Shown: positions 1 to 64,000, counted from the first letter of the stretch. The stretch is DNA of 64,000 nucleotides from an uncultured Pseudomonadota bacterium (GCA_963836235.1 CAWIIP010000004.1:416001-480000), one strand, 5' to 3'. The notes: generated by a model from the sequence alone, not told the origin. Numbers and translations: made by a program.

Positions 1-1
1 C

Positions 2-481
2 ATTGGCTCTTTGGCTTTCAATGAATTTCTGGACCGCCACCTTGTCGGCCCCTTCGGACTGGGAAATCTCGATAACGATCGTGCTGGGATCCAGCTGATG
101 TTCCTGAACTTTCCTCAACAGATAGCCCGAACCGACGGTGTCCGAGGTCAGGATGGAGGATTCAATGTTCAGGAAGAGAAGTAATCCTGGAATTTTGGAG
201 CGTATTTGAGTATAGCCCTCCAGGCCCTTGTCCCGAAAAAGCCGGTCCAAGGCCAACCGGGGCTCCTTGTCCTCCAAATGTTTATAAAGATGCTGGGGTT
301 CGATCAGCCTTTGATTTTCCGGGTCCACGCCACGGCCCAGTGCTTCCAAGCCAACAACACTTATTTTTTTTATTGAAACGATGGGCTGAAAAAAGGAAGC
401 CACGCTTTTTTGTTCGATAAGATCCAAGGGCTGGATAGAAGGTGTTTCCACTGGTTTTTCAGGGGACGTTAGGTTTTCCAT
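2..481 (-). CDS. EAL-domain protein (c-di-GMP phosphodiesterase family), truncated by the window start
   Basis: Manual minus-strand translation from ATG at 481: MENLTSPEKP...SFFQPIVSIKKISVVGLEALGRG...LALDRLF...LLLFLNIE...IVIEISQS. Contains the FQPIV, EAL, LFLN and IVIEI motifs of EAL domains. Not in the ORF track because it runs off the edge. Confidence 0.85.
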   Translation of the reverse strand, partial: MENLTSPEKPVETPSIQPLDLIEQKSVASFFQPIVSIKKISVVGLEALGRGVDPENQRLIEPQHLYKHLEDKEPRLALDRLFRDKGLEGYTQIRSKIPGLLLFLNIESSILTSDTVGSGYLLRKVQEHQLDPSTIVIEISQSEGADKVAVQKFIESQRAN

Positions 482-514
482 TGAGGCCTTTCCGCTTTTC
501 TTTGCCTATGTGAT

Positions 515-531
515 TGCAATGGGCGTGCCAG
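515..531 (-). promoter_or_regulatory. sigma54 (RpoN) -24/-12 promoter of the EAL gene
   Basis: Minus strand CTGGCACGCCCATTGCA matches the consensus YTGGCACG-N4-TTGCW with exact GG-N10-GC spacing, about 34 nt upstream of the ATG. An AT-rich region lies upstream. Confidence 0.8.
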
Positions 532-761
532 TTAAAGCCTGGAAACTCTTGGTTTGAGTAAAGTTAAACGGTACATCTTTGTCGGTTATGGAATTGTTCA
601 TTCTTGAAAATTATGAAATTTGAGTTTGTTCTGGCGCGAAGGATGCCTTGTCCGGCGAGTTATACAAAAAAAGAGGGTTGCCGAGCGATTTTTGATAACT
701 TTTCCTATGAAAATAATTCATTTAACGAAATTGTAGGCTTCCACAAAGGGGAAGGGAGATT

Positions 762-1439
762 TTAATAACGGTTTTTCCGGTCGAATTCGATCTCTCCATC
801 CCTAAGGCCGATCTGTCGCCCGGCCCGGGCGGCGTAATCCGGCTCATGGGTTACCATGAGGACGGTTGTTTTTTGGTCCTTGTTAACCCGCTCAAACAAT
901 GAAATCACTTTTTCCCCACTGACCGAATCCAGGTTGCCGGTAGGTTCGTCGGCCAAAAGGTATTTGGGGCGCATAATCAAGGCCCGGGCAATTGCCACCC
1001 TTTGGCGCTCGCCCCCGGAAATTTGCCCTGAAAGCTTTTTGCGGATGTGCCCGATCTCGAAGTCTTCCATCAGCTGGACGGCGTATTTTCTCAACTCCTC
1101 GTGACGGTTGGTTTTGCGGGCGGGGAAAAGGACGTTCTCCTCGCAATCCAGCTCGGGCAAAAGGTAATGGAATTGGAATACGAAACCCATGTTCAGGTTC
1201 CGGAAACGATGGAGGGCTTTAGAGGAAAGCCCCTGGGTATCCTGCCCATCCAAAAGAAGGTGGCCGGAAGACAGGGGGTCCAAGGTACTGAGGGAATAGA
1301 GCAGGGTGCTCTTGCCCGAACCAGATCGTCCGGTGATAGCCACAAATTCGCCGTCGGTTATTTCAAACGAAAGGTTTTTCAACACCACGGTTGGAGGTTG
1401 GCCGAACGACTTAATGATGTTTTTGGCGGTGAATCCCAT
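762..1439 (-). CDS. ABC transporter ATP-binding protein (LolD/MacB family)
   Basis: Walker A GRSGSGKST, signature ISGGERQRVAIARAL, Walker B LLADEPTGNLD, H-loop VTHE. Start placed at MGF after a GAGGGGGG RBS. Confidence 0.93.
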   Translation of the reverse strand: MGFTAKNIIKSFGQPPTVVLKNLSFEITDGEFVAITGRSGSGKSTLLYSLSTLDPLSSGHLLLDGQDTQGLSSKALHRFRNLNMGFVFQFHYLLPELDCEENVLFPARKTNRHEELRKYAVQLMEDFEIGHIRKKLSGQISGGERQRVAIARALIMRPKYLLADEPTGNLDSVSGEKVISLFERVNKDQKTTVLMVTHEPDYAARAGRQIGLRDGEIEFDRKNRY

Positions 1440-1440
1440 T

Positions 1441-2691
1441 TTATCCCCCCTCACTGCGAAGAATATCGATGGGTGCCATGCGGCTGGCGGCCCGCGCGGG
1501 AATGAAGCCAGCCAACAAACCGGAAAGGAAGGCCAGAAGGAAGCCGGTCACGTAAAAATAAGTATGCCAGGCGATCAACATGTGATTGATCCGGGTGATG
1601 CTGACCCCAGTGGAAAAAGTAATGGTTTGGACGTAAAGGCATACCAGGGTGCCCAGGCCCAGCCCAAGGATTCCGCCGATGAACCCCAGGATCAGCCCCT
1701 GGGAAAGAAACAATTGGACGATGTCCATCGGTTCAAAGCCCATCGACCGCAAAATGGCGATCTCGCCCCGCTTTTGCATCACCATCATGTTGAGGATGTT
1801 GTAAATCCCGAAAGCGGCGATCATCAGGACGACGAAGCTCAAAATATAGCGGATCATGTCCTGCATCTTGAAAACCTGGAAAAAGTTTGCGTTGGCTTCG
1901 TCCCAACTTTGGACGTTCTCCCGGCTGAGGGAGGCCCATTGGTCGGCCACTTTCTTGGCCAGGGTGATGTCCTTCAACTTCACGATGATTTGGGAGACTT
2001 GCCCCGGGGTCTGGTTGGCCTGTTGCACGTAATGAATGGGAGCGTAGGCGGTGACGTCATCGACCTGGGTCATTCCCGTAGCGAAAAAACCCGCCACTTT
2101 CGCCGGAATCACGTCCCCCCGGATGTCGACAATATTCAAGGTGTCGTTGACGTGAATTCCCAATTTTTGGGCAAGGGACTCCCCGATGATGATTTGAAAC
2201 CCGCCCTTGTCCAGATCCAGGAAATTGCCCACGGTCATGTCGTCCTGCACATCTGTAGCCAATATTTGTTTGGCCGCCTCGACCCCTATGAGGGTAATAG
2301 TGCGGGTCAACTTTCCCCGGTTGACCAAAACTTGGGCTGTGATTTGGGGCGCGTAGGCAAGAACGGTTTGATCCGCGTCCAGGCGGTCAAACCACCCCTG
2401 GGGATATTCGAGATGGGGCGGTTCGTCGTGGCTGACAGGCGGAACCACCCATTTCACGAGGGTGTCGGGGAAGAAATAAGGATCGAGGGAATGTTCCTCG
2501 ATCACCGGCTCCTCGGCCTTGATGCTGATATGGGCGGTGGTGTTGATGAGCCGTTGGATGAAATATTCCCGGAAACCCAGCATCATTCCGGAAAGGATGA
2601 GGAAGGCCGAGGTACCGAAGGTGATGCCTAACAAAGCAAGCACGGTCCGGCCCGGTTTCGACAACAATTGTTTGATGGCCAGGAAAAACAC
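1441..2691 (-). CDS. ABC transporter permease (LolC/E / MacB-FtsX family)
   Basis: N-terminal TM, large periplasmic domain, three C-terminal TMs with EIAILRSMG and PARAASRMAPIDILR motifs. Confidence 0.9.
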   Translation of the reverse strand: MFFLAIKQLLSKPGRTVLALLGITFGTSAFLILSGMMLGFREYFIQRLINTTAHISIKAEEPVIEEHSLDPYFFPDTLVKWVVPPVSHDEPPHLEYPQGWFDRLDADQTVLAYAPQITAQVLVNRGKLTRTITLIGVEAAKQILATDVQDDMTVGNFLDLDKGGFQIIIGESLAQKLGIHVNDTLNIVDIRGDVIPAKVAGFFATGMTQVDDVTAYAPIHYVQQANQTPGQVSQIIVKLKDITLAKKVADQWASLSRENVQSWDEANANFFQVFKMQDMIRYILSFVVLMIAAFGIYNILNMMVMQKRGEIAILRSMGFEPMDIVQLFLSQGLILGFIGGILGLGLGTLVCLYVQTITFSTGVSITRINHMLIAWHTYFYVTGFLLAFLSGLLAGFIPARAASRMAPIDILRSEGG

Positions 2692-2693
2692 GG

Positions 2694-3482
2694 CTATTTA
2701 CCCGGCAGGATAAGCGTATCCCCGGCTTGGATGCTCTTGTCCGCCACCTCGGCCCAAGTGCCGTCGGTGATCCCCAACTTCACCGGAATTCTCTTCGGGA
2801 TTCCGCTTCGCAGGACTGTCACGTAACCCTGGTCCACCGCGACGAAGGGGATCTGCAGAACATTGTCCTTAGCCGAGACTTGGATGGCCACATCGCAGGT
2901 CATGCCGACAAGAATTCCGGCGGGTAAACCCGGCGCCTCGATATTCACGTAGAACTCACCGTCTTTGGGATAAATAGCTGAAACGGCGCCGTCAAGCTTC
3001 TGCCCTCGAAGACTTTCGAAACTGAGGAAAGCTTTTTGCCCGTTTCGCACCGGGATGGCGCCCGATTGTTCCAGCGAAACCACGACATAAGGGTTTTTTA
3101 AATCGGTCAAGGTCAGGACGGACAATTGCGGAAAGATGGTTTCGCCTTCTTTGTAAGGGAGGGAGGTGACCACCCCGTCGAAAGGAGCCCGGATCAGGTG
3201 GTTGTCCATGAAGGAGACAAGAGGATCTTCTTTTTTAACTGTGGACCCCTCGTCGATATAAAGTTTTTTCAAAGTGTCCATGACCCCCAATTTCAAGTCA
3301 TAGGTGTGCCGGGCCGTGACCGTTCCAATTCCATACACCGATTCGACTACGGGGCCCAGCTTGGGATGGGCTTCGTTAGAAATAGATCGCAGTACGGTAA
3401 TGGCGAAACCGACCCCGCATAAAACCACTAAGGCCAGGATTGATAAGCCCCAATGTTTTTTAATCCAGTCGAGAGTTTTCAT
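2694..3482 (-). CDS. Efflux periplasmic adaptor (MacA/HlyD-like membrane fusion protein)
   Basis: N-terminal TM, lipoyl-like halves (IDEGSTVKKEDPL ... IRAPFDGVV) with almost no helical hairpin between them, and GMTCDVAI...NVLQIP motif. Start placed at MKTLDW. Confidence 0.8.
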   Translation of the reverse strand: MKTLDWIKKHWGLSILALVVLCGVGFAITVLRSISNEAHPKLGPVVESVYGIGTVTARHTYDLKLGVMDTLKKLYIDEGSTVKKEDPLVSFMDNHLIRAPFDGVVTSLPYKEGETIFPQLSVLTLTDLKNPYVVVSLEQSGAIPVRNGQKAFLSFESLRGQKLDGAVSAIYPKDGEFYVNIEAPGLPAGILVGMTCDVAIQVSAKDNVLQIPFVAVDQGYVTVLRSGIPKRIPVKLGITDGTWAEVADKSIQAGDTLILPGK

Positions 3483-3603
3483 GTCTCTAAAATATTGAAT
3501 CCGCCGGAAACGCAAGATGACGCGGGTCATAAAAAGGAAGAATGTAGCCGTCACTTTTCATGAAGAGGCCACTATAATGGGCGAACTTTAAACGGAGGAT
3601 TTC

Positions 3604-4452
3604 GTGAACCCCTATTTTTTGATCGGTTTGACCCTGGCGGGCTTGGTGGTATGGACGTCCGGGTCCTATTTCTTTTGGCGGATCAGCAAGGGCAATAGGG
3701 CCCGGTTGGCTCCCAAGGATCTGCAGCCCGCCTACCGCCTGGCGGAACAGTGGCTTTCCGAATCCCAACGAAAATTGGAAGACCTCTACAAGAAGTCCGA
3801 ACAGCCGCTGGGGACCGCTCAAAATGAGCTTCTGGAATTGCGCTTGGAAGCGGGCCGACTTCCCCAGGGGGTCAAGGGCTTGAGGTCGGTCCGCGAATCC
3901 CTGGCGGGCGCTTATAACCCCGTGGACCACAAAAAAAACCTTTTGGAATTAACCCGGCTTTATTTGGATGGGGCTGATTTCCACGGTGGGGAGGGTTCCC
4001 TTATTTTCCTAAGGACGCCGTTGGGAGAAATGCCTTGCTTGGAGGCCGGAAAACAAGGAAATTCATTGGCGGACGACGATATGAAATTGGCTTTGAATCT
4101 TTTAAGCCGGGCCTTGAGCCAAAACCCGGCGACGGGTGGATTTCTTTACCTGGGAGACGATAGCCAATATCAGGCCTGCCTTCAAAAGTCCGAGTGGATG
4201 GAGGGGTTAAAGTCCCAGCGTCTGATGGTCATGGATTTCAGGGGTTTTACGGCCCTGCTTCTTTCTCTGCGATTGGCTAAAGACGCTGAAAAAGTATTGG
4301 GGGCTTTTGAACAAGGGGTGGAAGCCACTAAGATTTTATTGGGACAATCGGAAAAAATGAGCGCCGAATTGTCCCGATTGAGCGCCCATTCCCTAAAAGT
4401 TCGTTCTATTATCGAGGGTGGAATTCCCACTGAAATGGCCGAAAAGGAGTAA
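3604..4452 (+). CDS. Membrane-anchored coiled-coil protein, divergent RmuC-like
   Basis: N-terminal TM and coiled coil. The C-terminal GGFLYLGDDSQY...RLMVMDFRGFTALLLSL plus coiled coil resembles the RmuC C-terminal region. Confidence 0.5.
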   Translation: MNPYFLIGLTLAGLVVWTSGSYFFWRISKGNRARLAPKDLQPAYRLAEQWLSESQRKLEDLYKKSEQPLGTAQNELLELRLEAGRLPQGVKGLRSVRESLAGAYNPVDHKKNLLELTRLYLDGADFHGGEGSLIFLRTPLGEMPCLEAGKQGNSLADDDMKLALNLLSRALSQNPATGGFLYLGDDSQYQACLQKSEWMEGLKSQRLMVMDFRGFTALLLSLRLAKDAEKVLGAFEQGVEATKILLGQSEKMSAELSRLSAHSLKVRSIIEGGIPTEMAEKE

Positions 4453-4455
4453 GCC

Positions 4456-4836
4456 TTGAGTTGGAAGGATTTGCTGACCAAGAATCTTTATGTGACAACC
4501 CCCCAAGACACGGACCTTTTTTTTCGTCCCCGTAAATATTCCAATGCCAAGGAAGAGGTTGTCAAAGCCACTTTGGAAGTCATCGGGAGCCTGTCCCGGT
4601 GGAAGGTGGTTGATCATCGGGAAAACCAGGGACGCATCCGGGCGACTTGCGCCGCTCGGTTTCTTCCTTTCGCAGACGATGTAGACATTTATATTGTGCA
4701 AGGTTTGGATGGCGTGACCAAGTTGGAAATCCTTTCCAGGGCCCAAGGTGGCAAGGGTGATTTTGGGAGGAATAAACGAAACATTCGGGAATTCCTTTCC
4801 GCTTTGGATAACAAACTTCCGCCGACTCCATCTTGA
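4456..4836 (+). CDS. DUF1499-family protein
   Basis: IRATCAARFLPFADDVDI...LSRAQGGKGDFGRNKRNIREF matches the F.DD / SR.G..D.G.N..R motifs of DUF1499. Confidence 0.75.
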   Translation: MSWKDLLTKNLYVTTPQDTDLFFRPRKYSNAKEEVVKATLEVIGSLSRWKVVDHRENQGRIRATCAARFLPFADDVDIYIVQGLDGVTKLEILSRAQGGKGDFGRNKRNIREFLSALDNKLPPTPS

Positions 4837-4860
4837 CATCCGGCCTTTAACCCGTATAAT
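4833..4860 (+). promoter_or_regulatory. sigma70 promoter of the pyr operon
   Basis: Perfect TTGACA (4833-4838), 16 nt spacer, TATAAT (4855-4860), directly upstream of the attenuator leader. Confidence 0.85.
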
Positions 4861-4875
4861 TCCAACAGTTGTCCA

Positions 4876-4906
4876 CCTTTAACGGGGTCCAGAGAGACCC
4901 TCAAGG
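4876..4906 (+). promoter_or_regulatory. PyrR-binding loop (pyrimidine attenuator anti-antiterminator)
   Basis: CCTTTAACGGGGTCCAGAGAGACCCTCAAGG carries the CTTTAA and GTCCAGAGAG elements of PyrR-binding stem-loops and lies immediately upstream of pyrR. Confidence 0.88.
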
Positions 4907-4948
4907 AAAAGACGATGAAGCATGCTTGCGCTCAAACTGAAAATCCCA

Positions 4949-4991
4949 GACCCTTTCCTCCCCATTTTGGAGTGAAAGGGTTTTTTGTTTT
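4949..4991 (+). terminator. Attenuator intrinsic terminator upstream of pyrR
   Basis: Stem ACCCTTTC-CTCC / GGAG-T-GAAAGGGT followed by TTTTTGTTTT. Confidence 0.85.
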
Positions 4992-5000
4992 GGCGGCTTC

Positions 5001-5549
5001 ATGAGCCCCAAAATCAAAGCCCTCATCATGGAAGCCCGAGACATGGACCGGGCCCTCACCCGCATCGCCCACGAAATACTCGAACGAAACAAGGGCATCC
5101 AAGACCTAGTCCTCATCGGTATCAAGACCCGTGGAGATGTTTTAGCGGAGCGGTTGGCGTCCAAGATCAAGTCCATTGAAGGTACGGCGGTGCCTTTTGG
5201 GGCCATGGATATCACCTTTTACCGCGACGATGCCGGAATCCATAAACCCGAGAAGGCACCCTCTCCCACTGACCTTCCCTTTGACGTGAACAAGAAAAAG
5301 GTCATTCTAGTGGATGACGTCCTTTATACGGGCCGAAGCGCCAGGGCCGCCATCGACCAGATCATCGATTTCGGCCGTCCCACCTTCATCCAATATGCCG
5401 TCCTGGTAGACCGGGGCCATCGGGAGTTTCCCATTCACGCGGATTATGTCGGCAAGAACATACCTTCCGCCTCCAAGGAGCAGGTTCTGGTTCATGTGAA
5501 GGAAAATGACGGCAAAGATGAAGTGGTTATCGCGGAGAGTGAAGTATGA
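5001..5549 (+). CDS. pyrR: Bifunctional pyr operon regulator / uracil phosphoribosyltransferase PyrR
   Basis: [26 protein letters not shown]-binding [30 protein letters not shown]. Confidence 0.97.
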
Positions 5550-6484
5550 GCTGGAAATCCAAGGATCTCTTGACCATCGAGGAACTTTCGGCGGAGGAGA
5601 TCACCCATATCCTCGATACCGCCGCTTCTTTCAAAGAAGTTTCTACCCGGTCGGTGAAAAAGGTGCCCGCTTTGCGGGGCCGCACAGTGGTGCTTTTCTT
5701 CCACGAGCCCTCTACCCGGACCCGCATTTCCTTCGAGCTGGCGGCCAAAAGACTCAGCGCTGATATCCTGAACGTCCAAACTTCCTCCTCTTCGCTTGTC
5801 AAAGGGGAGACCCTGATCGACACCTTGAAGACCCTGGAATCCATGACTATCGACGCCTTGGTGGTTCGGCATAAGTCCTCCGGAGTGCCGCAGATGCTGG
5901 CCAATATCACCAAAGCCACGGTCATCAATGCTGGCGATGGTGCCCATGAGCATCCTACCCAGGGTCTGCTCGACCTCTTCACCATCCGGGAACACAAAGG
6001 AAAGGTAGAGGGATTGACCGTCACCATCGTGGGAGATATCACCCACAGCCGAGTGGCCCGGTCCAATATCCGGGGGCTTTTGAAGCTCGGCGCCAAGGTG
6101 CGGGTTTGCGCCCCGGCCACCCTGTTGCCGATGGGCATTGAGAAGATGGGAGTGGAAGTTTTTCACGACCTGGACAAGGCCCTCGACGGAACGGATGTGG
6201 TTTATGTACTCAGGCTCCAACTGGAAAGGCAAAAGAACAACCTCTTTCCGACCATCCGGGAATATAGCCTTCTTTTTGGGGTCAATAACGAGAGACTTAA
6301 GCGTGCCAAGAAGGACGCCATCGTGATGCACCCCGGCCCCATGAACCGGGGGGTGGAGATTTCGTCTGGGGTGGCCGATGGATCTCAATCGGTTATCGAC
6401 GATCAAGTCACCAACGGCGTGGCGGTTCGTATGGCGGTTCTCTACTTGCTCCAAGGCGAAAACAAGGAAGGGGTAAACCCATGA
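5546..6484 (+). CDS. pyrB: Aspartate carbamoyltransferase catalytic subunit
   Basis: [45 protein letters not shown]. Confidence 0.97.
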
Positions 6485-7857
6485 AGACAATCCTGATTCA
6501 GGGCGGCCACGTAGTGGACCCGGCCAACCAAATCGACGGCGATGCCGATGTCTTCATCAAGGATGGCAAAATCGAGAAAGTAGGCAAGGGCCTGAAGGTG
6601 AAGGCGGACCAAACCATCGACGCCAAGGGAAAGATCGTGACGCCGGGCTTAGTTGACATTCACGTGCATTTTCGTGAGCCGGGGTTTGAATATAAGGAAA
6701 CCATCGCGACCGGCTCCCATTCTGCCGTGGCCGGGGGGGTTACCTCGGTGGCCTGCATGCCCAACACCAACCCGCCCATTGACGACCAAGCTATTGTTCA
6801 CTTCATCAAGAGTAAGGCTGAAAAAGAAGGCTACTGCCACGTCTATCCCATCGGCTGCATCTCCAAGCGCCGGGAAGGGCAGGAAATGGCCGAGTTGGGC
6901 GAGCTGAAAAAGGCTGGGGCGGTAGCCCTCTCCGATGACGGAGCCCCCATCATGAACGCCGAACTGATGCGCCGGGTGATGGAATACGCCAAGATGCTGG
7001 ATCTGACGGTTATCGACCATTGCGAGGATTCGCATCTTTCCAATGAAGGGGTCATGCACGAGGGGGAAGCCTCCACGGCCATGGGCCTAAGAGGAATCCC
7101 GGCCGCTTCGGAAACTGTCATGGTGGCCCGCAACATCCTCCTGGCCGAAATGACGGGGGCCAAGTTCCACGCCGCCCACGTTTCCACCGCCGGGTCGGTG
7201 GAGCTCATCCGCCAGGCAAAGAAAAAAGGAATCAATGTAACCGCCGAAACCTGCCCCCACTATTGGACCCTGTCCGACAAGTCGATTAAAAACTACAACG
7301 CCAACTTCAAGATGAACCCGCCCTTGCGGGGCGAGGAAGATGTGGCGGCTATAAGGAAAGGCATCAAGGAAGGCGTCATCGACTGTATCTGCACCGACCA
7401 CGCGCCCCACGCCTCCACGGAAAAACAATGCGAGTTCGACCAGGCCGCCTTCGGCATCGTGGGGTTGGAAACCATGTTCCCCTTAACCTACAGCCACCTG
7501 GTGGAGCCGGGTGTCATCTCCCTATCCCGGGCGGTGGAAATGCTGACCACCGCGGCGTCCAAAATCATTGGAATTCCCAAAGGGACATTATCGGAAGGGG
7601 CCGACGCGGACGTCTCCATTTTTGATATTAAGAATGAGAAGAAAGTGGATGCGGCCAAGTTCAAGAGCAAGGGTAAGAATAGCCCCTTCAACGGTTGGAA
7701 CCTAAAGGGTTGGGCGGTGACGACAATCGTGAGTGGCGAGGTCAAATATCCTTCAAATCAAAATGAGGACTTGAAGACGATTGTGGAAAAGATAAATGAA
7801 ATGCCTAATGATGAAAATCAACATCAAAAAGGAAAGTCGCCCTATTTACCTTTTTGA
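6481..7857 (+). CDS. pyrC: Dihydroorotase (type I)
   Basis: [40 protein letters not shown]. Carries an extra AT-rich C-terminal tail of about 35 aa. Confidence 0.96.
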
Positions 7858-7869
7858 CAAAGGTTTAAA

Positions 7870-9042
7870 ATGAAATCCAACAAGCTGAAAAGGGCGATTC
7901 TTGCGCTCGAAGATGGCGTCTGGTTTGAAGGTCTGTCTTTTGGGGCCGAAGGAAAATCGTTCGGCGAGGTCTGTTTCAATACTTCGATGACGGGTTACCA
8001 GGAAATCCTCACCGATCCCTCCTACCGGGGCCAGATCGTTACCATGACCTATCCCCTCATCGGTAATTACGGCGTGAACCATGTGGATGTCGAATCCCGC
8101 AAACCCTTCCTTTCCGGCTTCGTGGTGAAGGAATACTGTAAGCATCCCTCCAACTATCGTATGACCCAAACCCTGGGGGATTACCTCAATAAGAACAACA
8201 TTATCGGTATTGAAGGTATTGATACCCGCGCCCTAACATCCCACTTGCGCACCCACGGGGCTAAGAACGGTGTGCTTTCCACCACTGAACTGGACCCCAA
8301 GAAACTGGTGAAACAGGCCAAAGATAGTCCAGGCTTGGTGGGCCGGGACTTGGTGAAGGAAGTCACTTGCGAAAAACCATATCACTGGACCGAGCTTCCC
8401 TACAACCTGGATCAACCCACGGACAAGGCTGATACCCAAATGAATTTGGCGGGCCTGACGCCTCCGGAAAAGCGGATCAAGATTGCGGCTCTGGATTGCG
8501 GTATTAAATACAACATCCTAAGGCGGCTGACCGCCGAAGGTTTCGACGTGACGGTATTCCCGGCAACCACCAAGGTCGACGCCTTCATGAACAAGGGTTT
8601 CAAGGGCGTGTTTCTTTCTAATGGTCCCGGTGACCCGGAAGGTGTGCCCTATGTGGCCCAAACTGTGCGCGATTTGATCGAAAAAAATGTGCCTATCTTC
8701 GGCATTTGCCTGGGGCACCAGATTTTAGGTTTGGCCTTAGGGGGGAAGACTTACAAGATGAAATTCGGCCATCGGGGCGGCAACCAGCCGGTCGTGAACA
8801 CCAAGAACTATAAGGTGGAAATCACCAGTCAGAACCACGGTTTCGCGGTTGATCCTGCCAGCTTGGACAAGAGCCTGGTTTACCAGAGCCACATTAATTT
8901 GAGTGACAACACCAGCGAGGGCATGGCGATGAAGCATAAGCCGGTCTTTTCGGTGCAATACCACCCCGAAGCTTCGCCAGGGCCGCATGACTCTCGATAT
9001 CTCTTTAAACAATTCCGCGAGATGGTCGAGCGGACCGGTTGA
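7870..9042 (+). CDS. carA: Carbamoyl-phosphate synthase small subunit
   Basis: GEVCFNTSMTGYQEILTDPSY, LSNGPGDP, catalytic GICLGHQ, SVQYHPEASPGPHD. Confidence 0.98.
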   Translation: MKSNKLKRAILALEDGVWFEGLSFGAEGKSFGEVCFNTSMTGYQEILTDPSYRGQIVTMTYPLIGNYGVNHVDVESRKPFLSGFVVKEYCKHPSNYRMTQTLGDYLNKNNIIGIEGIDTRALTSHLRTHGAKNGVLSTTELDPKKLVKQAKDSPGLVGRDLVKEVTCEKPYHWTELPYNLDQPTDKADTQMNLAGLTPPEKRIKIAALDCGIKYNILRRLTAEGFDVTVFPATTKVDAFMNKGFKGVFLSNGPGDPEGVPYVAQTVRDLIEKNVPIFGICLGHQILGLALGGKTYKMKFGHRGGNQPVVNTKNYKVEITSQNHGFAVDPASLDKSLVYQSHINLSDNTSEGMAMKHKPVFSVQYHPEASPGPHDSRYLFKQFREMVERTG

Positions 9043-9062
9043 TCAAATAGGAGGAGGCTGCC

Positions 9063-9398
9063 TTGGGTGACGAGCAAAAGATACCCTTCCACAGGAAGGA
9101 TAGCGTAAAGCGGGCGCAGGTCGAGCATATGAAGGAACGGCTCATCCGGCGGGTCCACCGGTCCCATTCGGTGCCCCTGATCATCGCCGTTTTCCTGGGC
9201 TTTTGCTTATGGAAGGGGATGGATATCCGGACCTGGCCGGTTTGGGGCCCTTGCGCGGTCTTGGCGGCGGTCTATTTCTTGACCATGGCCTTGAGTGTCT
9301 GTCCCCGCTGTGGGCGCCGTTTTTTCGGGGGAATGGGATGGATCTTCGGGTTCGCGCACAGCATCCATTGCGGCAAATGCGGGTTCAAGCTGTTTTGA
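9063..9398 (+). CDS. Small 2-TM membrane protein with C-terminal CxxC...CxxC zinc ribbon
   Basis: AGGAGGAGG RBS before a TTG start, two hydrophobic helices, CPRCGRRFF...CGKCGFKL. Confidence 0.7.
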   Translation: MGDEQKIPFHRKDSVKRAQVEHMKERLIRRVHRSHSVPLIIAVFLGFCLWKGMDIRTWPVWGPCAVLAAVYFLTMALSVCPRCGRRFFGGMGWIFGFAHSIHCGKCGFKLF

Positions 9399-9419
9399 TG
9401 CTTGCGCGCAATGACAAGT

Positions 9420-9482
9420 TGGCCGCCTGATTCAAGGTGCTTGTTTAAACAGTTCAGGGAAATGCTGGAGAAGAATGCTTGA
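9420..9482 (+). pseudogene. Relic duplicate of the carA 3' end
   Basis: Translates [20 protein letters not shown] versus the carA end GPHDSRYLFKQFREMVERTG* (8980-9042). Same length to the stop codon. Confidence 0.85.
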
Positions 9483-9804
9483 AGAAAGCTGAAAAAAATT
9501 CGTTATTAGTAATAAAAATTGCCGGTTGGTCTCGAAAGTTAATGATTTTTCTTCTTTGTTCGGGGCTCACTTTTTTTCTTCTGTTTGGGATTGGTTCGTT
9601 GTTTTTTAAAAGTAAATTCGATTTGATTTTTGGCTTTTACTTTTTGGTCGGTTACGGTGTGCTTTTGTCGTTGTTAGGGATGTTGTCTTTGGTGTTTATG
9701 TGTCCCCGATGTGGAAAGCAATTTTATGTTGGGCAACAGCGTAGATCGCTTTTAACTGATAAATGCTTGAATTGTGGGTGGGGAATGAAAGGTGATTTGG
9801 AATA

Positions 9805-9805
<1 letters not shown>
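9479..9805 (+). CDS. Small 2-TM membrane protein with C-terminal CxxC...CxxC zinc ribbon (AT-rich)
   Basis: TTG start overlaps the relic carA stop, two hydrophobic helices, CPRCGKQFY...CLNCGW. Its stop overlaps the carB ATG (TAATG). Confidence 0.7.
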
Positions 9806-13101
<3,296 letters not shown>

Positions 13102-13311
13102 CGCCATCCTCCCCGTGGGGCTTCAGAATTTTGTTGGTTCTTAGTTAAAGCCTCTTTCATCCCTTTTTACTTGTAAAACCTTTGAAAAAAGCCTTTTTTT
13201 CGATTAATGCATTCTAGGCCGAGGGGGTATAATTCGAATCATTTCCCGTTGGAATTTTGAAGAAATTCCAACGAAACCGACATCGAATTTGCCGTTCTTT
13301 GACGAGGCGGC

Positions 13312-16300
13312 GTGACATTCAAGGTGGTTGTTTTGCGAAAGCTTTTGCCTCTTTTAGGTTTGACACTTCTGCTGTGTTATCCCGATACCTTTGCCTGGGC
13401 GGCGGGAAGGCAACAGCTTCATGGCCATATTCTGAAAGCTCTGGCAACGGCTCCCCGAATAGGCCCATTGGACCCCTCCACCCAACTGAACTTGGTCATA
13501 AGCCTACCCTTGCGCAACAACGCGGAACTTCAGGAACTTTTAAAACAACTCTACGATTCTCAAAGCCCTCAGTACCGCCATTTCCTCACGGTGGACCAGT
13601 TTGAAGCTAGGTTTGGTCCGTCCGAAGAGGATTACCAGTCCCTCGTTTCCTTCGCCCAATCGAACCACCTAACCATAGACGGTACCAGGTCCAGTCGCCG
13701 GTTATTGAAAGTCAGCGGGACGGTAGAGAACATTCAGAAGGTTTTTAATGTCAGCTTGAACCAATATCAAAAGCCGGATGGCAGCCTCTTTTTCGCGCCG
13801 GAAAACGAACCCTCCATCGACTTTGACGTGCCGGTTCTCCATGTGGGCGGTTTGGACAATTACCAGGTTCCAAAACCCATGCTCCATGCCTCCGCTCCCC
13901 AGGCTTGGGTGCCAAAGCAATCCTCTTACCACCCTTCCACCGGGGGAATCTCACCCAAGGCCATCGCAAACGCAGGATCGGCTCCTAGCAGTCTTTTTTG
14001 GGGTTCGGATTTCCGCAACGCCTATGTTCCCGGTGTCTGTCTCACCGGAACCGGCCAATCGGTCGCGTTGGTGGAGTTCGAGGGCTATTACGACAGCGAT
14101 ATTCTTGGCTATGAGGCCCTTGCGGGCCTGCCGAACGTCCCCGTCACCAACGTTCTGATTGATGGGTTTAGTGGAACCCCTCCCCGCCATAATGGCGACT
14201 CCAACGGCGTTATCGAGGTATCCCTGGACATCGAGATGGCCATTTCCATGGCGCCCGGATTGACCCAGGTGCGGGTTTATGAGGTAGCTAATAGCGCGCC
14301 GGCCAACGACGCCGACGATATGCTGGACCAAATCGCGACAGACGGTAAAACCACCTCGATCCATCAAATCAGCTGTTCCTGGACCGGGTTCGGCGACACC
14401 ACCTCGGAAACTTATTTCGAGCAGTTCGCCACGCAGGGGCAGGCTTTTTTCCAGGCGGCGGGCGACAACGGCGCTTACGTGACGGGAGACCCGGATACGA
14501 CCGTTCCGATTCCCACCAACTTCAGCTCCAACATCGAGATGACGGTGGTCGGAGGGACCGAGTTGTCGATGAACGGGTCGGGCCAATCCTACCTTTCGGA
14601 AACGACCTGGAACGCCCCCCTGGCCGGAGTCACCTATGCGGGTGGAGGGGGAGTTTGTTCCGTGGTTCCCATTCCGACTTACCAGCAGGGGGCCTCCATG
14701 ACGGCCTATATAACGGCCGACGGCGGGTCCACGGTGCTGCGAAACATCCCGGATGTTTCCATGGACGCTTTTAATATTTTTGTCGTAGGGAATAAGACCT
14801 ACACGAGCCCCACGAATTACAGCTACTACACCGTCGTCGGAACCAGCGCAGCGACGCCTCTTTGGGCTGGTTTTCTTGCCCTGGCCAACGAGCAGGGGGC
14901 GAGCGGGGGCGTGACCGTGGGATTCGCCAACCCGGCTCTTTACGCTATCGGTTTGGGAGGGAACTACAACGCCGATTTCAACGATATCAAGGACGGCAGC
15001 ACCAATAACCTCGCCGGAAATCCTAATCTTTATAAGGCCATTACCGGTTATGACCTAGCCACGGGATGGGGTTCGCCTACGGGGCAAAAACTGATCAATG
15101 ACCTGACCGGGCTGTCGGCTACTGCTTGTACCCAAACTCCGGGGACAACCCCATCAACGACCCAGACTTCGACGGGCACCTCTACCATAACCCCTACGAA
15201 AACGGTGACAAGCACTCCCACCTCAACCACGACGAATAGCGCGACCAATACGGCTACCCGCAGTCCGACCCAAACCACGACCAATACGCCCACGCTTACC
15301 GCCAGCTTTACGGCCAGTAGCACACCCACCCGTACCCCTACGGGTACTTCAACCGCTACGCCAACCCTTTCACCCACGAATACTCTTTCCGCCTCGCCTA
15401 CCAATAGCGTTAGCGGAACACCGAGCTCTACTCCGACGGCCACTTCAACGGCCACGTCCAGCAATACTCCCAGCAACACTTTGACCTTCACGCCTACCGC
15501 CACCACGACAAATACGCCTAGCAATACTTCCACCCATACCCCAACCAACACCGCTTCTTTCACCCCCACCCTTTCCCCGACGGGTACGCCTTCCACCACC
15601 CCTACCGGTACGGCCAGTCCGACACTGACCAACAGTCCAACGGTCACGCCGAGCTATACTCCCAGCAACACTTCGACTTTCTCGACTACCGCCACGGCAA
15701 CGAATAGCCCAAGCGATACCGCCACCACCACGCCCACCAATACGGCTAGCGGCACAGCGACCTCTACTCCGACGGCCACCACCACGGCCACGCCGAGCTA
15801 TAGCCCCAGCAATACTTCGACATCCACGCCTACGGCCACGGCGACCAACACGATGACGAATAGCCCGAGCGATACGGCCACCACGACACCTACCAACACG
15901 GCCTCTTCCACGCCCAGCCTTTCGCCCACGAATACGCCCTCCGCCACGCCCACCAGTTCGGCAACGACTACGGCTACTTTCACGGCTAGCGCGACGGGCA
16001 CCACGACGCCGGTTAACACGGCCACTAATACGGCTTCCTCCACCTCCACGCTTTCCCCGACGAATACCCCTTCCAATAGCCCCACAAGCACATCAAGTGA
16101 TACTCCCACTCAAAGCCCCACCTTCACATCAACTACGACACCCACGGACAGCCCCAGCAATACTTCGACATCCACGCCTACGGCCACGGCGACAAATACG
16201 ACGACGAATAGCCCGAGCGATACCGCCACCACGACACCCACCAACACGGCCTCTTCCACGCCGACTCTTTCGCCCACGAATACGCCTTCCGACACGCCCA

Positions 16301-16980
16301 CCAGTACGGCAACGATTACGGCTACCGACACCCCTACCCCGACGGGCACCCTAACACCCATCAATACGGCCACAAATACCGCCACTTTCACGGCCACCAA
16401 TAGTCCCATCAACAGCCCAACCTTTACGATTACCAGTACGCCGACCAATTCGACTACGGACACACCGACTTGGACGGCGACGAACACAACGACCGCAACC
16501 CTTACCGGAACGGTGTCCAATTCCCCGACCAGTACGGTTATCGCGACTCAAACGAACACGCCCACCAACAGCATTACCCCTACCCCGGTTGTTTCTTTCA
16601 CCGAAACGCCCACCGCCTCTAGCACGCCGACAGCGGCAGAAACTTCAACGGTAACACCGACTCCGACATCCTCTCCTTTGCCGGGCGCTCCGACTCCGAG
16701 TTGGTCGGTTCGCCCAACGATTTCCCATGGAGGGGAACCTATCGACTGGCAAGTGGTCTTGACCAGTTCATCGGAGATCACCCTCAGTCTTTACGATGTG
16801 GCGGGTGAACTCATCTATAAAACAAGTATCCAAGGCAACGTAGGCTCGAACAATATTTCTTGGGACCTTCAAAACCAATCCGGACAAAAGGTTACCGAGG
16901 GTCTTTATATTTATTTCATCGATATAGCCCAGGGTTTCCCTTTCCCCGACCCGCGCGGCAAAGTCCTTGTCCTCAATTAG
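13312..16980 (+). CDS. Secreted sedolisin/kumamolisin-type S53 serine protease with pro-domain, Thr/Pro/Ser-rich stalk and C-terminal FlgD-Ig/T9SS-like domain
   Basis: Signal peptide, activation pro-domain (YRHFLTVDQFEARFGP), EVSLDIE (Glu/Asp), AAGDNGA oxyanion Asp, GTSAATPLWAG nucleophile Ser, Ca site FNDIKDG...GYDLATGWGSP. About 520 aa of Thr-rich repeats. C-terminus LYDVAGE...WDLQNQSG...GLYIY...GKVLVLN. Confidence 0.92.
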   Translation: MTFKVVVLRKLLPLLGLTLLLCYPDTFAWAAGRQQLHGHILKALATAPRIGPLDPSTQLNLVISLPLRNNAELQELLKQLYDSQSPQYRHFLTVDQFEARFGPSEEDYQSLVSFAQSNHLTIDGTRSSRRLLKVSGTVENIQKVFNVSLNQYQKPDGSLFFAPENEPSIDFDVPVLHVGGLDNYQVPKPMLHASAPQAWVPKQSSYHPSTGGISPKAIANAGSAPSSLFWGSDFRNAYVPGVCLTGTGQSVALVEFEGYYDSDILGYEALAGLPNVPVTNVLIDGFSGTPPRHNGDSNGVIEVSLDIEMAISMAPGLTQVRVYEVANSAPANDADDMLDQIATDGKTTSIHQISCSWTGFGDTTSETYFEQFATQGQAFFQAAGDNGAYVTGDPDTTVPIPTNFSSNIEMTVVGGTELSMNGSGQSYLSETTWNAPLAGVTYAGGGGVCSVVPIPTYQQGASMTAYITADGGSTVLRNIPDVSMDAFNIFVVGNKTYTSPTNYSYYTVVGTSAATPLWAGFLALANEQGASGGVTVGFANPALYAIGLGGNYNADFNDIKDGSTNNLAGNPNLYKAITGYDLATGWGSPTGQKLINDLTGLSATACTQTPGTTPSTTQTSTGTSTITPTKTVTSTPTSTTTNSATNTATRSPTQTTTNTPTLTASFTASSTPTRTPTGTSTATPTLSPTNTLSASPTNSVSGTPSSTPTATSTATSSNTPSNTLTFTPTATTTNTPSNTSTHTPTNTASFTPTLSPTGTPSTTPTGTASPTLTNSPTVTPSYTPSNTSTFSTTATATNSPSDTATTTPTNTASGTATSTPTATTTATPSYSPSNTSTSTPTATATNTMTNSPSDTATTTPTNTASSTPSLSPTNTPSATPTSSATTTATFTASATGTTTPVNTATNTASSTSTLSPTNTPSNSPTSTSSDTPTQSPTFTSTTTPTDSPSNTSTSTPTATATNTTTNSPSDTATTTPTNTASSTPTLSPTNTPSDTPTSTATITATDTPTPTGTLTPINTATNTATFTATNSPINSPTFTITSTPTNSTTDTPTWTATNTTTATLTGTVSNSPTSTVIATQTNTPTNSITPTPVVSFTETPTASSTPTAAETSTVTPTPTSSPLPGAPTPSWSVRPTISHGGEPIDWQVVLTSSSEITLSLYDVAGELIYKTSIQGNVGSNNISWDLQNQSGQKVTEGLYIYFIDIAQGFPFPDPRGKVLVLN
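15802..16310 (+). repeat. Intragenic direct repeat (348 bp period) in the Thr-rich stalk
   Basis: agccccagcaatacttcgacatccacgcctacggccacggcgac... starts at 15802 and again at 16150, with high identity over more than 150 bp. Confidence 0.8.
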
Positions 16981-17032
16981 GGCGGGCGATCCAAAGGATC
17001 GTTTCCTGGTTTAAATAAGCCTATTTTCGTCC

Positions 17033-17062
17033 TGCAACCTTCCGCTTCCGAGGAGCGTCTTA
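17033..17062 (+). promoter_or_regulatory. Putative ECF sigma-factor promoter
   Basis: TGCAAC-N17-CGTCTTA matches the AAC/CGT pattern of ECF (SigW/RpoE-type) promoters, upstream of an AGGAGG RBS. Confidence 0.55.
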
Positions 17063-17097
17063 TCTACAAGAGCCGTTTGTGAAAGTTTCCTAGGAGG

Positions 17098-17340
17098 ATG
17101 AAAATGAAAAAACTACTTTTCGCAGCGTTGTTTGTTTCTTTCGCCATGATTGGCACGGCCAAAGCCGCGGTGGTCGTGAACGCGGAGGTTTGCCCGGTTC
17201 CCGGTGTCCGCTTGGTTTTGGGAAACAGGCCCTTTGTCAGGGAGGCCGTTCCTTACCGGCGTGTTGTTTGGATGAGGGATTATCACCGCCACCGGATCGT
17301 CCGTCCTTACTATGACGGCTGGGACCATTGCTATCGGTAA
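17098..17340 (+). CDS. Small secreted Arg/Tyr/His-rich protein
   Basis: AGGAGG RBS, classic signal peptide (MKKLLFAALFVSFAMIGTAKA), followed by a terminator. Confidence 0.75.
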   Translation: MKMKKLLFAALFVSFAMIGTAKAAVVVNAEVCPVPGVRLVLGNRPFVREAVPYRRVVWMRDYHRHRIVRPYYDGWDHCYR

Positions 17341-17365
17341 ACCATTCTGTGTTGATCCGAAGCGG

Positions 17366-17400
17366 CAAAAAAAGGCGGGGCATCAGCCCCGCCTTTTTTG
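17366..17400 (+). terminator. Intrinsic (bidirectional) terminator
   Basis: AAAAAAGGCGGGGC-ATCA-GCCCCGCCTTTTTT. Confidence 0.9.
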
Positions 17401-17503
17401 TTGAGGCGAAAACGAAGACAAGTTTGAACTCCCCCCTTCTTAACCGGCATTACCTTTCCACCAGGCTACCCCTCCCTCCCTGTTTCCCTTACAATTGACC
17501 GCT

Positions 17504-18052
17504 ATGGAAAACCGCCTGCACATTTACTATGGATATGGCAAAGGCAAAACGACAACGGCCGTGGGTTTGGCCATTCGGGCGCTCGGGGCCGGCCAAAAGG
17601 TCGCGATGGTCCAATTCGACAAGGGCTACGATGGAGTCAAGGAGCATTATTCCGAGCGGAAGATTTTGCGCCAATTGAAGGGCCTCCAACTTTTCCCCTT
17701 TGGCAAGGAAAGGGTACTGGGTCCCAACGCCTTTCGCTTCAAAAACGAACCGGGTGATTTTGAGGAAGCCCAAAAAGGCCTGGCCAAAGCGAGGGAGCTC
17801 ATCCTCTCGGGTGTCCAAGACCTGCTCATCCTGGACGAACTGCTCGCGGCGGTCATGACCAAACTGGTCACCCGGGAGGAGGTCATGGACTTGGTGGATA
17901 TCTATGGCCGGAACCGGCGATTTGAAATGGCCATTACCGGGCACCAGGTTTGGCCCGAGCTGGTCGAAAAAGCCGATTTGGTGACGGAAATGCGCAAGGA
18001 GAAGCATTACTTCGACAGTAAGATGTCCTCCAAAGAGGGAATTGAATACTAG
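17504..18052 (+). CDS. cobO: Cob(I)alamin adenosyltransferase (CobA/CobO/BtuR family)
   Basis: HIYYGYGKGKTTTAVGLAIRALGAG, VQFDKG, LLILDE, ITG, ADLVTEMRKEKHYFD...GIEY. Confidence 0.88.
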   Translation: MENRLHIYYGYGKGKTTTAVGLAIRALGAGQKVAMVQFDKGYDGVKEHYSERKILRQLKGLQLFPFGKERVLGPNAFRFKNEPGDFEEAQKGLAKARELILSGVQDLLILDELLAAVMTKLVTREEVMDLVDIYGRNRRFEMAITGHQVWPELVEKADLVTEMRKEKHYFDSKMSSKEGIEY

Positions 18053-18101
18053 CCGTTTTTAGCCGTTCACCCCTGGCCGTAAGGCTCCAAAAGGCGGAAA
18101 C

Positions 18102-18752
18102 GTGAAGACCAACCGACTCCCTTCATCCCTGCCTTATTTCATCCTGGTCGCTTTGCTGGGACTTGTTCCGGTTTTGAATAACAAGTACCCCGCCCAATTT
18201 TTTCCCGGATTTTCCCCTTGGGGGACGGAAGTCCTATCCACTTTTGCCGGAATCGCCGCGGCTACCCTGGGCTTCCTGAGGCTGTGGGCGCGCCTTGAAA
18301 AGGGGGGGCGTGCCAAGGCTTTGGTGTTGGAGGTGGCCGGCTCCCGCCACGCCGCCGATCATCCTTTGGATAACGACTTAGCCACCGCCACCAGGTTTAT
18401 TTCCCGCTTGGTCCGGAATGTGGACGAGGATTTGAGGGAAATCACCCCGGATTTTTCCGAGGATTCCCTTTGGCGCCTGGAAAAGTTTTTGCCAAAGCTG
18501 TTGGAGGAAATCGATAGCGAAGAGGACGCTTTTATCCGCCTCGGCGTGGCGGGGGTCTATTTAGGGGAAGCCGCCTGCCGGAATTTTCAATGGCAATGGC
18601 ATTTCAGGGCCGACCCCGCTTTGCGCCAGTTCAGCTATTTAACCTCGACGATCCAAAAAGAGGGGAAAAGCCTAGACCCTTACGCTTGGGCGGCGGAGTT
18701 GATGGCCGGCAAAGGCCGGATGTCCCAATTCATTGCGGAAATGAAGCGATGA
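18102..18752 (+). CDS. Hypothetical membrane protein (2 TM plus DUF3806-like domain)
   Basis: Two N-terminal hydrophobic segments, then DFSEDSLWRLE...GVAGVYLGE...WQW. Stop overlaps the next start (ATGA). Confidence 0.6.
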   Translation: MKTNRLPSSLPYFILVALLGLVPVLNNKYPAQFFPGFSPWGTEVLSTFAGIAAATLGFLRLWARLEKGGRAKALVLEVAGSRHAADHPLDNDLATATRFISRLVRNVDEDLREITPDFSEDSLWRLEKFLPKLLEEIDSEEDAFIRLGVAGVYLGEAACRNFQWQWHFRADPALRQFSYLTSTIQKEGKSLDPYAWAAELMAGKGRMSQFIAEMKR

Positions 18753-19471
18753 TGCCCCCTGAGGGAATCGGAAACTTCTATTGCCAGGGAAGAAGCGGCT
18801 ATGGAACGTTCTGGAAAGGATTGGCTTTCGCCGGAATGGCTGTTTTGGGATTCTTTTGCGGCCCAGGGGTTTCGGCTTCGAGAAACCTTCCCCAGCTCAT
18901 CCATGTCACCGCCAAGCTTTTGAGGCCGACCTATCATCACGAGTACGGCACCGCGCAAATCCAGGCCATGAGCGGCCTTCGGGCCCCCAGCCGGGCGGCC
19001 CAGGAACCGGGACTTACCTTGTTCGAGTATGAGATATCCTCCCAATATGAAATGACCGAAATGGGGCGTGATCCCAATGGCCCGCTCCGGGTTTGGGCCA
19101 AATCCATCGACGTTAGCTTTTCGGTCACGAGGATGGAAGTTTATATTTCGAGCCAATATGCCAAGGGAAGCTGCCAATATCAGACCATCCTGGCCCACGA
19201 GAATACTCATGTGGCCATCAATGAAAGGGTGTTTAAAAAATACAAGGCGCTTTTGATCCAGGCATTGAAAATGGACCGGAATCTACCCACCCGGGCGCAT
19301 CCCTTGCGGGTATCCTCCGAACAGGAAGGGGAGGATATCCTGGATCGGAACATTAAGGGGATTTTGACGCCGCTGGAAGAGCGCTTCCAGGCGGAGGATC
19401 GAAGGGAAAACGCGAAGATTGATACGCCCGCCAGTTACGCGCGAACCCAAGCCAGATGCCGAGATTGGTAA
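18749..19471 (+). CDS. Secreted hypothetical protein with HExxH zinc-metallopeptidase-like motif (DUF922-like)
   Basis: Hydrophobic signal-like segment, CQYQTILAHENTHVAIN, C-terminal Cys. Start uncertain. Confidence 0.55.
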   Translation: MMPPEGIGNFYCQGRSGYGTFWKGLAFAGMAVLGFFCGPGVSASRNLPQLIHVTAKLLRPTYHHEYGTAQIQAMSGLRAPSRAAQEPGLTLFEYEISSQYEMTEMGRDPNGPLRVWAKSIDVSFSVTRMEVYISSQYAKGSCQYQTILAHENTHVAINERVFKKYKALLIQALKMDRNLPTRAHPLRVSSEQEGEDILDRNIKGILTPLEERFQAEDRRENAKIDTPASYARTQARCRDW

Positions 19472-19480
19472 AAAATCAAT

Positions 19481-20470
19481 TTACGGTGGGCTGAATTTCT
19501 CCACCGAATGGGCCACCGGTTTGACCTGCTCATGCAAGTAATCGTAAATAGCCCCCAAGTCCTCGTCCGTCATTCCGCCATATTCTCCCCAGGGCATCAA
19601 GGTGTTGAATTGCCCCGGCTTGACCGGCGCGTGGCTGTCCGCCATTTGTTTCCCCAGGCGGAAACGCTTGATGAAGTAATCTTTGGTCCAATCCCCGATG
19701 CCCGTTTTGGGGTCCGGGGTGATATTTGCCGTCCGCAGCGTGGATCCGTCGGGAAAATGGAATTCCATTCCTCCGGCGAAATCCATGCCCGCCAGGGGAG
19801 CGCCATGGTCATCCACCGGCGTGTGGCAATCGTAACAGGATGTCGCGTTCACCATGTAACGGGCATAAGAGGCCTTATCCTTCGGGTCCGGGGCGGGGGC
19901 GAAGGATCCGGCATCCTTGGGAATGGTTTTGACGATGAAGTTCACGGGAAAGTCCAGCTTTGTCGGCGGCGGATCGTAGGCGACCGGGTTCAAGGTCCGG
20001 ATATAGGTGACGATCGAATAGAGGTCTTCCTGGCTCAGCTGGCTTAAATGCTGGTAGGGCATCAAGGGAAAAAGCGCCTGACCCTGCCTATTCACGCCGG
20101 TTCGAAGGACCCGGACGATTTCACCGTCCGTCCAGTCCTTCAAATGGTAAGGGGTGATGTTGCGGGAATAGAGATCGCCCGGAAGGCCCATGAGTTTCTT
20201 GCTGAAGAGAAAACCGCCCTGACCGAGGGTCCCCTCTTTTAAAGGAAAATTGAATTGATCCAATTGGCGGCTTGAATGGCAGCCGAGACAGCCGGTGACG
20301 TTTTCCACGAGATACTTGCCCCGGGCGAGCCGGGCCGGGCTGGATTCGATCCGGATGTTTTCCGCTGGACTGACTTTCGGAAAGGCCGTATTGAAATAAA
20401 GAATTCCGCCCGCCAGTGCCGCGACCAGAGCCAGCGCCAAGCCACCTAGAATCTTCAAGAATATTTTCAT
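19481..20470 (-). CDS. Membrane-anchored diheme cytochrome c
   Basis: N-terminal TM, two CxxCH motifs (CLGCH, CYDCH), each followed by NITP...W and a MP(Y/W) axial-Met motif. Confidence 0.9.
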   Translation of the reverse strand: MKIFLKILGGLALALVAALAGGILYFNTAFPKVSPAENIRIESSPARLARGKYLVENVTGCLGCHSSRQLDQFNFPLKEGTLGQGGFLFSKKLMGLPGDLYSRNITPYHLKDWTDGEIVRVLRTGVNRQGQALFPLMPYQHLSQLSQEDLYSIVTYIRTLNPVAYDPPPTKLDFPVNFIVKTIPKDAGSFAPAPDPKDKASYARYMVNATSCYDCHTPVDDHGAPLAGMDFAGGMEFHFPDGSTLRTANITPDPKTGIGDWTKDYFIKRFRLGKQMADSHAPVKPGQFNTLMPWGEYGGMTDEDLGAIYDYLHEQVKPVAHSVEKFSPP

Positions 20471-20595
20471 GTTCCCCCCGGATATAGTCGGTTAATCCGG
20501 CGAATAATATGACGGAAATCCCATTAGGGGGAAGAGAAATAACCGTTGATGCCCATTTCATATGGAAATGGGCACAAGCAAAGCTCATTCTTCGA

Positions 20596-20684
20596 CTTGA
20601 GGTCTCAGAACAGCTGCACCCAGCTTTTGGTTTTGGAGGGGCTGGGTATCCACAAGTCCGGTCTTCGGCACGTGGCCTCAGACC
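20596..20684 (+). ncRNA. Candidate structured small RNA (unassigned)
   Basis: Closing stem TGAGGTC/GGCCTCA enclosing the hairpin ACCCAGCTTTT...AGGGGCTGGGT. The G-U pairs work only on the + strand. Followed by a bidirectional terminator, with no credible ORF. Confidence 0.3.
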
Positions 20685-20691
20685 AGTGAAA

Positions 20692-20728
20692 ATAAAAAAG
20701 CCCCCGGGGTTATCCCCGGAGGCTTTTC
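20692..20728 (-). terminator. Intrinsic terminator downstream of the csp gene (bidirectional)
   Basis: Minus strand AAAAGCCTCCGGGG-ATAA-CCCCGGGGGCTTTTTTATTTT. Confidence 0.85.
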
Positions 20729-20745
20729 GCGGCGTCGCTCAATCG

Positions 20746-20946
20746 TTAGATTTTGCGGACGTTCTCGGCCTTTAAACCTTTTTGGCCTTGGGTGACTTCA
20801 AATTCAACCCTGTCACCTTCATTGAGGGTCTTAAATCCATCCGACTGAATAGAGGAGAAGTGGACGAATACGTCCTCGCCTCCATCTTGGGAAATGAAAC
20901 CAAAACCCTTCTCGTTCTTAAACCACTTGACGGTACCTTGTGCCAT
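20746..20946 (-). CDS. cspA: Cold-shock protein (CspA family)
   Basis: [15 protein letters not shown] (RNP1), DVFVHFSSI (RNP2), [13 protein letters not shown]. Confidence 0.97.
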
Positions 20947-21110
20947 GCTGCAACAACCTTTCTACTAATAAAATTTTCATCATCCCGGGGTTTAGGGCCC
21001 CGAAGACGGTTGCCATCATACAAGAATTCATTTGAAATAATAGGAAAACCTAGGATTTACCTTGAAAAAACGCGTAACGGCAGGACCTCACCATAAGGTT
21101 AAACTTTAGT

Positions 21111-21653
21111 TTATTCAAGGGTTTCCCCGGATTCCCCGCCGATGGATTCGTAAGATTCCACCGTTTCTTGAAGGGCGGGAAGGTCCTCGCGCAAGATTTG
21201 TTCGCTGGAGGAAGACAGCGTGAAAATCATCACCCGGTCTTTTTCTTCAACGTAGGCGACCGCCTCACCACCGCCGCCCTTTAGGTGTAGGTAAAAAAAG
21301 AGCGGTGCCGGTTTTTGATAGCGGGTTTGAAGAACCGGGCCCTGTTGAGCGGAGAACTTCGGGTTTTGCTGGCGGATATCCTCCTCGTCCTGCTGGATCA
21401 GGTTCTTTAAGTCCTTGAAGTCTTTTCCTTGGAAGGTAGCATTGACCGTCAGCACGGAAGCGGCGTTTTGATAGGTCGTTCCCTGGGGATAAAGGACCAC
21501 GTCCGCCTCGGCCTCGGCGGCCAAATGCTGGTCCAGAACCCAGCCGAGAGGCGCCGAAAGCAAAAAAGAGTAGCCGTCACCCTGGATCATTTCGGCTTGG
21601 AGCGGAAGGGACCCCCAAAAGAACGCCAGGGCCCAGGCCCATTTGAGTTTCAT
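21111..21653 (-). CDS. Secreted hypothetical protein
   Basis: Signal peptide MKLKWAWALAFFWGSLPLQA, then SFLLSAPLGWVLD...VVLYPQG. Start placed at 21653. Confidence 0.65.
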   Translation of the reverse strand: MKLKWAWALAFFWGSLPLQAEMIQGDGYSFLLSAPLGWVLDQHLAAEAEADVVLYPQGTTYQNAASVLTVNATFQGKDFKDLKNLIQQDEEDIRQQNPKFSAQQGPVLQTRYQKPAPLFFYLHLKGGGGEAVAYVEEKDRVMIFTLSSSSEQILREDLPALQETVESYESIGGESGETLE

Positions 21654-21790
21654 CGGAAAACCGCCGTTTGTAAAATGGAACAGCCGGAAGCCATTGACCA
21701 TCGGGTTTATCATAGCTTTTGGCGGGGGATTTTTAACCCCAATCCAGCTAGAATCGTAACCCTGAGTGGCTTGAAGAAAAAGAGGTAACC

Positions 21791-24700
21791 GTGAAAAATT
21801 ACAAATTGTTTTTCATTTTAACTTTTTCCCTCTGGGGTTTGAGAGCGACGGCCTGGGCCGTCACTGACCTGAATTGGGCCGTTAACGGCGACTTTAAGGG
21901 TTCGGGTGGATGGACGGGCAATCTTGTGATCCAGCCGGGTTATCAAGGCCAGCCGGCGGCTTATCTTGAAAACACCAAACCGGTTTGGACGGAACTGGAC
22001 CAACGCATCAACTTTCCACAGCCCTCTCCGCCCGCGATCGAGATTTCCGGCTGGCTCAAGACCGAGAACGTGGTGAAGGGACAGCAGGATTGGGAAATGG
22101 CCCGCATCAGCGTGGTCTTCTATGACGCCAAGGGAACCCGTTTGGGAGACTGGCCCCCAACCGTGGCCCAAATCCAAGGCACCCATGATTGGGCCCTTTA
22201 TGACAACCAATATTCGCCCCCCCGGGGCACGGCCTACGCAAGCTTACAAATTTCCCTGGGCAATTGCACCGGGAAGGCCTGGTATTCGGATCTTCGAATG
22301 ATCGTTTACGATTACGATTTGAAACCCATCGCCCCTGGCCAACCCACCCATCCCAATCTCAAACCCCCGGTGACCCAGAAGAGCGACAACTGGATCTTGA
22401 ATCCGGGCTTTGAAACGCCCGGCGCCCGGGATTGGTCGGGCGGCCATATCACCCTGGATGGGCACCAGTCTCTGCATTGCCTGGTGGTGGAAAACGAGGC
22501 TCCGGGCTGGACGCTTCCGTCCCAGGATATTTCCTTCAAGGGCCAGACGCCGGCTTATGTCGTTTACGGCGGCTGGGTCAAAACACAGAATGTGGTTTTA
22601 GGAACCGAAAATTACATGGCCGCCCGGTTGGGCATCGACTTTCGGGACGCCAACGGCAAGCAAGTGGGCGGCTGGCAGGATGAGGTTTGCAAGGTCACCG
22701 GTACGACCGACTGGACCTATTATGAAAAGAAATTTCCACTTCCTCCCGGTACGGCCCAGGCGCATGTGGACGCGGGCCTGGGAAACTGCGTGGGAAAAGC
22801 CTGGTTTGACGATTTATCCCTGAAGCTCATCGACGCCCAGGGAAACCCCATTACCACGCTCCTCCAGAGCGAACAGGTTTCGGACACTTCCGATTGGTAC
22901 GCCTATCCGACGCCAGCCCATTATTCCGATACGGCTTTGGACCTGTCCTTCCTGAATGAAAAACCCGCCGGAACCCATGGTTTCGTCACCGTGAAGGACG
23001 GGCATTTTGCCTTCGCGGATGGCACCCGGATACGCTTCTGGGGCACCGACCTGGTGGGGCCTAACAACTTTCCGACCCACGAACAGGCCGATGCCTTGGC
23101 TTTAAGGCTGGCCAAACTGGGCGTGAACATGATCCGCTTCCACATGCCCGAATGCAGTTGGAGCGACCATAATTTCTTCGATCCGGAGGCGGATAACACC
23201 CTGACCTTGAAACCCGACCAGTTAGATAAGTTCGACTACCTTTTATCAGCGCTGAAAAAGAACGGGATCTATTTTTACCCGGATTGGTTGGTGGACCGGA
23301 AATTCCGAAAAGGGGACGGCGTCGAAGCCTATCAAGACCTGGACCCGGGCGCCAAGGGCGTCATTCATTTTTCCAAGCGCATCATCGAATTGACCCAGCA
23401 ATATGCCCAAGAGCTGATCGGCCAGGTCAATCCCTACACGGGGATGGCCTTGAAGGATGATCCGGCCTACGTGGGCAACGAAATCGTCAATGAATCCTCC
23501 ATCTTCTCCGGTTTCGGGGAGCAGAAGTTCCCGGAGCCCTATTGGGACGAGCTTCAAAAGCTTTATGAAAGGTGGGGAGGGAAAGGGGAGATCACCCGCT
23601 TCAAGTTCGATTGGGAAACCCAAAAGCTTTTGCCGGTGGCCAACCCGGAAAACGCGGACCAGTCTTTGAAATTCCTTCTTCACGAGGTGACCAAGACCGA
23701 CCTCGAAATGAAAGCCTTCCAAAGAAAGCTGAGCCCCCACGCCCTCCTGACCGGCAGCAATATGGGCCTTCCTATATTAGGCAACATCAAAAGCGACGCG
23801 GCTTTGGATTTCATGGATACCCACGCCTATTGGGATCATCCGCAGATATGGAACATCGAAGGCGGGTGGAGCAACGTGGCCGTCGCGCCCATGAACAACA
23901 ACTCTCAGCTTTTGTCCCCCCTGCAAGGATCGCTGTTATCCGGATTGTCCAACGACGCAGTCGAGGGCAAGCCCCTGATCGTGACCGAGTGGAACGACTG
24001 CTTCCCCAATGAGTACCGCATCGAGGGACCGGTGCTGATGGCGGCCTATGGAAGCCTCCAGGATTGGGACGGGCTCCTGCAGTTCGACCATGGGATCGAT
24101 ATGCCGGGATCGGTACGCATGAGCAACTTCGACATCAACAACCGGGTGGATGACCAGCCCCTTTACCAGGCGGGGGCCCTGATCTACCGCCTGGGTTACT
24201 TGAAGGCCGCCTCGGTTACGGTGGTGGAACCCGTCTCGGACAAGGCGGTCCTCGCCAACGGCATGAAGAGCCAATGGCTTTTCGACCATGCCTGGCTCCC
24301 TTACGTGGCCAAGGTGGAAAAACGTTTCACGGGAGCCAAGGAAGAGGCGCCGGCGGACTTGAGCGGCATCGAGAAACGCTACAGCGAGGACGAAAAGGAA
24401 ATCGACAGTTCGACCGGGGAAGAAACCCTTTATTTCGGGACTGGCGTTTTAAAATTGGACAGCCCTTGTGCCCAAGGGCTGGTGGGCAACATCGGCAACG
24501 GGCAAACCTTGGGAACGACGGGGATGTGGGTTGAGATTGCCAAACGCGATCCTTGGGCGGCGGTTTTCGCGGTCTCCCTGGATCAGAAACCCCTGGATCA
24601 ATCCGGCAAGTTCATCGTCATCGCCGACGCGAGAGCCGAGAACAGCGGCCAAACTTATAACGCGACCCGCACGGCCCTCAAAAATCCGGGTGTCCCGCCC

Positions 24701-24904
24701 GTCCTGATGCAGGGCGTGAAAGGCGTCGTTTCGATAGTGGTGAATCCCGCGATGAAATATCAAGTGGTTCCCCTGGACGAATCGGGCGCCGAAGGAAAGC
24801 CCTTGAAGACGGCCATGGAAAAAGGGGGATTGAAATTCACGATTTCGCCCGCGGACCATAGTTCCTATTACTTAGTCAGCGGAGAACCCAAGAGCGCGGA
24901 ATAA
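21791..24904 (+). CDS. Secreted glycoside hydrolase (clan GH-A, GH5/GH42-like) with two N-terminal CBM4/9-like domains
   Basis: Signal peptide. Two repeats N.ILNPGFE...GWLKTENV...GTHDW...GKAW(Y/F)(S/D)DL. Catalytic region VKDGHFAFADGTRIRFWG, GVNMIRFH, NPYTG..LKDDPA, NE acid/base, DTHAYWDHP, VTEWN nucleophile. Confidence 0.8.
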   Translation: MKNYKLFFILTFSLWGLRATAWAVTDLNWAVNGDFKGSGGWTGNLVIQPGYQGQPAAYLENTKPVWTELDQRINFPQPSPPAIEISGWLKTENVVKGQQDWEMARISVVFYDAKGTRLGDWPPTVAQIQGTHDWALYDNQYSPPRGTAYASLQISLGNCTGKAWYSDLRMIVYDYDLKPIAPGQPTHPNLKPPVTQKSDNWILNPGFETPGARDWSGGHITLDGHQSLHCLVVENEAPGWTLPSQDISFKGQTPAYVVYGGWVKTQNVVLGTENYMAARLGIDFRDANGKQVGGWQDEVCKVTGTTDWTYYEKKFPLPPGTAQAHVDAGLGNCVGKAWFDDLSLKLIDAQGNPITTLLQSEQVSDTSDWYAYPTPAHYSDTALDLSFLNEKPAGTHGFVTVKDGHFAFADGTRIRFWGTDLVGPNNFPTHEQADALALRLAKLGVNMIRFHMPECSWSDHNFFDPEADNTLTLKPDQLDKFDYLLSALKKNGIYFYPDWLVDRKFRKGDGVEAYQDLDPGAKGVIHFSKRIIELTQQYAQELIGQVNPYTGMALKDDPAYVGNEIVNESSIFSGFGEQKFPEPYWDELQKLYERWGGKGEITRFKFDWETQKLLPVANPENADQSLKFLLHEVTKTDLEMKAFQRKLSPHALLTGSNMGLPILGNIKSDAALDFMDTHAYWDHPQIWNIEGGWSNVAVAPMNNNSQLLSPLQGSLLSGLSNDAVEGKPLIVTEWNDCFPNEYRIEGPVLMAAYGSLQDWDGLLQFDHGIDMPGSVRMSNFDINNRVDDQPLYQAGALIYRLGYLKAASVTVVEPVSDKAVLANGMKSQWLFDHAWLPYVAKVEKRFTGAKEEAPADLSGIEKRYSEDEKEIDSSTGEETLYFGTGVLKLDSPCAQGLVGNIGNGQTLGTTGMWVEIAKRDPWAAVFAVSLDQKPLDQSGKFIVIADARAENSGQTYNATRTALKNPGVPPVLMQGVKGVVSIVVNPAMKYQVVPLDESGAEGKPLKTAMEKGGLKFTISPADHSSYYLVSGEPKSAE

Positions 24905-25566
24905 TGGCGACCGAATCCAAAACCATACTTAAGATCAATGAAATTTACCCAAGCCTCCAAGGCGAATCCACTTACGCGGGGCTGCCCTGCGCGTTCGTGC
25001 GGCTGACCGGCTGTTCCTTGCGCTGTACCTGGTGCGATACGGCTTACGCTTTTTACGAAGGCCAGGACCAGGGTTTAGAGGCGGTCTTGGCCAAGCTGGA
25101 TTCTTTCGGGGTGAAGTTGGTGGAAATTACGGGCGGGGAACCCCTGGAACAGGAAGGGGTTTATCCTTTGATGGAATCCCTCTTAAAGAAAGGCTACAAA
25201 GTGCTTTTGGAGACCAGCGGCGCCGTGGATTTGGGCCGGACGCCGAAAGACGTCGTGAAGATCATGGATGTCAAATGCCCCGGATCAGGCGAGGATAAAA
25301 GGAATCTCTGGAGCAACCTGGAAAAACTGGTTCCAGGACAAGACGAAATCAAATTCGTCATCCGTGACCAAGAGGATTACGACTTCGCCAAATATGTCGT
25401 CAGTCACTATGGCTTGGCCGGGAAATTCACCCTGCTTTTCTCGCCTTCCCATGAGGAATTGGAAGCCTCCCGGCTGAGCGAGTGGATTCTTCGGGATAAA
25501 TTACCGGTGCGGTTGAACCTCCAGCTTCATAAAACCATTTGGCCGAAAGACACGAAGGGAAGATGA
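24904..25566 (+). CDS. queE: 7-carboxy-7-deazaguanine synthase (radical SAM)
   Basis: SLQGES...[16 protein letters not shown] (CxxxCxxC), ITGGEPL, LETSG, LQLHK. Confidence 0.93.
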
Positions 25567-26252
25567 TGAAAAAGAAAGCGGTCGTCCTCGTGTCGGGCGG
25601 GTTGGACTCGGCCACCTGTCTAGCTATTGCCCAAAAAGAGGGCTATGAACTTTACGCCCTGACGCTTTCCTACGGCCAGCGGCACCGGGTGGAGATCAAG
25701 GCGGCCCGGAAAATCGCCAAGGTCTACCGGGTGAAAAAACACCTGGAACTGGAAGTGCCCCTAACCACGATCGGCGGTTCGGCGCTAACGGATTCGAAAA
25801 TCAAGGTGCCGAAACAGCGAAGCTTGAAAGAGATGGGGAAGGGAATTCCTTCCACTTATGTCCCGGCCCGAAACACGGTCTTTCTATCGCTGGCCTTGGC
25901 CTGGGCGGAAGTTTTGGGGGCCGATGACATTTTCATTGGCGTCAACGCCCTGGATTACAGCGGTTATCCCGATTGCCGTCCCGAATTTATCCGGGCCTAT
26001 GAAAAACTCTCGAAGCTTGCCACCAAAAAGGGAGTAGAGGGGAAGTGGAAGTTGAGAATCCATACCCCGCTTATCCGTATGAGCAAGGCCCAGATCATCA
26101 AGACCGGTTTGAGGTTGGGAGTGGACTATGGACTCACCCATTCCTGTTATGACCCCCGGCCCAATGGCCAAACTTGTGGAAAATGCGATTCATGCCTTTT
26201 GAGAGAGAAAGGTTTCAAAACTGTGGGACTAAGCGACCCTTCCAGACATTAA
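25563..26252 (+). CDS. queC: 7-cyano-7-deazaguanine synthase
   Basis: [36 protein letters not shown]...CGKCDSC zinc motif. Confidence 0.96.
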
Positions 26253-26432
26253 TGACTTGTAAAAAGAAATGAGCGCAGCTTTTTTCGTTAAACATATCGC
26301 TTTTAGTTATGAACCGCCTCGTTCTTGACGTGCTTTTTGGATGACTTTTTTATGGCTGCCAGTAAACTACAAGCACTCGACACCTATCTTTCGCCTTTAT
26401 ATAAAATCAGTACTATTTCAGGATTATTTCAA

Positions 26433-29400
26433 ATGTTATTGTCGGCCAGAACTGAATTTTTCCTTTCCGTTTTTCTTTTCCTATTTGCTTTCCGGGTTTT
26501 CGCCCAGGATTCGAGTGACACCTTTACGCCCACTCCCGATCCTTCTGATACCCCAACCTTCACTTCGACTTTTACACCCGATCCGACGGACACATCCAGC
26601 TATACGCCCACCGGTACAGCATCTTCAACACCCTTCAATACCCCGACTCCCGCCATCACGATGGTTCCCGTGAACTGTTCTTCCGACAACCTCTCTGGCG
26701 TTCCTTCATCTGGTTCCTTGAGCATCCACCCATCGGGTGATTTCATCCCCCTTTGTAGTGGATGGGTGATTTACGGGGATCAGGCCACGAATCAAGTCGT
26801 TATCCAAAATGTTTTCACGGGACAAGTCAACCAAACCTATAGTCTGGAGGCGTCTCCCCTTTACTTGGGGCTAGACGCGACCAACGGCTTTCTCTATGCC
26901 ACGCTCAACAATACCAGCGCCTTGGCGCAGGTTAACTTAACTACCGGCCAGGTCAATAACATCGCCTTGAGCGCTCCCGCTAGTTTCTTGGCGGTCGGCA
27001 ACAATGGCCTTGTCTTTGTGGAAGCGGGAGGAGGTTATCAGCCGACAATCCAAATCATTAATGGGCTAAGCGGTAGCGTCGTTCAAAACATCAGCAATTT
27101 CGGTTCCGGCGGATTCTTGGCTTATGACAACGTTCATAATCAACTTTTTGTTGGCGCCCACGCAACTGAGCCTTCTGAATTTGACCAATACAGCTTCAAT
27201 CCCACCATGCTCACCCTGACGAAATTAACGGGTGTCGGGACGACCGGGTTTGGGGAAGATCTTACTGTTTCCCCTGATGGAAACCATGTGGTTTTCCCGA
27301 GCGGGGGAGACCAAAAAATTTACGACTACAGTAGTTCCGCCCTCACAATTACTAATGGGGCTTGGGATACTTCGAGTTATCCCTGGGGCGCTCGCTACAG
27401 CCCTGATTCCAAATATTTGTTGGCCACCAACACGACAAACTTTATGGTTTTCGACGCGAATACCCATGTGCTTCTTCAATCCAACACGACCAATGGTTCC
27501 CTGACGAGAGTTGGGTTTTCCCAGGGGGAGGGTGTGGTTTACGCCCTTCAAAACACAGGCTCGGCCAGCAGTCTCTTTTGGCATACTTTTACTCGGCCAG
27601 CCCCCACCGTGGGAGCGACGCCAGCCCCTACTCCGGTGGCGTTCAACTGCACGACGGACAATCTCAACGGTATTCCAACGTCAGGTTCTTTCTCGGTTAA
27701 TCCGGGACAGGATTTCATACCGCTTTGCAGCGGATGGGTAATTGTTCCCGATATCACCTTAAACCAGATTCTCGTGGAAAACGTGACGACAGGCCAAGTG
27801 AACCGCCGCTATCAGATGCAGGCTTCCCCCCTAAACCTTAGCCTGGACTCCGTTAACGGATATCTTTACGCCACATTGGATGGCTCCACTTTCCTGGCCC
27901 AAATCAATTTGGTCAGCGACGCCATCCAGTATCTTCCATCCACGGAGCCGCTCTATGAAGTAGTTGTTGGAAACAACGGAACTGTTTTTACCGAAGGGCA
28001 AAACGACGCCCTTTTTTCCGAATTGAACGGGCCCTCGGGTTCAGCCCCGGTGAGTTTGGGCAAACCTCCCATCTCCTACCCGGGTTGCCTAGCTTATGAC
28101 AAAGTCCACGACCAGCTCTTCTATGGGGCGTCAGCGTACACGCCGTCCAATTTGATCCGTTACATCTACAATTCAGCAAACCTCTCCTTGACCTTGCAAC
28201 AAAACGTCCAATTCCAGGCAGCTATTGGGGACCTGGATGTCTCAACGGACGGGAATCATCTGTTGGTTGTTACACCATTTGGGAATGACCAAACACCACC
28301 TTATAATTACATTCTTAATGATTACAGTCCCTTGAACCTGACCACCATTCAGGGCTCAATTGGGGCCGGTGGTCCGCCCGCTTGCGGCCATTTCAGCCCT
28401 AATAATCAATTGTTTACCGCCAGTAACGGAACCACACTTTCCATATTCCAATTGTCCAATTACAGCCCATTCGAGAGTTATATTCCCGGGGCGAATATTA
28501 TAAAAACAAAGTTCTCTACTGGCTCCTCCATGGTCTTTGATTTAAGAATGGGTCCTCCGAACACAATTGATTGGCATACTTTGCCCACGCCTGTTCCCAC
28601 CGCCACCTCGACCCCCACAGTGACCATCACTAACACCCCGATTTTTTCCTTTACTCCGACAAGCACCGCTACCAATACAGCCACGCCGACGGCTAGCGGT
28701 ACGCCGACCAGCACCAATACCCCTATCGTTTGCGGTCCTGGGACCACCCTCCTGTTCAACTGGATTTCGATGTCGCCCATCCCGACCCCTCCGGGAGGGG
28801 GGCAGGGAGTGGTGGTGAACGGAAAGATTTTTTTCCCCGGTGGTTCCTTGCAAGGCGGGACCCTGGTCTATGACCCTGCGTCGAATTCGTGGAGCCAATT
28901 GGCTCCTATGCCCACGTCCCGTAATGGCTTTGGTGCCGGTGCCATTAACGGGATCATCTATGTCGCCGGGGGGCAGAGCAATTACAACAATGTCTGGTGG
29001 CCCTATAGCACCCTCGAGGCTTACAACCCCGCTACGAACACCTGGGCTACCCTGGCCCCGATGCCGAATTACCGTTATGTGGTATCCGCCGGTGTCCTCA
29101 ATGGTCAACTTTACGTGATCGGGGGGGTCAACACACCTAATACCGTCGAGGCTTATGACCCTCCTACTAATTCGTGGATAGAGAGATCTTCAATGCCCAC
29201 GGGACGGTGGAATACCGCCACGGTGGTTATTAATAATAAACTCTATGTGGCTGCGGGGGTCAATTCCGGGTTCTTGAACAACTTGGAGGTCTATGATCCT
29301 GCGACCGATAGTTGGAGCGAGAGATCTCCCATTCCCACTGCCGAGTGGGGTTCGATGGGGGTCTCCCTGGGGGGAAAGATGGTCGTCCTGGGTGGGACAT

Positions 29401-31469
29401 CTCCGAGCGTGAGCTATTCTAAGAATGTCCAGTCCTATGACCCCGGCTCCGATACTTGGTCTAACCTTTCCCCGCTCATCACCGGTCGGAACTATCTTTA
29501 CGGTGGGGTAATCGGCCAACAGATATACGCCATGGGCGGACAGGGTCCTGGGGCTTCGAACGTCGACGAGGTGGGAGCCTGGGTCTGTGTCCCTTATACG
29601 AGCACCCCTACCCCAACCTTCACCCAAACTTCGACTTTGACCCTCACTTCGACGCAAAGCGCCACCAATTCAGCGACCACTACTGCCACTCCCGATTCGA
29701 CAGATACACCCACCAATACCGGGACATCCACGGCCACATCGACCGCTACGAGCACAATAACCAATACTTCCACTCCGGACCTCACCGACACCCCCACCAA
29801 CAGCCCTGCGAATACCGCGACCTCCAGTGCCACCAACACAGCTACCCGTACCACCACTGCCACGGCTACTCCCAGCGCCACCAGTTCGGCGACGAATACC
29901 GCCACCAGCACTTCAACTCCCGACCCAACCGATACGCCCACTTCGACGGCCACATTCACGCTCTCCAACACCTCGACTCCTGATCCTACGGAAACTCCAA
30001 CGAATACCCCGACTTCTACAGCCACTTCCACCGCCACCAATACGGTTACGGTTCCCCCGACCTACACGGCCACCAATAGCAACACTCCGACCGCCACGAA
30101 TTCGCAGACTAACAGCCCCACCAATACCGCCACCCTCACCGCTACTAACACGGCCACTTCCACCACTACCAATACGGTTACGGTTCCCCCGACCTACACG
30201 GCCACCAATAGCAACACTCCGACCGCCACGAATTCGCAGACTAACAGCCCCACCAACACCTCGACTCTGACAGCCACGAGTACAGTCACCAATACGCCGA
30301 CCAATACAGCCACTAACAGCGCTACGAACACCACGACCAACACAGCCACTAACTCAGCTACTTCCACATCCACTAACACCCCAACCAACACGGTCACCAA
30401 TTCGCCTACGGTTCCCCCGACCCATACGGCGACGAATACCATCACTCTGACCGCCACGAATAGCGCGACCAAAAGCCCAACCCCTTCGGCCACCTATACG
30501 CCCACTAACAGCCCTACCCTTACGCCCACGAAAACCGTTGCCTTGACCGCCACCAAAACCCCGACTGCCACCGTCAGCAAAACTTCCACTAGAACAGCAA
30601 CTCCGACGATTACCCCCACCCCGACCAAAACTTTCACTAAAACATTCACTCCAACAATTACTCCCACACCCACCAAGACCGTTACCCCAACCTATACCCC
30701 CGCGATGAATACGCCCACCAAAACCCCCACCGCCATCCTGACCTTCTTCCCGACTCCATTCAAATCCATCGCCGTTTCCGACTCGGCGAGCGCCTGCGTC
30801 ACGGTGGGGCAATCCCTTTCCGTCACGGCCGTCTTCGGGCCGACCAACGATCAAAACCAGACCGACGACTACAGCATCGGCTTTGGGAACGGCACCACGA
30901 TTGTTTGGGGGAATGGCTGCACCGCTTCCTACAACACCGGCTCCCTTTCGACCGACAAACCGGTTACGGTCGTCCAATCGGTCGCGGTTCCGGCCACGGT
31001 CACCAGCGGCGCCTACACGAGCTTGGATGTGGTGGGCATCCAGGACAGCACCTACCTCTGCGGCGGCAGCACCGTTATCGGAAGCGTCTCCATCTCGATC
31101 TGTTCAACGGGAAGCAAGCTGAAATCCTTCAATTCCCTTATTTCGGAAGGAACTTCTACGCCCAATGAAAGCCTCTCCCATGGGCCGCAAGTTGTCGCGG
31201 CGCCCAATGTTTCCCGCGACGATCAACCTATCCGGTTCCTGCTTCAATTGGCGTCTCCCGCCCAAGTTCGAATTACCCTCTACACTCTGCTTGGCGAGGA
31301 AATTTATTCCAATGAATCGCAGGCAGGGGCCGGGTCCTCCCAGTTGGTTTGGAACCTCCAAAACGCTTCCGGGGCGGAGGTGGCCAGCGGCCTTTACTTC
31401 TATGTAGTGGAAGTGGGGGAGGGGGCCTCGCCGATCATTAAAACCGGTAAGATCCTGGTTTTGAGATAG
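26433..31469 (+). CDS. Giant secreted/surface protein: two YncE-like beta-propellers, Kelch propeller, Thr-rich stalk, Cys-containing beta domain and C-terminal FlgD-Ig/T9SS-like domain
   Basis: Signal peptide after ATG 26433. Duplicated domain starting NC..DNL.G.P.SG...DFIPLCSGWVI. Six Kelch repeats (IYVAGG...YNPATNTW..LAPMP). About 380 aa TATNTPT stalk. C-terminus LYTLLGE...WNLQNASG...SGLYFY...GKILVLR. Confidence 0.85.
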   Translation: MLLSARTEFFLSVFLFLFAFRVFAQDSSDTFTPTPDPSDTPTFTSTFTPDPTDTSSYTPTGTASSTPFNTPTPAITMVPVNCSSDNLSGVPSSGSLSIHPSGDFIPLCSGWVIYGDQATNQVVIQNVFTGQVNQTYSLEASPLYLGLDATNGFLYATLNNTSALAQVNLTTGQVNNIALSAPASFLAVGNNGLVFVEAGGGYQPTIQIINGLSGSVVQNISNFGSGGFLAYDNVHNQLFVGAHATEPSEFDQYSFNPTMLTLTKLTGVGTTGFGEDLTVSPDGNHVVFPSGGDQKIYDYSSSALTITNGAWDTSSYPWGARYSPDSKYLLATNTTNFMVFDANTHVLLQSNTTNGSLTRVGFSQGEGVVYALQNTGSASSLFWHTFTRPAPTVGATPAPTPVAFNCTTDNLNGIPTSGSFSVNPGQDFIPLCSGWVIVPDITLNQILVENVTTGQVNRRYQMQASPLNLSLDSVNGYLYATLDGSTFLAQINLVSDAIQYLPSTEPLYEVVVGNNGTVFTEGQNDALFSELNGPSGSAPVSLGKPPISYPGCLAYDKVHDQLFYGASAYTPSNLIRYIYNSANLSLTLQQNVQFQAAIGDLDVSTDGNHLLVVTPFGNDQTPPYNYILNDYSPLNLTTIQGSIGAGGPPACGHFSPNNQLFTASNGTTLSIFQLSNYSPFESYIPGANIIKTKFSTGSSMVFDLRMGPPNTIDWHTLPTPVPTATSTPTVTITNTPIFSFTPTSTATNTATPTASGTPTSTNTPIVCGPGTTLLFNWISMSPIPTPPGGGQGVVVNGKIFFPGGSLQGGTLVYDPASNSWSQLAPMPTSRNGFGAGAINGIIYVAGGQSNYNNVWWPYSTLEAYNPATNTWATLAPMPNYRYVVSAGVLNGQLYVIGGVNTPNTVEAYDPPTNSWIERSSMPTGRWNTATVVINNKLYVAAGVNSGFLNNLEVYDPATDSWSERSPIPTAEWGSMGVSLGGKMVVLGGTSPSVSYSKNVQSYDPGSDTWSNLSPLITGRNYLYGGVIGQQIYAMGGQGPGASNVDEVGAWVCVPYTSTPTPTFTQTSTLTLTSTQSATNSATTTATPDSTDTPTNTGTSTATSTATSTITNTSTPDLTDTPTNSPANTATSSATNTATRTTTATATPSATSSATNTATSTSTPDPTDTPTSTATFTLSNTSTPDPTETPTNTPTSTATSTATNTVTVPPTYTATNSNTPTATNSQTNSPTNTATLTATNTATSTTTNTVTVPPTYTATNSNTPTATNSQTNSPTNTSTLTATSTVTNTPTNTATNSATNTTTNTATNSATSTSTNTPTNTVTNSPTVPPTHTATNTITLTATNSATKSPTPSATYTPTNSPTLTPTKTVALTATKTPTATVSKTSTRTATPTITPTPTKTFTKTFTPTITPTPTKTVTPTYTPAMNTPTKTPTAILTFFPTPFKSIAVSDSASACVTVGQSLSVTAVFGPTNDQNQTDDYSIGFGNGTTIVWGNGCTASYNTGSLSTDKPVTVVQSVAVPATVTSGAYTSLDVVGIQDSTYLCGGSTVIGSVSISICSTGSKLKSFNSLISEGTSTPNESLSHGPQVVAAPNVSRDDQPIRFLLQLASPAQVRITLYTLLGEEIYSNESQAGAGSSQLVWNLQNASGAEVASGLYFYVVEVGEGASPIIKTGKILVLR
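30021..30256 (+). repeat. Near-identical intragenic tandem repeat, 132 bp (44 aa) period
   Basis: gccacttccacc...acggttcccccgacctacacggccaccaatagcaacactccgaccgccacgaattcgcagactaacagccccaccaa starts at 30021 and at 30153. Confidence 0.9.
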
Positions 31470-31576
31470 ATTATTCGCGGGTATCCTGCTGTCTCTTGTG
31501 CGGTTTTTGGCGTTTTTCCTTTCGGCCCCGCCCAACCCGGCTAAAAATATTGTTCCCGTCCCGCGCGGATGTTAAG

Positions 31577-32743
31577 ATGAAACCCATGTTGCGAGCCGGA
31601 AAATACATTACATTTACGACACTGATTTCGGTCCTCTTCCTCGCCCTCCAGGCGAAAGCGGGGAACGATTCTTCCCAGTTCAGCCTTAGCCTGGACGCCC
31701 AGGGTGAGGTTCTTGCGCCTCCTGGTTTTTCAAGTCTACCCCCTTATTCATTCAATCAAAGTTATACGGCTATTGGCGGGGCTGTTTTTGCCGATTGGCG
31801 CCCGGTACGGTTGATTTCCTTTGGAGTGGGCTTGGAGGATTTTTATTTACCTTCCAACCCAACTTATAAACTGGGTTCCTTCGATTTGGGCGGACGAATT
31901 TTTCCTTTTGCTACTGCCGATGGCGAAGTTTATTTTCAGGGTGGATTAGGCTTAAATCTGAATCTCATACCACCCACCACCTATGGCCATTACCACGGAT
32001 ATGCCGGTATTGGTTATCGCTATTACTTGGCCCACGATATGGCCCTGGACGGAGGCGTCCAATACGATTTTTACTCCCCCATCAACGCACCCTCTAACGG
32101 CGTCGGGGCCAAAGTCGGGATCACTTTCCTCTTTGGACGGGAAAGATGGCCCTTGCCCAGCACGGATTTCAATTCGGAAAACATCAATCACCAGCCGGAA
32201 TATCCCGCGGGTTCTTTCTATACCTGGAAGCCGGGCGATACCCTCAAAACTATCGCCGCCAGGGTTTTGGGGGCGGAGGGCCTTTATCCCGCCCTCGTGG
32301 ACGCCAATCCTGGGCTTTTTTCAAACCCCGCCAGGTTGAGGGTTGGCATGAAATTACGGGTTCCAGACGCGAATTTCTCCGATGATGAGCTGGAAAGCAT
32401 CCATGCGAAGACCCTTGATTCTTCCTATAACCGCTTGGAGGAATATAGTACGAGACTTCCTTACGACACCCTCAAAGGCTGGAAAGGTCCCAAGCATTAT
32501 GTCTGGAAGGAAGGCGACGACTTGAGGTCGGTGGCCAGCAAACTTTATAACGACGAGGATCTCTATCCCGTCCTGGTCGACGCCAACCAAAAGCGTCTGA
32601 TCCATCCCGCCAACTTGGTGTTGGGTGTGGTATTGGATGTGCCCGCGCCACCGGCGGACGAGTGGGTGGAAACCATTCACGAGCGGGCTTGGCAGAAAGA
32701 CTATTACATCTGGTGGAAAACGGTCAGCCAAGGAAATCACTAA
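31577..32743 (+). CDS. Outer-membrane beta-barrel (OmpA/OmpW-like, about 8 strands) fused to two LysM-like domains
   Basis: Signal peptide, amphipathic Gly/aromatic strands ending GAKVGITFLF, then YTWKPGDTLKTIAARVLG...LVDAN...LRVGMKLRVP and YVWKEGDDLRSVASKLY...LVDAN...LDVP. Confidence 0.78.
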   Translation: MKPMLRAGKYITFTTLISVLFLALQAKAGNDSSQFSLSLDAQGEVLAPPGFSSLPPYSFNQSYTAIGGAVFADWRPVRLISFGVGLEDFYLPSNPTYKLGSFDLGGRIFPFATADGEVYFQGGLGLNLNLIPPTTYGHYHGYAGIGYRYYLAHDMALDGGVQYDFYSPINAPSNGVGAKVGITFLFGRERWPLPSTDFNSENINHQPEYPAGSFYTWKPGDTLKTIAARVLGAEGLYPALVDANPGLFSNPARLRVGMKLRVPDANFSDDELESIHAKTLDSSYNRLEEYSTRLPYDTLKGWKGPKHYVWKEGDDLRSVASKLYNDEDLYPVLVDANQKRLIHPANLVLGVVLDVPAPPADEWVETIHERAWQKDYYIWWKTVSQGNH

Positions 32744-32818
32744 CCGTTTTCCGATCCCTTTTCGTTTCGTCCGTTTTTCTGTTTCCTTCCCAGACTTCAC
32801 CCGAATGGACTTTACCCG

Positions 32819-33355
32819 ATGAAAAAAATATTGGTGCTCGCTATTTTCCTCGCTATGTTTCCCCTGTTTGGCCAAGCCCAAGAGGAACAACAGCAATTCA
32901 GCGTATGCCTGGACTTGGTGGGGGACGGAGCCTTCGCCAAGGGCGGTCCCGCCTTTTCACCGGGAGCCGGCGGGAGCCTGTTCGGGGATTGGCGTCCCTT
33001 GCCCTATCTTTCCATCGGCACGGGTTTTGATTTCACACTGCATTCGGATTTTGGTTCCTGGCAGACGGCTTCCTGGGATTTGGGCGGACGGATATTTCCC
33101 CTTGGGACAGGTAAGGGCGGGGAAGGGTACCTGCAAGGTACTCTCGGCTTAAACTTGGCCACCTATGGGCTTGAACATACTTGGCCCGGAAATTTTCACG
33201 GGACCCTCGGCCCCGGCTACCGGGTTTTCCTGGATCCGGGCAATGCCTTCGACTTGGGCGCCCAATATGATTTCTTTTCACCCCGAAGCAAACCTCTTCA
33301 AGCGGTTGGCGTTAAGGTGGGTTGGACTTGGCTCTTTGGTGCGGTTCCCAATTAA
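32819..33355 (+). CDS. Outer-membrane beta-barrel protein, paralog of the upstream barrel domain
   Basis: Signal peptide. Shares QFS..LD..G, DWRP, DLGGRIFP, GE.Y.QG.LGLNL, QYDF.SP and G.KVG.T.LFG with 31577-32743. Confidence 0.75.
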   Translation: MKKILVLAIFLAMFPLFGQAQEEQQQFSVCLDLVGDGAFAKGGPAFSPGAGGSLFGDWRPLPYLSIGTGFDFTLHSDFGSWQTASWDLGGRIFPLGTGKGGEGYLQGTLGLNLATYGLEHTWPGNFHGTLGPGYRVFLDPGNAFDLGAQYDFFSPRSKPLQAVGVKVGWTWLFGAVPN

Positions 33356-33521
33356 GGAAAACCGTCCGACTCGAGACAGGGTCCCTTCAACTAAGAAGTA
33401 AATCTATCGATAAGACATTTTTAGGTTAAATTTTAAACAGAAGAGGCGCAAGCCCTGCCTTTTTCCACGTGTTTTCCGTTAAGATGAGGAAATTTCGCCG
33501 CAAAGGATATAAAATAACCTG

Positions 33522-34268
33522 ATGAAAAAAACGCTGAACGCCTATCCATACCTAATGCGTTACTTGGTCGGTTTGACGGCCTTCCTGTTCGCTTTTACCC
33601 CGGTCTTTCCCCTCTGTGCCGCAGAGGCGAAAAGTTCCGCTCCATCAGTTGATGGGGAAGACCCCTCTTATCCCAAACTGGTGATTGGCTCCGGGGACCT
33701 ATTGGTGATCCAGGTTTACGGTGAGAACGGCAGCGTGTCCACCTCCTCGATGAGCGCCAACAACCAACTGCCAACCACCTATCAGGTGGACTCGGACGGA
33801 GTTATCGTGTTTCCTTTCTTAGGCAGGGTAAAGCTCAAGGGTTTGACGGCGGCGCAAGCCAGCGAAAAAATCGCCGGGCTCCTTTCCAAGCCGCGAAAAG
33901 TGACGGTCTTGATCCAGGTTTCCAACACCTTTTGGGTTTCCATCATGGGGAACGTGGCGAAACCGGACCGTTACCAAATCGTGGGCCAGCCCACCCTGCT
34001 CTCGGCCCTGGCCGAGGCGGGGGGCCCCTTGCCCGGTACCGACATGGGAGGCGCCATCCTGGTCCATAACAACTTCAAGAAAAAGATCGACCTAAGTAAA
34101 TTCCTCCAGGGCGAGGGCCCCACCCAGCCCGATCCTTACCTCTATCCCGGCGACCTCCTGATGGTGCAGAAAAGCCCCTGGCCCGACCTGGGAACCATCG
34201 CGGTCATCGCTTCCATCCTGGCCAGCGGCGCGATCGCGGCGGTGGAAATCAGCAGTTTGAGGCATTGA
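33522..34268 (+). CDS. wza: Short polysaccharide export protein (OPX/Wza family; Poly_export plus SLBB)
   Basis: IGSGDLLVIQVYG...VDSDGVIVFPFLGRVKLKGLT (PES motif), SLBB GNVAKP...TLLSALAEAGG, LYPGD, C-terminal hydrophobic helix. Confidence 0.88.
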   Translation: MKKTLNAYPYLMRYLVGLTAFLFAFTPVFPLCAAEAKSSAPSVDGEDPSYPKLVIGSGDLLVIQVYGENGSVSTSSMSANNQLPTTYQVDSDGVIVFPFLGRVKLKGLTAAQASEKIAGLLSKPRKVTVLIQVSNTFWVSIMGNVAKPDRYQIVGQPTLLSALAEAGGPLPGTDMGGAILVHNNFKKKIDLSKFLQGEGPTQPDPYLYPGDLLMVQKSPWPDLGTIAVIASILASGAIAAVEISSLRH

Positions 34269-34270
34269 TC

Positions 34271-35968
34271 ATGATAGAAACAAACGAACTTCAACCCAAC
34301 GGCGCCGAGTATAACAACGAGGGAGATTTGAGCCTTCAGGAAATCCTGCGCGTGGTTTTGTCCCATTTGCGGCTCATCGGAACCACAGTGGTAGTCTTCC
34401 TGGGCCTAGCCCTGCTCTACGCCTTTTTCTGGCCGCCGACCTATGAGGCGATCACTACCGTCAAAGTCCCTGACGCCTCCGGTTCGCCTACCGGCATGTT
34501 GAAGGAACTGGTTCCTTATTCCGGCAGCGGCGACCCCATCCAAACCTACGTTGAAATCTGCCATTCCGAAAATGTTGCCCAGCGGGTCATTGCCTCTCTT
34601 CAATTGTCCTCCCGTCCCGAGTACGAGGAAGAAACTTCCCAAGTATTGACCCAAAGCCTTTTGGGAAGGGTGACGGCCACCAACGTACTCAAGTCCAACC
34701 TTCTTTCCATTAAAGCCCGCGCCGGAAACGCCCAAGACGCCGCCGATTTGGCCAATGCCTGGGCCAAGGCCTTCATCGAAACCAACCTGGACTTGTCTCA
34801 TAAGGGCGCCGAGTCCAAGCGGATATTCCTGGAAGAACAGGTCAAGCAAATCAAACAGCACCTGGAGAACCCCGACCTGCGCCTGAACGACGAGTCCAAG
34901 GCCGACGAGGTCATGTATACCCAGCTCCTGGCCGACCTCCAACAGGCCCGCCTAGCCGAGACTGTGGACGACACGGGCATTGTGGTGGTGGACAGCGCCC
35001 AGAAGCCGCTCGCGCCCATCAGCCCGCGCAAGACCCGAAGCCTTTTGTTGGCCCTGCTTTTGGCCCTCGCCGCCGGAATTCAAGCTGCCTTCCTTCTGGA
35101 AAAATTTCAGGACCGTGTGAAGAGTGAGGATGTTTTAAAAAGGGTCTCGGGCCTTCCCAACTACGCGGTGGTGCCGGATTTCCGGGATGATTATCCCGAA
35201 GGATTGAGCAAGCCCGACTATTCGCAAAGATTCAGCCCTAAGTTCCTCATTCATAATCCCGTCTTCGAGCATGCCTTCTACCGGGAAAGTTTCAAGGTTC
35301 TTCGCACCAACCTCACCTTCGCCCTGGCGGACAAACCCCTCCAGGTGATCGCCGTTCTTTCGCCCGGCCCGGAGGAGGGAAAGACGCTCGTCAATTCCAA
35401 CCTGGCTATTTCCCTGGCCCAAGGTGGCAAGAAGGTCCTGTTAGTGGATACGGATTTCCGAAAATCCTCCGTGCGCAAATCTTTTGGCCTGGAAAATGGA
35501 ATGGAAACAGGCCTGCCCCTGGCTTTGACCGGACAAAAGCCCTGGAAAGAACTGGTTCGGCCTTCCGGTGTGGAAAACCTGGACCTTTTGCCCAACACGG
35601 TCACTCCTCCCAATCCGGCGGAACTTTTGGGAAGCGCCGCCCTAAAAAAACTCATTGGGGAAATGAAGACCCAATACGACTTCGTGGTTTTCGACGGCGC
35701 GCCGATCCTCGCGGTCACGGACTCGGTGGTGCTTTCCACCCACCTGGACGGGGTGGTACTGCTGGCTTGCTTCGACCAAACCCGTTCCTCGGCCATCGGA
35801 CACGCGCTGGAACATCTACACCGGGTCGGGGCCAACGTGGTTGGAACGGTACTCAATTATGTTCCCGTGAAAAAGGGCCTTTATGGTTATGGCTACGGTT
35901 ATGGATACAATTACGGCTACGGAAAATATCACGACGCCGAGCTGGCCGGGAAAAACTCCAAAAAGTGA
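34271..35968 (+). CDS. wzc: Polysaccharide co-polymerase / BY-kinase (Wzc family)
   Basis: Wzz-like N-terminus with 2 TMs, ESFKVLRTN, Walker A SPGPEEGKT, A' VDTDFRK, PPNPAELL, B VFDGAP, C-terminal Tyr cluster YGYGYGYGYNYGYGKY. Confidence 0.93.
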   Translation: MIETNELQPNGAEYNNEGDLSLQEILRVVLSHLRLIGTTVVVFLGLALLYAFFWPPTYEAITTVKVPDASGSPTGMLKELVPYSGSGDPIQTYVEICHSENVAQRVIASLQLSSRPEYEEETSQVLTQSLLGRVTATNVLKSNLLSIKARAGNAQDAADLANAWAKAFIETNLDLSHKGAESKRIFLEEQVKQIKQHLENPDLRLNDESKADEVMYTQLLADLQQARLAETVDDTGIVVVDSAQKPLAPISPRKTRSLLLALLLALAAGIQAAFLLEKFQDRVKSEDVLKRVSGLPNYAVVPDFRDDYPEGLSKPDYSQRFSPKFLIHNPVFEHAFYRESFKVLRTNLTFALADKPLQVIAVLSPGPEEGKTLVNSNLAISLAQGGKKVLLVDTDFRKSSVRKSFGLENGMETGLPLALTGQKPWKELVRPSGVENLDLLPNTVTPPNPAELLGSAALKKLIGEMKTQYDFVVFDGAPILAVTDSVVLSTHLDGVVLLACFDQTRSSAIGHALEHLHRVGANVVGTVLNYVPVKKGLYGYGYGYGYNYGYGKYHDAELAGKNSKK

Positions 35969-35981
35969 CGGGTCAAGAATC

Positions 35982-36317
35982 ATGACCGCCTTAACTGAAA
36001 AAAAAATCAATGAAATGACGGCCGTTCTTGTTCGGAAAGCCCATCCGGAAAAGATTATTCTTTTCGGTTCTCAGGCCCGACGCACGGCAGGCCCAACCTC
36101 GGATGTCGATTTTGTCGTCGTCGAGAAGAAACCCTTCGGCCCGGACCATAGCCGCCGGCAGGAAATGGTCCGGTTATGGAAGACCCTCTCCCGTTTTGAT
36201 TTTCCAACGGACATACTCGTCTATTCGCAGGAAGAATTTGAGTATTGGTCCGAGTCCATCAACCACGTGGTAGGACGGGCCGTCCGGGAAGGCCGGATTC
36301 TTTATGAGCGACGCTAG
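35982..36317 (+). CDS. Minimal nucleotidyltransferase (MNT) antitoxin
   Basis: KIILFGSQARRTAGPTSDVDF (GS..DxD), ends EGRILYE. Confidence 0.88.
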   Translation: MTALTEKKINEMTAVLVRKAHPEKIILFGSQARRTAGPTSDVDFVVVEKKPFGPDHSRRQEMVRLWKTLSRFDFPTDILVYSQEEFEYWSESINHVVGRAVREGRILYERR

Positions 36318-36771
36318 AGCCGCCCGGGAGCTAATCGCGCGGGCCTTGGTGGATTTGGAGGCCTTAAGGGAGTTGGTTGAAAATCGCCGAATTGCCGATG
36401 AAATATTTGGTTTTCTCGCCCAACAGGCCGCCGAGAAAGCCCTGAAGGCTTGGCTGGCCCTTCTGGGGAAACAATATCCCATCACCCATAACCTGGACCA
36501 ACTTTTACGGGAGTTGAGGGGTTTGGGAATCAAAATTTCCGCCTATGGCGAACTCAGCGGGTTGAACCCTTATGCCGTCCAGTTCCGCTATGAAACCATG
36601 GATTCGTCCGAGCCCGATTTGGACCGTAAAAGCACCTTGAAAGTCATCGGCAACTTGGTGGAAAAGGTCGACGCGCTGATAAAGGACGAGCCTGAAAGGG
36701 GGACCGCCCTCCTTGAATCCCCAGCTTCCTATCGAATCCGCAAGCCCAAAAGTAAAAGAAAAAAAGTCTGA
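36304..36771 (+). CDS. HEPN-domain protein (MNT-HEPN pair)
   Basis: FLAQQAAEKALKAWL...PITHNL..LL...LNPYAVQFRY. Overlaps the MNT gene. Basic C-terminal tail. Confidence 0.88.
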   Translation: MSDARAARELIARALVDLEALRELVENRRIADEIFGFLAQQAAEKALKAWLALLGKQYPITHNLDQLLRELRGLGIKISAYGELSGLNPYAVQFRYETMDSSEPDLDRKSTLKVIGNLVEKVDALIKDEPERGTALLESPASYRIRKPKSKRKKV

Positions 36772-36900
36772 AAAATTTACGATGAAGCATTTCCATCAAA
36801 ACTTTCCGGGTAAAGTTTCCTATATGAGTAAAGATTACCCGCTTCACATCTTCCGGTCTTGCGGTTTTCCCACATTTACCGTCCGTTAGGTATGATGGGA

Positions 36901-36917
36901 TTGGCATAACTGTTGCT
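36901..36917 (+). promoter_or_regulatory. sigma54 -24/-12 promoter upstream of the first WecA-like gene
   Basis: TTGGCATAACTGTTGCT = TGGCAY-N5-TTGCT with exact GG-N10-GC spacing, 66 nt before ATG 36983. Confidence 0.7.
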
Positions 36918-36982
36918 TTTATACTTATACTCAACCCGTCGGCTGAACCAGACGGGGTTTTGTTTGCCTAAGGATTTGTTAA

Positions 36983-38608
36983 ATGGATTTTCAACCTTAT
37001 CTTTTTTTCTTCCTGAGCGGCCTAACGGCCTGCCTTTTTCTGACCCCCCTCTTTATCCGCATCGCCCCCCGCCTGGGTCTCTTGGACCATCCGGCCCACC
37101 GTAAAACCCACGCCAAGGCCATTCCGAAATCCGGAGGATTGGCCCTGGTGGCTTCCGTCCTCCTGGCCTCGGCCTTTAGCATCAAACTCTTCGGACGCTC
37201 GATGGGTTACGACGAAATCAGCACCATCAAGAGCGCCTTTATCCTGGGCATCACCTTCGCGGCCGCTTCCATCGGCCTGATGGATGACCTTTTCGAAATG
37301 AAGCCCCTTCAAAAGCTTCTTCTCCAGGCCCTCGTGATGGGTTGTTTCGTCTTCCTGGGGTTCCGCTTTGAAATCCTCCACCTGCCGGGCCTCAAGCCTT
37401 TTGGCCTTTCCTTCCTGGACGTTTCCCTCACGATCTTTTGGATGTTGGCCGTCCTCAACGGATTCAATTTCATGGACGGCATCGACGGACTGGCGGGTTC
37501 GGTGACGGCGGTGATCCTGCTGGGAATCGGCGGGGCCGAATTTCTGTCCACCGGCCACGGGCCGGGGGGTATCTGGCTGACCACTTTGGGCGCCACTACC
37601 GCCTTTCTCTTTTACAACCGGCAACCCGCCAAAATTTTCCTGGGGGACACCGGGTCGATCGCCCTGGGCACTTTCATCACCGCCACCCTGGTGGCCCTGG
37701 GCAGTTCCCGGCCGGGCTTTCTGGACTTCCGGCTTTTCAGCCACAATGCCCAGGCCGAGCCCATCCATTACCAATTGCTCACGGTGACCCTCCTGGTCGG
37801 GTACCCCGCGCTGGAAGCCGCCCTCTCCACCTTCCGCCGGGCCTTCAAGCGCTATTCGATGGGAAGGTCCATGGGATCCGCCGAGAGGGAGCATATCCAC
37901 CACGTCCTGCTGAAGGCCGGATGGTCGGTGAACCAAATCTGCCTGACCGCCGCCGCCATCCAATTGACGCTGAGCGGGGCCGGGCTGTTGGTCATGGCCC
38001 ACAAGAACGGTTTGGTGCTTTGGCTTCTCGTGCCTCTTTTCATCCTGGCGGCCTTCTTCGGCCCCAAACTCGGTTTCTTCAATTTCCTCCAGATGTCTTC
38101 CCGGCAAAGGCCCAATTTCCGGGTGGCCAACTATTTCATTTCCATGCAGAAGGTGAAACTGGAACTAGCCAACAGCCGGGAGGATGTCCTGGCCCTCGTC
38201 AGCCAGACCTCCCAGGAATTCGGGGTCAAAAGCTGCCGGCTGATCATCAAGCCCGACGAGAATGGCCTGGGCGGCACCGATTATTTCCACGAATGGGACA
38301 TGGCCAAGCCCTCGGAGTTTTTGGGATTCATCCACGAGGCCAAGGGACCTGCGAAATCTTTTTCCGACCACTACAAGCTTTCGGGAGGGAAGGGAGGGGC
38401 CCATTGGGTCTTTGAACCCCAGGCCCAGGAGGAAGATCTGGACGTGGAGTACCACGTGCTGGTCAGCGATTTCATGAGGCAGGCCCTGGAAACCGCCCTG
38501 CGTCTGGGGTCCCATCAGGCCACTTTAGAGATTCCCCATGTCGCCCCCGCGGCCCATGAAACGGTCAGTAGCCATATCCTTCGGCGGGCCCCCAAGTCCC
38601 TTAGTTGA
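36983..38608 (+). CDS. Polyprenyl-phosphate GlcNAc-1-phosphate transferase (WecA/TagO, GT4-MraY family) with extra C-terminal soluble domain
   Basis: LDHPAHRKTH..IP.SGG, GLMDD, NGFNFMDGIDGL, YNRQPAKIFLGDTGS, HIHH. About 170 aa extension after the last TM. Confidence 0.88.
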   Translation: MDFQPYLFFFLSGLTACLFLTPLFIRIAPRLGLLDHPAHRKTHAKAIPKSGGLALVASVLLASAFSIKLFGRSMGYDEISTIKSAFILGITFAAASIGLMDDLFEMKPLQKLLLQALVMGCFVFLGFRFEILHLPGLKPFGLSFLDVSLTIFWMLAVLNGFNFMDGIDGLAGSVTAVILLGIGGAEFLSTGHGPGGIWLTTLGATTAFLFYNRQPAKIFLGDTGSIALGTFITATLVALGSSRPGFLDFRLFSHNAQAEPIHYQLLTVTLLVGYPALEAALSTFRRAFKRYSMGRSMGSAEREHIHHVLLKAGWSVNQICLTAAAIQLTLSGAGLLVMAHKNGLVLWLLVPLFILAAFFGPKLGFFNFLQMSSRQRPNFRVANYFISMQKVKLELANSREDVLALVSQTSQEFGVKSCRLIIKPDENGLGGTDYFHEWDMAKPSEFLGFIHEAKGPAKSFSDHYKLSGGKGGAHWVFEPQAQEEDLDVEYHVLVSDFMRQALETALRLGSHQATLEIPHVAPAAHETVSSHILRRAPKSLS

Positions 38609-38753
38609 GACCGGAAGCAGACCCGGCCAAAAGTTTCATTTACCTCCCTTTTGCCCACGGCTTATCCCCTTGGGCTGCGAGGGTGAACCGTTGGCTTCAG
38701 GTATCCCCTGACGGAATCCCATCGAGGCAACTCTTATCCCACTTCAGCCTTCG

Positions 38754-38782
38754 TTGATTCGCCCAAAACGTCCTGTTAAACT
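38754..38782 (+). promoter_or_regulatory. sigma70 promoter of the MNT-HepT cassette
   Basis: TTGATT-N17-TAAACT with extended -10 TG, followed by an AAGGAG RBS. Confidence 0.6.
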
Positions 38783-38806
38783 ATCTCCGGATAAGGAGAT
38801 GGTACC

Positions 38807-39118
38807 GTGGGACTCAATTCCAAAATCCGGGTTCAACCGGAAAAGATCGAAGACTTTTGCAGGCGCTATCACGTCCGCAAACTATCCTTCTTCGGATCGG
38901 TCCTCGGCAAAAATTTCCGTCCGGACAGCGATATCGACACGCTCATCGAGTTTGAAACAGGCAAGGGTGCGGGTTTCCTCGGACTAGCCCATATGGAAGG
39001 CGAATTGTCCGGGATTATGGGAGGACGCCGGGTGGACCTCCGAACACCCGGGGAATTGAGCCCTTATTTCAGGGACGAAGTGCTTTCCTCCGCCGTCGTT
39101 CAATATGCGAAATCCTGA
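38807..39118 (+). CDS. MntA-like nucleotidyltransferase antitoxin (type VII TA)
   Basis: FCRRYHVRKLSFFGSVLGKNFRPDSDID, RRVDLRT..LSPYFRDEV. Confidence 0.9.
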   Translation: MGLNSKIRVQPEKIEDFCRRYHVRKLSFFGSVLGKNFRPDSDIDTLIEFETGKGAGFLGLAHMEGELSGIMGGRRVDLRTPGELSPYFRDEVLSSAVVQYAKS

Positions 39119-39536
39119 CTTCGTCCGCATCCGGCATATGCTGGATGCCTGCCGTGAAGCCCTTGGGTTCGCCAGGGGAAAGTCGCGGTCCGATTTGGAC
39201 AAGGATCGAATGCTTGTTCTTTCGCTGGTGAAAGAAGTGGAGATCATCGGTGAAGCGGCCTCTAAAGTTTCCCCTGAAATAAAATCTATTTATCCTGGAA
39301 TACCCTGGTCCGATATGGCCTTCATGCGGAACCGCCTGATTCATGCTTACTTTGACGTGGATTTAGATGTGGTTTGGGAAACTCTCCAAAAGGATTTGCC
39401 AGATTTAATGCGAAAGCTCGAGGATATCAATCCTTCCAGCCTCCAAGAAACCCCCGCCCCTTACGGCGCCCAGAAGACGAAGGCGAAAACCTCCCGAGTC
39501 AAGGGCTTGAAGACCCGGCGGAAAAAAGGGAAGTGA
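39105..39536 (+). CDS. HepT-like RNase toxin (DUF86, HEPN)
   Basis: EIIGEAA...IPW...MRNRLIHAYFDVD..VW (intact RX4HXY). Basic C-terminal tail. Confidence 0.92.
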   Translation: MRNPDFVRIRHMLDACREALGFARGKSRSDLDKDRMLVLSLVKEVEIIGEAASKVSPEIKSIYPGIPWSDMAFMRNRLIHAYFDVDLDVVWETLQKDLPDLMRKLEDINPSSLQETPAPYGAQKTKAKTSRVKGLKTRRKKGK

Positions 39537-39546
39537 CCGGCCGTAT

Positions 39547-39581
39547 CCGTAACTCCTAACTTCTCACTCCTCATTCCTAAC
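39547..39581 (+). repeat. Degenerate heptanucleotide tandem repeat (5 units)
   Basis: CCGTAAC TCCTAAC TTCTCAC TCCTCAT TCCTAAC immediately after the HepT stop. Confidence 0.6.
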
Positions 39582-39860
39582 TTACTGATGTGAGGCATTG
39601 ATGGCCGAAAGATATTCCAAGAGAATGCGGGGGTCAATTTAAAAGCGACACAAAAAAGGATTTTGCTTTAACCATGAGAAACCATAGCCTAAAAAATAGC
39701 CGGTCTGATGGTTTTGAGGATTGGATTGGCTTAAAAGGGAAGTGAGTTAGAAACTCTTTATTTTAAAACTCAAAACAGAAATGTTTGAGAATGGCTTGCC
39801 TGAGTAAAATCGAGATCAAATAGGCGAAAGGTCAAATAGTGAATAAGGGTCAACAAGTAA

Positions 39861-41189
39861 ATGGTTAATGGCCGTTCAACCCCCCTAACAGAAAAAATTA
39901 AATCTGAACGTTTTCGCCGTCTTTCAAAAGAGGGTTTCTGGATTGTTTTAGGTCAAGCCATGGCCGCTGTCGGTTCGTTAGTAGGCGTGCGGATACTGAC
40001 GGGATTTCTGAATCCCGCGGCGTATGGCCAACTTGCTCTGGGGATGACTATAGCCACACTTATTAGTCAAACAATTCTCGGACCCTTGGCAAATGGTGTA
40101 ACACGGTTCTATGCACCTGCGGTGGAAAGGGGAGATCTCGGCGGTTATTTAAAAGCGGCTCGACGGCTTTTGATTTGGGCTATAGGTGTCATCATTTTCA
40201 TAATTCCGTTTGCAATCGTAGGACTGTTGTTAGCGGGTCAGGCCAAATGGATTAATATTGTAATCGGTGCATTCTTCTTCTCTGTTTTGAGTGGGTCGAA
40301 TTCAATCTTTACTGGTATTCAGAATGCGGCTCGCCAACGATCTATTGTAGCCTTTCATCAGGGTTTGCAACCTTGGATGCAATATCTGGTTGCGGCTGGC
40401 TTGTTAGTTTGGTTAGGTTCCACTAGCACCATCGCAATGATTGGCTATGCCCTAGCCATTCTTCTTATGAATGGCTCTCAATATTTATTCTTTCGCAAGG
40501 TTATCTCTTCTCGTGTAATTGGGGAAATTAAAGAAAAAGAATGGCACGAAAAAATTTTAAATTATTCCTGGCCATTTGCGACCTGGGGTGTTTTTACCTG
40601 GGCCCAACTTGCTTCTGACCGTTGGGCCTTGGGATGGTTTTCAACGATGCAAGAGTTGGGTTTGTACGCAGTTCTTTATCAGATGGGATACTATCCGATC
40701 TCTATGGCCACTGGGATGGCCGTTCAACTCTTGGCACCTATTTATTACCAGCGGGCGGGGGATGCTAGCGACAGCCGACGCAATGCCAACGTGAGTAGTT
40801 TTAGTTGGCGTCTAACAGTATTGTTCCTGGGAGTAACTAGCATAGCTTTCTTGGCAGCGCTTTTATTTCATGAACAGATATATGAAGTTTTTGTAGCCAA
40901 GCAGTTTAGAACCGTATCGTTTTTATTGCCGTGGATGATGTTAGCAAGTGGAGTATTCGCCGCAGGACAAACTATTGCTCTTAATTTAATGAGCCAAATG
41001 AAAACGCATAAAATGATGGTCTCAAAAATCACTACGTCACTTTTGGGTGTTGCGTTCAACGTCGCAGGTGCTTACAGGTATGGTATTAAGGGTGTCGTTT
41101 TTGCAAATATATTATTTTCCTTAGTTTATTTTCTTTGGATGGTTGTTCTGTCTAAGAAAGACCATTTAAATATTGGGCGAGAAAAATAA
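39861..41189 (+). CDS. wzx: Oligosaccharide flippase (Wzx family)
   Basis: About 12 TM, RILTGFLNPAAYG, SDRW...ELGLYA motif, located in a polysaccharide cluster. Confidence 0.85.
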   Translation: MVNGRSTPLTEKIKSERFRRLSKEGFWIVLGQAMAAVGSLVGVRILTGFLNPAAYGQLALGMTIATLISQTILGPLANGVTRFYAPAVERGDLGGYLKAARRLLIWAIGVIIFIIPFAIVGLLLAGQAKWINIVIGAFFFSVLSGSNSIFTGIQNAARQRSIVAFHQGLQPWMQYLVAAGLLVWLGSTSTIAMIGYALAILLMNGSQYLFFRKVISSRVIGEIKEKEWHEKILNYSWPFATWGVFTWAQLASDRWALGWFSTMQELGLYAVLYQMGYYPISMATGMAVQLLAPIYYQRAGDASDSRRNANVSSFSWRLTVLFLGVTSIAFLAALLFHEQIYEVFVAKQFRTVSFLLPWMMLASGVFAAGQTIALNLMSQMKTHKMMVSKITTSLLGVAFNVAGAYRYGIKGVVFANILFSLVYFLWMVVLSKKDHLNIGREK

Positions 41190-41203
41190 AAAAGGTGTAA
41201 ACA

Positions 41204-41983
41204 ATGAAACGAATCTTAAAAAAAATCTATTGGGTTCTCAGTGCACAATTTGGAATTGATCCGAGGAAAATGTTCAGTTTTCTGAGAGGCATTCCAAGGT
41301 ATATGTTTGATTTGTTCCGTTTTAACGCCAAATATAATGGAAGACTTGATTTAGTTCCTTGCCTTAATGATTGGTACGAAGAAGGAGGAACTACAAAGGA
41401 CGAATATTTCTTGCAAGATTTGTTGATTGCCAAAAAAATATTTGAGTCTAAACCGAAAAAACATGTTGATGTTGGTTCTCGGGTGGACGGCTTTGTTGCC
41501 CATGTCGCCAGTTTTCGGGATATTGAGGTTTTTGACGTTAGGCCAGTTACAACGCAGATACCAGGTATAACATTTAAACAAGCCGATCTTATGAAGCCGA
41601 TAGAAGGGCTTGTTGGTTATTGTGACTCACTTTCCTGCCTACATGCGTTGGAACACTTTGGATTAGGGCGCTATGGTGATCCAATTGATCCTAAAGGGTA
41701 TGAATGCGGATTTGCTAATATGGCAAATTTATTGAGGAAAGGTGGCGTCTTCTACCTATCCGTTCCTATCGGCATTGGCCGAGTCGAATTCAACGCAAAT
41801 CGTGTTTTGGATCCTAGGGAAGTTATCAATTTAGCCATAAAAAATAACCTTCGCTTATCAGGTTTTACGGTAATAAGGCAAGGAGGCAAGGTGGAATTGT
41901 TTGATCTTGAAGATTTACAACTCGATCTTCTTGCAGGCAAAAACTATGCCCTAGGAATTTTTACTTTTGAAAGAATTTCGTAG
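41204..41983 (+). CDS. DUF268-domain protein (SAM-methyltransferase-like fold)
   Basis: YFLQDL, HVDVGSRVDGFVAHVAS, DSLSCLHALEHFGLGRYGDPIDP. Confidence 0.82.
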   Translation: MKRILKKIYWVLSAQFGIDPRKMFSFLRGIPRYMFDLFRFNAKYNGRLDLVPCLNDWYEEGGTTKDEYFLQDLLIAKKIFESKPKKHVDVGSRVDGFVAHVASFRDIEVFDVRPVTTQIPGITFKQADLMKPIEGLVGYCDSLSCLHALEHFGLGRYGDPIDPKGYECGFANMANLLRKGGVFYLSVPIGIGRVEFNANRVLDPREVINLAIKNNLRLSGFTVIRQGGKVELFDLEDLQLDLLAGKNYALGIFTFERIS

Positions 41984-42004
41984 TTCAAAAAGGTTATGCA
42001 ATAA

Positions 42005-42712
42005 ATGTTTTACAGAAATATTAATGAAGAAAACCGTCAAATATGGCTGAAGAAAACTCTTTCATTGATTCCCCAAGGTTCCCGCATTCTTGATGCCGGG
42101 GCTGGAGAATTACGTAATAAATCTTTATGTAACCATCTTACTTATATTTCCCAAGATTTTTGCCAATATGACGGAAGCGGCGACGGTAAAGGGTTGCAAA
42201 CAACCAATTGGGACACTAGCCGGATCGATTTAGTTTGTGACATCACTGCTATTCCGGAAACAGACGGTTCTTTTGATTTCATCCTTTGTAGTGAAGTTCT
42301 AGAACACGTTCCCGAACCAACAAAGGCACTGGCCGAATTTGCACGATTATTAAAACCTGGAGGGAAATTAATTTTAACTGCGCCTTTTTCCTCACTGGTG
42401 CATTTTGCTCCTTACCACTATTGCACCGGGTTCAGCCGGTACTGGTATGAATATCACCTTACCAAGTATTGTTTCAGGATAGAGGAGATGACTTCTAATG
42501 GGGATTGGTTTTCCTATTGCCATCAGGAATTGATGCGTTTGGGTAATATGGCGCGACAATATGGTGATTGGAGTTGGCCGATGGCCTATCTGCTTGAAAT
42601 TATTGGTGCTTTATATTTTAAAATTCGGAACAGGTCTATAAAAGCTGATGACCTGGCATGTTTTGGATGGCAGTGCGTGGCTGTGAAAAATCTGATAGAG
42701 CCTAAAGCATAA
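42005..42712 (+). CDS. Class I SAM-dependent methyltransferase
   Basis: ILDAGAGE, SFDFILCSEVLEHVPEP, RLLKPGGKLILTAPF. Confidence 0.9.
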   Translation: MFYRNINEENRQIWLKKTLSLIPQGSRILDAGAGELRNKSLCNHLTYISQDFCQYDGSGDGKGLQTTNWDTSRIDLVCDITAIPETDGSFDFILCSEVLEHVPEPTKALAEFARLLKPGGKLILTAPFSSLVHFAPYHYCTGFSRYWYEYHLTKYCFRIEEMTSNGDWFSYCHQELMRLGNMARQYGDWSWPMAYLLEIIGALYFKIRNRSIKADDLACFGWQCVAVKNLIEPKA

Positions 42713-42730
42713 GGGAAAATTCGGAGAAAA

Positions 42731-43627
42731 ATGATAACAGTTAAACTTATGGGTGGACTTGGGAATCAAATGTTCCAATATGCCTTAGCAAAAAACATAG
42801 CCATTAGAAACAAAACTAATTTAGTGTTCGATCTAACATTTTTAAATCTTAGACAGGCAAAGGCCAATTATGTGTATAGGAATTATGACCTCGATGTTTT
42901 TAACATAGAGGAAAATTCAACTTTTTTATCAAGAAACCCAAAGGTTTTTCAAAATTCGACCTATTTATTTCAGACTTTAATCAATAAGTTAAACAAAAAA
43001 ATAAATAAAAAAAATTTCATAGAGGAACTAAAGCCGTATGAATATGACTTCGAGGTTCTGAATTCCCCGAATGGGAGCTACCTAGTCGGATATTGGCAAA
43101 ATGAAAAATATTTTTACGATATAAAAGAAATTATTAAAGATGAATTCTCGTCCTTTCGATATCCGCTATCGGAAAAAGCCGAGGAACTGTCTCGGGTAAT
43201 TAACGGGGAAAATTCCATATGTTTAAATTTTAGAAGGACCGACTATATAACAAGCCAGGAAGCTAAAAAATTTCATGGGAGTATTGAAAATGATTTTTAT
43301 GATTTGGCCTTGGAAATTATAAGGAAAAAAATCAATGATCCCCGTCTTTTTGTATTCTCCGATGATATAGATTGGTGCAAGAATAATTTCAAAAGTTCTT
43401 TGCCCACAACCTTTGTTGATGGGGTTTATGTTGGCAAAAAATACTCTGATTATTTTAGGCTCATGCGTGCCTGTAAACATTATGTGATTCCAAACAGTAC
43501 TTTCGCGTGGTGGGCAGCCTGGCTTAACTCGTCTAAAGATAAAATAGTAATTGCTCCCAAAAGATGGGTGGCAAGCGAAAAAATAAATTCTGATGATTTT
43601 GTTCCAAAGAACTGGATTAGGGTTTGA
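42731..43627 (+). CDS. Alpha-1,2-fucosyltransferase (GT11)
   Basis: GGLGNQMFQYA, YLVGYWQNEKYF, NFRRTDY (variant of HxRRxD), FSDDIDWC, NSTFAWWAAWL, APKRW. Confidence 0.92.
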   Translation: MITVKLMGGLGNQMFQYALAKNIAIRNKTNLVFDLTFLNLRQAKANYVYRNYDLDVFNIEENSTFLSRNPKVFQNSTYLFQTLINKLNKKINKKNFIEELKPYEYDFEVLNSPNGSYLVGYWQNEKYFYDIKEIIKDEFSSFRYPLSEKAEELSRVINGENSICLNFRRTDYITSQEAKKFHGSIENDFYDLALEIIRKKINDPRLFVFSDDIDWCKNNFKSSLPTTFVDGVYVGKKYSDYFRLMRACKHYVIPNSTFAWWAAWLNSSKDKIVIAPKRWVASEKINSDDFVPKNWIRV

Positions 43628-43671
43628 AAAAATGACGTCTTAAACCAAATGAATTAATGGGGATTTAAAAA

Positions 43672-45606
43672 ATGAGCCAGCCTCGAGTTACTGTCCTTAT
43701 GTCCTGCTATAACGCGGAGAAATGGTTGCGGGATGCAATTGAAAGTGTATTATTCCAAACCTTTACTGATTTCGAGTTTGTTATAGTAAATGACGGGTCA
43801 CGGGATAGCACACTAAAAATCATTCGGTCTTATGCCTCTAAGGATTCTCGAATTGTTGTGGTGAACAAAAAAAATACCGGTTTAGCGGACTCACTCAACC
43901 GTGGGATTCACATTGCGAGAGGTCAATGGATTGCTAGGCTTGACGCAGATGACTTGTGTGAACCGGGACGTTTAGAAAAGCAATTTAATTATGTTTTAGA
44001 GAATCCTGCCATAAATTTGTTGGGCACTGGTTCTCGGGAAATCGATGCCGCTGGCCTACCCATCAAAATTCATCATTATCCAAAGACACATGAAAGACTT
44101 GTAAAGCGATTAGAAAGGCACGGCGCGTTTTTTCCGCATTCATCCGCCTTTTATTCAGCGAAACTTGCCCGAAGTATTGGTGGTTATCGTAGTTGCATCA
44201 CGCGAGCTGAAGATAAAGACTTTTTTTTGCGCCTTTCGGAGCGCGGGGAACTGACTTGCCTTCCAGATCAATTAGTCCGAATTCGAAAACACCAGTCGCA
44301 AATTTCCAATGATGATGGGGGACGGCGACAATTAATTGATTCGTGGGCTGCGTCTATAAGCTACTTTCTTCGACGTTATGGTGTCACGGATCCCACAAGT
44401 GTTGGTGAAAAAAATAACCTTGATCAATATTTCAATTGGATAGAAAAGCGATTAAATATGATAGGAGCTTTCGAACGCCGAAAATTTTGGAAAGATGCCC
44501 GAACTGCTTACCTGGCGCAACCAAATTTGCTTTTGGGTATATTACAATTTGGAGCCCGGGTATCTCGATCCGGGTTTATTTATCAACTTTTAGCCGAAAG
44601 GTTGACTGGTTCCAGTTTGCCTAGGAAATTAGCCGTAGAATGGGCTAAAAGGTCGAATCCTTATTTCTTGCCGCCGAAAAATGGAACACACAAGATTACG
44701 ATAAAACCGAACTTTTTCATTGTCGGCGCACCAAAATCCGGTACGACTTCATTGAGTGAATATTTAAAGGAAAATTCCCATATTTACTTCAGCCCCGTAA
44801 AAGAGCCACATTATTTTGATTTTGACGCTTCTGTTAAAATCAGAACCAATTTCGAAACCTATTTATCTCTGTTTTATAAAGCCGACCCGAAAATACACAA
44901 AGCCATCGGCGAAGGTTCGACTGGTTATTTATTTTCGAAATGCGCCATTCCTGAAATCCTAAAATTTAATCCGGATGCCAAATTCATTGTTATGTTGCGA
45001 AATCCGGTTGATTTAGTCCAAGCCTGGCACGGTGAGATGTTTTATGAGGGATTAGAGAACATTTCAGACTTTGAAAAAGCTTGGTTGGCTCAAGAACAAA
45101 GAAAAAAAGGAGAAAATATCCCCGCTTCTTGCTGGGATGTGAGCAAACTGATGTATTCCGAATGGGGAATGTTAGGGGATCAGGTTGAAAAATTATTTTC
45201 GTTTGTTAAAAAAAATAAAATAAAAATTATTATTTTTGATGACTTTGTTTCGGACACGAAAAAGGTTTATGAAGAAGTTTTGAAGTTCCTCGAGGTTCCC
45301 ACTGATAACCGAAAAGACTTTCCGATTATTAATGAAAGAAAAAAGCTTATATTGCCTTGGTTACAGCCGGAATTAGCTTTTTTGGCAAATGTCGTCAGAG
45401 GTGTTCGGGCGAAGCTTGGCATTAAAATTGGGTACGGTTGGGGATTTTTACCCAAAATATTTTCACTCAATACCGAACCAGGGATTCGAAGAATCGTTGG
45501 CGAGGATTTTAAATCTGAATTGAACTCTTTTTATCTTAAAAATGTTGTGAAACTATCAAAACTGTTAAAGCGTGATCTTACTTATTGGGTTGCAACCCGC
45601 CGGTAA
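43672..45606 (+). CDS. GT2 glycosyltransferase fused to a PAPS-dependent sulfotransferase
   Basis: N-half VTVLMSCYN...NDGSRD...ARLDADD. C-half KPNFFIVGAPKSGTTSL (5'-PSB), KEPHYF, GEGSTGY, LRNPVD (3'-PB). Confidence 0.88.
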   Translation: MSQPRVTVLMSCYNAEKWLRDAIESVLFQTFTDFEFVIVNDGSRDSTLKIIRSYASKDSRIVVVNKKNTGLADSLNRGIHIARGQWIARLDADDLCEPGRLEKQFNYVLENPAINLLGTGSREIDAAGLPIKIHHYPKTHERLVKRLERHGAFFPHSSAFYSAKLARSIGGYRSCITRAEDKDFFLRLSERGELTCLPDQLVRIRKHQSQISNDDGGRRQLIDSWAASISYFLRRYGVTDPTSVGEKNNLDQYFNWIEKRLNMIGAFERRKFWKDARTAYLAQPNLLLGILQFGARVSRSGFIYQLLAERLTGSSLPRKLAVEWAKRSNPYFLPPKNGTHKITIKPNFFIVGAPKSGTTSLSEYLKENSHIYFSPVKEPHYFDFDASVKIRTNFETYLSLFYKADPKIHKAIGEGSTGYLFSKCAIPEILKFNPDAKFIVMLRNPVDLVQAWHGEMFYEGLENISDFEKAWLAQEQRKKGENIPASCWDVSKLMYSEWGMLGDQVEKLFSFVKKNKIKIIIFDDFVSDTKKVYEEVLKFLEVPTDNRKDFPIINERKKLILPWLQPELAFLANVVRGVRAKLGIKIGYGWGFLPKIFSLNTEPGIRRIVGEDFKSELNSFYLKNVVKLSKLLKRDLTYWVATRR

Positions 45607-45695
45607 TCTAATCAAACCGAAAATTAATGTTGTTGAAGCTCCAAATATGGGAGAATCGGACTTGGGGAATATTCAAAAGCTTTGAACGGTGTGAC

Positions 45696-46829
45696 ATGTT
45701 CGCTCATTTAATATCCAGTCTTTCTCGTATCGCCGGTGGCCTTTTTTATTCCGTTTCCGGTTTCGTAAAAAGCCAAAGAATTCTTGGGGCCGATGCCCAA
45801 GTTTGGGGGCTGGAAGATAAATACCTGAATCAGGATAGGCATCAATGGGGTGCAATCCCTTTGAACAACTTTCGAATTTTCGGGCCAAAGGCTATTGGTT
45901 ATGCCCCTGGTTTTTTTTCTTCGTTGGATAATGCCGAACCCAAATTGACCCATTTGCACGGTATTTGGATGTATCCCTCAAGGGTTACTGAACTCTGGCA
46001 GCGAAAAACAGGGCGGCCGACAATTATTTCTCCCCATGGGATGCTTAATCCAATTTCCCTTCATTCTTCTGCTTGGAAAAAATGGCTGGCTTTGCGTTTT
46101 TATGAAAAACACAACTTGGAAAGATGCGCCTGTTTCCATGCTTTATCACATTTCGAAGCGGAATCTATTAAAGCTTTCAACTTGAAGCAGCCCATCGCCG
46201 TAATACCTAATGGCGTTGACCTTCCGGATATTTCCGCGAACGAAAAGGTAATTCGTGACTCCCGGCCTCGAACTTTACTTTTCTTGGGTCGTTTTCATTC
46301 CATCAAAAACCTTGATTCACTTATTCAAGCTTGGAAATCTTTGCCAGTGAGCCGTACTTCCGAGTGGCGCTTAATCATGGCAGGTTGGGGTGACGCAACT
46401 TATCAAAAAAGATTAAATGACCTTGCCGGCAAATCCGTGACTTTTATCGGGTCCCTTTATGGAGATGAAAAAATTAAAGCTTTCCAAGAGGCCTCTGCTT
46501 TCGTACTTCCGTCATTCAGTGAGGCTTCACCCATGGCTGTCTTAGAGGCTTGGTCTTATGGCCTTCCAGTACTCATGAGCAGGGAATGCAGATTATCAGA
46601 GGGTTTTTCAAAGGGTGCGGCCATTGAGACGGGATTAACTCCTAGTGAAATCTCAACCGCTCTTGAATGTTTCTTTCACATGGATGATTTGGAACGAGAA
46701 AAAATGGGGCTAAACGGAAGAGAATTGGTTAAAGAAAGATTTGCATGGCCGATTGTGGCTTCGAAAATGCTTAAAATTTACGACTGGATTTTGGGAAAAG
46801 GCCAAAAACCGGAATTCGTCATTGATTAG
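45696..46829 (+). CDS. Glycosyltransferase family 4
   Basis: HLHGIW, ISPHGML, VIPNGVD, FLGRFHSIKN, FVLPSFSE...LEAWSYGLPV. Confidence 0.9.
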   Translation: MFAHLISSLSRIAGGLFYSVSGFVKSQRILGADAQVWGLEDKYLNQDRHQWGAIPLNNFRIFGPKAIGYAPGFFSSLDNAEPKLTHLHGIWMYPSRVTELWQRKTGRPTIISPHGMLNPISLHSSAWKKWLALRFYEKHNLERCACFHALSHFEAESIKAFNLKQPIAVIPNGVDLPDISANEKVIRDSRPRTLLFLGRFHSIKNLDSLIQAWKSLPVSRTSEWRLIMAGWGDATYQKRLNDLAGKSVTFIGSLYGDEKIKAFQEASAFVLPSFSEASPMAVLEAWSYGLPVLMSRECRLSEGFSKGAAIETGLTPSEISTALECFFHMDDLEREKMGLNGRELVKERFAWPIVASKMLKIYDWILGKGQKPEFVID

Positions 46830-46913
46830 TCGAATTATAATATTCGTGAACCGTTTAAGTAACTTTAATATTAAGTATTACTATCCGTATTGTTTTGATT
46901 GGAAGAGGCTTGG

Positions 46914-47474
46914 ATGAAACGGGAAATTTCTGAAGTTTCGTATGTTGACAAGATGCCGTTGGTAAATCGGTTGTTTCGGTTGGTTTGGAACACCGTTTGG
47001 ATATTTTTATTTCGTCCCTCGCCCTCTTTTTTTTATTTTTGGCGGAATTTTCTTTTACGTCTTTTTGGCGCCCGAATTGGAAAAGGGGTTCATGTTTATC
47101 CTTCCGCAACAATTTGGGCGCCTTGGAATTTGGAAATGGCGGACGAAAGTTCCCTCGGCCCGCATGTAATTTGCTATTCCATGGATAAGATCACTATCGG
47201 ACATAATGTTACTGTCAGCCAATTTGCACACTTATGCACGGGTACCCACGACATTCGCCATCAGAGCTTTTTATTGCTTACTAAATCAATCAAAATCGGG
47301 GCAAATGCTTGGATAGCGACGGATGCCTTTGTGGGTCCGGGGATTGAAATTGGGGAAGGGGCAGTTGTGGGTGCCAGAGCGGTAGTCGTTAAGAATGTCA
47401 AACCTTGGATGATTGTCGGAGGGAATCCGGCGAAAATTATCGGAAAACGAAGTTTGGTAAAACAAAATGTCTGA
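46914..47474 (+). CDS. wcaF: WcaF-like hexapeptide-repeat acetyltransferase
   Basis: WRNFLLRLFGARIG...IWAPWNL, VSQFAHLCTGTHD, GGNPAKII. Confidence 0.85.
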   Translation: MKREISEVSYVDKMPLVNRLFRLVWNTVWIFLFRPSPSFFYFWRNFLLRLFGARIGKGVHVYPSATIWAPWNLEMADESSLGPHVICYSMDKITIGHNVTVSQFAHLCTGTHDIRHQSFLLLTKSIKIGANAWIATDAFVGPGIEIGEGAVVGARAVVVKNVKPWMIVGGNPAKIIGKRSLVKQNV

Positions 47475-48099
47475 CAGCGTAACAAACAGGTTTAAATGGG
47501 GAAATGCTTCTCTCACGTGCGCCCATTCCTATTTAATGCCGAAAGTTATTTCAATTCTTCAATCGTTTCCCGATGAAATGGAAAAAAAGATTTTTGATTT
47601 GGGATGTGGGAATGGGAGTGTGGATTTTGAGCTTGATCGCCTGGGTTGGAGAACGACAGGGATTGATTCAAGTGAAGAGGGGATTGAGAAATCCCGTAAA
47701 GCATATCCTCATCTCGATTTACACCTTGGGTCTGTTTATGACAGCTTGACTGAGCAATACGGCGAATATCCTGTTTGCTTAAGCTTGGAAGTGGTTGAAC
47801 ACCTCTTCGACCCTAAGTTGTTCGCGAAGAACTTATTTCGTCTTGTGCGACCGGGAGGTACCGCCATCCTTTCAACACCTTTTCACGGGTATTTCAAAAA
47901 CTTGGCCATTTCTATAACAGGGAAATGGGATAAGCATTTCACGGCTTTATGGGATGGGGGGCATATAAAATTTTGGTCACCAAGCACCTTGAAATTGCTG
48001 TTAAAAGAAGTCGGTTTTAAAGATTTTAAATTCTATTACGTGGGGCGCATACCCGTCTTGGCAAAATCAATGATTGTTGTTGCAAAGCGTCCGATGTGA
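47467..48099 (+). CDS. Class I SAM-dependent methyltransferase
   Basis: FDLGCGNG, SLEVVEHL, STPFHGY.KNLA, WDGGHIKFWS. Confidence 0.9.
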   Translation: MSDSVTNRFKWGNASLTCAHSYLMPKVISILQSFPDEMEKKIFDLGCGNGSVDFELDRLGWRTTGIDSSEEGIEKSRKAYPHLDLHLGSVYDSLTEQYGEYPVCLSLEVVEHLFDPKLFAKNLFRLVRPGGTAILSTPFHGYFKNLAISITGKWDKHFTALWDGGHIKFWSPSTLKLLLKEVGFKDFKFYYVGRIPVLAKSMIVVAKRPM

Positions 48100-48908
48100 T
48101 TTCTGTACTTATCATTACTTTTAATGAAGAAGTGAATATTAACGATTGTCTCGATTCGGTGGCTTGGTCCGACGATGTACTTGTTTTTGACTCCGGAAGC
48201 ACTGACAAAACCATTGAGTTTGCAAAGTCGAAGGGCGCCAGGGTTTTAACCCGTCCATTTGATAACTATGGCTCACAACGTCAGGCGGCTTTAGAACAGG
48301 GCGCTTTCAAGTACCCCTGGCTTTTGGTTTTGGACGCGGATGAGAGGGTGGATCAGGAGTTGGTCGGAGAGTTAAAAGCCATTTCAATGGATTCAAATTG
48401 TGGTTTCGAGGGATTCTTAATCCGCAGAAAAGATCATTTTCTGGGTCGCTGGATTCCCCGATCAACCCGTTATCCCACCTGGTATCTTCATTTTTTTAAA
48501 GTTGCTAAAACTCGCTATGAAGTTCGCTCCGTGCACGAGCACCCCGTTGTGAAAGGAAGTGTTGGTAAGTTAAATGGGCATTTGCTTCACTTTTCATTCA
48601 ATAAAGGCCTTCCGGAATGGCTAGAAAAGCACCGCCGGTATGCCAAGTTGGAGGCCAAAGAAGCGACCGCCATGCTGAAGAAACCCATTGATTGGAGTGG
48701 TTTACGGAGCAACGAACCAGGCAGGATTCAGAGAACTTTGAAAGCTTTATCTTATCGCTTTCCTTTTCGTGGCGTGGCCCGCTTTTTGTACTTGATGTTA
48801 TTCTATTTTGCATTTTTGGACGGAATACCAGGTATCCGTTATAGCATTATGATCAGCCGGTACGAGAACTGGGTGCAAAAAGAGATGAGAGCTCTTCAGG
48901 AAAAATGA
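48096..48908 (+). CDS. Glycosyltransferase family 2
   Basis: ISVLIITFNEE, DSGSTDKT, LDADE, VHE. Confidence 0.9.
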   Translation: MISVLIITFNEEVNINDCLDSVAWSDDVLVFDSGSTDKTIEFAKSKGARVLTRPFDNYGSQRQAALEQGAFKYPWLLVLDADERVDQELVGELKAISMDSNCGFEGFLIRRKDHFLGRWIPRSTRYPTWYLHFFKVAKTRYEVRSVHEHPVVKGSVGKLNGHLLHFSFNKGLPEWLEKHRRYAKLEAKEATAMLKKPIDWSGLRSNEPGRIQRTLKALSYRFPFRGVARFLYLMLFYFAFLDGIPGIRYSIMISRYENWVQKEMRALQEK

Positions 48909-48948
48909 TTGTGTAAGCATCATCCTTAACAGTTGACGAGGAAAACAT

Positions 48949-50112
48949 TTGAAAGAAACATCATTGCCTTTAACACAATGGACATTGCCCGGAACACTTA
49001 TCGTTTATGTTTTTTGTCGTTTTGAAAAGTCTTATTTTTTTTCTCACCAAATTTGGCAAGCGTTGTTCTACGGGGGGGTTTTATTTTCTTCGATGATTGT
49101 CTTTCAGTATTATTTTAAAAAGACAATCAGAATAAGAGAGGTAAACCTTAAGCCTCTCGGTTGGCTTTTTTATTTAATTTTTGTAAATATTGTTTGGCTT
49201 TTAAACGACGACAATATGGTTGGGTTTGCTGTTGGAAACATGCATTGTCTTTTATTGTTAATTACTTTGATTGGAACGTTTTCTTTTGGCAGTGATAATG
49301 GCATTTTAAATAAAAGACTTTATAAAATTACGCAAGTGGTGGTTTTGTTTCAGGTGTTTTTTCTTGTTACGAATGGATTATCTTTATCGAGTGGACTGCG
49401 TTTTTCCGGGGCGTTTTCTTCTTTGTGGGACGCTGTTAATCTAGAAATATTAAATGTTTTCTTGTTTTTTAATTCTGTTCGAGTTGGTATCCGTCCTAAA
49501 AAAATTGAAATAATAATATTAATTTGTTCCTTTTTTTTGATTTTCATCAGTGGGTCAAGGGCGGCTTTCGGAGTGGTCGTTTTATTGTCCTTGTTGAATT
49601 TGTATATTAAATTGAGTAGAAAAATAGGTTTAGTTTTAGCTTTCTTAACACTGGGAATCCTCGGCTTATTTATAGGATTTGAAAATCAATTTTCTTTGGC
49701 ATTGGGTAAATTTTTAAATCCCAGTGATGAAAGAAAGTTGAGCGAATCGAGAGACATTCCCTGGGCGATGGGGTGGGAGAAATTTAAAGAAAGTCCATGG
49801 ATTGGGCATGGTTTCTCATTTAAATATGGGGGTTATGGGTTAGAAGATAATCTTAAAATTGGCTACAGTTGGGAAAATGATCCACATAATTCTTATTTGG
49901 TAATGCTTGATGCAAGTGGAGCAATCGGTCTTTCATTATTTTGGTTATTAATGTTTACCATATGGAAATATCGTGGTGGTTGGAATGTAAATAAATCTGT
50001 CTTCGTTACCTGTCTTCTTTACGGATTATTTTGTAGTTACCTTGTATCGGCAGATATTTCGTTTTTTATCATGCTTAGTATGGTTTTTGTTCCTGGAAAA
50101 GTTCGCGGTTAG
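48949..50112 (+). CDS. Wzy polymerase / O-antigen ligase family membrane protein
   Basis: About 11 TM, SGSRAA, R...W...F..SPWIGHG, DPHNSYL. Very AT-rich. Confidence 0.8.
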   Translation: MKETSLPLTQWTLPGTLIVYVFCRFEKSYFFSHQIWQALFYGGVLFSSMIVFQYYFKKTIRIREVNLKPLGWLFYLIFVNIVWLLNDDNMVGFAVGNMHCLLLLITLIGTFSFGSDNGILNKRLYKITQVVVLFQVFFLVTNGLSLSSGLRFSGAFSSLWDAVNLEILNVFLFFNSVRVGIRPKKIEIIILICSFFLIFISGSRAAFGVVVLLSLLNLYIKLSRKIGLVLAFLTLGILGLFIGFENQFSLALGKFLNPSDERKLSESRDIPWAMGWEKFKESPWIGHGFSFKYGGYGLEDNLKIGYSWENDPHNSYLVMLDASGAIGLSLFWLLMFTIWKYRGGWNVNKSVFVTCLLYGLFCSYLVSADISFFIMLSMVFVPGKVRG

Positions 50113-50157
50113 TTATCTGTTTTATGATTTATTATTTGCCCTTGAGTAATTAGAACC

Positions 50158-50760
50158 ATGAAATTAAATAAATTTTTTTTTCTTTTAAAAGTGGCCGGGT
50201 GCTTTCTTATTCTGGTTTTTGCTGGGTTCTTTGGTGAGATTCTTTATTGTTTCTTCATTTTTTCGGAGATTGAGGCTCAACCGAAGGAAGGTTACGACCT
50301 TGTCTTGATGTACACCGGAACCAGCGATCTTAAAAAAACTGTGAACCTAGCCTTGTCGGGCCGTACCCCTCTTTTTGTGTCAGGCGCGGGTGAATCCGAA
50401 TTGGCAATATCAAAGGCTCAAACTATTATGGGGAATTTTTCCGTCATCTATGATCCCCGTGCCCTCACCACCGACCAGAACGCCCGTTATACGGCCCCCT
50501 TTATCCGGAAGAAAGGCTGGCAACGTGTCCTGCTGGTGACCGGATGGGACCATTTGCCGCGCGCTCTCTTTCTGACCCGCTTTTACCTGATAGGGTCGGG
50601 TGTTACGGTGATCCCTTGCGCCAACGGCCCGGCGCCTAAAGACTGGTGGCGGTATCAACAGGCTTGGGTTCAGCTATTTAAATTTTGGGGAAGCTTGGGC
50701 CGAATCGTTTTGCATGAAGTTGGAATTGATAATTGGCCTCCTCCTGAATGGATGCCATAA
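50158..50760 (+). CDS. YdcF/ElyC (DUF218) family protein, copy 1
   Basis: N-terminal TM, VSG, ALTTDQNA, VLLVTGWDHLPRA. Confidence 0.75.
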   Translation: MKLNKFFFLLKVAGCFLILVFAGFFGEILYCFFIFSEIEAQPKEGYDLVLMYTGTSDLKKTVNLALSGRTPLFVSGAGESELAISKAQTIMGNFSVIYDPRALTTDQNARYTAPFIRKKGWQRVLLVTGWDHLPRALFLTRFYLIGSGVTVIPCANGPAPKDWWRYQQAWVQLFKFWGSLGRIVLHEVGIDNWPPPEWMP

Positions 50761-50894
50761 TAAATTTTTGGACGGGAGTGCCGGTTTTATTTATTGCGTT
50801 TTGCAGAGTATCTATGAATACATGATTCGGGTCAAAATGCGGGAATCGAGGCTTCGGAAGAAGGGGATTCCGGCTTGAAAATGAAAAGAAACCA

Positions 50895-51494
50895 ATGAAA
50901 TCCTTTAGGCTGACCGCTTATAAAGCGGTTGGAATGATCTTGGCCCTGGTTTTTGCCGCCTTTATGGCCGAGCTTCTTTATTTTTCGGGGGTCTATTCGG
51001 AACTGATGGTTCCACCGTCTAAAGATTATGACCTGGTCTTGTTGTATACCGGTACCAGCAACCGTAAAGAAGGTATTGACCTAGCATTGGCTGGCCACAC
51101 ACCCCTATTCGAATCTGGCGCGATTGAATTCGGACAAAATTTATTCGAAACCCAAAAAATAATGGGAACCCTGCCTTTCATTGACGACCCCCGCGCCCAA
51201 ACTACCGACCAGAACGCGCGGTACACGGCCCCTTTCATCCGGGAGAAAGGTTATCATCGTGTCCTGCTCTTAACCGGCTGGGACCACCTTCCCCGCGCGC
51301 TTTTTTTGACCCGCTTTTACTTGATGGGATCTGGCGTTACCGTGATCCCCTACGCCAACCACCCGCCCCCCAAAGACTGGTGGCGTCACTCACGGGCCTG
51401 GATTCAGCTTTTCAAATTCTGGGGAAGCCTGGGCCGGATCGTTCTGCATGAGGTTGGAATAGATAACTGGCCTCCTCCTGAATGGATGCCTTAA
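50895..51494 (+). CDS. YdcF/ElyC (DUF218) family protein, copy 2
   Basis: Tandem paralog with the identical C-terminus QLFKFWGSLGRIVLHEVGIDNWPPPEWMP. Confidence 0.75.
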   Translation: MKSFRLTAYKAVGMILALVFAAFMAELLYFSGVYSELMVPPSKDYDLVLLYTGTSNRKEGIDLALAGHTPLFESGAIEFGQNLFETQKIMGTLPFIDDPRAQTTDQNARYTAPFIREKGYHRVLLLTGWDHLPRALFLTRFYLMGSGVTVIPYANHPPPKDWWRHSRAWIQLFKFWGSLGRIVLHEVGIDNWPPPEWMP

Positions 51495-51774
51495 CAAAAT
51501 TTTGGATGTTTTCAGAAATAGTTGGGGCAAGTATCCCGCATTTATTCTGATTGAATACAGCTTGATTCGCACGACTGTGTCATTTTTACCCAGATCATAA
51601 AAAAAATCGTCCTGATCGGTTTTATTTTTTGATCGGAATTCATACTGCCCATATAATTAGATATAATTTCAGGGTTGGAGTTTAATGATAAACTCCTGAA
51701 TAAATCCTCGATTGTCTAAGGAAGAACGGGCCTTTCCCGTTCCACGAATTTGTGGTGATCGATTTGGAGTCAGA

Positions 51775-52980
51775 ATGAAAACCCTCGTTCTCTACCAATA
51801 TTACGCCCCGGATGATGTGATCGGCGCCCAGCAGTTCACGGGTTTGGCCGAGGGTTTGGCGGCGCGGGGGTATGAAGTGGAAACCTGGCCCTGCAACCGC
51901 AGCCGACATCTTCAACAAGATTCCTACACGCTTAAGCCGACCGAAATCAACGGCGTCACCGTAAGGCGGGTATGGCGGCCTGATTTCAACCAGGGCCGTT
52001 TCTTGGGGCGGATTGTGAACGCCCTTTGGATGGAGGCGGCCTGGGCCCTTCGCGCCCTCTTCGCGCGAAAAGCCCCCGACACCGTCATCATTGGGGCCGA
52101 CCCGATTTTCGGGCTCTTGCTGGTTCCTTTTTTCAAGCTTCGCTGGCCCCGAACCAAGATCGCCCATTGGTGCTTCGACCTTTACCCTGAATATCCCATC
52201 GCGGAAGGGATGGTCAAGGAAAAGGGGTTCTTGGTGCGGGTTTTAAGAGTTCTCTTGAGGCCCGCTTACGCCAAATGCGACCTCATCGCCAATCTGGGTT
52301 CCTGCATGAAGGAAAAGTTATCCCTTTATCCCATCAGCCACTCGGCTACTTTGACCCCCTGGGCCCAGGAAGAACCGCCCCAGCCGCTTCCGTTCGACAC
52401 CCAAGAAAGGGTGGAGCTGTTCGGGGATTCGCCCTTGGGCATCCTCTACTCCGGCAACCTGAGCCATCCCCACCGTTTCGACCTCACCTTGGAGCTGGCC
52501 CGGAAAATGGGGAACTCCGCCGTTTTCGCCTTCAGCGTCCGGGGAAACCGGGTGAGCGATCTAAAGGCCGCCTTGAAACCGGGGGATACCAATATTCGTT
52601 TTACGGAATTTGCGTCCCAAGAAAAACTGGCGGTAAGGCTTTCAGCGCCGGATGTGCACCTAGTCTCTTTGAAATCCTCCTACATGGGCGTGGCGGTACC
52701 TTCCAAGTTTTTCGGGGCGCTGGCCGTCGGCAGGCCTATCCTCTTTGAGGGGGACGAGGATTCTTCCATCGCCCGATGGATCAGGGAATATGAGCTGGGT
52801 TGGGTTCTCAATTCGGGCAACCTCGAGGAAATGGTTTCGGAGTTGGAAAAATTTTCCAGCTGTCCCACGAGAAAAGCGGCGGTATTCAAGCATTGCCATC
52901 AGGTTTACCAGGAACGTTTCACCAAAAAGACAGTGGTGGATATTTGGGAAAGAGAATTAAACGGCCTGTTGGCGTCCTGA
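51775..52980 (+). CDS. Glycosyltransferase family 4 (WcaI-like)
   Basis: QYYAPD, HWCFDLYPE, LYSGNL, DVHLVSL...VAVPSKFFGALAVGRPILF. Confidence 0.88.
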   Translation: MKTLVLYQYYAPDDVIGAQQFTGLAEGLAARGYEVETWPCNRSRHLQQDSYTLKPTEINGVTVRRVWRPDFNQGRFLGRIVNALWMEAAWALRALFARKAPDTVIIGADPIFGLLLVPFFKLRWPRTKIAHWCFDLYPEYPIAEGMVKEKGFLVRVLRVLLRPAYAKCDLIANLGSCMKEKLSLYPISHSATLTPWAQEEPPQPLPFDTQERVELFGDSPLGILYSGNLSHPHRFDLTLELARKMGNSAVFAFSVRGNRVSDLKAALKPGDTNIRFTEFASQEKLAVRLSAPDVHLVSLKSSYMGVAVPSKFFGALAVGRPILFEGDEDSSIARWIREYELGWVLNSGNLEEMVSELEKFSSCPTRKAAVFKHCHQVYQERFTKKTVVDIWERELNGLLAS

Positions 52981-53110
52981 AATAATCCAATCATGATGGT
53001 TCATGCGTTTTGTTGTTTGTCCGGTATGGTTGATTCTCAAAAGACCCCTTAGAAAATCCGCTTTCCCCATTGGAATTTGGCAAAATGGGGTTTACCCATT
53101 CGGGGTCAAA

Positions 53111-53139
53111 TTGATTCGGGCATTCCTTCCTGCTAAACT
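53111..53139 (+). promoter_or_regulatory. sigma70 promoter of the ParE/RelE cassette
   Basis: TTGATT-N17-TAAACT with extended -10 TG, AAGGAG RBS downstream. Confidence 0.6.
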
Positions 53140-53166
53140 AGTTTTCCAAAATCAAGGAGAGAACCT

Positions 53167-53355
53167 TTGTCCAAGGCTATGAAAAAAGAGGAAGCCCACA
53201 AACTCATCGATCAAATGCCGGCGAACGCCACATGGGATGATTTGATGCATGAGATTTACGTTCGCGAAGCCGTTGAACGGGGGTTGGCCGACAGCGAAGC
53301 CGGACTGACAAAGGACGTGGCGGAGGTTCGGGCGAAATACGGCCTTTCGGGATGA
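53167..53355 (+). CDS. Putative antitoxin
   Basis: KEEAHKLIDQMPANATWDDLMHEIYVR..VERGLAD..AG. Coupled (ATGA) to the ParE-like toxin. Confidence 0.8.
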   Translation: MSKAMKKEEAHKLIDQMPANATWDDLMHEIYVREAVERGLADSEAGLTKDVAEVRAKYGLSG

Positions 53356-53633
53356 ATGTCCGCTGGACGCGTACGGCCGAAGGCCATCTCGACGCTATTC
53401 ATGCCCATATTGCCCGCGATTCTAATGAGTATGCCCAAAGAATGGTCGACCGGCTTACCACCAAGTCACGCCAAATAGCTGAATTTCCCGCCTCGGGCCG
53501 TAAAGTTCCTGAATTTGCGGCCGATCAAATCCGTGAAGTCATTGAAGGGTCTTTTCGTATCATCTATCAGATCAAGACGGATCAGATAGACATTTTGGCG
53601 GTGGTTCATGGCGCTATGGATATCAACTTATGA
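53352..53633 (+). CDS. RelE/ParE family toxin
   Basis: VRWTRTA...I..HIARDS...FPASGRKVPE...IRE...FRIIY...ILAVVHG. Confidence 0.9.
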   Translation: MNVRWTRTAEGHLDAIHAHIARDSNEYAQRMVDRLTTKSRQIAEFPASGRKVPEFAADQIREVIEGSFRIIYQIKTDQIDILAVVHGAMDINL

Positions 53634-53649
53634 AAGGCATTAAAATCAA

Positions 53650-54663
53650 ATGAGTAAATTAAGAAAGGCCTTTATCACCGGTGTTACCGGCCAGGACGGT
53701 TCTTGGTTGGCGGATTTTCTTCTGGAAAAGGGCTACGAAGTCCATGGGATGGTCCGCCGTTCCTCTTCCTTTAACACCGCCCGGGTGGACCATATTTACC
53801 AGGACCCCCATGAGAAGGGCCGCCGGTTTTTCCTCCATTATGGGGACTTGACCGATTCCTCAGGGCTTTTCAAGCTTCTGCATGAAATCAAACCCGACGA
53901 AATCTACAACCTGGGGGCGCAAAGCCACGTCCGGGTTTCCTTCGACCAGCCCGAATATACGGGAGAAGCCACCGGGGTCGGTACCATCAAACTGTTGGAA
54001 GCCATGCGCTCGGCCTGTCCCAAGGCCCGGTTTTACCAGGCCAGCAGTTCGGAGCTTTACGGCGGCTTGGATTGCCCCAAGAAAGGCTATAACGAAAACA
54101 GCCCCTTTTATCCCCGCAGTCCCTATGGGGTCGCCAAGATTTACTCTTTTTGGGCTGCCAAAAACTACCGGGAAGCCTATGGGCTTCACATTTCCAACGG
54201 CATCCTTTTCAATCATGAAAGCGAGCGCCGGGGCGAAACCTTCGTGACCCGCAAGGTCACCCGGGCGGTGGGTCGTATTAAGGTGGGTTTGCAAAAGGAC
54301 CTGTTTCTCGGGAACTTGGAGGCCAAGAGGGACTGGGGCGACGCCAAGGAATTCGTGCGGGCCATGTGGCTGATGCTGCAAAAACCCAAGGCCGATGATT
54401 ACGTGGTGGCCACGGGGGAGAGCCATTCGATCAAGGAACTATTGGAAGTGTCTTTCGATCGCGTGGGACTTTCCTGGAAGAAGTTCGTCAAATTCGATTC
54501 CCGCTATTTGCGCCCGACGGAAGTGGATTTCTTGAAAGGGGACTCCTCCAAGGCCCGGCGGGTTCTGGGTTGGAAAAACGAGACCTCCTTCGAGGGCTTG
54601 ATCCAGCGCATGGTGGACCACGACCTGGAATTGGCCCATCGGGAAAAGAAGCGGGATTCCTAA
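53650..54663 (+). CDS. gmd: GDP-mannose 4,6-dehydratase
   Basis: [58 protein letters not shown]. Confidence 0.98.
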
Positions 54664-54729
54664 TCCCGGCTTTTCCAAGGCGGGATTCTGTCGCTTGACC
54701 GGACGAACTCAAGAGGTCATCATAAGGTC

Positions 54730-54999
54730 ATGAAACACAGTAAGAAATCATCGGTTCAAATGGCGGACTTTAAGGCGCATTTGAGCCGCTATATGCGGGA
54801 TGTCCGGCATGGGCTCCGCCTTACCCTCCTTGACCGGCACATGCCGGTGGCGTTGGTGGTGCCCTATTCCGGGAACGCGGGCAAACTGACCGTGCGTCCG
54901 GCGCTTCGTTCTCCCGGCGAGGTCAAACTGCCGGCTCCGATGAAGAAAAAGGTGGATGTGGTCCGCTACGCCGCGGAAGAACGCCAGCGTTACCGTTGA
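54730..54999 (+). CDS. Phd/YefM-family antitoxin (orphan)
   Basis: VQMADFKAHLSRYMRDVRHG..LTLLDRHMPVALVVP, ends EERQRYR. Confidence 0.75.
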   Translation: MKHSKKSSVQMADFKAHLSRYMRDVRHGLRLTLLDRHMPVALVVPYSGNAGKLTVRPALRSPGEVKLPAPMKKKVDVVRYAAEERQRYR

Positions 55000-55062
55000 A
55001 CGCCTAGGGGTCGGCCTTCTCGTGGCGTAATAGTGTCCATGATTGAGTTTTCTCAAGGCCTA

Positions 55063-55091
55063 TTGCCCGGTGTCAGCGGGGAAGATATACT
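55063..55091 (+). promoter_or_regulatory. sigma70 promoter giving a probably leaderless transcript
   Basis: TTGCCC-N17-TATACT, with ATG 55098 only 7 nt downstream and no RBS. Confidence 0.6.
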
Positions 55092-55097
55092 AAAATC

Positions 55098-55280
55098 ATG
55101 ACACTAAAAGCCCTTGAAAAAGCCGTTCGGAAACTCAAACCCGAGCAACAACGTAAATTCCTGAGGGATCTTCCTGCCATCATCCGTCTGCCCCACGACG
55201 ACATGGCCCGCTTAAAGGCCGCCGAAAAATCATTCGCTTTTTGGGATAACCCCCAAGACGCTGTTTATGACCGCCTTTAA
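55098..55280 (+). CDS. Putative antitoxin of MazF/PemK toxin
   Basis: Ends [20 protein letters not shown], the W.N..D.VYD type tail. Overlaps the toxin start. Confidence 0.78.
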   Translation: MTLKALEKAVRKLKPEQQRKFLRDLPAIIRLPHDDMARLKAAEKSFAFWDNPQDAVYDRL

Positions 55281-55614
55281 GCGCGGGGATATCGTCCTTG
55301 TGGCTTTCCCATTTACGGATTTGACTACAGCAAAAATGCGTCCAGCATTGGTGATTTCCGCTGATTCATTCCAGCGATCGGGTATGGATGTTGTTTTAAT
55401 TGGTATTACCTCCCAAATTCCGAAAAAAATCCCTTCAACCGATTATCCGTTATCTCCTGAGGACCAACGGCAAGGAGGGCTTCCTAAACCATCCCTTGTC
55501 CGGTTGGGAAAAATTGTTACTTTGGACCAAAGGCTGATACGGAAAAAACTCGGGCATGTTTCGGCGGAAACTTTGAACCGACTGATCCTGGATTTACACA
55601 AACTACTGAGCTGA
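55267..55614 (+). CDS. MazF/PemK family endoribonuclease toxin
   Basis: [45 protein letters not shown]...KLG. Confidence 0.92.
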
Positions 55615-55652
55615 ATGTTCTGGATTTATCATCTCAAGGAGAATTTATTAAA

Positions 55653-56588
55653 ATGAAGATTTTCATCGCGGGGCATAGGGGCATGGTGGGGTCGGCCCTG
55701 GTGCGACGGTTCCAGGACGAAAAGGGTGTGGAGTTGCTTTTGCGGGACCGTTCACAACTGGACCTTCGCGACCCAAAGCAGGTCTTCGATTTTTACCAAA
55801 AGGAAAAACCCGATACCGTCATCGTGGCCGCCGCCAAGGTGGGCGGGATCATGGCCAATAACACTTATCCCGCCGAGTTCCTTTACCAAAACCTGGCCAT
55901 CGCGGTAAACAGCATCGAAGGGGCTTACCAGGCTGGGGTGAAGCGGCTTTTGTTTTTGGGGAGTTCCTGCATCTATCCCAAACTGGCGCCCCAGCCCATG
56001 CCGGAGGATTGCCTTTTAACCGGCCCCCTGGAACCCACCAATGAAGCCTACGCGGTGGCCAAGATCGCCGGCCTCAAGCTTTGCCAATATTACCGGAAGC
56101 AATATGGCGTCCTATTCCATTCGGCCATGCCCACCAATCTCTATGGCCCCGGGGACAATTACGACCTTAAAAACTCCCACGTTTTGCCGGCCCTGATCCG
56201 GCGGTTCCACGAGGCCTGGGAAACGAAGGCGCCCCTAGTGACTTTGTGGGGAACGGGGAGCCCGAAACGCGAATTCCTGCACGTGGACGACCTGGCGGAC
56301 GCCTGCGCCTTTCTCCTCAAGCTGGAAAATCCCCCGGATTGGGCCAATGTGGGGACGGGCGTGGACGCGACCATTCAATCCCTTGCGCACTTGATCGCTC
56401 AAATGTCGGATTATGAGGGAAAGGTCGAGTGGGACTCCTCCAAGCCCGATGGAACGCCCCGGAAACTGCTGGATGTTTCCCGGCTGGCCCAATTGGGATG
56501 GAAAGCCAAGATCAGCCTTGAAGATGGCATCAAGCAGACCTACCGGGATTACCTGGAAGAAAAAGCCACGGGCAAAATCCGGGAATGA
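55653..56588 (+). CDS. fcl: GDP-L-fucose synthase
   Basis: [66 protein letters not shown]. Confidence 0.98.
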
Positions 56589-57496
56589 TGCGGTTTAAAA
56601 TCGAAAATTTTTTCTATTCAAATAAAGTTAAGGTTCGATTTAGATATCTATCCCTGAAACCGGTTTTTCTTTGGGTTGTCCTTTTCTTTTTTTATTCATG
56701 GGGCGGTTTTGCGCCTCTTCCTGCTTTTGCCGATGAAAGTCCCTGGACCTTTTTACCCCTGGAGCCCCAATTCGCCCCATTGATCGGCGATTACCAGGAA
56801 CCCAATGTCAGTGTTATCCCCCATTTGAGCGAGCAGGCTTTTGAGGGGAATGTGGGCGGAACCGCCGAGCTCATCCGGTGGAAATCGGCGGAGGATATGC
56901 AATGGGGAGTGGGGGTTTTTGGCGGGGCTTTTTTTCTTTTTCAGGACGCGGGCCTTTCCACCTTACGAGTCGTTGATTGGACCAGCGGTTTTTATTTGAG
57001 CGAAAAAACCGGCCTCTTTTCTTTCCGCGCCGAGTTCCAGGATGAAAAGTCCGACCTGGGCGACGAGTATGAATATGTATCCACAAATGCCCTGCCTTCT
57101 TATGATTGGCATAACAACAATTTAACGGTGGCCTTTAATCCAACCGATCAATTTCGACTTTTCGCTGGCGGCGGGGCCAAGGTTTTTTGGGAAGTTTATG
57201 ATCCAACCGAGAGCCTGGCTTTCGTTTTTGGCGGGGCCGAAGCTTATTCCAACCCTTTCCCTTTTTTAAGCCCTTTCTGCCGAGCTTATGGAACCTACTA
57301 CCTCAAATACCAGGACCAAGACGGCGGTATCGTTGACCAAGAATTTCAATTGGGCCTGCAGTTTAAAGGCGACGCGGATCAGCGCCGGGCCTTGCGTTTG
57401 GCCGTCCTTTATTATCTAGGACATGCCGATTACGGGTTGTTTTCGGATCAACCCAATACCCACTATTTTGGTTTCGGGTTATTTATCGACCCGTGA
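56585..57496 (+). CDS. Putative outer-membrane beta-barrel protein (DUF1207-like), copy 1
   Basis: Signal-like N-terminus, WTFLP...FAPLIGD..EP, amphipathic aromatic strands, YYLGH..YG.F, C-terminal FGFGLFIDP. Confidence 0.65.
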
Positions 57497-58371
57497 AAGA
57501 AAAAACGATGGTTAAAATATTCCTGCTCCTCTTCACTTTCGGCTTTTACGCTGGCGCGTTTAGGTTTGCCATGGCCCAAGAAGGAAATTGGGCATTTTTG
57601 CCACCCTCTAATCTCTTCAAACCCTTGCTAGCCGATCCCCGCGAACCGAACAATAGCCTTGAGGTTTCGAGGGATACGACCCGGTATGACTTATCCTTGG
57701 GTGGCTCCATGGATCTCGTTCAATGGAATCTTGCCCAGGATAATCACTGGGGTGTGGGAATCATGGGGGCGGGTTATTTGTTGATCGCCCGGTATGATTG
57801 GGCGAGCTACCGTCTTGAGGACAGCGATTTGTGGTATGGCCTCTATATCTGCCAATCCTCCGGAAAGCTATCCAACCGATTCGAATACCAACATGGAAGC
57901 TCCCATTTGGGGGATTGGCTTTTTGGAACCGCCGGAACATCCTTTAGTATTTATGGGCAGACTTTTACGGAAGAACAAGCTTTCCCTTACGAGCGCGATT
58001 TAATTCAATGGACCGCTTCTTACCAGCCTTTTGATTTTTTGAGGGTTTGTGGCGGATTGGGTGATTGGCTTTACGCAACTCCCACGATTCAAGCCCTTTT
58101 CCCGCATTTAGAAGTTGAGGCTTTTTCAGGTTACAGTGAAATCATCGGAGTGTTTGTGCGTGCTTTTTTTGCCTATGACTTGAAAAGGGGAGACCTTATG
58201 AGCGGGATTACCGACCAAAACTTTAAATTGGGAATCCAAATGAAGCCATCAAAAGAAAGTCTTTCTGAACTTCATCTGGTCTTGGATTATTACAATGGGA
58301 ATAGCGAATACGGACAGTTTTATTTGCAAAGGGATAATCATTTTGGAATTGAAATTTCATTTTTGCCTTGA
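57493..58371 (+). CDS. Putative outer-membrane beta-barrel protein (DUF1207-like), copy 2
   Basis: Signal peptide, WAFLP...LFKPLLADPREP, HGSSHLGD, YYNG.SEYGQF, C-terminal FGIEISFLP. Confidence 0.72.
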   Translation: MKEKTMVKIFLLLFTFGFYAGAFRFAMAQEGNWAFLPPSNLFKPLLADPREPNNSLEVSRDTTRYDLSLGGSMDLVQWNLAQDNHWGVGIMGAGYLLIARYDWASYRLEDSDLWYGLYICQSSGKLSNRFEYQHGSSHLGDWLFGTAGTSFSIYGQTFTEEQAFPYERDLIQWTASYQPFDFLRVCGGLGDWLYATPTIQALFPHLEVEAFSGYSEIIGVFVRAFFAYDLKRGDLMSGITDQNFKLGIQMKPSKESLSELHLVLDYYNGNSEYGQFYLQRDNHFGIEISFLP

Positions 58372-58665
58372 AATACATTGGGATATCATTGTCATGCCCG
58401 TGGCTTGGATCGTGAGCAGGTCCAGAGGAATTTATGAAGTGTGATATTAAAATTCAACTTAACTCGAAGAACGATATTCGTTCAAACGCAGATGGGTTCC
58501 CTTTTTTTTCCACGTTCTTTGCAGTAAATTAGTTTTGAGGTCGAACCACCCTTTCCCGCGCGAAAATATAGGGAAAAGGCCCTATTTCCTTGCTTAAAAG
58601 GGCTAAACACAGTAATATTCATTAACTTTTCAAGGTTTTTAAAACTCCAGGCTTAAAGCTGAAAA

Positions 58666-59433
58666 ATGAGAATGACCACACTACACCTTACACGTTTTCT
58701 GGCCCTTTTCTTGGCCTTTTCCATGGTTTTCACCCCTATCCTGCCCTTATGGGCCGCCGAGATGGATGATAGCCCGGCGAAGGCTAATCTTGATTACCCC
58801 CCCCTCCTCATTGGCCCGGGCGACATGCTTACCATTACGGTTGTAGGCTATCAAAACCATGGGGGAATGAGCGGGGCAACGGCTTTTACTAACAATAGCG
58901 TGGATCTCCCGACTGAATACTTGGTGGACAGCAACGGGGATATCCTTTTTCCCTTTATCGGGAAAGTGAGTCTTTTAGGGATTTCCCAAATCGATGCCAG
59001 CAATAAAATCATGAAAAAGTTATCCCAATTCCTTAAGTTTCCCCAGGTCACCGTCCTGATCAAGTCGACCAATAGTTATAACATCTCGGTTTTGGGCCAA
59101 GTTGCCCATCCTGGTGAATACTTGATCCGAGGGCAGGCTACTTTCCTTTCCTCCATCTCGGAGGCGGGGGGGCCGGTCGAAAACGCCGATTTGGGCGGTA
59201 CGATCCTCATCCACAAAGGGAAAAAAACAAAATTGGACTTGGGCAAATATCTCTTAGACAAAAATTTTAATGGAGTGGATCCCTACGTCTATCCGGGCGA
59301 TATCATTATGGTTCCCAAGAGCGGATGGCCTTCCGTCGCCGAATGGGCCGTGATCGCGGGCATCCTCTCCAGCGCTGTTATTGTTTTCACTTATGTTCAT
59401 CCGCTCAATAATTCCAATAACAGCGGAAATTAA
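58666..59433 (+). CDS. wza: Short polysaccharide export protein (OPX/Wza family), copy 2
   Basis: IGPGDMLTITVVG...VDSNGDILFPFIGKV, GQVAHPG...SEAGGP, YVYPGD, C-terminal hydrophobic helix. Paralog of 33522-34268. Confidence 0.88.
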   Translation: MRMTTLHLTRFLALFLAFSMVFTPILPLWAAEMDDSPAKANLDYPPLLIGPGDMLTITVVGYQNHGGMSGATAFTNNSVDLPTEYLVDSNGDILFPFIGKVSLLGISQIDASNKIMKKLSQFLKFPQVTVLIKSTNSYNISVLGQVAHPGEYLIRGQATFLSSISEAGGPVENADLGGTILIHKGKKTKLDLGKYLLDKNFNGVDPYVYPGDIIMVPKSGWPSVAEWAVIAGILSSAVIVFTYVHPLNNSNNSGN

Positions 59434-59444
59434 GAGAGAAATTC

Positions 59445-61169
59445 ATGGCCTCGAATTCCCCTAACCCACAACCATCCCGAAGTCCCCGGGAAAACAAAAC
59501 GATAGAAAATTCCGGGGAAATTAATTTCAGGGAAATATTCCGTGTCTTGACTCACCACCAAAAACTCATCCTTGGGTGCACCCTATTTTGTTTTTTAGCT
59601 GGGGTGCTCTACGCTTTTTTATTCCCAAAAACCTATGAGGCCTTTACCACAGTCAAGGTGCCACAGTCCACTGAAGCCACCCAAAACGCCCTCCGTGAAA
59701 TGGCCGCCTTGTCACCCATGGGCGATGATTTAGAGACCTATCTACAATTGGCTCAGTCCAAGATCGTCGCGCAATATACCGTTGAAACCCTCGGCTTGAG
59801 ATCAAATCCCGAGTTTAAGGATGTGAATGACCAGGGTTTGATCTATATGCTTATGGGTGAGGTGCGTGTTTTCGACAACAAAGAATCCAATATCCTTACT
59901 ATTACGGCCGATACTCATGACCCCCAATCGGCTATGGATTTGGCCAATGCCTGGGCCCAAAATTTCATCCGGGTGAATTTGGAACTAAGCCGAAAAAGCG
60001 CCCAGACTAAGTACCAATTCATCGACGACCAACTCCAGGACATGAAGTCCAAATTGGAGGGGGATAAGGGCAATAAACAAAACTACCTGGACCCTTCCAA
60101 TGAGGCCGAATCGGACCAGCTGGTTTATAAGATGCTGCTTCAACAGGATCAAGCCGCGAAAATCGAAGCCAAGGGAGAGGATCCCGGCATCGTCGTGGTG
60201 GACCAAGCCACCCTTCCAGAAATGGCAATTAAACCCAGGAAGAAATTGGGATTGGTTTTAGGGCTGATCATTGGCCTGCTCCTGGGCGTTCAATCCGCAT
60301 TCCTGTTGGAAAAAATCCAAGACCGGGTCAAGTCCGAGGAGGACATCCAAAACGAAACGGGCTTGGTGCCTTTGGCACTTATTCCGAATTTTCGGATTAA
60401 AGAAGGAAAAACCCTTTTTTCGCCGGCCGAGAGGTTTTCGCCCAAGCATTTGATTGAAAACCGTGAATTCGACCATTCACCCTATCAGGAAAGCTTCAAC
60501 ATTTTTCGGACGAATTTGACTTTTTCCCAGGTCGATAAAAAACTTCAAGCGATTAGCGTTTTTTCGGCTAATCCAGAGGAAGGGAAGACCCTGGTCAATT
60601 CGGACTTGGCCTTGAGCCTTTCTCATACGGGTAAAAAAGTCCTCTTGATTGACGCGGACCTTCGGAAATCGTCTATCGGTATGATTTTCGGTATCAAGGT
60701 TCCATCAAATACGGGTTTGCCGATGTTGTTGGCGGGCAAAGGAAAAATCGCTGAAATGGCGGTGAAAAGCGAGTTTGAGAATCTTTGGCTGCTTCCTAAC
60801 AATGTCATTCCCCCTAACCCCTCCGAACTTTTGGGATCTGAAGCCATGAAGCATTTGATTCAGGAATTGAAAAAGCAATATGATTATATTATCATCGACG
60901 GCGCCCCCATTTTGCCCGTGACCGATTCGGTGGTGCTCTCCACGGCTCTGGATGGGATGGTCCTGATGGCCCGCTATAACCAAACCCGCCGAACTGAAGT
61001 CAATCGCGCTTTGCGGCTTCTGAGGGCCGTCAACGCGCCGCTTTTAGGAACGATATTAAATTGCGTGGATATGAAAAGCAGTCAATATGGATACTATGGA
61101 TATGGCTATGGATACGGAAGCGGTCCGACCAAAGGTGCTGACGACCCAACCGACACGAAGTTGGGTTGA
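59445..61169 (+). CDS. wzc: Polysaccharide co-polymerase / BY-kinase (Wzc family), copy 2
   Basis: SANPEEGKT, IDADLRK, PPNPSELL, IIDGAP, Tyr cluster YGYYGYGYGY. Confidence 0.93.
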   Translation: MASNSPNPQPSRSPRENKTIENSGEINFREIFRVLTHHQKLILGCTLFCFLAGVLYAFLFPKTYEAFTTVKVPQSTEATQNALREMAALSPMGDDLETYLQLAQSKIVAQYTVETLGLRSNPEFKDVNDQGLIYMLMGEVRVFDNKESNILTITADTHDPQSAMDLANAWAQNFIRVNLELSRKSAQTKYQFIDDQLQDMKSKLEGDKGNKQNYLDPSNEAESDQLVYKMLLQQDQAAKIEAKGEDPGIVVVDQATLPEMAIKPRKKLGLVLGLIIGLLLGVQSAFLLEKIQDRVKSEEDIQNETGLVPLALIPNFRIKEGKTLFSPAERFSPKHLIENREFDHSPYQESFNIFRTNLTFSQVDKKLQAISVFSANPEEGKTLVNSDLALSLSHTGKKVLLIDADLRKSSIGMIFGIKVPSNTGLPMLLAGKGKIAEMAVKSEFENLWLLPNNVIPPNPSELLGSEAMKHLIQELKKQYDYIIIDGAPILPVTDSVVLSTALDGMVLMARYNQTRRTEVNRALRLLRAVNAPLLGTILNCVDMKSSQYGYYGYGYGYGSGPTKGADDPTDTKLG

Positions 61170-61183
61170 ACCGGAGGTAAGGA

Positions 61184-62803
61184 ATGGATAGTTTGAAATT
61201 ATCATTGCCTTTCCTATCGGCTTTGGTGGCGGGTTTTATCTTGACCCCGTTTTTCGCGAAGGCCGCGAAGAAATTCGGACTGATGGACAATCCGGGGCAC
61301 CGTAAGACCCACGCGAAACCCGTGGCTTACCTCGGCGGGGTGGCTGTTTTCGCGGCTTTGTCCTTCACTCTCGGACTCTTTTGGCTCTTCAGGGTTCACT
61401 CCTTTTACCTCTCCCCCGAAAATGAAAAAATCTTTTTAATCTTTTCCGCCAGCTTCGGAGTTTTCTTGGTGGGGCTTTGGGACGACGTCCTCCATATCCG
61501 GCCCCGAGACAAAGTCATCGGTCAATTGGTATTTGCCAGCCTTTTCGTCACATTTGGTTACAGATTCGAAACCCTCCAAGTTCCCGGGTTCCACCCGGTG
61601 GATCTAGGTATGGTTTCGATACCCTTTACGGTTTTTTGGATTCTATCCGTCATCAATGCTTTCAACATGATTGACGGTTTAGACGGCTTGGCGAGCACCG
61701 TCACGGCGGGCAGCCTTTTCCTACTCGGCGCGTCTTCGGCCATGATTGGAAATAGTGGAATCCTGATTTTGAGTTTGGCCGCGATGGGTTCGGTTCTGGG
61801 CTTTCTGCGATATAACTGGTCTCCGGCTAGTATTTATTTGGGGGACGCCGGCTCCAACGGCCTGGGCATGCTGTTAGCGGCTTCCCTGGTGGCGCTCGGC
61901 CAAAACAACTGTTGGTTTCCGGGGTCTTCTATTCCAGTCAAAGGGTTTGGGCAGCCTTTCCCTTATCAGGTTTTCGTTGTTACCCTTCTCGTCTCCTACC
62001 CCGCTTTGGAAATTCTACTTTCTGTTTTCCGGCGTCTTTTAAAGGGAAGGCCCATTTCCCGGGGAGACAAGGGACATATTCACCACCGTCTCCTCAATTT
62101 AGGCTGGGCCAAGCAGGGAGCTTGTTTGGCCGCCTTGGGCGTCACCTTCCTGATGGGTAGCGTGCCGGTGGCCCTATTGGCCCACCAATATGGAAAGGCG
62201 ACCTGGCTCTTGGCGGTTTCCAGCCTCTTCTTGGGGTTGGTTCTCTCCTTCCTTGGATTTTTAAATTTCTTGCTTCCCCACGTTGTGGCCCGCAATCGCC
62301 CCCATTTCCTGATCGCCAATAGCTTCATCGCGATGCAAAGAGGCAAGTTGGGTCTGGCGGGAAACCGGGAGGAAGTCCTGGCCCTTCTTAGCCAGACCTG
62401 CGCGGAGTTCGGGGTCCAGGGATTCAAAATCAACGTCAATTCCAACGGCCACGGCAACAGCCCCTGTCGTTACTCTTGGGAAAGGTCCCACGAGATGTCC
62501 CGGGAATATTTAAACTATCTTAAAACGGATATCGTGAAGGGGAATTTTGAGCATTTTAAGGAACAGCTGAGCTTGGAAGGGGGCAATTGCGACGCTTTTT
62601 GGATTTTCGAGCCCCACACCGAGGAAAGGGACCTTGATGTCGAATACCGGGTTCTAGTCAGCGAGTTTATGAAGGAAGCTATGGACCGTCTTTATGTTCT
62701 GAAAGGCAATAAAAGCGACAATCCCGTTGTCCAACTGAACGGACTTGCCCATGGTAAAGTCAGGTCGAGTCTTTTGAGCCGAAGGCACGCTAGGAAAAAT
62801 TGA
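61184..62803 (+). CDS. WecA/TagO-like phosphoglycosyltransferase with C-terminal extension, copy 2
   Basis: DNPGHRKTH, GLWDD, NAFNMIDGLDGL, YNWSPASIYLGDAGS, DKGHIHHRL. Same C-terminal extension as 36983-38608. Confidence 0.88.
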   Translation: MDSLKLSLPFLSALVAGFILTPFFAKAAKKFGLMDNPGHRKTHAKPVAYLGGVAVFAALSFTLGLFWLFRVHSFYLSPENEKIFLIFSASFGVFLVGLWDDVLHIRPRDKVIGQLVFASLFVTFGYRFETLQVPGFHPVDLGMVSIPFTVFWILSVINAFNMIDGLDGLASTVTAGSLFLLGASSAMIGNSGILILSLAAMGSVLGFLRYNWSPASIYLGDAGSNGLGMLLAASLVALGQNNCWFPGSSIPVKGFGQPFPYQVFVVTLLVSYPALEILLSVFRRLLKGRPISRGDKGHIHHRLLNLGWAKQGACLAALGVTFLMGSVPVALLAHQYGKATWLLAVSSLFLGLVLSFLGFLNFLLPHVVARNRPHFLIANSFIAMQRGKLGLAGNREEVLALLSQTCAEFGVQGFKINVNSNGHGNSPCRYSWERSHEMSREYLNYLKTDIVKGNFEHFKEQLSLEGGNCDAFWIFEPHTEERDLDVEYRVLVSEFMKEAMDRLYVLKGNKSDNPVVQLNGLAHGKVRSSLLSRRHARKN

Positions 62804-63174
62804 GGTTTTAAACCTTTGGATTCGCTCTTTACTCCGAATTTCCCTGAAATGAACTATGGAAATTAATTAAGTGTAACTGTCGTTGGATTATCCCTTTCCA
62901 CTTCACGGCTAACCTTTTTTCACTTTTTCAGCGATTTCATTTTATACTTCGAAAGGGTTCGGCGATTTAAGGTTTTAGCCGCTTTGTGAAAAAGTGAAGA
63001 CTGAAACAAATCTCGCGGGGATTATAAAACCCCTGAGTTGGATTGGCGGAACTTTTCGAAAGCCCGATGGATGACCAGACCATCAGATGCCATAAAACTC
63101 TGCCGCTGTTGGAAAAATATTTTGTTTGAAATCTATTCGAGTGAAAAAAACGTCCGAGAACGAGAAACGAATAT

Positions 63175-63867
63175 ATGCCTAATCGGTTTAAATCCAATGA
63201 TTCCCCCGTGAAAGCGATAAACGAAACGCAAGCATTGGAATATTTCAGCCAAACCAGGCCTGAAATGTTGCCCTTTGTGCCAAGTGACGCGAAGAAAATA
63301 ATCGATATTGGGTGCAGCGAAGGCAAGTTTGGGAGAACGGTCAGGGAAAGAAATAAAGCTGTTGTTTGGGGCGTGGAAATGAATCCCAGGGCCGCGATGG
63401 AGGCTCGAAAAAATCTTAGCAAGGTGTTTGTGGGGGATATTCAAATCGCCTTAAAAAAAATTCCGAAAGCTAATTTTGATTGCGCTATTTTTAACGATGT
63501 CCTGGAACATCTGCCTTACCCTGAAAAGGTATTGGAACAAATAAAGGACAAGTTAATCCCGGGCGGTTGGATCGTCTGCTCCATTCCCAACATATTGCAT
63601 GTTTCGATTCTCAAGGGAATGCTCATTGATAGGGATTGGAAATATGCCCCATCCGGAATTCTTGACCGAACTCATCTGAGGTTTTTTACCCATAAATCAC
63701 TTCGAAGAATGTTCGGCAATTTGGGATATTCGATCGAACAAATAAAGGGCATTAATCCGAGCCGTTCAAAGAAGTTCGTTCTTTTCAATCTCTTAACACT
63801 TGGGCTTTTTCAAGAAACGCAATACCAGCAATATGCCTGTGTCGTTAGAACCCCGCTCTTGAAATAG
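63175..63867 (+). CDS. Class I SAM-dependent methyltransferase
   Basis: IDIGCSEG, FNDVLEHL, SIPN, GILDRTHLRFFT. Confidence 0.88.
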   Translation: MPNRFKSNDSPVKAINETQALEYFSQTRPEMLPFVPSDAKKIIDIGCSEGKFGRTVRERNKAVVWGVEMNPRAAMEARKNLSKVFVGDIQIALKKIPKANFDCAIFNDVLEHLPYPEKVLEQIKDKLIPGGWIVCSIPNILHVSILKGMLIDRDWKYAPSGILDRTHLRFFTHKSLRRMFGNLGYSIEQIKGINPSRSKKFVLFNLLTLGLFQETQYQQYACVVRTPLLK

Positions 63868-64000
63868 CGCGAAGATTGAAGGTCTGCTCCGAGTCTTTCG
63901 GCAAAAAGGCTTTAATATCGCAATTGGAATGGTTAAATCGAAAATTCATGAAAAATAAATTCAATGCCAACTTGGAAAGCACTTTGAACGAAAACAACTT

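Follow-up and report, generated by a model that had tools for sequence, protein, structure and literature searches.

Two paralogous polysaccharide export modules of an uncultured diderm, with barrel proteins that resemble wall anchors and a pair of lipase-like enzymes rather than a new exit channel

Gene content of the two modules and the intervening glycan island

The window, the whole 64,000-nucleotide stretch of DNA analysed here (GCA_963836235.1, CAWIIP010000004.1:416001-480000), comes from an uncultured, LPS-making diderm whose genome contains LpxC. It carries two modules of identical order, a pair of barrel genes followed by OPX, PCP and WecA-like genes, with all ten genes on the + strand. 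Module 1 consists of small barrel 1a with two LysM-like repeats (31577..32743), a stand-alone small barrel 1b of 178 aa with a signal peptide and no Pfam match (32819..33355), OPX1 of 248 aa (33522..34268; Poly_export E 2e-17, SLBB_2 25 bits), the PCP1/BY-kinase of 567 aa (34265..35968) and WecA-like 1 of 541 aa (36983..38608; Glycos_transf_4 E 5.4e-31). A nucleotidyltransferase/HEPN toxin-antitoxin pair (35883..36771, + strand; Pfam Polbeta/NTP_transf_2 and HEPN) separates PCP1 from WecA-like 1 and interrupts the module. Module 2 consists of the tandem genes DUF1207a (56585..57496) and DUF1207b (57493..58371), OPX2 of 255 aa with the architecture of OPX1 (58666..59433; Pfam), the PCP2/BY-kinase of 574 aa (59445..61169) and WecA-like 2 of 539 aa (61184..62803), the last two identified by Pfam, NCBIfam and paralogy to their module 1 counterparts.

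The first-pass annotation had described this gene order and the homology of the wza, wzc and wecA copies, and both were borne out (38-47% identity). The identity was 44% between OPX1 and OPX2 (E 3e-65), 47% between PCP1 and PCP2 (E 9e-156) and 38% between the WecA-like proteins (E 9e-116). It had also assigned the barrel pairs to different families, correctly: the module 1 pair is small and OmpA-like (42% identity over the barrel, E 1e-32), and the module 2 pair is DUF1207 (31% identity, E 1e-36). Its account of module 1 holds for the order but missed the LysM repeats on barrel 1a and the toxin-antitoxin insertion, and the two modules that it recognized are accompanied by a third paralogous module elsewhere in the same genome (G000:C4:639728-644087), at which there is no barrel gene.

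PCP1 and PCP2 have the features of PCP-2a proteins, namely Pfam Wzz, GNVR and AAA_31 matches, two TM helices and a Tyr-rich C-terminus (YGYGYGYNYGYGKY in PCP1 and YGYYGYGYGYG in PCP2). Their TIGR01007 scores were 153 and 179 bits, respectively, above the cut-off of 108, and the Wzc equivalog models gave 176-204 bits, short of the cut-off of 1068. The periplasmic region between the TM segments is approximately 204 aa in PCP1 and 210 aa in PCP2 compared to approximately 373 aa in E. coli Wzc, in agreement with the initial description of PCPs of about 570 aa with a short periplasmic region. WecA-like 1 and 2 scored 108 and 127 bits with Glycos_transf_4 (PF00953), above the cut-off of 27, and 81.8 and 97.6 bits with TIGR02380, under the cut-off of 326; on their sequences they are classed as WecA-like members of the polyprenyl-phosphate HexNAc-1-P transferase family. 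WecA-like 1 has an extra C-terminal region of approximately 180 aa that is conserved in WecA-like 2 and matches exclusively unnamed Atlas clusters.

Between the modules lies a low-GC island for glycan building (39861..52980, + strand; GC 0.38-0.43) that contains a Wzx-like flippase (39861-41189, +; Pfam, HfsF-like in NCBIfam), a Wzy-like polymerase (48949-50112, +; Pfam Wzy_C), methyltransferases, GT11, a GT2-sulfotransferase fusion, GT4, an acetyltransferase and two DUF218 genes (Pfam), and a WcaI-like GT (NCBIfam). The GDP-fucose synthesis genes follow on the + strand (53650..56588) as gmd (53650-54663; Pfam GDP_Man_Dehyd E 4e-133) and an fcl-like gene (55653-56588; Pfam Epimerase), with a MazF-like gene between them (Pfam PemK_toxin). 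The fcl-like gene and DUF1207a, and DUF1207a and DUF1207b, each overlap by 4 bp, which ties the DUF1207 genes to the gmd/fcl operon and indicates co-expression; the gap between the DUF1207 pair and OPX2 is 294 bp.

OPX proteins and their C-terminal tail

The Poly_export/PES (PF02563) scores of OPX1 and OPX2 were 63.6 and 58.6 bits, respectively, compared to a cut-off of 28. The SLBB_2 score of OPX2 (30.8 bits) was above the cut-off of 27 and that of OPX1 just under it, OPX1 aligning throughout with OPX2 and Wza D2. OPX1 is made up of a signal peptide, PES/D1, one SLBB/D2 and a hydrophobic C-terminal segment. When the OPX family profile was compared with E. coli Wza (HHalign), only residues 80-254, corresponding to D1-D2, were aligned (probability 99.6), and the tail fell outside the alignment. 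Among PDB sequences, OPX2 matched Wza (E 1.5e-17) and PslD (E 4.3e-7, PslD residues 52-221). OPX1 has a Cys in F-P-L-C without a lipobox and OPX2 has a Trp at the same position; a loose lipobox pattern was found in only 4 of 64 close relatives, the other 60 being without any lipobox-like Cys. The hydrophobic segment (WP..EWAIIASI..) was kept in 64/64 close relatives, and the tail is common to OPX1, OPX2 and the OPX3 of the third module. Judged from sequence, OPX1 and OPX2 are non-lipoproteins in which D1+D2 is followed by a hydrophobic tail.

These findings agree with the first-pass annotation that the OPX proteins are unusual in being short, non-acylated and tailed, but its statement that they fit neither known class was overstated. 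In PMC9601211, 535 of 1,230 short OPX end in a C-terminal helix and are not coupled to a barrel, and in PMC9603273 Class 1 OPX may contain 1-14 SLBB domains, approximately 22% being non-lipoproteins and approximately 78% lipoproteins.

The tail starts approximately five residues past D2 and consists of 18-21 uniformly hydrophobic residues followed by K/R/H residues. Its Eisenberg H and muH were 0.71 and 0.18, compared to 0.18 and 0.34 for Wza D4, and no Pfam Wza_C match was found in OPX1 or OPX2 at E<=0.01. Because the tail is more hydrophobic and less amphipathic than D4 and Wza_C is unmatched, it could be retained in the inner membrane; as a stop-transfer anchor it would make OPX a tethered periplasmic ring and leave the OM exit to another component. 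We regard such an anchor as unlikely. OM helices are reported to lie above 0 and inner-membrane helices below 0 on insertion values (PMC11845990). On a crude, approximate insertion scale that ignores position effects, two of the window and genome tails, one of them that of OPX1 (+0.22), lie near 0 and lean towards an inner-membrane location, but the mean was +2.7 and 34/35 tails were above 0, one being below it, while the four inner-membrane TM helices of the window PCPs ranged from -1.0 to -2.5. The D2 end of Wza faces the OM and D1 faces the PCP; since the tail comes directly after D2, an inner-membrane anchor would invert the OPX ring relative to the PCP. Moreover, no large porin family candidate that could supply the exit was found in the genome: Alginate_exp had zero matches genome-wide, the best Wzi (PF14052) match scored 18.2 bits against a cut-off of 30.1 and lay outside the module barrels, and DUF6029 gave no match in a search whose positive control was also silent.

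Barrel proteins and the proposed export pathway

The small barrels were modelled with eight antiparallel strands and an aromatic C-terminal strand, OmpA/NspA/OprF-like, and no Pfam model matched the family above cut-off. In barrel 1a the barrel occupies the N-terminal approximately 190 aa and the two LysM-like repeats are C-terminal (LysM E 6.9e-6 in Pfam; two stretches matched by the NCBIfam LysM model; included in small-barrel alignment A3). The protein is read as a putative OM-to-peptidoglycan tether. Relatives are fused to LysM, OmpA_C, Beta_helix/NosD or TPR domains, one of them carrying two OmpA_C domains (E 2e-43). Of the 34 OPX loci in the taxonomic order, at least 15 have a small-barrel gene immediately upstream, in two separate OPX clades, and of the 49 small-barrel matches with the highest scores, 36 adjoin OPX, PCP or WecA-like genes; the association is repeated in many genera. 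They also flank WecA-like genes at three loci where OPX and PCP are absent, and one OPX clade with the same tail has no barrel gene at 6/6 loci. Heme genes surround one distant paralog of the small barrels (G000:C1:64040).

DUF1207a and DUF1207b scored 37.1 and 75.5 bits with Pfam PF06727, respectively (cut-off 22). Their barrel was modelled with 12 strands and an OmpLA-like fold, below the 16-18 strands of known polysaccharide porins (PMC9601211). The model places an H-x-S-S-H-L-G-D motif at the end of strand 5, and across 150 representatives its columns are conserved in 134-144; the motif is degenerate in DUF1207a (QDEKSDLGD) and intact in DUF1207b (HGSSHLGD). PLA1 (PF02253) was unmatched even at E<=10, profile comparison with E. 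coli PldA (HHalign) gave a probability of 3.5%, and there were zero matches to PDB sequences. The suggested link to OmpLA is thus one of modelled fold alone, the H-x-S motif being placed at the OmpLA active-site position by our own strand counting. A PLA1-family OmpLA is absent from the genome.

DUF1207 pairs are core genes in 30/30 family genomes, nine of which have no Poly_export match, within the synteny ispG-proS-GT4-DUF1207-DUF1207-dnaE, in which the GT4 has its closest likeness to monoglucosyl-diacylglycerol synthase. In the DUF1207 tree, the first genes of the pairs group in one clade and the second genes in its sister. Within each of these two halves, the pairs from glycan loci make up a single subclade (96* for both), DUF1207a falling in that of the first genes. 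This diverged subclade is the only one so placed, with 5/5 pairs in glycan loci. DUF1207 is adjacent to OPX in only 3/53 DUF1207 loci. The adjacency is not kept within the OPX2 clade, and in other genera the nearest relatives of OPX2 are preceded by a small barrel instead of DUF1207.

From these findings, the modules are probably starter-and-export units of Wzx/Wzy-type pathways, two of the three paralogs of the genome lying in the window, with the barrels as accessories and not conduits. Repeat-unit synthesis would begin with the WecA-like enzyme on a polyprenyl phosphate carrier. The enzymes of the low-GC island would make a unit that contains fucose and probably carries methyl and sulfate groups, and Wzx would flip this unit before Wzy polymerises it. 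The octameric PCP/BY-kinase would then pass the polymer to the ring of OPX, a presumed short, non-acylated Wza-type variant with its conserved C-terminal segment. The C-terminal segments of eight OPX subunits may form both the OM pore and the anchor, so that a separate porin would be unneeded. The evidence favours a caveat raised at first reading, namely that the helix could itself be the pore and that a barrel of 8 strands would be too narrow. The small barrels would be OmpA-like anchors that keep LysM, OmpA_C, beta-helix and TPR domains beside the machine, where these domains would bind peptidoglycan or glycan in the periplasm, and probably fasten OM and wall around a complex with short periplasmic parts. 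The DUF1207 pair is modelled as OmpLA-fold barrels, probably a heteromer, and the conserved motif of the family suggests a lipid-directed enzyme. The module 2 copy belongs to the diverged subclade of fucose/glycan loci, in which the motif is partly dead, and most likely alters OM lipid or polymer anchorage rather than conducting polymer. Both barrel types are best read as accessories.

The first-pass annotation had proposed a candidate new translocon type, with the DUF1207-like barrels as a possible OM exit or accessory. The barrel genes are indeed non-randomly linked to the modules, but the reading as a new translocon is mostly unsupported, and the barrels do not look like an exit. A composite translocon, in which the short helix-bearing OPX is unable to cross or gate the OM alone and the neighbouring barrels are obligate partners, would amount to a fourth architecture for OM export, but appears improbable. 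It draws on the tight small-barrel linkage, by which the barrels could be required rather than just helpful, on the loss of much of the motif in the glycan-locus DUF1207 subclade, as expected if an enzyme were re-used for a structural role, and on the missing lipid anchor, which Class-3 WzaB requires to oligomerise (PMC12819527). Against it stand the barrel-less third module and 6/6-locus clade, the small barrels beside WecA-like genes alone, strand numbers of 8 and 12, and DUF1207 pairs that are universal in the family, including the genomes without a Poly_export match. It is similarly doubtful that the OPX rings of this candidate phylum function only in a larger OM assembly, with OmpA-like barrels docked around them, joined in one lineage by a DUF1207 heterodimer of OmpLA fold that has decayed as an enzyme; the barrel partners would then substitute for the lipid anchor and bridge the short OPX-PCP conduit to the wall. 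This would add a fourth architecture for OM export and give a DUF1207 subclade its first assigned role. That the barrels are ordinary housekeeping OM proteins in functionally meaningless positions fits the housekeeping neighbours of the core DUF1207 pair, the rarity of DUF1207-OPX adjacency and the heme-gene surroundings of the distant small-barrel paralog, but is likewise improbable given the small-barrel linkage in many genera, the single glycan-locus DUF1207 subclade and the 4-bp overlaps.

Comparison with known systems

Wzi, an 18-stranded barrel whose gene precedes wza-wzb-wzc in group 1 capsule loci, acts in capsule anchoring. The window barrels resemble it in lying just upstream of OPX-PCP genes and in a putative accessory rather than export role, but identity with Wzi (PF14052) was rejected on their 8 and 12 strands and the lack of a match above cut-off. 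Small barrel 1a shares with OmpA/OprF-type proteins an 8-stranded N-terminal barrel and a periplasmic peptidoglycan-binding domain; unlike in these, the partner domain in the family is usually LysM, a CASH-type beta-helix or TPR, and the genes cluster with OPX-PCP-WecA-like modules.

The DUF1207 barrel is predicted to be 12-stranded like OmpLA/PldA (PDB 1fw2, 1qd6), and both have Tyr-x-His-x-Ser at the outer end of strand 5 by our own strand count. OmpLA, which has a His-Ser-Asn catalytic triad on the outside of its barrel, is active in dimeric form, and conserved pairing is also seen for the DUF1207 genes. The DUF1207 motif is H-x-S-S-H-L-G-D compared to H-x-S-N-G (H-D-S-N-G) in OmpLA, and is lost in DUF1207a. 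Unlike OmpLA, DUF1207 has no sequence-profile similarity to that family and an Asn156 equivalent was not identified in it, the activity being putative.

As in the Myxococcus xanthus Class-3/D1D2 OPX with Wzp/EpsX, the Wzx/Wzy locus has genes for a short OPX and an OM barrel side by side. However, Class-3 OPX have no membrane segment and are lipid-anchored, whereas the window OPX are tailed, and the Wzp/EpsX barrels are 18-stranded and AlgE/PgaA-like (DUF6029), compared to 8 and 12 strands here (PMC9601211, PMC9603273 and PMC12819527). A Class 3/D1D2 identity for OPX1 and OPX2 was rejected on the tail in OPX1-3 and 64/64 relatives, and a coupled 16-18-stranded AlgE/PgaA-like porin on the strand numbers of the neighbouring barrels.

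The window OPX are closest in plan to short helix-bearing OPX (PMC9601211) and Class 1 OPX (Saidi et al. 2022, PMC9603273), with at most 280 aa, PES/D1, one SLBB-type domain, a C-terminal helix-like segment, a Wzx/Wzy-type locus with a PCP and a proposed Wza-like working. They differ from most Class 1 OPX in being non-lipoproteins, and from Class 1 and Wza in the unmatched Wza_C and the far more hydrophobic tail. They often have adjacent barrel genes, contrary to the published helix-or-barrel dichotomy, and belong to a candidate phylum, whereas the short helix-bearing OPX of PMC9601211 are from Bacteroidetes. An OPX that spans the OM itself is also already known: PslD, of 256 aa, does so as an octamer by its own C-terminal approximately 34 residues (PMC13434223; PDB 9v6l, cryo-EM). 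In the same source, PslD is a lipoprotein whose tail is a parallel beta-barrel, unlike the window OPX, and PslE is without a kinase site and Tyr cluster and has a long periplasmic part (156 A), whereas the window PCPs retain a Tyr-rich tail and have a short one. Like PslD, the window OPX have two periplasmic domains or rings and a similar size, and no separate porin is proposed (PMC13434223).

Gene content of the two export modules

All ten genes that the first-pass annotation had assigned to two export modules were found on the + strand where it had placed them, and all module domain calls were backed by Pfam and NCBIfam (the DUF1207 pair by Pfam). Module 1 comprises small OmpA-like barrel 1a with two LysM-like repeats (31577-32743), the stand-alone small barrel 1b (32819-33355), the outer-membrane polysaccharide export protein OPX1 (248 aa; 33522-34268), the Wzc-type PCP1/BY-kinase (567 aa; 34265-35968) and a WecA-like transferase (541 aa; 36983-38608). 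Module 2 comprises the tandem barrels DUF1207a (56585-57496) and DUF1207b (57493-58371), OPX2 (255 aa; 58666-59433), PCP2 (574 aa; 59445-61169) and WecA-like transferase 2 (539 aa; 61184-62803). The proposed paralogy of the modules was borne out, with identities of 44% for the OPX, 47% for the PCP and 38% for the WecA-like proteins (E ≤ 1e-32 each). Within the pairs, DUF1207a and DUF1207b were 31% identical and the small barrels 42% (E ≤ 1e-32). Overlaps of 4 bp were found between fcl and DUF1207a and between DUF1207a and DUF1207b, and the gap between DUF1207b and OPX2 was 294 bp. Scans for promoters and terminators (31000-34000 and 55000-59000) yielded shuffle-level counts and defined no operon borders.

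A low-GC island lies between the modules (39861-50112; GC 0.38-0.43 compared to 0.50-0.57 in the flanks). It contains Wzx-like, methyltransferase, GT11 fucosyltransferase, GT2-sulfotransferase fusion (43672-45606), GT4, acetyltransferase and Wzy-like genes, and is followed by DUF218 genes, a WcaI-like glycosyltransferase gene, gmd and fcl. The presence of Wzx-like, Wzy-like and glycan genes between the modules indicates that these are Wzx/Wzy-type loci. The island looks like an exchangeable serotype cassette set between conserved export modules.

Four toxin-antitoxin-type genes or pairs are dispersed within the polysaccharide locus: a nucleotidyltransferase/HEPN pair inserted in module 1 (35883-36771), the first ORF of which shares 86 nt with the end of PCP1, a nucleotidyltransferase/HepT pair (38807-39536), ParE (53352-53633) and MazF (55267-55614). 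Both WecA-like proteins carry a conserved C-terminal extension of approximately 175-185 aa (38060-38608 and 62280-62803) that belongs to no Pfam family; in an Atlas feature search, its only matches were unnamed clusters from Acidobacteriota and Planctomycetota, the members of which are stand-alone proteins of 146-166 aa (score 0.94-0.96). Directly upstream of module 1 lies the gene of a secreted protein of 1714 aa (26325-31469), which has Kelch repeats as well as very long tracts rich in Pro and Thr. In three loci of relatives (L085, L086 and L088), queC and a radical-SAM gene precede the small-barrel genes in the same place.

OPX tails and neighbouring barrels

The OPX family profile (35 members) aligned to residues 80-254 of E. 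coli Wza, covering domains D1 and D2, with a probability of 99.6, and ended there. Against PDB sequences, OPX2 matched PslD residues 52-221 (E 4.3e-7) and Wza residues 66-232 (E 1.5e-17). D2 is followed by a short WP-containing turn and a conserved hydrophobic stretch of 18-21 residues ending in K, R, H or N, which was present in all 64 close relatives (≥ 39% identity). The earlier observation that these proteins lack a conserved lipobox Cys was upheld, as even a loose lipobox pattern occurred in just 4 of the 64. The Pfam Wza_C family did not match the window OPX proteins. Compared to Wza D4, the tail had an Eisenberg hydrophobicity of 0.71 versus 0.18 and a moment of 0.18 versus 0.34. On a crude, position-independent insertion scale, with values after Hessa et al. 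2005, OPX tails averaged +2.7 and 1 of 35 fell below zero, compared to -1.0 to -2.5 for the window PCP transmembrane helices, -0.8 and -3.9 for the E. coli Wzc helices and +13.4 for Wza D4. In published work (PMC11845990), helices of the outer membrane are reported to score above zero, and bitopic helices of the inner membrane below it. This places the OPX tails on the outer-membrane side of the divide, though close to it. Anchoring of the OPX proteins in the inner membrane is considered improbable.

An obligate composite translocon, in which the OPX would require its neighbouring barrels, was weighed against the OPX loci of the order and is judged quite unlikely. Among all 34 Poly_export loci in 32 genomes, one to four small barrels lay directly upstream of the OPX in at least 15, a DUF1207 pair was found in 3, the order WecA-OPX-PCP-Wzx without a barrel in 6, and other arrangements or loci cut by contig ends accounted for 10. 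The window's own genome (99.4% complete) contains a third paralogous module (G000:C4:639728-644087, corresponding to L008:9728-14087) encoding, in this order, a WecA-like protein (552 aa), an OPX (292 aa) and a PCP (524 aa); two Wzx-type genes come next, then a Wzy-like gene and a pyruvyl transferase gene. This OPX has the same tail and no lipobox; no barrel gene was found in the module, and its upstream neighbours encode LRR proteins on the opposite strand. In a quick tree of 30 OPX rows (four loci with no called OPX ORF of at least 190 aa were left out), the barrel-less type formed one clade (6 of 6, support 100), and the main small-barrel type made up another clade, with 13 rows; small barrels are present in 10 of these, and in the other 3 the upstream region is cut or unknown. 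In profile searches of the own genome, Alginate_exp had no match and Wzi none that passed the cut-off; a DUF6029 search was likewise without a match, but its control was also silent, so it says nothing on absence. The best-supported reading, held with moderate confidence, is that of a Wza-like short OPX predicted to span the outer membrane by itself, with accessory barrels.

Small barrel 1b was modeled as an 8-stranded barrel (23-sequence alignment, pLDDT 88, pTM 0.77), and 31 of the order's 32 genomes carried its domain, with 1-7 copies per genome. Among the 49 strongest matches (E ≤ 1e-30), by our count, 24 had a Poly_export match at a distance of 5 kb or less, 9 adjoined WecA-like genes in three loci without OPX or PCP, and 3 adjoined a PCP-like gene. 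The fusion partners of the domain were LysM repeats, TPR repeats, Beta_helix/NosD-type domains or a pair of OmpA-family domains that bind peptidoglycan (E 2e-43). Both ends of an outer-membrane barrel with an even strand number face the periplasm. Taken with the fused domains, this indicates that the small barrels are outer-membrane anchors for periplasmic wall- or glycan-binding modules. Two to four small barrels followed by a WecA-like gene, without OPX or PCP, were seen in L081 (G052:C57), L082 (G051:C2) and L085 (G047:C22), loci of three relatives; the barrels thus track the initiating transferase as closely as the exporter.

The small barrels may keep the outer membrane and the wall fixed around the export complex. 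In the window PCPs, the periplasmic domain measures approximately 204-210 aa compared to approximately 373 aa in E. coli Wzc, and the window OPX would form two rings; with so short an OPX-PCP conduit, it can be speculated that fixing of the membrane and wall by small barrels becomes relevant. These analyses define a family of small barrels that lies next to genes for polysaccharide export and serves LysM, OmpA_C, beta-helix and TPR modules as an outer-membrane anchor; it is a lineage-wide accessory of OPX modules and a by-product worth follow-up.

The DUF1207 barrel pair

The model of DUF1207b, built on an alignment of 53 sequences, was a high-confidence barrel of 12 strands (pLDDT 90.1, pTM 0.82). 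The DUF1207 profile gave only chance matches to PDB sequences (E ≥ 0.68), and Foldseek against the PDB returned only generic barrels (TM ≤ 0.45). A Wzi-like role was rejected on the grounds of a different number of strands and the lack of a family match. By our strand count, the outer end of strand 5 carries the motif H-x-S-S-H-L-G-D (DUF1207b residues 134-141; 57892-57915). It was kept in roughly 90-96% of the best 150 of 2,283 DUF1207 representative clusters (H 140, S 134, H 137, L 134, G 144, D 142), and no mention of it was seen in a paper that names DUF1207.

Of 99 genomes of the phylum, 35 contained DUF1207, nearly always as tandem pairs; among them were all 30 remaining members of the window's family. 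Nine family genomes, two of them 99% and 98% complete, had DUF1207 and no Poly_export match. By our count there were 89 matches in 53 loci. The suggested association with OPX genes held for only 3 of the 53 loci at ≤ 1 kb (own genome, a genus mate and one other genus), with two more at 12-17 kb; 8 further loci contained no OPX or small-barrel match. A wider search recovered DUF1207 loci only from the same candidate phylum and two contigs labelled Nitrospinota. The proposal that the DUF1207-like barrels may form the outer-membrane exit was not supported. Adjacency of DUF1207 to OPX is not kept even among the nearest relatives of OPX2: in the OPX tree, OPX2 grouped (support 95) with two OPX of other genera, and what lies upstream of those two is a small barrel instead of DUF1207.

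The usual context, found in approximately 24 of 40 loci fetched, was ispG-proS-GT4-DUF1207-DUF1207-dnaE-rimP-nusA-infB. The own genome has such a core pair directly downstream of GT4 and upstream of dnaE (G000:C2:964996-967913, corresponding to L010:11996-14913), and this synteny was kept across the family. Over its full length, the core-locus GT4 was closest to glycolipid synthases such as alpha-monoglucosyl-diacylglycerol synthase, at 153 bits, which does not reach the equivalog cut-off. In a quick tree of 53 DUF1207 sequences, the 20 first genes all fell in one clade, with support 98, and the 20 second genes all fell in its sister clade, with support 88, indicating that the pair is old and its order kept. 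Pairs from glycan loci formed one subclade in each half (support 96 each), with members from the window, the genus mate and three other genomes; 3 of these 5 pairs adjoined OPX-PCP and 4 adjoined gmd or fcl. The motif was lost in every first gene of these pairs (QDEKSDLGD in the window), and several second genes were altered too. These findings indicate that the module 2 pair is a diverged copy of the core lipid-linked barrel pair, settled in glycan loci.

Comparison with known systems

The small barrels resemble OmpA, which is likewise an outer-membrane anchor holding a periplasmic wall-binding module. For DUF1207, a match to the 12-stranded outer-membrane phospholipase OmpLA came from a VIA-align wide search alone. 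By sequence, HHalign against E. coli PldA gave a probability of 3.5%, and there was no PLA1 match. By our reading of its sequence, the fifth strand of OmpLA ends in Y-N-H-D-S-N-G; in DUF1207, H-x-S-S-H-L-G-D lies at the outer end of what we count as strand 5. The own genome encodes LpxC and makes LPS; no PLA1-family OmpLA was found in it. DUF1207 includes approximately 2,283 representative clusters, chlamydial proteins among them, and has no assigned function; the OmpLA-like fold, near-invariant His/Ser motif, tandem pairs and linkage to a glycolipid-synthase-like gene offer a testable enzymatic lead.

Of the 1,230 OPX proteins of ≤ 280 aa surveyed by Schwabe et al., 453 had a coupled barrel and lacked a C-terminal helix, and 535 had the helix and lacked a barrel, the latter being "likely to function similarly to Wza" (PMC9601211). 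The Class 1 of Saidi et al. has the architecture Poly_export-SLBB(1-14)-Wza_C and consists of approximately 78% lipoproteins (PMC9603273). In the PslD-PslE cryo-EM structure, the 256-aa OPX forms two periplasmic rings and crosses the outer membrane through a parallel beta-barrel made of its own C-terminal residues 221-254 (PMC13434223). Short OPX proteins that cross the membrane alone were therefore already established, and the idea that the window OPX proteins fit neither known class cleanly goes too far in view of these reports. They are best read as a non-acylated variant of the self-crossing short OPX with a more hydrophobic tail, in contrast to PslD, the tail of which is a beta-barrel, and to the mostly lipoprotein Class 1. 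A limited literature search turned up no account of barrels next to helix-type OPX. In print, short OPX proteins fall into two kinds, those with a helix but no barrel and those with a barrel but no helix; in the window lineage a helix-type tail goes together with barrel genes that recur in the neighbourhood, which makes it a natural test case for the role of OPX accessory barrels.
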